This document shows positions 1 to 64,000 of a stretch of 64,000 nucleotides of DNA, in pieces. This stretch comes from Phallusia mammillata (lineage: Eukaryota): assembly GCA_965637545.1 (NCBI GenBank), contig OZ281495.1:18352001-18416000 (forward strand). Direction: 5' to 3'. Below the pieces are notes generated by a model. The model ran no database searches and was not told the origin of the DNA. It saw only the letters and a program-made list of their open reading frames with translations. Every line of letters starts with the position of its first letter. The stretch's first letter is position 1. The translations under genes and the position numbers were made by a program.

Positions 1-960
1 AACAGCACGCAGTGATGCGTAACGCTTATTGACAATTTTCTTCATTATCATTTCGGCGAAGTTGTTCGAAAGGCTAATTGAGAAGAGTCCGGAGGGTGTT
101 TATAATTAGAGCAACGCGCTGGAATGCCAAGGCAGCGCGGTGGGTTGCATTTGAAACGAAGAAGAAAAACAATAAAATAAAAGACTGTTATAACTAAGTA
201 AAACAAAACCAAAGGTGAAACAAAAACAAAGAAGATGCATAACATACAGTTACGTAACAACAAACAAACGTAGTGCCTGTACAAACAACAAATGAACAAA
301 TATAATATTATTCGTAACATATCGGAAATGAATAGCGTATGACCGTATGTTGATGGAACAACAAATCAAAACAGTAACCAAACGGTGCAGTAAACCAATC
401 AATAATATTATGAAAAGCGAACAACATATAGTAACAAAACAATAAACGAAACGAGTGACAAAACAGTGCAATAAAGGAATTAGTAATATTATTCGTAACA
501 CATGCATAATGTGATAAATTGCGTTGATAGGTGCTTGCACTAGAGACAATGTGGCACAATACGCTTTTATTATGCCATCCAAACTTCTTTGCTGTGCATT
601 GCTCATCATATGCATTGCAAAAAATCGACATTGATTGATTGAAAGGGATGTATTGCTATCCTAAACAAACACATACCATTTAAAAGAGAAAATATTTTGC
701 ACAAAAGCTATTTCAGACTTAATAAAAGTTATAAGTGTATAATTTCCAATTCATAAAGTATATATTGCACAGAAGCCATTTTACATTCAATAAAAATGAT
801 AATTTACTGCTATTCATATTTCATAACCTAATTTGCATTACCTTCAGTTCAAACATCCCAAATGCATCAGTCTTTATCTTGTTCTGACCCGCAAAACGTA
901 TTTTTAAATCAAAACTGACAAAGAACTTTGAACCGTCGACAATAGTGAAGTTAAAGTCAC

Positions 961-1022
961 CACTTAGCAACCTAGACGTGACGTAACGACAACCCGCAGA
1001 CTTCCGCTGTTGTGATTGGCTG
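961..1022. promoter_or_regulatory. Compact promoter-like motif cluster
   Basis: ttagcaac (X-box-like half site), gtgacgtaa (CRE-like), acttccg (ETS), gattggc (reverse CCAAT) within 60 bp of locally higher GC; short motifs only, target gene unknown. Confidence 0.25.
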
Positions 1023-1625
1023 AAAAAAACCTGTTGTTCGAATTCGGAACCATTTTGCTATGTAAAATGTATATAATGTTTTTTTTTTGGATTAGCTTTC
1101 GTAAATAGTGCAAAAATGTTCGTTAAAGTGAAGAAGATTTAACAAAACATTGTCTATTTGTGATGCATGTAACTTTACTTAGTTTGGTTCAAGTCCTATA
1201 GCTCGTGACTAACGAAACATTAAATCAACCGATCTTTGCCTCTACAAAACAAAAGCCCCGCTACTAACTATTTCTGCTTTGTGCTAAATTAATGAAACGT
1301 TTCTGGAGTATCGTAAACTACAGCTTTGTTGCATTGGACGACACGACTATTTTCGGAACATTTAATAGGTCGGGTCGTTTTAAAGTTTGATAAAGTCTAC
1401 TGACTGTATATTCGGAGTGAGCCAAAACATTAGAGGAAGGTACGATGTATCACTAGATGGCGATGTATCACTAGAAGTATTAGACAAGCTTCGGTTTTGT
1501 CTGGGAAAAAAGGCAAAGGGTAAGAATAGTACACAATTCGTGAGTTTGACTACAAACTGTAGTGAAGATTTACATGCGCAAAGTCAAACAATTGCGAACC
1601 GAACTATGACAGGTTTAGAAAATTA

Positions 1626-3655
1626 CGGTGGTCCACAAGTGCAATTCAACAACTTTTTGGCAGACATTTATTTTTCAGTGCAAATATTTATTTTTCGATG
1701 CAAACATTTTATTTTCAGTGCAAACATTTATTTTTCGATGCAAACATTTATTTTTCAGTGCAAACATTTATTTTTCGATGCAAACATTTTGTTTAGTGCA
1801 AAATTTATTTTTCGATGCAAACATTTATTTTTTCAGTGCAAAAAATTTGTTTAGTGAAATTTTTTTTTTAGGAAACTTTTTTTGGTGTTCCATTGTGTCG
1901 AAAAGGGTGTGTCAAAATTTGTAAAATTGTGGAAACGTGATAAACCTGTACATTACACAGGCAATTGGTTGTAAACCTTGGCCACTAAACAATTGAGTAT
2001 TTTCTATGGTTAGTAAAAATTATAATAACAAGTATGTTGTGCATTTAAAGTTAAGATGAATTGTTTTTTTGCACTTGTCCACATTTACATTCTGTCTCTA
2101 GCCTACTCTCTGTACACCATGCCAAAGACCAAAACGCTGGAGTTGTTTGTCTTAGCCGCTGCACTGTAGGGCATGCAAAATGTTGTGTTGTTTTTAATTA
2201 AAGCTTGCTAATAGGCTTCATTGTCAAGCAATGTGCATCACACTTCCTATTATTGTTTAGTTTAAAATAAAGGTCCAATACTTCAACTACCCCTTGTGTT
2301 AACTTCTCAAAAAAATTAAATTGTCCGTCACATCGAACTATTTTGCTTTATAATGCCAAAGTGAAGTATTTTGCTATTTTGCTTCATATTGTCAAAGTGA
2401 AGTACCGACACATAGCCTATATTTAATTCAAATCCCGAAAATTCAATTAAAAAATCGCTTTTATTTGCGCCCTATTAGTAAGTAGTCCTTTAGAAACCTT
2501 CTTCCTCCCGGTTACGCCTAAACTGTACTCCCGCTTCGCTCCCACAGCCAGCTTAGCCCGCTCCCAATCTGTCCACATAGCCCTTACTTAGCCCGTGTTG
2601 ATTTTGTTAAGCGATTGGTTGACCTTGTTTAGCTCGCTAAGCCCAGACTTAACCCGCTTAAACTTAGCCCCTGTTCAATGAACTACGTCAGTGATTAAGT
2701 CATTTTTCCGTCGTGGCGTAACCCCTTTCTTTCGCAATGCACAGAATTAAGGATATGTTACAAATGTTTTGACTTTGGATTTATCACATGTGGATGTTCA
2801 TTCGTATTTTTGATTTCATCAACAATTTGCCACTCCGTCTTCGTGACACATTGGGGCCACCAAGTACCGAACCTACTTTATTTGATGTGATTAAGGCTGA
2901 ATTTATTGGCAACAATAAACTTTAACGATTCTGGAACTAAGAAGTTGATTTGCCGTTACCTATTTTTAGGATTCGGGATTTTACCTAATTTCATGGCCAT
3001 AGCAATTTGTGAAACGTGAGCACTGTCCGTATTAAGGTACGCATGGCCCATGTCTTAATATTTATGCCGTTTTTCTGATTTTTAGAAATTTATTACTATC
3101 CCTATAAATCCTGGACTTTAATTTAAGTGAGTTTTTTATCTGCGTTTATTTTGTGCAGGGGTCACCAGGTCCTAAGGGGTTACTTAGTGGGGACACAGGT
3201 CCTGAAGGTTACTTGAAGGGGGCCACGATCTACGAAAGGTTGAGAAACACCGCACTAAGCCATCGCTTAGCACACTTGGCCCGGGCAAAGCCTGATTAAG
3301 CGATGACTTAACAAACTAAGCAGGGTCTTAGTGAGCGAGGGCTAAGCCGGCGTGTAGTTTTTGACGGCATCCTTAAGCTCCGACTGTAGCTTGCACAACG
3401 CCTGTTATGTCATTTTGCAATTTTTGACACGCCGTGTAAGTCTTAGGTGATGGAGCCATAATTGTTTGCTTAAAAAAGGTTGCATCGAAAAATAAATTTT
3501 GCACTAAAATATAAATGTTTGCACTGAAATAAAAATGTTTGCACTGAAAAATAAATGTTGCACTGAAAAATAAATGTTTGCATCGAAAAATAAATGTTTG
3601 CACTGAAAAATAAATGTCTGCCAAAAAGTTGTTGAATTGCACTTGTGGGCCACCG
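1626..3655. mobile_element. Foldback/MULE-like element with long inverted arms built of 20-bp tandem subrepeats
   Basis: 1626 cggtggtccacaagtgcaattcaacaactttttggcagac... is the reverse complement of ...gtctgccaaaaagttgttgaattgcacttgtgggccaccg 3655. Arms are about 1626-1930 and 3410-3655. Flanks tagaaaatta / tagaaaataa look like a TSD. Confidence 0.65.
1661..1860 (+). repeat. 20-bp minisatellite (tgcaaacatttatttttc-ag/-ga), inverted copy at about 3479-3620
   Basis: About 10 units; 1661-1780 alternates strictly between ...cagtg and ...cgatg (40-bp dimer). Confidence 0.9.
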
Positions 3656-3739
3656 TAGAAAATAATTCCGAACCGAAATTGACATGCGAGTAAATTTTAA
3701 AACAAAAGATGGCACGGCGGCATATGTTCTAGTATAGTT

Positions 3740-4204
3740 CAGGGGTGCACAACTTGCGGCCGCAGAGACGATTTTATGCGCCCGTTGACTTGTATATCAA
3801 AATACGTGCCGTGACGTGAATAAAACTCTTGCCAATTCAATGAATTTCGAAACAGACCTAATAAGATTTTGTGAGACGGGAACAAGTAAAGTCAGCCTAA
3901 AAGGCATATGCGTTAGATGTTTTGTGTGCAAACAATGAGAAAAAGCAGGAGCCGCAAGCGTTACAATATATGTGATGACGTCATAAACAGTTAACACTAA
4001 TCGCTATGTAAACCGTTCTGCCTAATTTATGCATAAAGTTAGAAATTTAATTGAACTTTCAGGCGCAATTAGATGGTATCTATATATATGAGATAAATCA
4101 TTTTCTTTACAAGTAATATTCAAAAACGAGCAAACGCTTGGCGGTCATTAGTGAAATAAGTATCTGCGATGAGGCCGTCATAGCGAAAAGGTTGTGCACC
4201 CCTG
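3740..4204. mobile_element. hAT-type MITE family A, copy 1
   Basis: Perfect 14-bp TIR caggggtgcacaac / gttgtgcacccctg; imperfect 8-bp flanks gtatagtt / ttctagtt. Confidence 0.75.
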
Positions 4205-4228
4205 TTCTAGTTGAACCATGGCTTACGG

Positions 4229-4659
4229 CAGGAGTGCAGAACTTGTGGCGGCAGGGACGAAATTATGCGGCCGTGAACATGTAAACTTAACAACCCTTTG
4301 AATAGTTTATGTGGGGCTGGAGAAAATATTAACAGCCCAGAAGCCATATGCGTCAGACTTTTTGTAAGCCTATTATAAGCAAACAAAGCGAAAAAGCAGG
4401 CACCATAAGCGTCACAATATAGATGATAACGTCATATGCAGTTAAGACCGATCGTCAGACTGTTCAAATCAAGCTGCACATCAGGTTATAAATTAATCTG
4501 GGCTGATCAGTTGTCATTAGATGGTATATATACATATTTGAGACAAACCCGTTTCTTTACATCAATAATTTATAAACAAAACCAAGAACACACTGGCGGC
4601 CGTTGGTGAAATAAGAACTTACAATGCGGCCGTCATAACAAAATGGTTGTGCACCCCTG
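4229..4659. mobile_element. hAT-type MITE family A, copy 2 (tandem neighbour, diverged)
   Basis: caggagtgcagaac ... ggttgtgcacccctg; internal sequence collinear with 3740-4204. Confidence 0.7.
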
Positions 4660-5157
4660 GCCAAATGTATAGTGATCAAACTGTCAAAAATTCGCCATGA
4701 AAAATTGCAATAAATTTTAAGCTCGGTCGGGTTTAGGCCCGGTATTTTTATTTAAAACTAAGGCCTGAAATCTTTCCACTAATATGCGCGCTCGTATATT
4801 TAGGTCTTTTCAAAATGTGCGGTTTTTCAGGCTTGTTTTCTCGTTTTGGGGTTGAAAATAAACGATGCGATTACAACGTTATTATGAAGGTTCTGAGACA
4901 CCATACGACGACCGACAGTGGCGTGGTACCAGATGTTCTACTATTTCTTGCTTTGTGAAAAAGGTTTTCGGTGCGTTAATTGACTTCCTCATTTAACAGA
5001 ATGGTGCCATTTTCGCGCAATGGTTTTAAACCGGCCACGAAAAAACAAACTAATGTTATGCCTGTATAATATTTGTCAAAGTATGCACGTATATTGTGTG
5101 TACGTAACATACCATTCAAAAGTATTACGAAACAGACGAAAATGAGTCCGCGTAACT

Positions 5158-6081
5158 CAGTGCTCCGCAACCTTTTTTCACGCACGTCGCACCATACAAG
5201 CTTTCAATGTTCGGCGGCACACCCGAACCAAAAATGCGATTTGAAATATTTCGAAAGATTAAAAAAAGCATTAAGCCCGGGGTCTTAAACTTTTTTGGGG
5301 CCAAAAACATTTTTACGTTAATAATGGGCCGTACTATTGGAACTTTTTTGTAAAAGTAATATGAACAAAAGTATTATGTGCTTAAAAATGTTGTGCGTTT
5401 ATGCCATTTCATGTACATCAAACATTTGTAATGCAAGAAACAGATATACAGTGTAGCAAACTAAAAAACAAGTGCAATAAACTGCTATGTGTGAAAACAA
5501 TGCCATACAATGACGAAACAACTGAAAAATATGATGCAACAATTGAAATTGCTGACTTTCAACAGGAGGGACTATTTCCATCATACGACTAAAACGTCGC
5601 ATTTATTTCTAGCTATTACTAATAAAGAATGATCGTTTCTTTAAATCAGTGGTCTGACAGGGTATTCTACCTGAGGTAAACACCTAAAATTTAAAAGTTT
5701 TTTTTTTGTTTTTTTCACGGTGTTCGAACCCAGGAACCTCCCGGGGACGAATCCCGATCAGGGTTTTTTATGTCTGTATATGGGTCAGGCGCGCCAGACC
5801 ATTCGGCCAAGTTCCTGCCCTAAAATTTAAAAGTTTTTTTTTTTTTCTTCACGGGGTTCGAACCCAGGACTCTCCCGGGGACGAATCCCGATCAGGTTTT
5901 TTTTTATGTCTGTATGTGCGTCAGGCGCGCCGGACCATTCGGCCTTCTAAGTTCCTGCCCTAAAATTTACTAAGTTCCTGCCCTAAAATTTAAAAGTTAG
6001 TTCGCGGGCCACACCGGCGGCACACCCAGCATCGTCTTGCGGCACACCAGTTTGCCGCGGCACACCGGTTGCGGAGCACTG
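5158..6081. mobile_element. hAT-type MITE containing a tandem SINE-like insert
   Basis: Perfect 15-bp TIR cagtgctccgcaacc / ggttgcggagcactg; flanks gcgtaact / gccgaact (6/8). Confidence 0.7.
5683..5997 (-). mobile_element. Two head-to-tail tRNA-derived SINE-like units (period about 136-140 bp)
   Basis: Minus strand reads ggccgaatgg (A box) ... gggttcgaac(a/c)cc (B box) then an A-rich tail; spacer motif cctaaaatttaaaagtt is repeated; homologous to 55832-55969. Confidence 0.65.
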
Positions 6082-6196
6082 GCCGAACTAAATGTTTGAA
6101 AAGGCATAGACTAAAATTGAAAATGAATTCTTCTTAGCGATAAAAAATTATTTTCAATTTTAGATTCTAAACTAAATGAATTTTAGCAGTTTTGGG

Positions 6197-6325
6197 ATGG
6201 TAAATCAATGCAGGCTTTTATAGCAATCTATAAGTTCTAGTCCTTCAGCTTTTTTTGTTTATAAGCGTACTTACCAACGAGCTCACATGCTCATGTCAAC
6301 TTTGCGACATGTGCCAAGAAGCTCG
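6197..6325 (+). CDS. Candidate start/signal-peptide exons (ATG 6197-6199 | 6249-6325)
   Basis: ttttagcag|ttttgggATG|gtaaat, a 49-nt intron ending ccttcag, then LFLFISVLTNELTCSCQLCDMCQEAR ending cg|gttaat in phase 2, which fits the phase-2 acceptor at 6415. An alternative acceptor at 6356 also exists, so this is only one possible model. Confidence 0.3.
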
Positions 6326-6415
6326 GTTAATGTTGTTAAGTCCAAAATGTTTTTAGGTGTGCATCTTTCCTTTCAATTGTGGAAGATTTCCCGATTTGTG
6401 TGGACAAAACTACAG

Positions 6416-6839
6416 ATTTCAAGTAAAGACAAAAAGTCCACAAAGGGGAGTGGAACATGGTCAAGTTCTTCTGCCGTGTTCTTTTCGAAGACCCAAAACA
6501 AAACTTCCTTTTTATTCTAAGCGTGTTGAGTGGCATAAAATTAACAAACAACAAATCCGAACAAAAGTTTTAAGAAAAGAATGGATTATCGATCAAAGTT
6601 TTGGTTCATACAGGTAAGATTGTATTACACAAGCCGACGTAGTTTTTGCTTAGATTACCTTTGACAACAAATAAATGTTGTCAATATTTGCGAATTAAGG
6701 AACCGTGTATCCTTATCACCCAAAGAGGGAAATGCTTCGTTGGTTATTGAACGGTTAAAACTTTCCGATTCTGGTACATATGTCTGCGAAGTTAGGGTTG
6801 GAGTTCAAAGAAGCAGCGGTCTTGTGGTCCTGAATGTCG
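6416..6839 (+). CDS. Ig V-set domain, exons 6416-6613 and 6700-6839 (86-nt phase-2 intron)
   Basis: Spliced: GQVLLPCSF...RVEWHK...SYR|NRVSLSPKEGNASLVIERLKLSDSGTYVCEVRVGVQRSSGLVVLNV. Shows B-strand Cys, C-strand Trp and the D-x-G-x-Y-x-C motif. Donor cag|gtaag 6614, acceptor taag 6699, donor g|gtcagt 6840. Confidence 0.9.
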
Positions 6840-9800
6840 GTCAGTGGTTTTGTTGTGTGTTTTGTTTACAAGATGTACTCCATATTTGTATTATGAAATA
6901 CCCATTTGCTCACTAAAACGCTTTATCTGTGCTCCAATTTTGAACAAAATTACATATTCAATTTACTACGAGTTTGTGTTTAAAACAAGTCTTAATACTG
7001 TTAGAAATAATTTTGTTTTTGCGATTTGTAGGAAAATTTGAGAAAACAATTGCACACACAACAACGCAACGTCAAGTAAAATTGTGGAAAAACGTTACCA
7101 TCGATCATATCCTATCTACTGTTACTCCTTCAACGATAAAAAGCAGAGTAATATCCACTTCAGTCAAAAGATTTACATTTACCTTAACAGATAAATTGTC
7201 TTCGTTACTTCATTCCGACAATGTCCATGCAACTACTGGACAAACCTACAAGTTAATGACATTGACCTCATTAGGTTCATTATCATTTGTTTCAACCCAA
7301 CAAATGACCACTACAACACACACAAAAACGAGTTTAGAATTTACTTTGGACGAGTGTTCAAAAATTGTAGATCCAAATCTTTTGAGCAAATTAGTGTACA
7401 AACATGGAGAAAAAATCAAACTTCAAGGTTGTAAAGTAGTATACTTTTCAACAACAAAATCTATTCACCCCTCGTGGCTTTCCACAATACGTTCGTATGA
7501 TGAAACTACAGTATTGGTAATCACGGATTCGTTATGTCTACTTGGATCTATTCCATGTACTGTGTCGAGAAATATGAAACAAACACTTAGAAGTAGGACA
7601 GAAAGTGAAGAAATTATATCAACCTCAGTACAATTCCTTGATATTGGAAAGATGTTCACACATGAAGCTGTTTCTAAAACTGGTGATATACCTCAATCGT
7701 ATTCGGGTAAAGCAGAGAGCCAGCCAATAAACAACTTCGTGCTTTTTGGAACAAACCAGGAAGTATCTGCTGGGCCAGGTTCATTCTCTACTGATATGTT
7801 AGTACATAAGTCCAAAGCTGCATTTCATCTTGGTACATTTACAGAATATAAATTATCACAACACGTAACAATGAAAACAGCAGCCTACCAAACGCAATTG
7901 AATGATAAAAAATCGCTGATGACAATGGAAGCAATGACTTTACAAACGAGCATTGTAATACAAAATCAAACCCAACCAACGATAGTGACTGTACAGCAAA
8001 CAACTGGTAAAACAACAAAATACTTTTCTTCTACATTATCAGCTTCTGCTTCTGATAAAGTACTGATTTCTTATGCGATTTCTGATTTTAACGTTGTAAC
8101 TATAAATCCAGTTGTCACAATAATTGAATATTTTTCAAGTTTGTCTTTTGTCACAAAACCTATTTTACAGGAAACACTGCAATCAACTCACGAAAACAAG
8201 CCATTTGTCTCAAGTTTTCTCAGCATTACTCAAGAACGCATTAAAAGCTCCAATGTCATTGGCGATATTCTTACACTTCAGTCACTTACCAAAACGTTAA
8301 AAATGCGCTCATCTATTGGAAGCAAATTAGTTGCAACAATTAGTAATTATAATTATCGAAACACTACGCATGACTTTTTTTCATTTCCTACTGAGGCCAT
8401 GGAAGTAGTTTCTGACAACAAAATATCTACTACTTGGTCCGGCCGATCCATTTTGGCTCAAACGACTGCTTACAGATTTAAAGTTTCCCCCCAAACAATA
8501 CCGACGCAAATATTAGGAAATGGAAGTTTAGTTGGTGAATCCTTAGCTCCGCAATCAGTACATCATACGAAAGCAGAAACATCAACAAACACCAAGAAAG
8601 TCGTCCAAAGTTCAAGAAATAACTTCTCTGTCAATTTGTCACAAAAAGAAGAGCATTCCACTGAAACCAAGACACAATTTTGGATTTCAAATATTGCAGA
8701 TGACTCACTTTCAACTAAAGATGGAATAAAAACACATGATCTCTCAACTTCTGTGATCTTTTTTATTCCACAAACCAATGCAGTATTTCCGACGGCTTAT
8801 CCACCTTCATTCAGTCAGTATATCGGAGACGATCCAACAACTCTACACACTCCGTCACCGATAACACGTTTTGATACATATAAACATGCCGGAAACAACT
8901 TTAAAACTTCGGTTATTTCTTTTTCCCAGTTCATGTCAAACACCACGAAGATCTACAAGGTTGCTCATTCCAGTAACAACATGCAGAGAAAAAGTTTAAC
9001 AAAAATAATCCCAATAGATTCACGTGCCTCTCGCGCGACGGAACAGCCAAAAGCGAAAACGTTAACAACTGTTGAAAACTATTGGCAAATTACAAAAAAT
9101 CCTAAAACAATCATATCAAAAGAAGATTCAGATGCCACAGAGATTGCAAAAACGTTTTTGAACAAAAAAACTCTAAAAAATCTTTTAGCCACCGGAAGTG
9201 AATCGATTTTTGGGAACAACACCATAACAACTGAGCCACTAAAAGCAAAAACAGACAGCAAAACGTTTTTCATTTCACCCTCTTATCGGTACAGCAGTAC
9301 CAATAAACCATCACCATTAACCAGTAAAAGTTCAGCAGAAACAAGAACTGAAAACATCACTATCATATCGCTATTTCAAAAACGAAGAAAACCTGTTGTG
9401 CCTTCCGCATTAACGACGGAAGATATCACATCATTCAGTTCTCGAAAAGCATCAACATCCAAATCTGAAACAACAAAAATTATAACAACTGTTGAAGGAT
9501 CAACAGTAAATCCGACCAAACCCATTTCACTTATCGAATCGTCGGCATTCGAAACAACTAAAGAAATTATCTCACAAATTTTACCAACCATCACCACAAA
9601 GAAACGTGATGAAATTTTAAAAACATCTTATTCCATAAACATTACTTTAACAAAAGAAATTACTGCCACGACGAAAAAACTCCCTGGATTGTTCAAAACA
9701 AAATATTTCGAAGAAGCATTAACCACCGGAAGCGGATTGGCTGTTGATGACATTTCCACATCTGTTGGAACTGCAGCTTCAACCTCAGAAGATATTAAAG

Positions 9801-12800
9801 ATGTAACATCAGCCATTTCTCGAAAATTTCCCGCGTCAACACCCAAATCTGAACCAACAAAAACATCAGCAACCGTTGAAGGTTCAGCATTAGCTACCAA
9901 TAAAATCATTACTACTGCACCATCGCAAAAACTTGATAAAATTGTCGGAATGACACAAGAGATGTTCAGTTATGAAACAACGAGTACTATTGGTGGGCAA
10001 AGATATATTGTTCAATTCACCACAGAAATGTCGGGCATATTGGTTAGTGACGCAGATTTGACGACTGGAAGTGAATACTATGAAACCGTGTATCATGTTG
10101 TTTCCGACTACGAAAAGCTGGAGCTTTTTACAGATCACTTAACCACCAACACAACATCGAAAGTTGTAAGTTTTTCCATGGGTTCACCTGAAGTCATTTC
10201 AACTAAACCCATTTCACTTATCGAATCGTCGGCATTCGAAACAACTAAAGAAATTATCTCACAATTTTTACCAACCATCACCACAAAGAAACGTGATGAA
10301 ACTTTAAAGACATCTTATTCCATAAACATTACTTTAACAAAAGAAGTTACTGCCACGACGAAAAAACTCCCTGGATTGTTCAAAACAAAATATTTCGAAG
10401 AAGCATTAACCACCGGAAGCGGATTGGCTGTTGATAACATTTTCACATCTGTTGGAACTGCAGCTTCAACTTCAGAAGATATTAAAGATGTAACATCAGT
10501 CATTTCTCGAAAAATTCCCGCGTCAACATCCAAATCTGAACCAACAAAAACATCAACAACCGTTGAAGGTTCAGCATTAGCTACCAATAAAATCATTACT
10601 ACTGCACCATCGCAAAAACTTGATAAAATTGTCGGAACGACTCAAGAGATGTTTAGTTATGAAACGACGAGTACTATTGGTGGGCAAAGATATATTGTTC
10701 AATTCACCACAGAAATGTCGGGCATATTGGTTAGTGACGCAGATTTGACTACTGGAAGTGGATACTATGAAACCGTGTATCATGTTGTTTCCGACTACGA
10801 AAAGTTGGAGCTTTTTACAGATCACTTAACCACCAACACAACATCGAAAGTTGTAAGTTTTGCTATGGGTTCACCTGAAGTCATTTCAACTAAACCCATT
10901 TCACTTATCGAATCGTCGGCATTCGAAACAACTAAAGAAATTATCTCACAAATTTTACCAACCATCACCACAAAGAAACGTGATGAAACTTTAAAGACAT
11001 CTTATTCCATAAACATTACTTTAACAAAAGAAGTTACTGCCACGACGAAAAAACTGCCTGGATTGTTCAAAACAAAATATTTCGAAGAAGCATTAACCAC
11101 CGGAAGCGGATTGGCTGTTGATAACATTTTCACATCTGTTGGAACTGCAGCTTCAACCTCAGAAGATATTAAAGATGTAACATCAGCCATTTCTCGAAAA
11201 ATTCCCGCGTCAACATCCAAATCTGAACCAACAAAAACATCAACAACCGTTGAAGGTTCAGCATTAGCTACCAATAAAATCATTACTACTGCACCATCGC
11301 AAAAACTTGATAAAATTGTCGGAATGACTCAAGAGATGTTTAGTTATGAAACGACGAGTACTATCGGTGGGCAAAGATATATTGTTCAATTCACCACAGA
11401 AATGTCGGGCATATTGGTTAGTGACGCAGATTTGACTACTAGAAGTGGATACTATGAAACCGTGTATCATGTTGTTTCCGACTACGAAAAGTTGGAGCTT
11501 TTTACAGATCACTTAACCACCAACACAACATCGAAAGTTGTAAGTTTTGCCATGGGTTTACCTGAAGTCATTTCAACTAAACCCATTTCACTTATCGAAT
11601 CGTCGGCATTCGAAACAACTAAAGAAATTATCTCACAAACTTTACCAACCATCACCACAAAGAAACGTGATGAAACTTTGAAGACATCTTATTCCATAAA
11701 CATTACTTTACCAAAAGAAGTTACTGCCACGACGAAAAAACTCCCTGGATTGTTCAAAACAAAATATTTCGAAGAAGCATTAACCACCGGAAGCGGATTG
11801 GCTGTTGATGACATTTCCACATCTGTTGGAACTGCAGCTTCAACTTCAGAAGATATTAAAGATGTAACATCAGCCATTTCTCGAAAAATTCCCGCGTCAA
11901 CATCCAAATCTGAACCAACAAAAACATCAACAACCGTTGAAGGTTCAGCATTAGCTACCAATAAAATCATTACGGCTGCACCATCGCAAAAACTTGATAA
12001 AATTGTCGGAATGACTCAAGAGATGTTTAGTTATGAAACAACGAGTACTATTGGTGGGCAAAGATATATTGTTCAATTCACCACAGAAATGTCGGGCATA
12101 TTGGTTAGTGACGCAGATTTGACTACTGGAAGTCGATACTATGAAATCGTGTATCATGTTGTTTCCGACTACGAAAAGTTGGAGCTTTTTACAGATCACT
12201 TAACCACCAACACAACATCGAAAGTTGTAAGTTTTGCCATGGGTTTACCTGAAGTCATTTCAACTAAACCCATTTCACTTATCGAATCGTCGGCATTCGA
12301 AACAACTAAAGAAATTATCTCACAATTTTTACCAACCATCACCACAAAGAAACGTGATGAAACTTTGAAGACATCTTATTCCATAAACATTACTTTACCA
12401 AAAGAAGTTACTGCCACGACGAAAAAACTGCCTGGATTGTTCAAAACAAAATATTTCGAAGAAGCATTAACCACCGGAAGCGGATTGGCTGTTGATGACA
12501 TTTCCACATCTGTTGGAACTGCAGCTTCAACTTCAGAAGATATTAAAGATGTAACATCAGCCATTTCTCGAAAAATTCCCGCGTCAACACCCAAATCTGA
12601 ACCAACAAAAACATCAACAACCGTTGAAGGTTCAGCATTAGCTACCAATAAATTCATTACTACTGCACCATCGCAAAAACTTGATAAAATTGTCGGAATG
12701 ACTCAAGAGATGTTTGGTTATGAAACGACGAGTACTATCGGTGGGCAAAGATATATTGTTCAATTCACCACAGAAATGTCGGGCATATTGGTTAGTGACG

Positions 12801-15800
12801 CAGATTTGACTACTGGAAGTGGATACTATGAAACCGTGTATCATGTTGTTTCCGACTACGAAAAGTTGGAGCTTTTTACAGATCACTTAACCACCAACAC
12901 AACATCGAAAGTTGTAAGTTTTTCCATGGGTTCACCTGAAGTCATTTCAACTAAACCCATTTCACTTATCGAATCGTCGGCATTCGAAACAACTAAAGAA
13001 ATTATCTCACAAATTTTACCAACCATCACCACAAAGAAACGTGATGAAACTTTAAAGACATCTTATTCCATAAACATTACTTTAACAAAAGAAGTTACTG
13101 CCACGACGAAAAAACTCCCTGGATTGTTCAAAACAAAATATTTCGAAGAAGCATTAACCACCGGAAGCGGATTGGCTGTTGATGACATTTCCACATCTGT
13201 TGGAACTGCAGCTTCAACCTCAGAAGATATTAAAGATGTAACATCAGCCATTTCTCGAAAAATTCCCGCGTCAACACCCAAATCTGAACCAACAAAAACA
13301 TCAACAACCGTTGAAGGTTCAGCATTAGCTACCAATAAAATCATTACTGCTGCACCATCGCAAAAACTTGATAAAATTGTCGGAATGACTCAAGAGATGT
13401 TTAGTTATGAAACAACGAGTACTATTGGTGGGCAAAGATATATTGTTCAATTCACCACAGTAATGTCGGGCATATTGGTTAGTGACGCAGATTTGACTAC
13501 TGGAAGTCGATACTATGAAACCGTGTATCATGTTGTTTCCGACTACGAAAAGTTGGAGCTTTTTACAGATCACTTAACCACCAACACAACATCGAAAGTT
13601 GTAAGTTTTGCCATGGGTTTACCTGAAGTCATTTCAACTAAACCCATTTCACTTATCGAATCGTCGGCATTCGAAACAACTAAAGAAATTATCTCACAAT
13701 TTTTACCAACCATCACCACAAAGAAACGTGATGAAACTTTGAAGACATCTTATTCCATAAACATTACTTTACCAAAAGAAGTTACTGCCACGACGAAAAA
13801 ACTGCCTGGATTGTTCAAAACAAAATATTTCGAAGAAGCATTAACCACCGGAAGCGGATTGGCTGTTGATGACATTTCCACATCTGTTGGAACTGCAGCT
13901 TCAACTTCAGAAGATATTAAAGATGTAACATCAGCCATTTCTCGAAAAATTCCCGCGTCAACACCCAAATCTGAACCAACAAAAACATCAACAACCGTTG
14001 AAGGTTCAGCATTAGCTACCAATAAAATCATTACCACTGCACCATCGCAAAAACTTGATAAAATTGTCGGAATGACTCAAGAGATGTTTAGTTATGAAAC
14101 AACGAGTACTATTGGTGGGCAAAGATATATTGTTCAATTCACCACAGAAATGTCGGGCATATTGGTTAGTGACGCAGATTTGACTACTGGAAGTCGATAC
14201 TGTGAAACCGTGTATCATGTTGTTTCCGACTACGAAAAGTTGGAGCTTTTTACAGATCACTTAACCACCAACACAACATCGAAAGTTGTAAGTTTTGCCA
14301 TGGGTTCACCTGAAGTCATTTCAACTAAACCCATTTCACTTATCGAATCGTCGGCATTCGAAACAACTAAAGAAATTATCTCACAAATTTTACCAACCAT
14401 CACCACAAAGAAACGTGATGAAACTTTAAAGACATCTTATTCCATAAACATTACTTTACCAAAAGAAGTTACTGCCACGACGAAAAAACTCCCTGGATTG
14501 TTCAAAACAAAATATTTCGAAGAAGCATTAACCACCGGAAGCGGATTGGCTGTTGATAACATTTCCACATCTGTTGGAACTGCAGCTTCAACTTCAGAAG
14601 ATATTAAAGATGTAACATCAGCCATTTCTCGAAAAATTCCCGCGTCAACATCCAAATCTGAACCAACAAAAACATCAACAACCGTTGAAGGTTCAGCATT
14701 AGCTACCAACAAAATCATTACCACTGCACCATCGCAAAAACTTGATAAAATTGTCGGAATGACTCAAGAGATGTTTGGTTATGAAACGACGAGTACTATC
14801 GGTGGGCAAAGATATATTGTTCAATTCACCACAGAAATGTCGGGCATATTGGTTAGTGACGCAGATTTGACTACAGGAAGTGGATACTATGAAACCGTGT
14901 ATCATGTTATTTCCGACTACGAAAAGTTGGAGCTTTTTACAGATCACTTAACCACCAACACAACATCGAAAGTTGTAAGTTTTGCTATGGGTTCACCCGA
15001 AGTCATTTCAACTAAACCCATTTCACTTATCGAATCGTCGGCATTCGAAACAACCAAAGAAATTATCTCACAATTTTTACCAACCATCACCACAAAGAAA
15101 CGTGATGAAACTTTAAAGACATCTTATTCCATAAACATTACTTTACCAAAAGAAATTACTGCCACGACGAAAAAACTCCCTGGATTGTTCAAAACAAAAT
15201 ATTTTGTAGAAGGATTAACCACCGGAAGCGGATTGGCTGTTGATGACATTTCCACATCTGTTGGAACTGCAGCTTCAACTTCAGAAGATATTAAAGATGT
15301 AACATCAGCCATTTCTCGAAAAATTCCCGCGTCAACACCCAAATCTGAACCAACAAAAACATCAACAACCGTTGAAGGTTCAGCATTAGCTACCAATAAA
15401 ATCATTACTACTGCACCATCGCAAAAACTTGATAAAATTGTCGGAATGACTCAAGAGATGTTTGGTTATGAAACGACGAGTACTATCGGTGGGCAAAGAT
15501 ATATTGTTCAATTCACCACAGAAATGTCGGGCATATTGGTTAGTGACGCAGATTTGACTACTGGAAGTGGATACTATGAAACCGTGTATCATGTTGTTTC
15601 CGACTACGAAAAGTTGGAGCTTTTTACAGATCACTTAACCACCAACACAACATCGAAAGTTGTAAGTTTTTCCATGGGTTCACCTGAAGTCATTTCAACT
15701 AAACCCATTTCACTTATCGAATCGTCGGCATTCGAAACAACTAAAGAAATTATCTCACAAATTTTACCAACCATCACCACAAAGAAACGTGATGAAACTT

Positions 15801-18800
15801 TAAAGACATCTTATTCCATAAACATTACTTTAACAAAAGAAGTTACTGCCACGACGAAAAAACTGCCTGGATTGTTCAAAACAAAATATTTCGAAGAAGC
15901 ATTAACCACCGGAAGCGGATTGGCTGTTGATGACATTTCCACATCTGTTGGAACTGCAGCTTCAACTTCAGAAGATATTAAAGATGTAACATCAGCCATT
16001 TCTCGAAAAATTCCCGCGTCAACACCCAAATCTGAACCAACAAAAACATCAACAACCGTTGAAGGTTCAGCATTAGCTACCAATAAAATCATTACTGCTG
16101 CACCATCGCAAAAACTTGATAAAATTGTCGGAATGACTCAAGAGATGTTTAGTTATGAAACAACGAGTACTATTGGTGGGCAAAGATATATTGTTCAATT
16201 CACCACAGAAATGTCGGGCATATTGGTTAGTGACGCAGATTTGACTACTGGAAGTCGATACTATGAAACCGTGTATCATGTTGTTTCCGACTACGAAAAG
16301 TTGGAGCTTTTTACAGATCACTTAACCACCAACACAACATCGAAAGTTGTAAGTTTTGCCATGGGTTCACCTGAAGTCATTTCAACTAAACCCATTTCAC
16401 TTATCGAATCGTCGGCATTCGAAACAACTAAAGAAATTATCTCACAAATTTTACCAACCATCACCACAAAGAAACGTGATGAAACTTTAAAGACATCTTA
16501 TTCCATAAACATTACTTTACCAAAAGAAGTTACTGCCACGACGAAAAAACTCCCTGGATTGTTCAAAACAAAATATTTCGAAGAAGCATTAACCACCGGA
16601 AGCGGATTGGCTGTTGATAACATTTCCACATCTGTTGGAACTGCAGCTTCAACTTCAGAAGATATTAAAGATGTAACATCAGCCATTTCTCGAAAAATTC
16701 CCGCGTCAACATCCAAATCTGAACCAACAAAAACATCAACAACCGTTGAAGGTTCAGCATTAGCTACCAACAAAATCATTACCACTGCACCATCGCAAAA
16801 ACTTGATAAAATTGTCGGAATGACTCAAGAGATGTTTGGTTATGAAACGACGAGTACTATCGGTGGGCAAAGATATATTGTTCAATTCACCACAGAAATG
16901 TCGGGCATATTGGTTAGTGACGCAGATTTGACTACAGGAAGTGGATACTATGAAACCGTGTATCATGTTATTTCCGACTACGAAAAGTTGGAGCTTTTTA
17001 CAGATCACTTAACCACCAACACAACATCGAAAGTTGTAAGTTTTGCTATGGGTTCACCCGAAGTCATTTCAACTAAACCCATTTCACTTATCGAATCGTC
17101 GGCATTCGAAACAACCAAAGAAATTATCTCACAATTTTTACCAACCATCACCACAAAGAAACGTGATGAAACTTTAAAGACATCTTATTCCATAAACATT
17201 ACTTTACCAAAAGAAATTACTGCCACGACGAAAAAACTCCCTGGATTGTTCAAAACAAAATATTTTGTAGAAGGATTAACCACCGGAAGCGGATTGGCTG
17301 TTGATGACATTTCCACATCTGTTGGAACTGCAGCTTCAACTTCAGAAGATATTAAAGATGTAACATCAGCCATTTCTCGAAAAATTCCCGCGTCAACACC
17401 CAAATCTGAACCAACAAAAACATCAACAACCGTTGAAGGTTCAGCATTAGCTACCAATAAAATCATTACTACTGCACCATCGCAAAAACTTGATAAAATT
17501 GTCGGAATGACTCAAGAGATGTTTGGTTATGAAACGACGAGTACTATCGGTGGGCAAAGATATATTGTTCAATTCACCACAGAAATGTCGGGCATATTGG
17601 TTAGTGACGCAGATTTGACTACTGGAAGTCGATACTATGAAACCGTGTATCATGTTGTTTCCGACTACGAAAAGTTGGAGCTTTTTACAGATCACTTAAC
17701 CACCAACACAACATCGAAAGTTGTAAGTTTTTCCATGGGTTCACCTGAAGTCATTTCAACTAAACCCATTTCACTTATCGAATCGTCGGCATTCGAAACA
17801 ACTAAAGAAATTATCTCACAAATTTTACCAACCATCACCACAAAGAAACGTGATGAAACTTTAAAGACATCTTATTCCATAAACATTACTTTAACAAAAG
17901 AAGTTACTGCCACGACGAAAAAACTGCCTGGATTGTTCAAAACAAAATATTTCGAAGAAGCATTAACCACCGGAAGCGGATTGGCTGTTGATGACATTTC
18001 CACATCTGTTGGAACTGCAGCTTCAACTTCAGAAGATATTAAAGATGTAACATCAGCCATTTCTCGAAAAATTCCCGCGTCAACACCCAAATCTGAACCA
18101 ACAAAAACATCAACAACCGTTGAAGGTTCAGCATTAGCTACCAATAAAATCATTACTGCTGCACCATCGCAAAAACTTGATAAAATTGTCGGAATGACTC
18201 AAGAGATGTTTAGTTATGAAACAACGAGTACTATTGGTGGGCAAAGATATATTGTTCAATTCACCACAGAAATGTCGGGCATATTGGTTAGTGACGCAGA
18301 TTTGACTACTGGAAGTCGATACTATGAAACCGTGTATCATGTTATTTCCGACTACGAAAAGTTGGAGCTTTTTACAGATCACTTAACCACCAACACAACA
18401 TCGAAAGTTGTAAGTTTTGCCATGGGTTTACCTGAAGTCATTTCAACTAAACCCATTTCACTTATCGAATCGTCGGCATTCGAAACAACTAAAGAAATTA
18501 TCTCACAAATTTTACCAACCATCACCACAAAGAAACGTGATGAAACTTTAAAGACATCTTATTCCATAAACATTACTTTACCAAAAGAAGTTACTGCCAC
18601 GACGAAAAAACTCCCTGGATTGTTCAAAACAAAATATTTCGAAGAAGCATTAACCACCGGAAGCGGATTGGCTGTTGATGACATTTCCACATCTGTTGGA
18701 ACTGCAGCTTCAACTTCAGAAGATATTAAAGATGTAACATCAGCCATTTCTCGAAAAATTCCCGCGTCAACATCCAAATCTGAACCAACAAAAACATCAA

Positions 18801-21800
18801 CAACCGTTGAAGGTTCAGCATTAGCTACCAATAAAATCATTACCACTGCACCATCGCAAAAACTTGATAAAATTGTCGGAATGACTCAAGAGATGTTTGG
18901 TTATGAAACGACGAGTACTATCGGTGGGCAAAGATATATTGTTCAATTCACCACAGAAATGTCGGGCATATTGGTTAGTGACGCAGATTTGACTACAGGA
19001 AGTGGATACTATGAAACCGTGTATCATGTTGTTTCCGACTACGAAAAGTTGGAGCTTTTTACAGATCACTTAACCACCAACACAACATCGAAAGTTGTAA
19101 GTTTTGCTATGGGTTCACCCGAAGTCATTTCAACTAAACCCATTTCACTTATCGAATCGTCGGCATTCGAAACAACTAAAGAAATTATCTCACAATTTTT
19201 ACCAACCATCACCACAAAGAAACGTGATGAAACTTTAAAGACATCTTATTCCATAAACATTACTTTACCAAAAGAAATTACTGCCACGACGAAAAAACTG
19301 CCTGGATTGTTCAAAACAAAATATTTTGAAGAAGGATTAACCACCGGAAGCGGATTGGCTGTTGATGACATTTCCACATCTGATGGAACTGCAGCTCCAA
19401 CTTCAGAAGATATTAAAGATGTAACATCAGTCATTTCTCGAAAAATTCCCGCGTCAACATCCAAATCTGAACCAACAAAAACATCAACAACCGTTGAAGG
19501 TTCAGCATTAGCTACCAATAAAATCATTACCACTGCACCATCGCAAAAACTTGATAAAATTGTCGGAATGACTCAAGAGATGTTTGGTTATGAAACGACG
19601 AGTACTATCGGTGGGCAAAGATATATTGTTCAATTCACCACAGAAATGTCGGGCATATTGGTTAGTGACGCAAATTTGACTACAGGAAGTGGATACTATG
19701 AAACCGTGTATCATGTTGTTTCCGACTACGAAAAGTTGGAGCTTTTTACAGATCACTTAACCACCAACACAACATCGAAAGTTGTAAGTTTTGCCATGGG
19801 TTCACCTGAAGTCATTTCAACTAAACCCATTTCACTTATCGAATCGTCGGCATTCGAAACAACTAAAGAAATTATCTCACAAATTTTACCAACCATCACC
19901 ACAAAGAAACGTGATGAAACTTTAAAGACATCTTATTCCATAAACATTACTTTAACAAAAGAAGTTACTGCCACGACGAAAAAACTGCCTGGATTGTTCA
20001 AAACAAAATATTTCGAAGAAGCATTAACCACCGGAAGCGGATTAGCTGTTGATGACATTTCCACATCTGTTGGAACTGCAGCTTCAACTTCAGAAGATAT
20101 TAAAGATGTAACATCAGCCATTTCTCGAAAAATTCCCGCGTCAACACCCAAATCTGAACCAACAAAAACATCAACAACCGTTGAAGATTCAGCATTAGCT
20201 ACCAATAAAATCATTACTACTGCACCATCGCAAAAACTTGATAAAATTGTCGGAATGACTCAAGAGATGTTTGGTTATGAAACGACGAGTACTATCGGTG
20301 GGCAAAGATATATTGTTCAATTCACCACAGAAATGTCGGGCATATTGGTTAGTGACGCAGATTTGACTACTGGAAGTCGATACTATGAAACCGTGTATCA
20401 TGTTGTTTCCGACTACGAAAAGTTGGAGCTTTTTACAGATCACTTAACCACCAACACAACATCGAAAGTTGTAAGTTTTGCCATGGGTTTACCTGAAGTC
20501 ATTTCAACTAAACCCATTTCACTTATCGAATCGTCGGCATTCGAAACAACTAAAGAAATTATCTCACAAATTTTACCAACCATCACCACAATGATACGTG
20601 ATGAAACTTTAAAGACATCTTATTCCATAAACATTACTTTAACAAAAGAAGTTACTGCCACGACGAAAAAACTCCCTGGATTGTTCAAAACAAAATATTT
20701 CGAAGAAGCATTAACCACCGGAAGCGGATTGGCTGTTGATGACATTTCCACATCTGTTGGAACTGCAGCTTCAACTTCAGAAGATATTAAAGATGTAACA
20801 TCAGCCATTTCTCGAAAAATTCCCGCGTCAACACCCAAATCTGAACCAACAAAAACATCAACAACCGTTGAAGGTTCAGCATTAGCTACCAATAAAATCA
20901 TTACCACTGCACCATCGCAAAAACTTGATAAAATTGTCGGAATGACTCAAGAGATGTTTGGTTATGAAACGACGAGTACTATCGGTGGGCAAAGATATAT
21001 TGTTCAATTCACCACAGAAATGTCGGGCATATTGGTTAGTGACGCAGATTTGACTACTGGAAGTGGATACTATGAAACCGTGTATCATGTTATTTCCGAC
21101 TACGAAAAGTTGGAGCTTTTTACAGATCACTTAACCACCAACACAACATCGAAAGTTGTAAGTTTTGCTATGGGTTCACCCGAAGTCATTTCAACTAAAC
21201 CCATTTCACTTATCGAATCGTCGGCATTCGAAACAACTAAAGAAATTATCTCACAATTTTTACCAACCATCACCACAAAGAAACGTGATGAAACTTTAAA
21301 GACATCTTATTCCATAAACATTACTTTAACAAAAGAAGTTACTGCCACGACGAAAAAACTGCCTGGATTGTTCAAAACAAAATATTTCGAAGAAGCATTA
21401 ACCACCGGAAGCGGTTTGGCTGTTGATAACATTTTCACATCTGTTGGAACTGCAGCTTCAACTTCAGAAGATATTAAAGATGTAACATCAGCCATTTCTC
21501 GAAAAATTCCCGCGTCAACATCCAAATCTGAACCAACAAAAACATCAACAACCGTTGAAGGTTCAGCATTAGATACCAATAAAATCATTACCACTGCACC
21601 ATCGCAAAAACTTGATAAAATTGTCGGAATGACTCAAGAGATGTTTGGTTATGAAACGACGAGTACTATCGGTGGGCAAAGATATATTGTTCAATTCACC
21701 ACAGAAATGTCGGGCATATTGGTTAGTGACGCAGATTTGACTACAGGAAGTGGATACTATGAAACCGTGTATCATGTTGTTTCCGACTACGAAAAGTTGG

Positions 21801-24800
21801 AGCTTTTTACAGATCACTTAACCACCAACACAACATCGAAAGTTGTAAGTTTTGCTATGGGTTCACCCGAAGTCATTTCAACTAAACCCATTTCACTTAT
21901 CGAATCGTCGGCATTCGAAACAACTAAAGAAATTATCTCACAAATTTTACCAACCATCACCACAAAGAAACGTGATGAAACTTTAAAGACATCTTATTCC
22001 ATAAACATTACTTTAACAAAAGAAGTTACTGCCACGACGAAAAAACTGCCTGGATTGTTCAAAACAAAATATTTCGAAGAAGCATTAACCACCGGAAGCG
22101 GTTTGGCTGTTGATAACATTTTCACATCTGTTGGAACTGCAGCTTCAACTTCAGAAGATATTAAAGATGTAACATCAGCCATTTCTCGAAAAATTCCCGC
22201 GTCAACATCCAAATCTGAACCAACAAAAACATCAACAACCGTTGAAGGTTCAGCATTAGCTACCAATAAAATCATTACTACTGCACCATCGCAAAAACTT
22301 GATAAAATTGTCGGAATGACTCAAGAGATGTTTGGTTATGAAACGACGAGTACTATCGGTGGGCAAAGATATATTGTTCAATTCACCACAGAAATGTCGG
22401 GCATATTGGTTAGTGACGCAGATTTGACTACTGGAAGTGGATACTATGAAACCGTGTATCATGTTGTTTCCGACTACGAAAAGTTGGAGCTTTTTACAGA
22501 TCACTTAACCACCAACACAACATCGAAAGTTGTAAGTTTTGCCATGGGTTCACCTGAAGTCATTTCAACTAAACCCATTTCACTTATCGAATCGTCGGCA
22601 TTCGAAACAACTAAAGAAATTATCTCACAAATTTTACCAACCATCACCACAAAGAAACGTGATGAAACTTTAAAGACATCTTATTCCATAAACATTACTT
22701 TACCAAAAGAAGTTACTGCCACGACGAAAAAACTCCCTGGATTGTTCAAAACAAAATATTTCGAAGAAGCATTAACCACCGGAAGCGGATTGGCTGTTGA
22801 TAACATTTTCACATCTGTTGGAACTGCAGCTTCAACTTCAGAAGATATTAAAGATGTAACATCAGCCATTTCTCGAAAAATTCCCGCGTCAACATCCAAA
22901 TCTGAACCAACAAAAACATCAACAACCGTTGAAGGTTCAGCATTAGCTACCAATAAAATCATTACTACTGCACCATCGCAAAAACTTGATAAAATTGTCG
23001 GAATGACTCAAGAGATGTTTGGTTATGAAACGACGAGTACTATCGGTGGGCAAAGATATATTGTTCAATTCACCACAGAAATGTCGGGCATATTGGTTAG
23101 TGACGCAGATTTGACTACTGGAAGTGGATACTATGAAACCGTGTATCATGTTGTTTCCGACTACGAAAAGTTGGAGCTTTTTACAGATCACTTAACCACC
23201 AACACAACATCGAAAGTTGTAAGTTTTGCCATGGGTTCACCTGAAGTCATTTCAACTAAACCCATTTCACTTATCGAATCGTCGGCATTCGAAACAACTA
23301 AAGAAATTATCTCACAAATTTTACCAACCATCACCACAAAGAAACGTGATGAAACTTTAAAGACATCTTATTCCATAAACATTACTTTAACAAAAGAAGT
23401 TACTGCCACGACGAAAAAACTGCCTGGATTGTTCAAAACAAAATATTTCGAAGAAGCATTAACCACCGGAAGCGGATTGGCTGTTGATGACATTTCCACA
23501 TCTGTTGGAACTGCAGCTTCAACTTCAGAAGATATTAAAGATGTAACATCAGCCATTTCTCGAAAAATTCCCGCGTCAACACCCAAATCTGAACCAACAA
23601 AAACATCAACAACCGTTGAAGGTTCAGCATTAGCTACCAATAAAATCATTACCACTGCACCATCGCAAAAACTTGATAAAATTGTCGGAATGACTCAAGA
23701 GATGTTTGGTTATGAAACGACGAGTACTATCGGTGGGCAAAGATATATTGTTCAATTCACCACAGAAATGTCGGGCATATTGGTTAGTGACGCAGATTTG
23801 ACTACAGGAAGTGGATACTATGAAACCGTGTATCATGTTGTTTCCGACTACGAAAAGTTGGAGCTTTTTACAGATCACTTAACCACCAACACAACATCGA
23901 AAGTTGTAAGTTTTGCCATGGGTTCACCTGAAGTCATTTCAACTAAACTCATTTCACTTATCGAATCGTCGGCATTCGAAACAACTAAAGAAATTATCTC
24001 ACAAATTTTACCAACCATCACCACAAAGAAACGTGATGAAACTTTAAAGACATCTTATTCCATAAACATTACTTTAACAAAAGAAGTTACTGCCACGACG
24101 AAAAAATTCCCTGGATTGTTCAAAACAAAATATTTCGAAGAAGCATTAACCACCGGAAGCGGATTGGCTGTTGATGACATTTCCACATCTGTTGGAACTG
24201 CAGCTTCAACTTCAGAAGATATTAAAGATGTAACATCAGCCATTTCTCGAAAAATTCCCGCGTCATCACCCAAATCTGAACCAACAAAAACATCAACAAC
24301 CGTTGAAGGTTCAGCATTAGCTACCAATAAAATCATTACTGCTGCACCATCGCAAAAACTTGATAAAATTGTCGGAATGACTCAAGAGATGTTTAGTTAT
24401 GAAACAACGAGTACTATTGGTGGGCAAAGATATATTGTTCAATTCACCACAGAAATGTCGGGCATATTGGTTAGTGACGCAGATTTGACTACTGGAAGTG
24501 GATACTATGAAACCGTGTATCATGTTGTTTCCGACTACGAAAAGTTGGAGCTTTTTACAGATCACTTAACCACCAACACAACATCGAAAGTTGTAAGTTT
24601 TGCCATGGGTTTACCTGAAGTCATTTCAACTAAACCCATTTCACTTATCGAATCGTCGGCATTCGAAACAACTAAAGAAATCATCTCACAAATTTTACCA
24701 ACCATCACCACAAAGAAACGTGATGAAACTTTAAAGACATCTTATTCCATAAACATTACTTTACCAAAAGAAGTTACTGCCACGACGAAAAAACTCCCTG

Positions 24801-27800
24801 GATTGTTCAAAACAAAATATTTTGAAGAAGCATTAACCACCGGAAGCGGATTGGCTGTTGATAACATTTCCACATCTGTTGGAACTGCAGCTTCAACTTC
24901 AGAAGATATTAAAGATGTAACATCAGCCATTTCTCGAAAAATTCCCGCGTCAACATCCAAATCTGAACCAACAAAAACATCAACAACCGTTGAAGGTTCA
25001 GCATTAGCTACCAATAAAATCATTACTACTGCACCATCGCAAAAACTTGATAAAATTGTCGGAATGACTCAAGAGATGTTTGGTTATGAAACGACGAGTA
25101 CTATCGGTGGGCAAAGATATATTGTTCAATTCACCACAGAAATGTCGGGCATATTGGTTAGTGACGCAGATTTGACTACTGGAAGTGGATACTATGAAAC
25201 CGTGTATCATGTTGTTTCCGACTACGAAAAGTTGGAGCTTTTTACAGATCACTTAACCACCAACACAACATCGAAAGTTGTAAGTTTTGCCATGGGTTCA
25301 CCTGAAGTCATTTCAACTAAACTCATTTCACTTATCGAATCGTCGGCATTCGAAACAACTAAAGAAATTATCTCACAAATTTTACCAACCATCACCACAA
25401 AGAAACGTGATGAAACTTTAAAGACATCTTATTCCATAAACATTACTTTAACAAAAGAAGTTACTGCCACGACGAAAAAATTCCCTGGATTGTTCAAAAC
25501 AAAATATTTCGAAGAAGCATTAACCACCGGAAGCGGATTGGCTGTTGATGACATTTCCACATCTGTTGGAACTGCAGCTTCAACTTCAGAAGATATTAAA
25601 GATGTAACATCAGCCATTTCTCGAAAAATTCCCGCGTCATCACCCAAATCTGAACCAACAAAAACATCAACAACCGTTGAAGGTTCAGCATTAGCTACCA
25701 ATAAAATCATTACTGCTGCACCATCGCAAAAACTTGATAAAATTGTCGGAATGACTCAAGAGATGTTTAGTTATGAAACAACGAGTACTATTGGTGGGCA
25801 AAGATATATTGTTCAATTCACCACAGAAATGTCGGGCATATTGGTTAGTGACGCAGATTTGACTACTGGAAGTGGATACTATGAAACCGTGTATCATGTT
25901 GTTTCCGACTACGAAAAGTTGGAGCTTTTTACAGATCACTTAACCACCAACACAACATCGAAAGTTGTAAGTTTTGCCATGGGTTTACCTGAAGTCATTT
26001 CAACTAAACCCATTTCACTTATCGAATCGTCGGCATTCGAAACAACTAAAGAAATCATCTCACAAATTTTACCAACCATCACCACAAAGAAACGTGATGA
26101 AACTTTAAAGACATCTTATTCCATAAACATTACTTTACCAAAAGAAGTTACTGCCACGACGAAAAAACTCCCTGGATTGTTCAAAACAAAATATTTTGAA
26201 GAAGCATTAACCACCGGAAGCGGATTGGCTGTTGATAACATTTCCACATCTGTTGGAACTGCAGCTTCAACTTCAGAAGATATTAAAGATGTAACATCAG
26301 CCATTTCTCGAAAAATTCCCGCGTCAACATCCAAATCTGAACCAACAAAAACATCAACAACCGTTGAAGGTTCAGCATTAGCTACCAATAAAATCATTAC
26401 TACTGCACCATCGCAAAAACTTGATAAAATTGTCGGAATGACTCAAGAGATGTTTGGTTATGAAACGACGAGTACTATCGGTGGGCAAAGATATATTGTT
26501 CAATTCACCACAGAAATGTCGGGCATATTGGTTAGTGACGCAGATTTGACTACTGGAAGTGGATACTATGAAACCGTGTATCATGTTGTTTCCGACTACG
26601 AAAAGTTGGAGCTTTTTACAGATCACTTAACCACCAACACAACATCGAAAGTTGTAAGTTTTGCCATGGGTTCACCTGAAGTCATTTCAACTAAACTCAT
26701 TTCACTTATCGAATCGTCGGCATTCGAAACAACTAAAGAAATTATCTCACAAATTTTACCAACCATCACCACAAAGAAACGTGATGAAACTTTAAAGACA
26801 TCTTATTCCATAAACATTACTTTAACAAAAGAAGTTACTGCCACGACGAAAAAATTCCCTGGATTGTTCAAAACAAAATATTTCGAAGAAGCATTAACCA
26901 CCGGAAGCGGATTGGCTGTTGATGACATTTCCACATCTGTTGGAACTGCAGCTTCAACTTCAGAAGATATTAAAGATGTAACATCAGCCATTTCTCGAAA
27001 AATTCCCGCGTCATCACCCAAATCTGAACCAACAAAAACATCAACAACCGTTGAAGGTTCAGCATTAGCTACCAATAAAATCATTACTGCTGCACCATCG
27101 CAAAAACTTGATAAAATTGTCGGAATGACTCAAGAGATGTTTAGTTATGAAACAACGAGTACTATTGGTGGGCAAAGATATATTGTTCAATTCACCACAG
27201 AAATGTCGGGCATATTGGTTAGTGACGCAGATTTGACTACTGGAAGTGGATACTATGAAACCGTGTATCATGTTGTTTCCGACTACGAAAAGTTGGAGCT
27301 TTTTACAGATCACTTAACCACCAACACAACATCGAAAGTTGTAAGTTTTGCCATGGGTTTACCTGAAGTCATTTCAACTAAACCCATTTCACTTATCGAA
27401 TCGTCGGCATTCGAAACAACTAAAGAAATCATCTCACAAATTTTACCAACCATCACCACAAAGAAACGTGATGAAACTTTAAAGACATCTTATTCCATAA
27501 ACATTACTTTACCAAAAGAAGTTACTGCCACGACGAAAAAACTCCCTGGATTGTTCAAAACAAAATATTTTGAAGAAGCATTAACCACCGGAAGCGGATT
27601 GGCTGTTGATAACATTTCCACATCTGTTGGAACTGCAGCTTCAACTTCAGAAGATATTAAAGATGTAACATCAGCCATTTCTCGAAAAATTCCCGCGTCA
27701 ACATCCAAATCTGAACCAACAAAAACATCAACAACCGTTGAAGGTTCAGCATTAGCTACCAAAAAAATCATTACCACTGCACCATCGCAAAAACTTGATA

Positions 27801-30800
27801 AAATTGTCGGAATGACTCAAGAGATGTTTGGTTATGAAACGACGAGTACTATCGGTGGGCAAAGATATATTGTTCAATTCACCACAGAAATGTCGCGCAT
27901 ATTGGTTAGTGACGCAGATTTGACTACAGGAAGTGGATACTATGAAACCGTGTATCATGTTGTTTCCGACTACGAAAAGTTGGAGCTTTTTACAGATCAC
28001 TTAACCACCAACACAACATCGAAAGTTGTAAGTTTTGCTATGGGTTCACCCGAAGTCATTTCAACTAAACCCATTTCACTTATCGAATCGTCGGCATTCG
28101 AAACAACTAAAGAAATTATCTCACAAATTTTACCAACCATCACCACAAAGAAACGTGATGAAACTTTAAAGACATCTTATTCCATAAACATTACTTTAAC
28201 AAAAGAAGTTACTGCCACGACGAAAAAACTCCCTGGATTGTTCAAAACAAAATATTTCGAAGAAGCATTAACCACCGGAAGCGGATTGGCTGTTGATAAC
28301 ATTTCCACATCGGTTGGAACTGCAGCTTCAACTTCAGAAGATATTAAAGATGTAACATCAGCCATTTCTCGAAAAATTCCCGCGTCAACATCCAAATCTG
28401 AACCAACAAAAACATCAACAACCGTTGAAGGTTCAGCATTAGCTACCAATAAAATCATTACTACTGCACCATCGCAAAAACTTGATAAAATTGTCGGAAT
28501 GACTCAAGATATGTTTAGTTATGAAACGACGAGTACTATCGATGGGCAAAGATATATTGTTCAATTCACCACAGAAATGTCGGGCATATTGGTTAGTGAC
28601 GCAGATTTGACTACTGGAAGTCGATACTATGAAACCGTGTATCATGTTGTTTCCGACTACGAAAAGTTGGAGCTTTTTACAGATCACTTAACCACCAACA
28701 CAACATCGAAAGTTGTAAGTTTTGCCATGGGTTTACCTGAAGTCATTTCAACTAAACCCATTTCACTTATCGAATCGTCGGCATTCGAAACAACTAAAGA
28801 AATTATCACACAATTTTTACCAACCATCACCACAAAGAAACGTGATGAAACTTTAAAGACATCTTATTCCATAAACATTACTTTACCAAAAGAAGTTACT
28901 GCCACGACGAAAAAACTCCCTGGATTGTTCAAAACAAAATATTTCGAAGAAGCATTAACCACCGGAAGCGGATTGGCTGTTGATGACATTTCCACATCTG
29001 TTGGAACTGCAGCTTCAACTTCAGAAGATATTAAATATGTAACATCAGCCATTTCTCGAAAAATTCCCGCGTCAACATCCAAATCTGAACCAACAAAAAC
29101 ATCAACAACCGTTGAAGGTTCAGCATTAGCTACCAATAAAATCATTACCACTGCACCATCGCAAAAACTTGATAAAATTGTCGGAATGACTCAAGAGATG
29201 TTTGGTTATGAAACGACGAGTACTATCGGTGGGCAAAGATATATTGTTCAATTCACCACAGAAATGTCGGGCATATTGGTTAGTGACGCAGATTTGACTA
29301 CTGGAAGTGGATACTATGAAACCGTGTATCATGTTGTTTCCGACTACGAAAAGTTGGAGCTTTTTACAGATCACTTAACCACCAACACAACATCGAAAGT
29401 TGTAAGTTTTGCTATGGGTTCACCTGAAGTCATTTCAACTAAACCCATTTCACTTATCGAATCGTCGGCATTCGAAACAACTAAAGAAATTATCTCACAA
29501 ATTTTACCAACCATCACCACAAAGAAACGTGATGAAACTTTAAAGACATCTTATTCCATAAACATTACTTTACCAAAAGAAGTTACTGCCACGACGAAAA
29601 AACTGCCTGGATTGTTCAAAACAAAATATTTCGAAGAAGCATTAACCACCGGAAGCGGATTGGCTGTTGATGACATTTCCACATCTGTTGGAACTGCAGC
29701 TTCAACTTCAGAAGATATTAAAGATGTAACATCAGCCATTTCTCGAAAAATTCCCGCGTCAACATCCAAATCTGAACCAACAAAAACATCAACAACCGTT
29801 GAAGGTTCAGCATTAGCTACCAATAAAATCATTACCACTGCACCATCGCAAAAACTTGATAAAATTGTCGGAATGACTCAAGAGATGTTTAGTTATGAAA
29901 CGACGAGTACTATCGGTGGGCAAAGATATATTGTTCAATTCACCACAGAAATGTCGGGCATATTGGTTAGTGACGCAGATTTGACTACTGGAAGTGGATA
30001 CTATGAAACCGTGTATCATGTTGTTTCCGACTACGAAAAGTTGGAGCTTTTTACAGATCACTTAACCACCAACACAACATCGAAAGTTGTAAGTTTTGCT
30101 ATGGGTTCACCCGAAGTCATTTCAACTAAACCCATTTCACTTATCGAATCGTCGGCATTCGAAACAACTAAAGAAATTATCTCACAATTTTTACCAACCA
30201 TCACCACAAAGAAACGTGATGAAACTTTAAAGACATCTTATTCCATTAACATTACTTTACCAAAAGAAGTTACTGCCACGACGAAAAAACTGCCTGGATT
30301 GTTCAAAACAAAATATTTCGAAGAAGCATTAACCACCGGAAGCGGATTGGCTGTTGATGACATTTCCACATCTGTTGGAACTGCAGCTTCAACTTCAGAA
30401 GATATTAAAGATGTAACATCAGCCATTTCTCGAAAAATTCCCGCGTCAACATCCAAATCTGAACCAACAAAAACATCAACAACCGTTGAAGGTTCAGCAT
30501 TAGCTACCAATAAAATCATTACCACTGCACCATCGCAAAAACTTGATAAAATTGTCGGAATGACTCAAGAGATGTTTGGTTATGAAACGACGAGTACTAT
30601 CGGTGGGCAAAGATATATTGTTCAATTCACCACAGAAATGTCGGGCATATTGGTTAGTGACGCAGATTTGACTACTGGAAGTGGATACTATGAAACCGTG
30701 TATCATGTTGTTTCCGACTACGAAAAGTTGGAGCTTTTTACAGATCACTTAACCACCAACACAACATCGAAAGTTGTAAGTTTTGCTATGGGTTCACCCG

Positions 30801-33800
30801 AAGTCATTTCAACTAAACCCATTTCACTTATCGAATCGTCGGCATTCGAAACAACTAAAGAAATTATCTCACAAATTTTACCAACCATCACCACAAAGAA
30901 ACGTGATGAAACTTTAAAGACATCTTATTCCATAAACATTACTTTACCAAAAGAAATTACTGCCACGACGAAAAAACTCCCTGGATTGTTCAAAATAAAA
31001 TATTTCGAAGAAGGATTAACCACCGGAAGCGGATTGGCTGTTGATGACATTTCCACATCTGTTGGAACTGCAGCTCCAACCTCAAAAGATATTAAAGATG
31101 TAACATCAGTCATTTCTCGAAAAATTCCCGCGTCAACATCCAAATCTGAACCAACAAAAACATCAACAACCGTTGAAGGTTCAGCATTAGCTACCAATAA
31201 AATCATTACTACTGCACCATCGCAAAAACTTGATAAAATTGTCGGAATGACTCAAGAGATGTTTAGTTATGAAACGACGAGTACTATCGGTGGGCAAAGA
31301 TATATTGTTCAATTCACCACAGAAATGTCCGGCATATTGGTTAGTGACGCAGATTTGACTACTGGAAGTGGATACTATGAAACCGTGTATCATGTTATTT
31401 CCGACTACGAAAAGTTGGAGCTTTTTACAGATCACTTAACCACCAACACAACATCGAAAGTTGTAAGTTTTGCTATGGGTTCACCCGAAGTCATTTCAAC
31501 TAAACCCATTTCACTTATCGAATCGTCGGCATTCGAAACAACTAAAGAAATTATCTCACAAATTTTACCAACCATCACCACAAAGAAACGTGATGAAACT
31601 TTAAAGACATCTTATTCCATAAACATTACTTTACCAAAAGAAGTTACTGCCACGACGAAAAAACTGCCTGGATTGTTCAAAACAAAATATTTCGAAGAAG
31701 GATTAACCACCGGAAGCGGATTGGCTGTTGATGACATTTCCACATCTGTTGGAACTGCAGCTTCAACTTCAGAAGATATTAAAGATGTAACATCAGCCAT
31801 TTCTCGAAAAATTCCCGCGTCAACATCCAAATCTGAACCAACAAAAACATCAACAACCGTTGAAGGTTCAGCATTAGCTACCAATAAAATCATTACCACT
31901 GCACCATCGCAAAAACTTGATAAAATTGTCGGAATGACTCAAGAGATGTTTAGTTATGAAACGACGAGTACTATCGGTGGGCAAAGATATATTGTTCAAT
32001 TCACCACAGAAATGTCGGGCATATTGGTTAGTGACGCAGATTTGACTACTGGAAGTGGATACTATGAAACCGTGTATCATGTTGTTTCCGACTACGAAAA
32101 GTTAAAGCTTTTTACAGATCACTTAACCACCAACACAACATCGAAAGTTGTAAGTTTTGCCATGGGTTTACCTGAAGTCATTTCAACTAAACCCATTTCA
32201 CTTATCGAATCGTCGGCATTCGAAACAACTAAAGAAATTATCTCACAATTTTTACCAACCATCACCACAAAGAAACGTGATGAAACTTTAAAGACATCTT
32301 ATTCCATAAACATTACTTTACCAAAAGAAGTTACTGCCACGACGAAAAAACTCCCTGGATTGTTCAAAACAAAATATTTCGAAGAAGCATTAACCACCGG
32401 AAGCGGATTGGCTGTTGATAACATTTCCACATCTGTTGGAACTGCAGCTTCAACTTCAGAAGATATTAAAGATGTAACATCAGCCATTTCTCGAAAAATT
32501 CCCGCGTCAACATCCAAATCTGAACCAACAAAAACATCAACAACCGTTGAAGGTTCAGCATTCGCTACTAATAAAATCATTACCATTGCACCATCGCAAA
32601 AACTTGATAAAATTGTCGGAATGACTCAAGAGATGTTTAGTTATGAAACAACGAGTACTATTGGTGGGCAAAGATATATTGTTCAATTCACCACAGAAAT
32701 GTCAGGCATATTGGTTAGTGACGCAGATTTGACTACTGGAAGTGGATACTATGAAACCGTGTATCATGTTGTTTCCGACTACGAAAAGTTGAAGCTTTTT
32801 ACAGATCACTTAACCACCAACACAACATCGAAAGTTGTAAGTTTTGCTATGGGTTCACCTGAAGTCATTTCAACTAAACCCATTTCACTTATCGAATCGT
32901 CGGCATTCGAAACAACCAAAGAAATTATCTCACAAATTTTACCAACCATCACCACAAAGAAACGTGATGAAACTTTAAAAACATCTTATTCCATAAACAT
33001 TACTTTAACAAAAGAAGTTACTGCCACGACGAAAAAACTCCCTGGATTGTTCAAAACAAAATATTTCGAAGAAGGATTAACCACCGGAAGCGGATTGGCT
33101 GTTGATGACATTTCCACATCTGTTGGAACTGCAGCTTCAACTTCAGAAGATATTAAAGATGTAACATCAGCCATTTCTCGAAAAATTCCCGCGTCAACAT
33201 CCAAATCTGAACCAACAAAAACATCAACAACCGTTGAAGGTTCAGCATTAGCTACCAATAAAATCATTACTACTGCACCATCGCAAAAACTTGATAAAAT
33301 TGTCGGAATGACTCAAGAGATGTTTGGTTATGAAATGACGAGTACTATCGGTGGGCAAAGATATATTGTTCAATTCACCACAGAAATGTCGGGCATATTG
33401 GTTAGTGACGCAGATTTGACTACTGGAAGTGGATACTATGAAACCGTGTATCATGTTGTTTCCGACTACGAAAAGTTGGAGCTTTTTACAGATCACTTAA
33501 CCACCAACACAACATCGAAAGTTGTAAGTTTTGCTATGGGTTCACCCGAAGTCATTTCAACTAAACCCATTTCACTTATCGAATCGTCGGCATTCGAAAC
33601 AACTAAAGAAATTATCTCACAATTTTTACCAACCATCACCACAAAGAAACGTGATGAAACTTTAAAGACATCTTATTCCATAAACATTACTTTACCAAAA
33701 GAAGTTACTGCCAAAACGAAAAAACTCCCTGGATTGTTCAAAACAAAATATTTCGAAGAAGCATTAACCACCGGAAGCGGATTGGCTGTTGATAACATTT

Positions 33801-36800
33801 CCACATCTGTTGGAACTGCAGCTTCAACTTCAGAAGATATTAAAGATGTAACATCAGCCATTTCTCGAAAAATTCCTGCGTCAACATCCAAATCTGAACC
33901 AACAAAAACATCAACAACCGTTGAAGGTTCAGCATTCGCTACTAATAAAATCATTACCATTGCACCATCGCAAAAACTTGATAAAATTGTCGGAATGACT
34001 CAAGAGATGTTTAGTTATGAAACAACGAGTACTATTGGTGGGCAAAGATATATTGTTCAATTCACCACAGAAATGTCAGGCATATTGGTTAGTGACGCAG
34101 ATTTGACTACTGGAAGTGGATACTATGAAACCGTGTATCATGTTGTTTCCGACTACGAAAAGTTGAAGCTTTTTACAGATCACTTAACCACCAACACAAC
34201 ATCGAAAGTTGTAAGTTTTGCTATGGGTTCACCTGAAGTCATTTCAACTAAACCCATTTCACTTATCGAATCGTCGGCATTCGAAACAACCAAAGAAATT
34301 ATCTCACAAATTTTACCAACCATCACCACAAAGAAACGTGATGAAACTTTAAAGACATCTTATTCCATAAACATTACTTTACCAAAAGAAGTTACTGCCA
34401 CGACGAAAAAACTCCCTGGATTGTTCAAAACAAAATATTTCGAAGAAGCATTAACCACCGGAAGCGGATTGGCTGTTGATAACATTTCCACATCTGTTGG
34501 AACTGCAGCTTCAACTTCAGAAGATATTAAAGATGTAACATCAGCCATTTCTCGAAAAATTCCCGCGTCAACATCCAAATCTGAACCAACAAAAACATCA
34601 ACAACCGTTGAAGGTTCAGCATTCGCTACTAATAAAATCATTACCATTGCACCATCGCAAAAACTTGATAAAATTGTCGGAATGACTCAAGAGATGTTTA
34701 GTTATGAAACAACGAGTACTATTGGTGGGCAAAGATATATTGTTCAATTCACCACAGAAATGTCAGGCATATTGGTTAGTGACGCAGATTTGACTACTGG
34801 AAGTGGATACTATGAAACCGTGTATCATGTTGTTTCCGACTACGAAAAGTTGAAGCTTTTTACAGATCACTTAACCACCAACACAACATCGAAAGTTGTA
34901 AGTTTTGCTATGGGTTCACCTGAAGTCATTTCAACTAAACCCATTTCACTTATCGAATCGTCGGCATTCGAAACAACCAAAGAAATTATCTCACAAATTT
35001 TACCAACCATCACCACAAAGAAACGTGATGAAACTTTAAAAACATCTTATTCCATAAACATTACTTTAACAAAAGAAGTTACTGCCACGACGAAAAAACT
35101 CCCTGGATTGTTCAAAACAAAATATTTCGAAGAAGGATTAACCACCGGAAGCGGATTGGCTGTTGATGACATTTCCACATCTGTTGGAACTGCAGCTTCA
35201 ACTTCAGAAGATATTAAAGATGTAACATCAGCCATTTCTCGAAAAATTCCCGCGTCAACATCCAAATCTGAACCAACAAAAACATCAACAACCGTTGAAG
35301 GTTCAGCATTAGCTACCAATAAAATCATTACTACTGCACCATCGCAAAAACTTGATAAAATTGTCGGAATGACTCAAGAGATGTTTGGTTATGAAATGAC
35401 GAGTACTATCGGTGGGCAAAGATATATTGTTCAATTCACCACAGAAATGTCGGGCATATTGGTTAGTGACGCAGATTTGACTACTGGAAGTGGATACTAT
35501 GAAACCGTGTATCATGTTGTTTCCGACTACGAAAAGTTGGAGCTTTTTACAGATCACTTAACCACCAACACAACATCGAAAGTTGTAAGTTTTGCTATGG
35601 GTTCACCCGAAGTCATTTCAACTAAACCCATTTCACTTATCGAATCGTCGGCATTCGAAACAACTAAAGAAATTATCTCACAATTTTTACCAACCATCAC
35701 CACAAAGAAACGTGATGAAACTTTAAAGACATCTTATTCCATAAACATTACTTTACCAAAAGAAGTTACTGCCACGACGAAAAAACTCCCTGGATTGTTC
35801 AAAACAAAATATTTCGAAGAAGCATTAACCACCGGAAGCGGATTGGATGTTGATAACATTTCCACATCTGTTGGAACTGCAGCTTCAACTTCAGAAGATA
35901 TTAAAGATGTAACATCAGCCATTTCTCGAAAAATTCCTGCGTCAACATCCAAATCTGAACCAACAAAAACATCAACAACCGTTGAAGGTTCAGCATTCGC
36001 TACTAATAAAATCATTACCATTGCACCATCGCAAAAACTTGATAAAATTGTCGGAATGACTCAAGAGATGTTTAGTTATGAAACAACGAGTACTATTGGT
36101 GGGCAAAGATATATTGTTCAATTCACCACAGAAATGTCAGGCATATTGGTTAGTGACGCAGATTTGACTACTGGAAGTGGATACTATGAAACCGTGTATC
36201 ATGTTGTTTCCGACTACGAAAAGTTGAAGCTTTTTACAGATCACTTAACCACCAACACAACATCGAAAGTTGTAAGTTTTGCTATGGGTTCACCTGAAGT
36301 CATTTCAACTAAACCCATTTCACTTATCGAATCGTCGGCATTCGAAACAACCAAAGAAATTATCTCACAAATTTTACCAACCATCACCACAAAGAAACGT
36401 GATGAAACTTTAAAGACATCTTATTCCATAAACATTACTTTAACAAAAGAAGTTACTGCCACGACGAAAAAACTCCCTGGATTGTTCAAAACAAAATATT
36501 TCGAAGAAGGATTAACCACCGGAAGCGGATTGGCTGTTGATGACATTTCCACATCTGTTGGAACTGCAGCTTCAACTTCAGAAGATATTAAAGATGTAAC
36601 ATCAGCCATTTCTCGAAAAATTCCCGCGTCAACATCCAAATCTGAACCAACAAAAACATCAACAACCGTTGAAGGTTCAGCATTAGCTACCAATAAAATC
36701 ATTACTACTGCACCATCGCAAAAACTTGATAAAATTGTCGGAATGACTCAAGAGATGTTTAGTTATGAAATGACGAGTACTATCGGTGGGCAAAGATATA

Positions 36801-39800
36801 TTGTTCAATTCACCACAGAAATGTCGGGCATATTGGTTAGTGACGCAGATTTGACTACTGGAAGTGGATACTATGAAACCGTGTATCATGTTGTTTCCGA
36901 CTACGAAAAGTTGGAGCTTTTTACAGATCACTTAACCACCAACACAACATCGAAAGTTGTAAGTTTTGCCATGGGTTTACCCGCAGTCATTTCAACTAAA
37001 CCCATTTCACTTATCGAATCGTCGGCATTCGAAACAACTAAAGAAATTATCTCACAAATTTTACCAACCATGACCACAAAGAAACGTGATGAAACTTTAC
37101 AGACATCTTATTCCACGAACATTACTTTACCGAAAGAAATCACTTCCACGACGAAAAAACTCCCTGGATTGTTCAAAACAAAATATTTCGAAGAAGGATT
37201 AACCACCGGAAGCGGATTGGCTGTTGATGACATTTCCACATCTGTTGGAACTGCAGCTTCAACCTTAGAAGATATTAAAGATGTAACATCAGCAATTTCT
37301 CGAAAAATTCCCGCGTCAACACCCAAATCTGAACCAACAAAAACATCAACAACCGTTGAAGGTTCAGCATTCGCTACTAATGAAATCATTACTGCTGCAC
37401 CATCGCAAACATTTGATAAAATTGTCGGAATGACTCAAGAGATGTTTAGTTATGAAACGACGAGTACTATCGATGGGCAAAGATATATTATTCAATTCAC
37501 CACAGAAATGTCGGGCATATTGGTTAGTGACGCAGATTTGACTACTGGAAGTGGATACTATGAAACCGTGTATGATGTTGTTTCCGACTCCGAAAAGTTG
37601 GAAGTTGTTACAGATCACTTAACCACCAACTCAACATCGAAAGTTGTAAGTTTTGCCATGGGTTTAACTGAAGTCATTTCAACTACACCCATTTCACTTA
37701 TCGAATCGTCGGCATTCGAAACAACTAAAGAAATTATTTCACAAATTTTGTTAACCACCTCTCCCAAGAAACGTGATGAAACTTTAGAAAGATATTTTTC
37801 TATAAACATTACTTTATCAGAAGAAATTACTGCCACGACGAAAAAACTCCCTGGATTGTTCAAAACAAAATATTTCGAAGAAGCATTTTCAACCGGAAGC
37901 GGATTGACTGTTGATGACATTTCTACATCTGTTGGAACTGCAGCTTCAACCTCAGAAGATATTAAAGAAGCAACATCAGCCATTTCTCGAAAAATTCCCG
38001 CGTCAACACCCAAATCTGAACCAACAAAAACATCAACAACCGTTGAAGGTTCAGCATTCGCTACTAATAAAATCATTACTGCTGCACCATCGCAAACATT
38101 TGATAAAATTGTCGGAATGACTCAAGAGATGTTTAGTTATGAAACGACGAGTACTATCGGTGAGCAAAGATATATTGTTCAATTCACCACAGAAATGTCG
38201 GGCATATTGGTTAGTGACGCAGATTTGACTACTGGAAGTCGATACTATGAAACCGTGTATCATGTTGTTTCCGACCACGAAAAGTTGGAGCTTTTTACAG
38301 ATCACTTATCCACCAACTCAACATCGAAAGTTGTAAGTTTTGCCATGGGTTTAACTGAAGTCATTTCAACTACACCCATTTCACTTATCGAATCGTCGGC
38401 ATTCGAAACAACTAAAGAAATTATCTCACAAATTTTACCAACCACCACCACAAAGAAACGTGATGAATCTTTAAAGACATCTTATTCCACAAACATTACT
38501 TTACCAAAAGAAATCACTGCCACGACGAAAAAACTCCCTGGATTGTTCAAAACAAAATATTTCGAAGAAGGATTAACCACCGGAAGCGGATTGGATGTTG
38601 ATGACATTTCCACATCTGTTGGAATTGCACCTTCAACTTCAGAAGATATTAAAGATGTAACATCAGCCATTTCTCGAAAAATTCCCGCGTCAACACCCAA
38701 ATCTGAACCAACAAAAACATTAACAACCGTTGAAGGTTCAGCATTAGCTACCAATAAAACCATTACTGCTGCACCATCGCAAAAACTTGATAAAATTGTC
38801 GGAATGACACAAGAGATGTTTAGTTATGAAACGACGAGTACTATCGGTTGGCAAAGATATATTGTTCAATTCACCACAGAAATGTCGGGCATATTGGTTA
38901 GTGACGCAGATTTGACTACTGGAAGTGGATACTATGAAACCGTGTATGATGTTGTTTCCGACTACGAAAAGTTGGAAGTTGTTACAGATCACTTAACCAC
39001 CAACTCAACATCGAAAGTTGTAAGTTTTGCCATGGGTTTAACTGAAGTCATTTCAACTACACCCATTTCACTTATCGAATCGTCGGCATTCGAAACAACT
39101 GAAGAAATTATTTCACAAATTTTGTTAACCACCTCTCCCAAGAAACGTGATGAAACTTTAGAAAGATATTTTTCTATAAACATTACTTTATCAGAAGAAA
39201 TTACTGCCACGACGAAGAAACTCCCTGGATTGTTCAAAACAAAATATTTCGAAGAAGCATTTTCAACCGGAAGCGGATTGACTGTTGATGACATTTCTAC
39301 ATCTGTTGGAACTGCAGCTTCAACCTCAGAAGACATTAAAGATGTCACATCAATTAGCTCCAAACAAAGTCCAGCTTCAACACTTAATCCTAAACCAAGA
39401 AATGTATCATCAATTTTTGAAAGTTCAACAGTTTCTCTTACTCCCATTACAATTTTAACCACTGCACAAGTTCAAAAAAGGATTAGCATCTTGCCACCAA
39501 CACAGGCGACGTATTGTTGTGAAACGACTACTATAATCGATTTGCTGAGATACCATGCTCTATCAGAAGTTGAAACGTTTGTTATTGAGATGACTTTGGC
39601 TACTCCAGCTGGATATTTGGAAACTGATTTGATGTTTATTTCTGACTACGTAACCTGGGCATATTTTTCAGATCATTTAATGTCGGACACAACCGAAGTG
39701 CTTGAAAGTTTTTTCACGGAATCGGTTGATGTTATAACTTACCTACCTTATTCACTTTTCGAATTCACCGTTTTTGAAACAGCCATACAAAGTACTTTAA

Positions 39801-42800
39801 AAAGTTTTGTAATCCCCAGTCCTAAGAAACGTGATAACACTTCCAAAATATTTGTTCATCATTACCGAACGGAACCAGTTGATGCGGGAGTCATGACAGG
39901 AACCCGGGCTATTTATACCAAATATATCCAAGGTGGTTTCGTAATTGTAACAGAATTCCCATTTGATTACCGTTCTACTTTGACGTACCTTCCACTACCC
40001 ATAACGTATGTTGAAAATGCTTTTTCATTCCGCTCTGGTCAACGCACTCTGCCACTTCATAAATCTGAAACTCCAAAAAGTTTGTCAATTCTTGAAGATT
40101 TCTCAGTTTCTTTGTCTGACGTTATAAGCAGTACATCGATACAGTTACTTGGTAAACTAGTATACAGTACACAATTGGCTTTTAGTACTAGAAAGACTAC
40201 CACCGGTATCCAAGCACTCTGGCTCAAATCCCACACCGAGATTTCTGACATAGTGATCCACAATACGTCTTTGGCTACAGAGAGGAAGAGCGCTTTTTAT
40301 GTTGTTTCCGGCGATGATATGTCGATGTTTACATACGAGTTAATCTCGAATATGAAAGATATTTCTACAGTTGTTTTTGTTACTACAAAAGAAACTATTG
40401 TAACTAAATCAGTTTTAACTTTCGAATCGTCTATTTTCGACACATCTAAAGAAAGCAAACTAATAACTACAACCACCAATACTGAAATATTTGATGAAAG
40501 TTTGAAATTTAGCAATTCATTTTCTTTTGAACTTAGTGCCCCCTTAAGCTCTAGTGTTATAAAAAAAACTAAATCAGTCACCTTGACGATGGTCCCGACA
40601 ACTTATTTTTCCATCTATACATCAAAAAAAAGGGAAACTAACAAATCCTTAACATCATCATTTTTTTATCCTGAAACTAGCAAGATTGCTATAACAGAAA
40701 AGCGTGCTTGGGAAGTCGAACATGTTTCTGTTGCTTATTTGAGCACTCTACAAACCGAAAAAACTACACCAGTGAAAACCGTATCGACATTAGAAACTTT
40801 TACTCCTTCAGTCGCTGAATTCGTTTCTGTTTCCTTTTTTGGCATTATATACAACGTACCTGGAAATTTAAGCACTATTTCAATTCATTTTACCATCCCG
40901 ACCATACCATCATATTCAAGCTTTCGTTTAAAAACGTACCATGAAGTTTGGACATTGTCTTTTATACAATTACCCACCAGCAAGACAACTACCAAAATAT
41001 TTAAGAGTTTAGGTGGGGGATCACCCTATGTAACAGTAAAAACAATTGTAACTGACGAAATTCATGTTACTACAAAAATGTTAAACAATACCCTGACGAT
41101 CCCTAGTAGCAAAGAACTTGTTACTACAACTTTTTTACAAACGAATATGTTTTCGACTTACATACATGCAACACCTGTATGGTTGAATACGGCGACTCTG
41201 GCGGATACATCGGGAATAAACTTAACAGTTGTTGATCGTTATGCCACTCCAAAGATTACAATCTTGCCAATACTATCTGACATTCATCTTTCAAGTCGGA
41301 ATTATTTTTTTGTTCAGTCAACATACACTACGTCTCCGGAGTATTTGTCATCAACTCCCTACTCAAATTTTACACTGGAGCAAGCGTTGTCACAAACTTA
41401 TGTTCGCCCAAGTTCGACCTTCACTGAGTTACCATCGCCCCTGTCAAAGACGTTGAGAACCCTTAGTTTCTTTAAATCGATGAAATCACTAAAACAAACT
41501 CTTCATACTACCACCAAAGACACACATTCGAAGGTTTTATCAGTTGCCAGTTTCATCGACGAGACAAAACTTAACAAGATGGTGTTGAAAACAGAAAAAC
41601 CTGTTGAAGGTCAATCGTTTTCAGTTTCAAACATTTTATCTTCAACCACTTCAAAAATGTTTTATCAAAAACCATTGTATGGGACAACAAGCAAAGTTGC
41701 AGTTTATCAGTCTCTAACAAAGGATGCTGGTTTAAGTGGAGTCAGTGAGTTCGCTTCATCAGTTTATGTTGCGGAAACAATTCGATCGTGGACACTTGAA
41801 GTCATTGCCGTTACTACAGTTCCAACCACGATCATTTCTCTCTCTAGTACTACAAAAGACATAAAATCTGTGTTGTCGATAAGAAGGGAAGAGTATGACA
41901 TAGGAACGTTTGTTGCGACAACCAACACAAACAACATATCTCGAACATTTTCGTTGCAAAGGTCTTTGCAAGGTCCAGGTACGCTGCCACGCACAGACGA
42001 GCAGAAAATATCTGCATACATCAGAGCATTCACGAAAGCCAGTGGGGCAAGGTTTTTTACCTCTATTGATATAGAAACAAGAAAATACGATAACGTAACT
42101 TTGTCAAAACCCATAGCATTTTATGGAGATGTAACATCTTTTTTTCCCCCTGGAAAATACTACAATAAAGCAAAAACAGTTACTGGTGCAACAGAATTTT
42201 TAATATCCGTTTTGGTTTCTAATTATTCAAGCTATGCAAAATATGCAAAAGGCTTAGAAACAAGCTCAAGTCCCAGTATTGTTACTAAAACGGTTTCGGA
42301 TTATATCACTGTTGCACAAACAACAAGACCGGTAACTTTTACTTCGAAGACTAATGTTAAATACAGCACGATTTCTTTGCAAATATTACCACTAACATCA
42401 GAAAGTTTTAGAGAAGGTATGATCTCTTATAAGACAGATTACAAGTTGGAAGAACTACAAACTGCAGCAATTTCTTCAACGCAGCTATTTACAAACATTG
42501 AAGGTCTTGGAGGTGTGACAAAATCGAAACCAGCGACAGTAAGTTTACAAGTTGTACAATTGTCATCAGAATTTCAACAACCAACTGCCAGATCACAAAG
42601 CGTTTTATCGCGTAAGACGATGACACCTCAAACATATTTCAATCCGTTTATGGCCACAACCTCATCTTTTAATTTATTTTTGCTGCTTCAAACCATTTCA
42701 AATGTTGTAGTTACCACCACATTACCAAAGACAAGCGATGTCAGCAATAGGTCCACCCCACTGATTTATTGGGTATATTTGCACGAAAAGGAAGATGACG

Positions 42801-45800
42801 CTTTGACAAAAACAAAAACAGTCAGTATTAGTCCGGATATCGCAGTGTTGCCTTCTGGCGATCAACGGACTCTAAATGTAAGCTACACACTTGTCCGACA
42901 GGAAAAAAACCTTTTTAAGACCAAAACCTGGACTAAATCCCTTTTATCAAAACCTGGGATGTCTAAGTCTGTCACAGCAACAGAGAAGAAAACTGATATA
43001 CACACTGAAAAATTATATTTTCAAGTTTTTGCGACGACTTTCGTTACAAAAGTGGAACCCTTCAAAACTGAACTGACAACAATATATTTGTTAGTCGGTT
43101 TAAAAACTCTTGCTGAAAAATTGTACAAACCAACGCTGGGGACGCAAATTCATAAAGAAACAAGCACTTTACTTTTATTGGAGTCCAAAGCAACAAAACC
43201 TTTTCTCACAGCCGTTGTCACAACAACAGCTGCAAAATACATTTTTGTTGCAGTTGTTGCACAAATCTCCACGAATCCTTATTTTCCTAAACATAAAACG
43301 GTTTCGCAAAAAACGTTGTTTAAAAGCCATCTATTAAAAACCACAGAACCATTTTTTCCAGAAGTTCAAGATTATCGCAACACCCCTTTTGAAACGTTAA
43401 CCAAGACGTTCTCTTATCAGCAGCTTTTAACATCTGAATTTACAACTACGGCACGAACGGTATACATTCGAGGCATTGACATTGGATCTATTAGAAATTT
43501 GTTGTATTCGACTGTACCTTCAAAAGGAACAATCGCAGAAAAGTCGTCACATATTATATCTACGACAGGCACAAGTCGAAGTGAAGTCTTAACAGAACTG
43601 ACAATTTTAAGTGAAGCTTCATTACCCTCCAAAACAATTGTTTTTCATGCAGAAACTGTTTCAGTTGTCCAATCCATCGCTAGCATCACTACAAGCAAAT
43701 ACCAACTAACTTTGACAAAAATAAAGACTAGAGAAACTCTTCGGCCAAATGTTCCTATATGTAAGCAACTAGCTTATGTACCGTAACCTGGTTGTGTTGT
43801 AGCAAACTATTATTTTTTTTTAAAGTACCAAGATGTCCTCTTGATGCTTGTCAAAACGGCGGAACTTGTGTTATGGACGGTTTTACAGATTTTTACTGTA
43901 TATGTCCTCCTGGTCTTGTAGGAAAAACATGTGAAATAGGTAATTCTTTTATTCGACATCCTATATGTGAAAAATATTTGCTATTCCTTTTTTAGACGAT
44001 GACGAGTGCTACTACATGAATGATTTCTGTGATCATTCATGTATTAACACCTTTGGTTCGTATGAGTGTTTATGCAGAAATGGATTTTACCTTGGAAAGG
44101 ATAAAACAACATGCATTGGTAGGATTTTAATGTTTAATGTACATGCACTAAATCAGACCGTGACAGACTAAAAATAAGGTCCAATAATCAACAACCAAGA
44201 ATAAAACTTGCAATTTTTAAATAATGGTTCATCAAACGATTTCTACCCTTAACGGTACGAATTGCATAAAACCCCTGACAAATGTGTTGTTAGTAAAAGT
44301 TTTGTAAACGTTAGATACGGACGAATGTTTGGACGAAACCTTAAACAAGTGTGCACATTACTGCAATAATACTGCTGGAAGTTATACTTGCTCTTGCCGC
44401 CGTGGACACACGCTGGGCGACGACGAACTTACATGCAAAGGTTGTTGTTGTTTTATAAAACAAGCATTACCGGCACAAAAAATAATACAAAATATTTTAG
44501 CTAACTTTCTATGACGGTTTTTATAACGTTTTGTCTGGTTGTTTTTGTTGGTGTATATTAATTCATAACAAACAAAAAATACTTAAATACTGCATTTAAA
44601 AAAAATCGTCCATAAAGTAACACTTAGGCTATAAGAACAAAAATTAATAGAACAAAACTTCTCCCCAATTTATTGTTTCATGAATATGTACAAAACATAT
44701 TTTTGTTTATGTTCAAATAGTTGTTGATTATTGTCGTTCCGACCCCTGCCAAAACAACGGTCTATGTCATTCACGTGAAGGACGATACTATTGTATTTGT
44801 CCCAGCGGATTTACAGGATTTCGATGTGAAGTCGGTACGTAAACTTGACGTATTTAAATATGGTTTGATTAACCTTTTTCTGCATAGATTTGTCGATTCC
44901 ATGCAGTAAAGGATGGAGAAAATTTCAGGGATTTTGTTATTTTTTTCCAAAAACAAAAAGACGAACATGGAAAGACGCAAATCGGTATTGCCGAAACAAT
45001 TACGGTGCTTCTCTAGTGAGCATTCACTCGACTAACGAGAGCAAGTATCTTGCAAGTAAGCAGCATGCAATATAAACGCAGAAAGATTACCTATAACCGA
45101 CGCAATTGAGGCGATCTCATGAAAGCTCGTTTAGAAGGGCGCTTGTGGGAACGAGTCCCGAGAATAGACACGACGGAAATACCTGACAAACACAACAATT
45201 ACGTTCTAAACCAGAGGTCACCAAACTATTTTCGCTGCGGGCCAGATAAGTATACAATGAATCGCGCGGACCGCATAGTTTACGTGGCCTGCGGCGTCTT
45301 TCCAAATTTAGCCCGCGAGGCGATTTTTATAAGGAAGACAAAATTTGGCCTTTCTACAATCCCATTTAAAATCGCCTGTTACGCTCTATTTCTATAGTCT
45401 TTATCATAAGAGCAATGCTTGTATATTACGTTACAAGTAACAAAAGAAGGCAATTGTTTGCGCACAATTAACACTTGTAGTCATGTCTGTGACGTAGCAA
45501 ACTGGCTCCGGATCCGGCCCACGGGCCGTAGTTTGCTGACCTGTGTTCTATCCGTTCTATATGTTGACCATTCATAGTAACATTCAAGAAAATATGAGAG
45601 ACTTTTTCCTGGAAAAGCTTGTCTATTCCGCTTCAACCTTATGCCCAAACCCAACCCGACTTACAACTTTAATTTGATGGGGCCGGCTTTTTAAGGCGGT
45701 TCAGATTTAGGCTGGTTTCGGACAGAGGTTTTTTTGAAAAAAAAACGAGCTTGTTTTATGTATCTATTCACAATCGGACACATTTGTGTCGTAATTTTAA

Positions 45801-48800
45801 CGTGGCAAATCTAACTTTCTTACGTTGTCGTTTTTGTGAAAAGGGATTCGGGCCAAATTTCGGTGTTTCACTTTTTTTCGCAAAAATGCCCGAATTTGTT
45901 GACGAAGAACCCTTTATTATACATAACAATCACTTGAAATGCGTCACAATAGGAGATTTTGCAGCACTTTGTGTTGTTTAATTCTCACAGTTTAAAACAG
46001 TGGTTCCCAACCGGGGTGCCGCGGCACCCTGGGGTGCCAATTGCAATGCTCAGGGGTGCCGCGAGATATTGATATTGCAATACTGGGACCGATTCTTTAT
46101 TTTGACTTTAACCCCATAAGTGCGGAATTTATTTATTTCTAACCGAGTTTCAGTGTGAGTTAAGTTTCGCGTCTCGCAGTTATTCCCAGCTCCGTTCTGG
46201 AGAGTCGCTTCGTGGGGAAGTCGCTGGCGGTAAGTAGATACTCCGCAGTAAGACTTAGGATTCTCGCCCAGGAAAAAAAAAACAGAGTGAAAGAGATTTC
46301 GACTCGTTGCGTTTCTTTCCATAAAAAAGTTTGAATAGCATAACGATGGAAATTTTAAGCTTATGCACAAGCAGATGCCCCTCGACGCGTTCTGGATAAA
46401 AATGTGAAATGGATATCCTTGCGTTGGAAAGAAAGCTACTGTGCTTTTGTTGCAGTTTTCCTCGTCATACCTATGTGGGAGTGGATTTTCCGTATTAACG
46501 AACATAAAAACTTGAAAACGAGAACGACTACTTATAGTCGAGGAAGAAATGCTGGTGGCTTTATCGAATATGCCTTCACATATTAATGGACTTTGTGCAA
46601 GAAGCCAAGCCCTAATTTCACACTGACTTTTAAATAAATACATTTATTTACGCGCGCTATACTGTACAATTCATTCTGTGTTGTTTTATACAGTTATTTG
46701 AAATACAGAAACCTATTAAAATTGATCCAGTTTTGCCAGGGTCCGCAAACTATTTATCTCTTTGATAGGGTGCCGCAAAGTCAAAAAGGTTGGGAACCAC
46801 TGGTTTAAAACATTGAAAACAAAAATTATAGTTGTCATTAAAACGTTTGATTCTCGCGGGCCTACAAAATTATCTCGCTGTGCACCATTGGCCCGCGTGC
46901 CTGCAGTTGGACCACGCTGGGCTAGAAGATAGCTTTTTTTCAATATAAACGATGATAAATTAGGAACATTATACCTAAACTTTAAAGCAATTTAATTAGA
47001 ATCATAATGACCGGAAAACTTGCGTACAAAGAATATATTTTGCAGACGTTTCAACAATCGCTATTATCATCATCTGTGCAAAACCAACATACACAAGTTA
47101 ATTTTGCTTAAAACATCCCAAATTTATAGCTCATGTAGTGTTGTTTATTTCAAAACGATTACGTGATTGGACACAACGTTTACGTGAAATGGGCATTTTT
47201 GCAGGAGTGCCACGAAAATGTTTTAAACTACTTTCATGTATCACAGGGTATTGGTCACTATCATGTCATTAACCCACCAAACTCATTCATAACGGACGTT
47301 GCAACATCCTGTAAACATACAAAATGTCCTAATTGAAAACAAATTATTGAAAAAAAGCAGTTGCTTAAGATTCCATAGCTAAACCGTTTTTATCATACCA
47401 TTTAGGTGGCCACATTTTTCGAAATCACCGTACTATACTTTATCAATGGACTGGTTTAAATGACAGAAGAAAAGAGAATAACTTTGTTTGGAGTGATGGC
47501 AGTCCTTTGGTAAGCACTGAATAAGCACATTTGTAAAACCAAGTGTATTGCAAAAAACTACATTGAAAATTGCAACACATATCATCCCTGAAGACATTTA
47601 CCAACTGGCGGGAAAATCAACCGAACCATCTATGGCGAGAGGATTGTGTTGTGATGATAAACCACCAGGGGGGTCGCTGGAATGATGTGATGTGCAATCA
47701 TCGGCTACATTTTACGTGCAAAGCTGTTCCAGGTCAGTTTATTTATCATGTCATGTTTTTGTTAATTCTAATTTTTTTGTTAATTATAAATTACACTTTC
47801 TTTGTGCAATTTGCAGTTGGTTGCAAACAATTTCCAAGAATACAAAATGCTGTGATGTTAAGTCCGCGACAAGCGTACGGTGTTGGACAACAAATTCGAT
47901 ACACATGCAAGAACGGCTTTGTGGCATTTAACGGAAGCGGTGTAGTTACATGTACCAAGCAAGGGGTGTTTTCTCAACCAACCTTTGTTTGCGTTGGTAA
48001 GTCGATTGCACATTGTCCCAAAATAAGTTCATATTTCGCGAGTTTATTTATTTTACCAGGTGCTTGTTCTGCTCCACCCCAAGTATCCAACGCATATGTA
48101 CCTAACGTACAGCATAGCTATGCTGTGGAATCAGTTGTAAAGTATGCATGTCGACCGGGTCTTCAAGCAACTGGTTTCCTGTTTATCTCTTGTCAGTCGA
48201 ACAGAAAATGGTCAAGGCCTCTTTTTAGCTGCAAAGGTTAGAACAAATAGTGCCTTGTCGTAAAGCTCCACAAAAACTAATGTGCTTGGTTTTCAGGAAC
48301 CTGTTCTGCACCACCAGAACTTGTAAACGCTCGTGTGCTAGGGAACGCGGTCACAAGTTACAATCCCGGCGGAACTGTTTCATATCAGTGCACTGGAGGT
48401 TTATCGCACGGTTTTGTTTTTATTATTAGCTGCCTACCTGGTGGAAATTGGGAATCGCCAAAGTATACTTGCCGAGGTAACAGTGACAATTGTACAATTA
48501 AAGTTGCAAATTCAAAGCGTGATTAACACCAGGTGGTTTTGATAAATTGTCAATTCCTAACAAATAATTGATCGGTTAAAGCTCACAACAACAGTTTTGT
48601 TATGTATATTTTTAAGGTACATGTCCAAATCCACCAGAAGTAGACAACGCACGTGTCGTGGAAAGTTTTCAAAATGATAATTACATTCCTGGAGAAAGCG
48701 TTTTGTACACCTGCCTGGAAGGTTTTTCGAAAAGCGGATTAAGCTCCAGACTTAAATGTTTACATGGTGGAATGTGGGAGTCTCCTAAATTTACTTGCCA

Positions 48801-49047
48801 TGGTAAGATTGCCGATACCGTTTTATGTACTCTATAGTTTTCAAATGTCTATATCTTAGGTGGCTGTGGACCGTTTCCCCAAGTTGCCAACGCTCAACCC
48901 ATCCCATTCTACAATCCTAATCGAGTTCCCATTAATGTATTGTATGTTTGCGATGATGGTTATGAAACGTCTGGTTTAACTATTATACGGTGTAAAAACG
49001 GCAGATGGACAACACCAAAACTTCTCTGCACTAAAAATGACTCATAG
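6416..49047 (+). CDS. Giant lectican-like (aggrecan/versican-type) extracellular proteoglycan: IgV - S/T-rich repeat region - EGF x4 - C-type lectin - CCP x5; multi-exon, true 5' end uncertain
   Basis: 15 exons joined by GT-AG introns with matching phases: 6416-6613, 6700-6839, 7032-43760, 43826-43939, 43996-44118, 44315-44440, 44721-44834, 44888-45055, 47406-47509, 47594-47732, 47817-47996, 48060-48236, 48297-48476, 48617-48802, 48860-49047 (TAG). Total 38,866 nt, about 12,954 aa plus leader. Domain motifs read directly from the translation. Confidence 0.88.
7032..43760 (+). CDS. Giant 36,729-nt exon, Ser/Thr-rich mucin/GAG-attachment region (12,243 codons)
   Basis: Stop-free ORF 6974-43786. 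Acceptor gatttgtag|ga at 7031 completes a Gly codon in phase 1 with the Ig exon. Donor ata t|gtaagc at 43761 is phase 1 and matches the EGF exon. Confidence 0.85.
9515..39345 (+). repeat. Coding tandem array, 687-bp/229-aa unit, 43 full units plus a partial 44th
   Basis: Unit start (act/acc aaa ccc att tca) recurs at 9515, 10202 ... 39056, exactly 687 apart. The antisense shadow ORFs recur with the same period. Unit is about 30% Ser+Thr (counted by hand). Confidence 0.97.
43826..43939 (+). CDS. EGF-like exon 1
   Basis: PRCPLDACQNGGTCVMDGFTDFYCICPPGLVGKTCEI, six-Cys EGF; phase 1-1; acceptor tttttaaag, donor g|gtaatt. Confidence 0.92.
43996..44118 (+). CDS. Calcium-binding EGF exon 2
   Basis: DDDECYYMNDFCDHSCINTFGSYECLCRNGFYLGKDKTTCI; D-x-D-E-C and C-x-N-x-x-G-S-Y-x-C motifs; phase 1-1. 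Confidence 0.92.
44315..44440 (+). CDS. Calcium-binding EGF exon 3
   Basis: DTDECLDETLNKCAHYCNNTAGSYTCSCRRGHTLGDDELTCK; acceptor cgttag; donor aag|gttgtt is weak. Confidence 0.88.
44721..44834 (+). CDS. EGF-like exon 4
   Basis: VVDYCRSDPCQNNGLCHSREGRYYCICPSGFTGFRCEV; acceptor aaatag, donor g|gtacgt. Confidence 0.92.
44888..45055 (+). CDS. C-type lectin domain exon a
   Basis: DLSIPCSKGWRKFQGFCYFFPKTKRRTWKDANRYCRNNYGASLVSIHSTNESKYLA; donor a|gtaagc, phase 1. Confidence 0.92.
45998..46802. mobile_element. hAT MITE inside the 2.35-kb lectin intron
   Basis: TIR cagtggttcccaacc / ggttgggaaccactg; exact 8-bp TSD gtttaaaa at 45990 and 46803. Confidence 0.88.
47406..47509 (+). CDS. C-type lectin domain exon b
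   Basis: ...YQWTGLNDRRKENNFVWSDGSPL| (WIGL-type and WSDG motifs); acceptor catttag, donor ttg|gtaagc, phase 0. Confidence 0.92.
47594..47732 (+). CDS. C-type lectin domain exon c
   Basis: TFTNWRENQPNHLWREDCVVMINHQGGRWNDVMCNHRLHFTCKAVP; acceptor ctgaag, donor g|gtcagt. Confidence 0.92.
47817..49047 (+). CDS. Five sushi/CCP exons (47817-47996, 48060-48236, 48297-48476, 48617-48802, 48860-49047)
   Basis: Each exon is phase 1 at its start and has the C..P...NA....Y.C..G.....C....(W/F)..P...C pattern. The last ends ...WTTPKLLCTKNDS* (TAG 49045-49047). Confidence 0.92.
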
Positions 49048-49562
49048 TAGTTTATATCTGATTGAGAAAACCAAATCATTTCTTAAAACAATTGCTCAGT
49101 CACGACCATTGTCTTCATGCTTGTTAAATACAATTATGCATCATTTCCGTCCTTTCGTTTGTTTAACCTGGACACATTGTTCTTGTGACGTTTATCTTTC
49201 ATTGGCTGACATGGCCTTTTTTAATAAGGAATTGAAAACCTTGAAACAGGCTGCGGTGATAGATTTGTAACAAAACCTGCATTTCGTCACTACCGACAAA
49301 GTTAGTAATATCCGATGTTGGGTTGAAAAAAATGTATGGACAACAACGGTTCCCAGACTGGAGTCCGCGGTCTCACGTGGGCCCGAAAAACACTTTTTGT
49401 GGATGAAGAGTTATTACAATCTTTTTTGAAATGGCATGTCATGCGACTGTCTCTGTGTAAATTTGCGAGTAGACACGAGTTTCCATTGTCTAGCTATGCT
49501 GCAATATTCTGTCACTAGAAACGAAAAAGCAGTGGCCTAAATCCATTGCATATATTGTAGAA

Positions 49563-50333
49563 CAGGCCTGTCAAACTCGAAGCCCTCCAATGCGGCCCAC
49601 GAACAGTCAACAACAATTGTAGTATTTTGTCAGATTTTTATCTAATTATACTAATTTTTTCTTATTTTTCAAGTTGAAAGCTATTATTTAAACAGACGTT
49701 TACCGAAATTTAATTATACATACAAATTCATGTGTTATGAATAGAAACGATAGTAATTAAACCGTTCTATAAAGTTTCAGTCAAGGATGTACAACCCGCA
49801 GCCGTACGGCCACATTAAAACATATGTACTGGCAGGCGTGTTGTAATTAAAACTCCTTTGCCAAAACTTTTGATTTTCAAACTGCCCTAAACAGATTTTC
49901 TGTTACTGAAAAGAGTATTACCAGCCTAGTAGCCATATGCGACTTTTTGTAGGCCTATTGTGTGCAAACAATGCCAAAAAACAGGTACGAAAAGCGTCAC
50001 AATATAGATTATGACGTAATAATAGAGTTAAAACTGCTGGTCTTCACATTGTGGAGCTTAATCTGTACATTAAGTTGGAAATTAATCTGGGCTTTTGGGG
50101 CGTCAATAGATGGTATGTATATATGATATAAACCTTTTTCTTGTAATTTTTAAACAAAAAACCAGCAGATAATTGGCGGCCGTTGGTGAAATAAGGATAT
50201 CCAATGCGACCGTCGTAGAGAAAAGGTTGTTTAAGTGTAGGCCTATAAAACTAAATTAAAAATCCAATGCGCCCCTCGGCATAATTCCCAAACTGCAATG
50301 TGGCCTGCGAACCCCACGAGTTTGACACCCCAG
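49563..50333. mobile_element. hAT MITE carrying a nested family-A copy (about 49782-50230)
   Basis: Ends caggcctgtcaaactcg / cgagtttgacaccccag; exact TSD ttgtagaa at 49555 and 50334; interior matches 3740-4659 (gcgtcacaatata..atgacgt, atagatggtat, ggcggccgttggtgaaataag). Confidence 0.8.
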
Positions 50334-51949
50334 TTGTAGAAGACTTTTATATTGTGGTGTTATGTTTTGTTAAAAACATAAAACAATTGATAACAACATA
50401 GTGACGTCATAATAAGCAAATATATGTTAAAATTTGATTTCTTTTTAATAAGGCTATGGAAAGCAGCGGATGGCGCATGAAAAGTATACATGCACATTCC
50501 TTTACATTATTTCCGTCACATAATGTCACATTCTATGTTTTATGTATTTCATTCATTTTATTCCCATAGTTGTGTCGAGTAGGTTACGTAAGGTAAAAGC
50601 CAAAATGTACACAAAGAATCACCTCGATTTATAACCTGTGATGGATTAATAGAGTTTTGCTCAACGCGGGAAATTAGTACAACTCACTCAAAAAAGGGTA
50701 AAGCTTCTAACTACGAACTAAACAGAAAAGGTTTGCTAAATCCCGATAGATGACGTAAAGAGCGCAGGTATTTATATTGAGAGTAAGACTGCTGGAATAC
50801 CATGAAAAAAAAGACTGGAATAGGGTTAGGAAAGAAGATTAACATAAAGAATTGAGTTTTTTAGATTGATTTTATTGTTATTATGAAACCTCGGACTCAA
50901 TCTTCATAGCCCTAATCGTGAGCATTTTTTTTACACAAACTGCATTTAAAATATTTCCGTGCGTCACCTACCGGAAATTAGTAAACCTGGCTACTGTGAG
51001 TTCTTACGTTAGTAGCTCCCCCACACCAAGGGGGAAACATTTTCTTACATTGCTGGAAAATCGGCCATAAAAAAGAAAGCGGCGTTAAGTTTGTAAGCTA
51101 TAATATAAAACATGAACGTTCTTCTTTCTTTTAAACCAAACGTATTAAAAATATTGTGTGAAGAAATGCATAAGAAAATTATATCACATATGATTAAACA
51201 ATTGCTTCGGTTTGTAACCGGTGACTGAATAAGAGATTTGTTAGGCATAGGACACTCTTGCACAGCTTGCATCTGTTTACATCTAAAAAAGCTACTCACA
51301 CCATACCCGAACCAACTTAACCAAAACAAAACTCTTGGAAGGATTTAAACATCCGGCCCGCGACAACACTTTTTGGTTTGCCAAATCGTATTGACAATTT
51401 TGTAACATTCAAAGATTAATTTACTCCTTACGAAAGTTTTCCTGTTGCCATGTGTAGATTGCCTGGTTTCATGGGATTCGCCCAGGATTGGTCTAAAGGC
51501 AGTTTGTTACTTCACAGACAAGACTGCAAGTGTTAATTGTGCGCAACAAGCCTTCTTTTGTTACTTTTGCCTAACAGACGCAGCACCAGATTTTAAATGT
51601 GATTGTAGAAAGGCAATATTTTGGCGCCCCCGTAAAAATCGCTTCGCGGGCTAAGTTTGGAAAGACGCGCTAGGCCATGTAAACTATGCGGCCCGCGCGA
51701 TTCATTGTTAAACTTATCTGGCCCGCAGTGAAAAAAGTGTGGTGACCTCTGTTACAGACTATTACCAACTTGGTATACATCAAGGAGTGGTAGGCCTATA
51801 CATCATTTAAGCAGAAAAACAGGAACTGTTTATACTTCAATGTAGAACAGTAGGCCTTACTTAGTCGTACAAAACAGTACAAACAACAGTACAGGCAGAA
51901 GTAAACACAAGCAGCCAAAATGGTCAAAGAAAACACAAGCGTTCCAAAT

Positions 51950-52019
51950 AGGTTTAGAACACCCAACCCTGTGAACACAAAGTAATTGCCCTAGCTAACC
52001 ACTCGGCCATCTGGGCGAC
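51950..52019 (-). mobile_element. Degenerate tRNA-like (SINE head) fragment
   Basis: Minus strand gtcgcccagatggccgagtggttagc carries an A-box; B-box is degenerate (ggtgttctaaacc). Confidence 0.35.
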
Positions 52020-53523
52020 TGAACGTCACAGGGGAAAAATTGAAACGTGCCTTCCAAAGGCCTTTAACAACAAACTTTCCACATAGGTGTTGTGAATCTG
52101 GTTCAAATGTAGATGCCCAGGGTAACGCAAGAAAACAGTTTCCACATGAAATCATCCCTTTAAACCAGGGTTCTCCAACACGCGGCCCAATTTTCCGTAG
52201 CGCGGCGTTATTGGCAAAAGAATATGTTAATATCTTGTCAAATATCAAGAATTTTGTTTGAATTACCTTTGAAGTGTTTAACAATCTAAAATTAATGAAA
52301 TTTTAACCTACGCCCTTTTAGAATCCAAATAGTTTTTTGTGTACATTGTTTGGTTTAGCGTAGGAATAAGAAACGTTTAAGTTCATGAAGATCAACCAAC
52401 ATTTCTTGACGCTTCTGTCGGCCGCATGGACTTTTTCAGATGCCTATAGGCCAGTGGTTTCCTAACCATTTCGTTTACATAACAGACGCTTCCTAAATTT
52501 CCGCTCTCCAAGATAAAAACAATGCTAAACCAATTAAAACCTTAGCAAAACGATACCCAACGCTGCTAAAAGTGATTTTCACTTTTACCACTACAGTTTA
52601 TGTTCATTTTACCTAAATATTATCACTTGGTTACGCATATGAATGATCCAAGAGCGGGTTGTGTCATGGAAGAGAAAACTATGATCTGAAATTATGCGCA
52701 TACAATCGCCTTCTTTGTTACTCGTTATACAACAAAAAAACAGGCGCAAACAATTGCCTTCTTTGGTGGTTACCGCACAAGTAAGACTGTAAGTGTAAAG
52801 CCATGAGCTACGGTCAACGAAAGTAGCGCCGAAAACCACTAAGGGACCATAAACTATCTGGTGCGGAAACATGACATATTAGGTCATCGCAGTTAAATTA
52901 CTTTTGATTATAATTCCCTAACCAAGTCATTCACTTTAGGAGTCATAAAACAAATATGTACGAAGTGACTCACCAATAACAATCGTCGACAAAACACGGC
53001 TTCTCAATGCAACCGACGTAGCGCCGTTCTTCACCGAAGTCATGAAGGGGAGGAACGAAACCACGTTGCGTTATAAGTTATCAGACAAAACTGGCAGCTA
53101 ATTGTTACGTGTGTAGCGGTCACGTGCTTTTAAACCCTCATTTTAGTACTTTGGTTGAGCTAAGCATTAAGTAATGGAAAATTTTAACTTTGCAACCATG
53201 ACTTTTCGTTCCATGGAATTTATATGCTGCTTTTGCGACATATGGTATCGAGCGGTGTAACTTTACTGTTCCATGTGTTCTCATGATTCAGTAACTGTTG
53301 AAGCACATATTCAGTGTCGTTGTGACATGTTCACGTCTTCCTCATATGTTCCAACAGCCTGGCCATCAGACAGGCTGTTGCGTAAACCGGGTGTTTCGAA
53401 ATAGTTGTGCAATCCATTGCAGTGCTGCATATTTTTGCAAGCGTTTAACTTAAAACAAACTAATAACTGATGTGAGTAAAAGAAGGTACTGTTTTGCAAT
53501 GATCGCACGAAAAACGAGTATCA

Positions 53524-53723
53524 NNNNNNNNNNNNNNNNNNNNNNNNNNNNNNNNNNNNNNNNNNNNNNNNNNNNNNNNNNNNNNNNNNNNNNNNNNNNN
53601 NNNNNNNNNNNNNNNNNNNNNNNNNNNNNNNNNNNNNNNNNNNNNNNNNNNNNNNNNNNNNNNNNNNNNNNNNNNNNNNNNNNNNNNNNNNNNNNNNNNN
53701 NNNNNNNNNNNNNNNNNNNNNNN
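53524..53723. other. Assembly gap (200 N)
   Basis: Run of exactly 200 n, consistent with a fixed-size scaffold spacer. Confidence 0.99.
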
Positions 53724-53948
53724 CATATTATTTAAGATGATGCTCGGACTGCACTATAGGTATATATTCTACTCTGCACTATAGGTAAATGTTCTCTCGT
53801 AATGGCTATGAACTGTTCTAATAGCCCTGTGAAAGAAGCGATTTTTCTGTTGAAAATCAGGGGTCTCCAACCTAAAATTAGTCCTGGGACACTTTTCAAA
53901 CAACCAAGAAGTTAAGAAATAGTCACAACGCCAACAAACCTATTAGGC

Positions 53949-54568
53949 CAGGGGTGCTCAACCTTTCTTGCCTCAAGATCGCATTTTGAGGTATTCAAAC
54001 TCTCCGGATCTACCGTGCCAATACAAATTAGCAATATAATACAAGACCATGTGTTGATTATTATCAAAGGATAATTAATTCGCATTTTTCTCTGCCAAGT
54101 TACGTTTTATCGTGGTTTGGAATAGATTTGTTTTACAGTGCAATAAGCGCTATTTGTTAACTTGATCCAATACTAATCTTTAAAATACAATATTGAGAAA
54201 AAAGTTTAGACCAAACCACTCATTTTAATTAAAATAAAGAGAGCAACTACCAGTACAAAGTAACAATTACCACTGCAACTATCACTTTTATGACGTAACA
54301 ATGAGCCTTCTGAGCATTGGTAGTGTGAACATATCAACATATTTTGATGAATTTTCTCATGATAAGACTTATTATGACAATTATTTACAGAATATGTTGA
54401 TAAATATAAAACAAGATCATGATCTTTTATTCATGTAAAGGGACACTTCTCAAAAATGTGTTACAAAACAACTTTATATTTTTTATTATTATTTGTATCC
54501 CTCGCGATCGACTTAAAATCAGTACGAGATCGACCAGTCGATCGCGATCGACGGGTTGGGCACCCCTG
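53949..54568. mobile_element. hAT MITE
   Basis: TIR caggggtgctcaacc / ggttgggcacccctg; exact TSD tattaggc at 53941 and 54569. Confidence 0.88.
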
Positions 54569-55655
54569 TATTAGGCTATTACCCAAGCAAAATAGAATAG
54601 CAAGGGAACTTCGGTGTCTTTAATAAAAAAAAACGCTGGTACAATACACAAGATAAAAAGCAATAATTACGTGAATTGGCTTTTTTTAAGACGGCAGCAT
54701 GCGGATGTTCATCTGTCAATCGTGCGCGGAGGGCTAATATAAATTTTTATTTAAATTAAATTTTATGAAAAAAACTGCTCGCAAACACATGCGCTGCCAA
54801 ACATCGCAAAAATACGGCGAGAGTGCAAGATTAACTTTGAAATCTTTCTTCTGACACTTAACCCGAAAACATTACCTTCAAACTACGTTTCTTTTAACAC
54901 GGTGTCGCATTGAAGATCTACTAACTCCATCTGAAACTGATTTAACATTCGCAGCATTGGAGTAGAAAAGATCGTGACTTATTTTTCCAATGCGGGAAGT
55001 TATTGAAATCGGCAGTCAAATTCCCTACGCAACATATTGATTTAATTTACATATTGTTTTAAGGCACTATATGCTCAACGTTGTTTAGATATAGCAGAGT
55101 TGAGCAAAATTCACGACCTTTAACTACCTGGGTTGCCCAAAATACAATTTGCACTTAAACGATTGTATGGCATCAAACACGGTTGTGATTACTAGGGCAA
55201 GTTTTTGTTGCACTAAAAACGTGAGAAAGTTGCACTTAATTTCAACAAAAGTTGCAGAAAAAAGTTGCATTTATGCACAAGTTGCATTTATGCATACTTC
55301 TTGGAGTTAAAATGACTAGCGGGCCGCAGGTTGGACAATCCCTGCCTTAGACTGTCATCTTTAACAGATATCGAGGTTATCGCTTCTTACTTGCAAAATA
55401 ACGAATGCACTTTTATATAAAACTTTATGCTTGGCTGGGGTTGTTGAACTTCTAGCTTGCAAGCCAACTGTTGCGTCATAGATAACATTGAGATGCAGCT
55501 AATCCATCACATAGCTCTTTGTTATGCAAATCAAAGAGAATAGAACCATACTAAAAATAGTTTCATAGCATGTTTTTTAAAACTCTTTCCACCCCGACCG
55601 TCTATATATAGACGATTATGCGACTACCGTAGAATCCGATCGTCTATATATAGAC

Positions 55656-56273
55656 CAGTGTTTCTCAACCTGGGGGTCGCGACCCCCAAAGGGTTCGCCA
55701 AGCACTTTTGAGGGGGTCGCGAAGACGCAACTCAACTCGGAATGATTTTATCAGTAGCATAAAAACTTTCCCTGTGACTTTTGTTTAGCATAGTAACTCA
55801 CACGATTGTTTGACCTAGAACGGGCGCAACAGGAAACTTGGCCGAATGGCCTGGCGCGCCTGACCCATGTACAAAACCTGATCGGGTTTCGTCCCCGGGA
55901 GTGTCCAGGGTTCGAATCCCGTGAACGACAAAGGGCAATTTTCAGTTCTCGGACTGCCGCCTGATTGTCACGGGCGCAACAATATTTGCGATTGTAGCCT
56001 ATACTTCTATAATTGCAGTTTTTGGCTTTTCTTAACATAAAAAACACGAAATAGTGAAATGGTTAGTGAAAATGAGCCACAAACACACTTTTAAGGGTTT
56101 TCTTGAGTACAGCAAAACGCCGAACTATCGGAGCCACGTTAGATTGCAAATGTATGATGAACACAATCAACACATTCTGGTAGTTAAACTTCTTGTGTGC
56201 GTGTTAAAGGGGTCGCGTTGTGTTAGAAAATCTCTGAAGGGGGTCGCATAGCAAAAAAGGTTGAGAACCACTG
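55656..56273. mobile_element. hAT MITE inserted in the piggyBac left end
   Basis: TIR cagtgtttctcaacc / ggttgagaaccactg; exact TSD atatagac at 55648 and 56274. Confidence 0.88.
55832..55969 (+). mobile_element. tRNA-derived SINE-like insertion
   Basis: A box tggccgaatgg, B box ggttcgaatcc; flanked by a 12-bp direct repeat acgggcgcaaca (55820-55831, 55970-55981). Confidence 0.75.
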
Positions 56274-56717
56274 ATATAGACGGTAAATGAAATCGTAATT
56301 ACGTCGTGATAATTAGCGGCGGTTGCGTGGAAATACCTTCAGTGTGATGTACTTGGATGGAAGAAAGATTTCTTCTTTGAAAAAAAATCTACAGTGAAGT
56401 TTTAATATATTTTTGTCATAAAACAAAAACCTAAATTTAAGAAAAATTTTGCCCATTTTTTGCCCTGTTTTATATATTTCGGTTGGAATACGAACAATAA
56501 CGCGCCGTTGTATTTTAAATAAAGTCGTTACGGCATGTGCAGCTATCGTTGGAGTCGTCCGCGTAGTAAACTCGAACGTTTCCAATTCCAGAAACCACAA
56601 TTATGACGTCATAGATAATGCGTCGAAAATACAGAGAAACCACGATGCACATGGGTATAGTGACAATGCCATCATTGCAAAGTTATTGGGCAACAATGCC
56701 ATCTCTTGTTGAAGTGT

Positions 56718-57512
56718 TTTGTCCACAATACATGGGTCAGAATAGATTTTTAACCATCCTGCATGTTTTGCATGCTAATAATAATTGATCAAGCTGGAGA
56801 AAGATGGCCATGACCCATTGCACAAAATCCGTCCAGTTGTTGACATGCTGCAAGGTACATTTAATTTAGCAGTCAAACAGACTCAATCAATTTCCTTGGA
56901 TGGGGCAACGTGTCCTTTCAAAGGAAGATTTAGATTCCGCAAATATAATCCAAATAAACCACACAAATGGGGAATCAAAACATATGAGCTTTGTGACAGG
57001 ATCTGGATACTGTTTTTCTTTTTGAATGGCTTGTGACTCCCAACAAAGTGAGAGTAAAGGGTGAAAAATCCATAATCTAGTTATAGACTTGCTAAAAAAT
57101 TATCTTGACAAAGGTCACATTGTGTATATGGACAGGTTCTACACTTCACCAAAAACAAATCAGTAGTACATGAAACAGAAAGGAGAAAAGGCCATGACCC
57201 TGCTGCAGTATGTCATGGAAGTCTCAAGCTGTGTGAGAAAAATAGTACATCAAGGTATGACACTCCAGTTGTGACACCACCATTAGAAAATAGGCTGACA
57301 GGGTGCCACTTTATACAGAAGATTTCACCAACAGGGAAATCCAGTATTGTACAGAGAGCATGTAGATATGATGTGAGCAGAAGAGACGAGTCAGCAGCCA
57401 CAGCATTCCAAAATGCAGTTCATGCTGGTGTCCAACATGCAAAGCAACATTGTGTGTGAACAATTGCTTCGAAAAGTTCCACACCATGGTTGATTATTGT
57501 GATCAAGTGTAG
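56718..57512 (+). pseudogene. piggyBac (PGBD4-like) transposase relic, frameshifted and internally deleted
   Basis: Motifs MGQNRFLTILHVLHANN; DPLHKIRPVVDML...SISLDGATCPFKGRFRFRKYNPNKPHKWGIKTYELCD; KGHIVYMDRFYTSP; C-terminal WCPTCKATLCVNNCFEKFH, in different frames. Confidence 0.85.
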
Positions 57513-58812
57513 TCCTGTATGCCTTGTATGTCTTTCTTCATTTATTCGTTTTTTGAAAATTTCAAAAAAAATGCATATGTTCAATGACCCTTTGTGGAAA
57601 AACTACACATGCTATCTTCAAAGTTAAAATTTTCCCTGAAAACACATTTCTAGCACTTCATTTGGTGAAAATTTCAGCTGCTTTGAATAAAAAACAAGCT
57701 TGTGAGTATTTCAAATGTTGAGCTGGCAAATAAACACACAAGCGCATGGTATAGTCGCAAATTTTGTCAACTGGTTTAGATTCATTATTGTGGTTAGATG
57801 TAAGCAGTAAGCATCCTACAAGACTAAAAGAGCTTCTGTATGAACAATTTCTGACAAGAAAGTTTACTACAACAAAAAAAATCACAAAATTATTTATTGA
57901 AATTTTTACCATAAATGATATAAAGTACTATTTTGATAGGTTGCTGCAAAAAAAACTACTGTCAATAGACACAAAATGAAATTTTTCCCTAGTCCTATAT
58001 TACATAGTGGTGTTACATACCAAAAATCAAAAACATACATGTAACAGTAAGGCTGTGAGTATTTCATTTACAACCATACCTCAAAACAGTCAATTTAACA
58101 TGGTTTGCCAAAAGTTACAAAAGGTACTGTCAGCATATGGCAAACAAACACATTTCCACTGCACCCAGGCTGCTGAAACTTGCCTAGATACAAGACAGGG
58201 TATTACCCTTTCAGATGCGATGCTGGTAACCGCTCAAACTTTAATATTGACGAAATGGGGAGTGGTCAAAGTTCATGATTTTGGGAGAAAAAATCCGGAT
58301 TCTAGGGCCAGTTTTGCAAAAATGGCCCGGGGTGGAAAGAGTTAAATCACTCCTTTACATTTTGCGCAATACTTGATAAAAGTTGCAGTCAAAAGTTGCA
58401 CGAAAAATAGAAAAAAGTTGCAACATAAAATTCCTACAAACAGCTTATAACATCATACATACTACATAAATTCTGAGTATTTAGGAAGCTGCCGGAAGCT
58501 GTAAAAAAAAGTTGCAAAAGTTGCAAAAACTTGCCCTAGTGATTACCTTTAAACGACTTTGTAAAAAGGTATTCAAGTTGTTAAAATGTTATGCAAGATT
58601 ACACATAAAGTCTGAAATAAACTTTTATCCATCCAGCTTCCCTCAAGGCAAAATAAACTGTTTTCTGCACACTGTATGGTTAAGTATTTCACCATACTCA
58701 CCTTCCATGGTTTCATAAAAAGATTTTAAAATCGATGGTTAAAAATCGATGGTTGGTCGAATGAAACTTACAGCTTTTACACCAACCCTCAAAACATCGT
58801 TCGTTATAGACC

Positions 58813-59177
58813 CAGTTTTTCTCAAACTTTAAGTCTAAATGTGTTAACGTAAGCCTGAATGTGTATTTCAAAAAAACGAAAGTTGATTGCAGGATTTTAA
58901 CTAGTTATGCAAAATTGCGCATAGCAATGATCCAAATCTGACATCACAGACAAGACAAAAACATTACAATTGTGCGCGAACAATTGCATTTTGTTAGTTG
59001 TCATGCAATAAAGCCTTTTGTTTAACAATGGGGACGGTTGATTCTCACTTTCATTTTGATTTCAACTTATCCAGTTGCACAAACTGACGCCAAATAAGAA
59101 TATACAATTACTTCCACCTTTTCGAGATCCCTGCAAAATGTCCTAAAGGACCGCGGACCCCAGTTTGAGAACCGCTG
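58813..59177. mobile_element. Old MITE-like element
   Basis: Imperfect TIR cagtttttctcaaact / agtttgagaaccgctg; no clean TSD. Confidence 0.4.
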
Positions 59178-59419
59178 CGTTAACCATTTTTGCGATCCAA
59201 ACATTTCTATTCCGGAATAAATTAGAATATTCGGAAGTCACACGGACGGCGACACGAGAAAACGTTACATACGATAACGTCAATTACTTTCTGCGTAGGC
59301 TTCTGGTTAGTAAATGGGAGTCACAAGGACCATTTAAAATTTGAAGAAAAATGCCACTTTAAAAATGTTTTTATGTCTCACCATAGATAACTTACTATGG
59401 ATGCCAAACTGCCCTTGTC

Positions 59420-61664
59420 GGACCCCTTTAAAACATAAAGTATCGCATGTACCGTATGTACCGCATGTATCGTATGTATAGCATGTATAGCATGTATAGC
59501 ATGTACAGCATGTATAAGCGTTTACCGCATGTACCCGGGACTTTCCCTAACTTGTGTTGTAAGAAAATCAAATGTGAGTAGAAGTAGACTGTACAAAGTA
59601 GTGTTGTTAAAATGTGGCTGCTGTTAAAAGACCTGGGCTCACTAGTCACTAGTTTAATTGGTGTGTAACAACAAAATTAAGATAAAAATTGATAGGAGTT
59701 TGACTGGTGAAGTGGTTGTAATTGGTTTAAAGTCAGTACTTTGTGCAACCTCTTGCTTTACGAAACTGATCAATGCTCCACTGCAGGCACAATTTTACTT
59801 TATAAAATGTACTACTTTCTGTGTTACATTTTGTATTGTAGATTGGTAAAGTTTTTGCGATCAATAGTAAATCATTCATTGTTGCTGTTTTTGTTGCACA
59901 AGTTCAGACAGTCATTTCATTAACTTCATTTTAAAAGTCTGGTATTTTAGTCTTATTGTTTTTCATGCAGCAGATTCGTAACAGAGTGGTGTTAATTTTA
60001 ATTGTATTAATTATAGTGTGTACACTTTACTATGCTTTCTGGTGCAGGATTTATATGTTTTTGAACTAATTCATGATTCCATTTTTCAGCTTAACTTTCA
60101 AGATAAATGTTTAAAAAGTTACTGCTATAGACAAGTCTAACAGTTTTTCTGAAAACATATTTGGTTATCATGTTTTAGTTTATTGACAGTGTTGTCCTAG
60201 TAGCAGTACAAAGATTCCATCTGTGAATTATGATTGTACTGTTTACTCATTTGCTGACATTATCAATAATATTTTGTGTTTTTTTATGGTGCTTTGTATT
60301 TTTTTTATTGTAACCCCAAAGACTAAATTGTAATTAAAATAAATTAAAAACCTAAAATACTTGTTGGAAACTTCAAGGGTAAATTTAATTTCAGAACATC
60401 AGCTAATGACTGCGTAATGTATCAGTTGTCCATAAGTGGAAAGTATTGTACAGATGCTGAACGGGTTTTGAACTATATAACAATGCAGAATAGTTGACAG
60501 GAGAAAATTCCAAAAAATGTCCACTAGTATGTCAGTGCATTAAAATCATAAACGACATGCAGATAGGTAATAATATAATTTATTCAATTTTTAGTCAGAA
60601 GGTGCAGTAAAAAAATACCAAATACACATCAAAAACATACTAAATTTAGTTAGCAGACATGGAAAATAATGTGGTAAAACAAGTGAGGATAAAGGAAAGA
60701 ATACTTTTTGACAATCATAAACCATTAGTACCAGAAAAAGGTGAAACACAGCAGATAGAGGTTGATATATATGCCGCAGAACTACTGAATCAAAAAGGAC
60801 TTTATCAAATGCACAACAAAGCAGCACCTATTTTGTTGTAATTATAGACAATACTAGGTACTGCTTAAAGCATATGCATTCCAAACCATTTCTTGCTTGT
60901 GGACCAGCAAGGATAGAAAAAAATCATATTTTATCACACTGACCAACTTCCAGAACCTATCATCAATGATGACTAGACTTCTGTGTCTTCTCAATTCTAA
61001 TGCACTAATCTTTGCCAGCTGACAATCAATTAGAAAGTAAGATAAAAGTTGAGACTGATAAGCAACAAACTTTAAAACCAAATGTCATCATCACACTTGT
61101 TTGTATCATCCAACTTTAATGGACCAAACTTTGCCAAGTTTGTTTCCACATTCTCTGAAGGACCCATGACCATAAAATTGCCACCAAAACAAGCTGATAA
61201 AAAGCCAGGAAAACACAAATAAATGTTTTAGAGTTCTGAGATTTGGATTTCATTCATTTTGTTGTTTGCTTGTTTTTGCATCAGCAACTGTGAACTGATT
61301 CTTCAATAAAGGATGTTGAAATAAAACACTGCTTGCTTTAGTTTTCTATATCCTTGCTTGCCTAACACATGTAATAGACATCCTGTAAGACAAAAGTCTT
61401 TAGATAGTAGTTGCAGCAGTAAAGCACATGAAGACTGTTACATTCAGCGTAAACCATACTCACTAAATCAGTTAACTGTAGACCAAGACCAAACTAAACT
61501 CGTACCTCATGTAGTTATAGCATTGCAACCGCGTAGTAAAGTACATGCGGTTACTTACAATACAAGTTGGGGAAAGTCCCGGGTACATGCGATAGATTTA
61601 GTATATAGGCCGTGTACATGCTATAGATGCGATACATGCGATACTTTATGTTTTAAAGGGGCCC
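59420..61664. mobile_element. Long-TIR element (Foldback/MULE/Merlin-like) with 9-bp subrepeats in its arms
   Basis: Arm 59420-59555 (ggacccctttaaaacataaagtatcgcatgt...gtacccgggactttccctaacttgt) is the reverse complement of about 61550-61664; flanks cccttgtc / ccattgtc (7/8). Confidence 0.7.
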
Positions 61665-63161
61665 CCATTGTCTCCATTGTTACGTTTTGATTGGACACGC
61701 ATGAACGCTTCTAGTTTTTTTGCTCAAAACAAATCGCGGTAGATGGTAGTTTGAATACTTTAAACAAGTTTACTCACAGTTTGCGATAAAGCGATGACAT
61801 TTTGCAACATTTTTGTCCCGGGATGCTTGTCGTAATACCAAACAGCAAAGTCTAACGGCCAAAGAACCACCCTTTTAATGTAAGAAAGTCCGAATTAGGC
61901 AAGACCCATACGAAACAACATCGTTCAAAATTGACGTTTTTTGTTGTCATTGAGGGATGTAGCAGCTGGTAATACAGCAAATGTTGCGGAAAGAAACACA
62001 AGAATCTACAACTCACAATCTTACATTATCACGCACTACACATTTTCAGCCGCGGTTACTTACACACACTGGAGCTCCATAATGTGGTTACTGGCTACAC
62101 TATAGTGTATACGGCCTTACATGCAGAAACACTGATAAGACCTTACAGGTCGACAACAGTGTGGCCTGTTTACTGCTCACCTAAAAAGAATCGCACAAAA
62201 CTGGATTTTGACATTTTAGGACAGAAACTGCACCAGGTTTTCTTGCTTCCATTGTCTGGCATTAAGGGTACAAACACCAAGTATACCAAATATTTGATGT
62301 AACCAAAAAGATAGTATTTTATATTGCTGTTTTTTACACTTATAATAATATGGAAATTTTTGTGTAATTTACACTTTCCTGCATCTATTGCTATTTTAAA
62401 AAGTTAAAATAGCGTCCGTCTTTTTGTCACTTGTTAAATAACACAATCATTGGCAAATTTGTATTCCACCAACAGGCACTTACATCTCGAACCAGTAGGT
62501 CAAACCACCATAAATTAAGAATGACAAGCATAGTAAAAGTTAAGGACAAAAAACAACGAACACCTTGTAGTGTTTGAAAAATGGTCAAGGAAAGAAAACA
62601 AAAGGTACAGCTGCATGAAAACTGATGGACATGTGAAAATATTTTCCAGGCTGATTTTGGACCTTCAGAAAATGAAACAAAAAAAATATATGTTAACCCT
62701 TTTTTCAATCACCATTCACCACGCGAGCCACTTTAATTGCTTGCTTACTTTTTGAAAAACTTCTTTCCAAATATATATGACAAAACTTTGACCAATCAAT
62801 TTTTAAAAAACAAATGATAATGGTAAGTTGTTTTACAAACTCATCACTCAAAAAACTATTCTTAATGTGAATAAAATCAACTTAATGTGGGCAAAATATT
62901 TTTCATACACTCTGCACAACTAACTTTATATTTAGGAATATGCATGGCTGACCACATCTATATACCTTTTGGAAGAAAATTTCAATGCACCTGCTTTTTT
63001 AATTTAAACAAATTAGATCAATGTGTTTGTCACATACTAAGCTTTGTGTCAAATACAACACTTTTTATTGCCTTGTCCACGTGTATCCACCAATATATAT
63101 ATACATATTACAAGGTGTCATTTTTCTTGTTTTGTAGTGTGACATCTGATCTGCTTGGTTG

Positions 63162-63510
63162 CAGTGGCGTAGGCAGCCAAAAATTTTGGGAGGGGCCAAA
63201 TGATTTGTTGTCTAATACAATGCTCGGCGTGCTTTTACCAAACACGTGACTTGCCAAACTGTGGTTCGACTGCATAGCCAAACGCTTTATTGATTTATTC
63301 CATGTCTGCATAAATAAAAAAAGCATGGATTCGCCTTACAACTTGGTGACAAAAGTCATTTTTGGTAATAAATATATTCCTTTGATAGTTGAGAGACGAA
63401 ACCACAATGATGAGGGACGAAACTACACTAAATTAAAGCTTATCAATTTACAACTTTGAAAATTTGGGAGGGGCCATGGCCCCTTTGGCCCCTCCCTGGC
63501 TACGCCACTG
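63162..63510. mobile_element. hAT-type MITE
   Basis: TIR cagtggcgtag / ctacgccactg; exact TSD cttggttg at 63154 and 63511. Confidence 0.85.
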
Positions 63511-64000
63511 CTTGGTTGCATTCATTTAAACACGCATCCAGTGTCAAGTATTTGCTATAACTTCCAAAAAATACCGGGAGGCATAAACAGCCGTTATCCA
63601 ATTGGACACATGTTCCAAGCCACTTTCAGAAAACCTAGCATCTAGGTTGATTGTTTTAAGAAAGTCTTTTGGGTAAGAAACTATCAACTTCCTTCATGTT
63701 GCTAACCCAAGTTTCAAAATTTCGTTCAAATTCATTCTCTAGTAATAACACAAGTTGTTCGGGATTCTCGAAGTCATTGGTTGTGTATCGGACTTTGGAC
63801 TTTTTAATTCAAAACATTTTAATTCGTGTAATTGTCGTGTCATATCATCACGGTCAACCCCGTTCATAACTCGCCTTTTTCTACACAAAAGCTTGACCGG
63901 CTGTTAAAACTGTTGAAACCTGTTTTACTTATTAATGCATCGGTCAATTACTGCTTAAGGCTATCGTTTTATCGTCCCCTTACGTGTTAACGTGAAGCAA

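What the first reader, a model, noticed from the sequence alone, without database searches (positions are those of the whole stretch)
7032..43760. A single 36,729-nt coding exon
Seen: canonical splice sites at 7031 and 43761 bracket an uninterrupted stop-free frame of 12,243 codons, while neighbouring introns are only 53-192 nt. Known: the largest human coding exons (TTN, AHNAK, MUC16) are roughly 17-22 kb, so this would exceed them. How it is recognised in a short-intron genome is an open question; intron definition is the likely route (inference). The predicted core protein is about 1.4 MDa before glycosylation.
Basis: partly seen in the sequence, partly recalled or inferred. Interest (0 to 1): 0.78.

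Follow-up and report, generated by a model that had tools for sequence, protein, structure and literature searches.

The report
Giant repeat exon in sea-squirt proteoglycan gene
A 36.7-kb stretch really is one unbroken coding exon, made mostly of 45 copies of a 229-residue unit, in the middle of a gene for a huge secreted protein. Exons this size are already known in human mucin genes, and no RNA evidence exists yet for this one.

Summary
One + strand frame is stop-free from 6944 to 43783 (12,280 codons). Canonical AG/GT sites bound an exon at 7032-43760 (36,729 nt), in phase 1 at both ends. The open frame starts at 7034, not 7032.

About 84% of the exon is a tandem array: 43 near-identical 687-nt units (mean 97.65% identity, no indels) plus 2 degenerate units. 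The "12,243 codons" therefore amount to roughly 2,500 independent codons, which is still far beyond chance.

The frame looks selected. There are 0 stop-creating variants among 133 unit variants (5 expected, P=0.007). Contig sets from three sequencing studies show no indels in the 4.2 kb of unique exon laid; both indels seen lie in introns.

The gene reads Ig V-set, giant Ser/Thr-rich exon, 4 EGF, a C-type lectin domain in three exons, 5 sushi repeats, then stop. That is about 12,970 aa and 1.4 MDa. It resembles a lectican but has no link modules. It is too proline-poor for a classical mucin domain.

No relatives of the exon were found, and no public RNA run holds it.

Copy number and splicing remain untested. 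This scan has already noted other giant exons in this genome, on other DNA.

The parts
2119..2165 (+). Candidate first coding exon (ATG plus a hydrophobic signal-peptide-like stretch). Weak.
   Evidence: A script search for ATG + hydrophobic core + phase-compatible donor found it, and it keeps the whole model in frame. It lies between inverted 20-nt tandem arrays at 1660-1842 and 3471-3621, so it may belong to a foldback element. A second candidate starts at 5361. The 5' end is unresolved.
6416..6613 (+). Ig V-set domain, first exon (an alternative acceptor would start it at 6357)
   Evidence: Sequence and splice sites. No Pfam hit on its own, but it carries the first half of the V-set pattern that continues in the next exon.
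6700..6839 (+). Ig V-set domain, second exon; ends in phase 1
   Evidence: Pfam V-set E=1.2e-6 and I-set E=2.8e-5; splice sites.
6840..7031 (+). 192-nt intron before the giant exon
   Evidence: GT at 6840, AG at 7030-7031.
7032..43760 (+). The giant exon: 36,729 nt, phase 1 to phase 1, 12,242 whole codons, product 1.329 MDa
7032..9520 (+). Non-repeated N-terminal part of the exon (829 codons), Ser/Thr-rich, no known domain
   Evidence: Pfam: nothing above cut-off. Word search: no relatives. Composition.
9521..39061 (+). Tandem array of 43 units of 687 nt (229 aa): mean pairwise identity 97.65%, no indels, local 2- and 3-unit higher-order patterns
39062..40405 (+). Two degenerate units (44th and 45th; 56% and 25% aa identity to a core unit)
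   Evidence: phmmer/jackhmmer self-search; alignment A1.
40406..43760 (+). Non-repeated C-terminal part of the exon (1,118 codons), single copy in the genome
   Evidence: Present unspliced in contigs from three independent studies with 8 SNPs, 0 indels and 0 stops.
43761..43825 (+). 65-nt intron after the giant exon
   Evidence: One individual carries a 2-nt deletion here.
43826..44834 (+). Four EGF exons, all phase 1-1: 43826-43939 EGF, 43996-44118 EGF_CA, 44315-44440 EGF_CA, 44721-44834 EGF
   Evidence: Pfam E=1.4e-9, 4.1e-8, 1.1e-8, 7.6e-10; boundaries.
44888..47732 (+). C-type lectin domain in three exons (44888-45055, 47406-47509, 47594-47732), with a 2,350-nt first internal intron
   Evidence: Pfam Lectin_C on all three. 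Best solved-structure match of the third exon is the aggrecan C-type lectin domain, 1tdq_B, E=4.9e-13. The first exon matches mannose-receptor-family lectin domains best.
47817..49047 (+). Five sushi (CCP) exons (47817-47996, 48060-48236, 48297-48476, 48617-48802, 48860-49044) and the stop codon at 49045-49047. No transmembrane segment follows.
   Evidence: Pfam Sushi; sequence; model.

Best explanation
This is a genuine, very large internal coding exon of a gene for a secreted, lectican-like giant glycoprotein.

The exon grew by tandem amplification of a 687-nt (229-aa) unit. Unequal crossing-over or gene conversion still homogenises the array: the central units are nearly identical and the edge units have diverged. 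Selection acts mainly on keeping the frame open and the composition similar, not on individual residues.

Inferred, not shown:
- The central region is an extended carrier of O-glycans and/or glycosaminoglycans. It has about 30% Ser+Thr and 127 Ser-Gly sites.
- It holds the lectin/EGF/sushi end far from the Ig end, as the central domains of versican and aggrecan or mucin domains do.
- The exon is spliced by pairing sites across its short flanking introns (intron definition).
- Because it is phase 1-1, skipping it would give an in-frame short form, like versican V3.
For: Shown by the sequence:
- It is the single long open frame in the window.
- Canonical splice sites sit in matching phase with the flanking Ig and EGF exons. 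A 16-exon model has no internal stop and 12,970 codons.

The frame is selected:
- Among 133 variant alleles between units there are 40 synonymous, 93 non-synonymous and 0 stop changes. Neutral expectation is 36/92/5, so P(0 stops)=0.007. There is not one indel in 29.5 kb of array.
- In contigs from four runs of three studies, the 4.2 kb of unique exon laid shows 8 SNPs, no indel and no stop. The two indels seen in the stretch both fall in introns.
- Synonymous codon usage of the unique parts matches the domain exons better in the open frame (r=0.74) than in the other frames (0.46-0.63).

The array looks evolved, not mis-assembled:
- Only six unit pairs are identical. Variants form a mosaic with 2- and 3-unit local patterns, and the edge units are diverged.
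- The longest exact self-match is 2,582 nt.
- All 44 genomic matches to the unit lie in this one locus.
- Contigs from three studies all break at about 39.2-39.3 kb, which is the array edge.

Flanking domains are confirmed by Pfam and by solved structures.
Against: - No RNA evidence. None of the public RNA-type runs of this organism holds words of 39600-44900, so transcription and the two splice junctions are unconfirmed.
- Within the array dN/dS is about 0.92, so there is no residue-level constraint.
- No relative of any part of the exon was found: 0 hits in 1.84 billion representative proteins and 0 hits in two word searches. Conservation therefore cannot support coding.
- The unit has no confident fold (pLDDT 30) and no Pfam or Atlas match.
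- Copy number was not tested, because only contigs were available, not reads.
- The 5' end of the gene is not fixed.
Confidence: 0.7

Rival explanations
1. The array is real but its length in the assembly is wrong, or is only one allele of a highly length-polymorphic repeat. The exon is then giant but not necessarily 36.7 kb.
For: Repeat exons of mucins vary greatly in length between human haplotypes (PMC13345508). Units 22-26 form an exactly repeated two-unit block with a 2,582-nt exact self-match, the kind of place where copy number changes or assemblers slip. Short-read contigs of all runs break at the array edge, so nothing here spans the array.
Against: Units differ at 133 variant alleles and only six pairs are identical, so accurate reads longer than about 3.3 kb place uniquely. 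There are no indels at all, which would be unusual for a mis-assembled noisy region. No stray copies lie on other contigs.
Confidence: 0.2
2. The open frame is real, but the mature mRNA usually lacks most or all of it. Either the phase 1-1 exon is skipped (a short Ig-EGF-lectin-sushi form, like versican V3), or internal cryptic introns are removed.
For: The exon is symmetrical in phase, so skipping stays in frame. Versican makes V1, V2 and V3 by skipping its large central exons (PMC4859157). No RNA run holds the exon's 3' part.
Against: If the exon were never translated, 36.7 kb would not stay free of stops and indels. A constitutive internal intron of any length would have accumulated stops, and none exists in frame.
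Confidence: 0.15
3. It is not a functioning coding exon. It could be a recently amplified satellite that happens to derive from an open unit, or a gene that has just lost expression.
For: dN/dS is about 0.92 among units. There are no relatives, no RNA holder and no predicted fold.
Against: The 5.8 kb of non-repeated sequence inside the exon is also stop-free in the same frame, while the other frames carry 553 and 895 stops. Stops are absent among 133 unit variants where about 5 are expected. There are no indels in the array or in other individuals' unique exon part, while introns nearby do carry indels. Splice phases fit the neighbouring domain exons exactly. Codon usage fits the open frame best.
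Confidence: 0.07

Closest known systems
Hyalectans / lecticans (aggrecan, versican, neurocan, brevican)
   Same: The three-part plan matches: an N-terminal Ig-containing end, a long poorly conserved central glycan-bearing region encoded by one or two very large exons, and a C-terminal EGF, C-type lectin and sushi block followed directly by the stop (PMC4859157). The lectin domain is split over three exons and the domain exons are in phase 1. The lectin's third exon is closest to the aggrecan lectin domain among solved structures. Ser-Gly sites are abundant.
   Different: There are no link (Xlink) modules after the Ig domain or anywhere detectable, so there is no predicted hyaluronan-binding G1. 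It has four EGF and five sushi repeats instead of two and one. The central exon is about 7 times the size of versican's largest and is built from a 229-aa unit with no similarity to vertebrate central domains.
Mucin repeat exons (human MUC12, MUC4, MUC16, MUC3A)
   Same: A single enormous exon made of tandem repeats that keeps an open frame with little residue-level constraint, is rich in Ser/Thr, and is probably variable in length. MUC12 alleles reach 23,080 aa and MUC4 repeat alleles reach 27,843 bp (PMC13345508).
   Different: Proline is only 3.6%, and no 100-aa window reaches 40% Ser+Thr with 5% Pro. Hydrophobic residues make up 30%. The unit is long (229 aa). There are no VWD, SEA or transmembrane domains. 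The flanking domains are lectican-like.
Selectins
   Same: They use the same module set: C-type lectin, EGF and a run of sushi repeats.
   Different: Selectins have the order lectin-EGF-sushi and a transmembrane anchor. Here the order is EGF-lectin-sushi and the protein ends without an anchor.
Other giant exons noted in this genome by the scan (for example a 17.2-kb mucin exon, s1-388441)
   Same: Same genome and the same theme of very large repeat-bearing exons in secreted proteins between short introns (unverified AI notes).
   Different: Those are VWF/mucin-type genes with cysteine-rich beads. This exon is cysteine-free, twice as long, and sits in a lectican-like frame.

Membership tests
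Hyalectan (lectican) proteoglycans | N-terminal G1: an Ig-like repeat followed by link (Xlink) modules that bind hyaluronan | tested here: not met
   The Ig V-set is present. The next exon is the giant exon, and its N-terminal 829 aa have no Xlink hit. PF00193 found nothing at E<=0.001 in the whole genome: 15 candidates were scored, the search works exon by exon, and no positive control rang. No coding-looking exons lie in the 15 kb upstream.
Hyalectan (lectican) proteoglycans | [quoted passage not shown] | tested here: met
   The order is EGF x4, Lectin_C (three exons), Sushi x5, stop. The numbers differ from the vertebrate 2-1-1.
Hyalectan (lectican) proteoglycans | Central domain carrying chondroitin or keratan sulfate chains | not testable with these tools
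   There are 127 Ser-Gly dipeptides, 76 of them Gly-Ser-Gly, about two per unit next to acidic residues. Attachment itself needs biochemistry.
Hyalectan (lectican) proteoglycans | Orthology of the G3 block to vertebrate lecticans (sequence tree, shared exon phases) | tested here: inconclusive
   The third lectin exon is closest to the aggrecan lectin domain (E=4.9e-13), but the first exon is closest to mannose-receptor-family lectin domains. I confirmed the three lectin exons and phase-1 domain borders. I did not compare them with vertebrate gene structures. No tree was built.
Mucins (PTS-domain glycoproteins) | A domain rich in Pro, Thr and Ser. One published threshold is Ser+Thr >=20% and Pro >=5% (quoted in PMC2515642). 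A stricter window rule of 40%/5% is from my memory. | tested here: not met
   Ser+Thr is 29.8%, which passes 20%. Pro is 3.6%, which fails 5%. None of 1,215 windows of 100 aa reaches 40% Ser+Thr with 5% Pro.
Mucins (PTS-domain glycoproteins) | Tandem repeats encoded in one large central exon with an open frame maintained | tested here: met
   45 units in one exon, no stops, no indels.
Mucins (PTS-domain glycoproteins) | VWD/cystine-knot ends (gel-forming mucins) or SEA plus a transmembrane segment (tethered mucins) | tested here: not met
   Pfam finds only Ig, EGF, Lectin_C and Sushi around the exon and nothing inside it. The protein ends five residues after the last sushi cysteine.

The most novel reading that the evidence does not exclude
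The gene is an expressed tunicate counterpart of the vertebrate lectican scaffold: an Ig end and an EGF-lectin-sushi end with vertebrate-like exon phases, but without link modules. Its central domain has been blown up by a young 687-nt repeat into a roughly 39-kb mRNA and a 1.4-MDa core protein. The exon would be spliced purely by intron definition, and skippable as a cassette. That would place the lectican frame before the acquisition of hyaluronan binding, and would give one of the largest constitutive coding exons documented outside human mucins.
Probability: 0.3. Interest if true: 0.65.

Novelty: new variant of a known kind. Interest (0 to 1): 0.45.

Why it matters
If expressed as assembled, this is a natural test case for how far intron-definition splicing, transcription and translation scale: a 36.7-kb exon, a roughly 39-kb mRNA and a 12,970-aa product in a compact chordate genome.

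It is also a lectican-like protein without link modules in the sister group of vertebrates. That bears on how the vertebrate hyaluronan-binding proteoglycans were assembled from modules.

It is not a record-breaking exon. The repeat-exon principle is well known from mucins and lecticans.

Tried and rejected
- Tandem Repeats Finder missed the array because the period of 687 exceeds its 500 limit. The array was defined by script instead.
- A DNA search of the unit in the own genome could not be scored because there were too many candidates. The protein-mode search worked.
- Pfam gave only sub-threshold noise on all three parts of the exon. The ESM Atlas feature search gave no usable hit. AlphaFold2 on a 7-row alignment of units gave pLDDT 30, so no fold search was attempted.
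- All protein searches were blank: HMMER with 1,200 aa (units 43-45 plus the start of the unique C-terminal part) against 1.84 billion representatives; a word search for giant relatives using the last 1,433 aa; and a word search with the N-terminal 829 aa.
- An iterated self-search for more degenerate units in the unique flanks found only units 44 and 45.
- The RNA evidence search found six runs holding the stretch, none on record as RNA; the four laid gave only unspliced contigs with no joints. Copy number could not be read from contigs.
- The signal-peptide exon search gave two weak candidates, at 2119 and 5361, and no decision.
- I rejected the reading of a non-coding satellite and the reading of two separate genes. 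The exon has no start or stop of its own, and its phases fit both neighbours.
- The joined (spliced) protein was never sent to any search. Exons were searched one by one by reference. The joined model was only translated inside a script to check the frame.
Full report
**1. Observation**

The window has exactly one long open frame on either strand: + strand, 6944..43783, 12,280 codons.
- An AG sits at 7030-7031 and a GT at 43761-43762.
- Read from 7032 itself the frame has 553 stops. The open frame is offset by two bases. The exon therefore starts with the last two bases of a split codon and ends with the first base of another, which is phase 1 on both sides.
- That phase matches the Ig exon before it (6700-6839, ending in phase 1) and the EGF exon after it (43826-43939).
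- The flanking introns are 192 and 65 nt. The others in the gene are 53-280 nt, apart from one of 2,350 nt inside the lectin domain and a candidate first intron of 4,250 nt.

**2. How much of the length is independent evidence**

- Tandem Repeats Finder saw nothing because the period exceeds 500.
- By script, a 229-aa motif recurs at exactly 229-residue spacing 44 times. A 687-nt self-shift gives 95-100% identity from 9519 to about 38,600.
- There are 43 full units at 9521-39061. Mean pairwise identity is 97.65%, there is no indel, and only six pairs are identical.
- Two degenerate units follow, reaching 40405.
- The stop-free frame therefore rests on about 2,500 independent codons: 829 N-terminal, one unit, and 1,118 C-terminal plus the degenerate units. 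With 553 and 895 stops in the other two frames over the same span, this is still overwhelmingly non-random.

**3. Is the frame kept by selection?**

- Within the array I counted 133 variant alleles relative to the unit consensus: 40 synonymous, 93 non-synonymous, 0 stop. A neutral expectation with the observed transition/transversion ratio gives 36/92/5. P(0 stops) is 0.007 and dN/dS is about 0.92.
- The residues drift almost freely, but stops and all indels are absent from 29.5 kb. This is the signature of repeat exons, where length, frame and composition matter more than residue identity.
- Contigs from four runs of three studies lie unspliced on 39600-44900; none of these runs is on record as RNA.
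- They differ from the window at eight places inside the exon: three synonymous, five non-synonymous, no stop. None is an indel.
- The only two indels in the stretch, at 43811 and 44625, both fall in introns.
- Synonymous codon usage of the unique exon parts correlates with that of the flanking domain exons best in the open frame: r=0.74 against 0.46-0.63.

**4. Is the array an assembly artefact?**

This cannot be settled without reads, but the internal evidence argues against it.
- The units form a mosaic of variant combinations with local two- and three-unit higher-order patterns: 8-9-10 resembles 11-12-13, units 22-26 alternate exactly, and 35/36 resembles 38/39.
- Units 41-43 are more diverged, and unit 44 is half converted.
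- The longest exact self-match is 2,582 nt, so accurate reads of a few kb place uniquely.
- All 44 matches to the unit in the 240-Mb assembly lie in this one locus. The unique C-terminal part is single-copy.
- Contigs from three studies all stop at about 39.2-39.3 kb, where the repeat begins.
- Copy number may well be polymorphic, as in human mucin repeat exons (PMC13345508).

**5. The gene**

- Upstream lie two exons of an Ig V-set domain (Pfam E=1.2e-6).
- Downstream lie EGF, EGF_CA, EGF_CA, EGF, a C-type lectin domain in three exons, five sushi repeats and a stop at 49045-49047. There is no membrane anchor.
- A 16-exon model has no internal stop and 12,970 codons. All domain borders are in phase 1.
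- The first exon is uncertain. The candidate at 2119-2165 reads as a signal peptide and fits the phase, but it lies between inverted 20-nt tandem arrays.
- The 15 kb upstream of the window shows nothing that looks coding.
- The joined protein was used only for this frame check in a script. Every search was made exon by exon, by reference.

**6. The exon product**

- It has 12,242 residues, a mass of 1.329 MDa and a pI of 5.7.
- Composition is Ser+Thr 29.8%, Pro 3.6%, hydrophobic residues 30%, and 7 cysteines.
- It has 127 Ser-Gly sites (76 of them Gly-Ser-Gly) and 121 N-glycosylation sequons.
- It fails the proline criterion used for mucin PTS domains. No 100-aa window reaches 40% Ser+Thr with 5% Pro.
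- Nothing identifies it: no Pfam family, no Atlas look-alike, no confident fold (pLDDT 30 on a shallow alignment), and no relative in any of the three protein searches. It looks lineage-specific and fast-evolving.

**7. Comparison with known systems**

- The frame is that of a hyalectan (lectican): Ig end, huge glycan-bearing middle on a giant exon, then EGF-lectin-sushi and stop (PMC4859157).
- The last lectin exon is closest to the aggrecan lectin domain among solved structures.
- The defining link modules are absent after the Ig domain. PF00193 found nothing in the genome. That negative is weak, because the search is exon by exon, no control rang, and the literature reports a link protein in Ciona (PMC12383584). 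I therefore do not file it as a lectican.
- It works like a mucin repeat exon but is not a classical mucin.
- Selectins share the modules but in another order and with an anchor.

**8.

- The size comparison is out of date. [quoted passage not shown]
- That a large exon between short introns is handled by intron definition is the textbook expectation rather than an open question.
- The 1.4-MDa estimate is right.
- Transcription is unsupported. No public RNA-type run of this organism holds the 3' part of the exon. This may only mean that the expressing adult tissue has not been sampled.

**9. Earlier notes of this scan**

These are unverified AI notes.
- One notes that the lectin exon phases match the lectican G3 block (s1-408762). 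I confirmed the three lectin exons and their phases.
- Others call the organism a sea squirt and describe other giant exons in this genome, for example a 17.2-kb exon (s1-388441, s1-355925).
- So very large repeat exons have been found before by the scan, on other DNA of this genome.

**10. Verdict**

This is a real feature and almost certainly a true coding exon of a new lectican-like, link-less giant glycoprotein gene. It is large but not beyond known exon sizes. Expression, internal splicing and exact copy number remain to be shown.

Noticed in passing
window 1660-1842 and 3471-3621: Two arrays of a 20-nt tandem repeat in inverted orientation, about 1.6 kb apart. This is a foldback-like structure. 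The candidate signal-peptide exon (2119-2165) lies between them.
   Followed up: partly
window 5683-5969; also about 55.8-56.0 kb and L002:1695-1940: A 136-nt unit, repeated about twice in tandem, that contains a tRNA-like B-box motif. Similar translated stretches recur elsewhere in and upstream of the window, so it is probably a tRNA-derived SINE family.
   Followed up: no
window 56785-57033 (+): A fragment of a piggyBac-type transposase (Pfam DDE_Tnp_1_7, E=3.8e-12). It covers only profile positions 99-163, so it is a remnant.
   Followed up: partly
window 53524-53723: A 200-base run of N (assembly gap or mask), 4.5 kb downstream of the gene's stop codon. Left untouched.
   Followed up: no
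window 45056-47405: The first intron inside the lectin domain is 2,350 nt, far longer than the gene's other internal introns (53-280 nt). It holds several short open frames that look like repeat-element debris.
   Followed up: no
window 39062-39748 versus 37688-38374: The first about 97 residues of degenerate unit 44 are almost identical to unit 42, while its second half is strongly diverged. This points to a gene-conversion or crossover breakpoint in the middle of the unit.
   Followed up: partly
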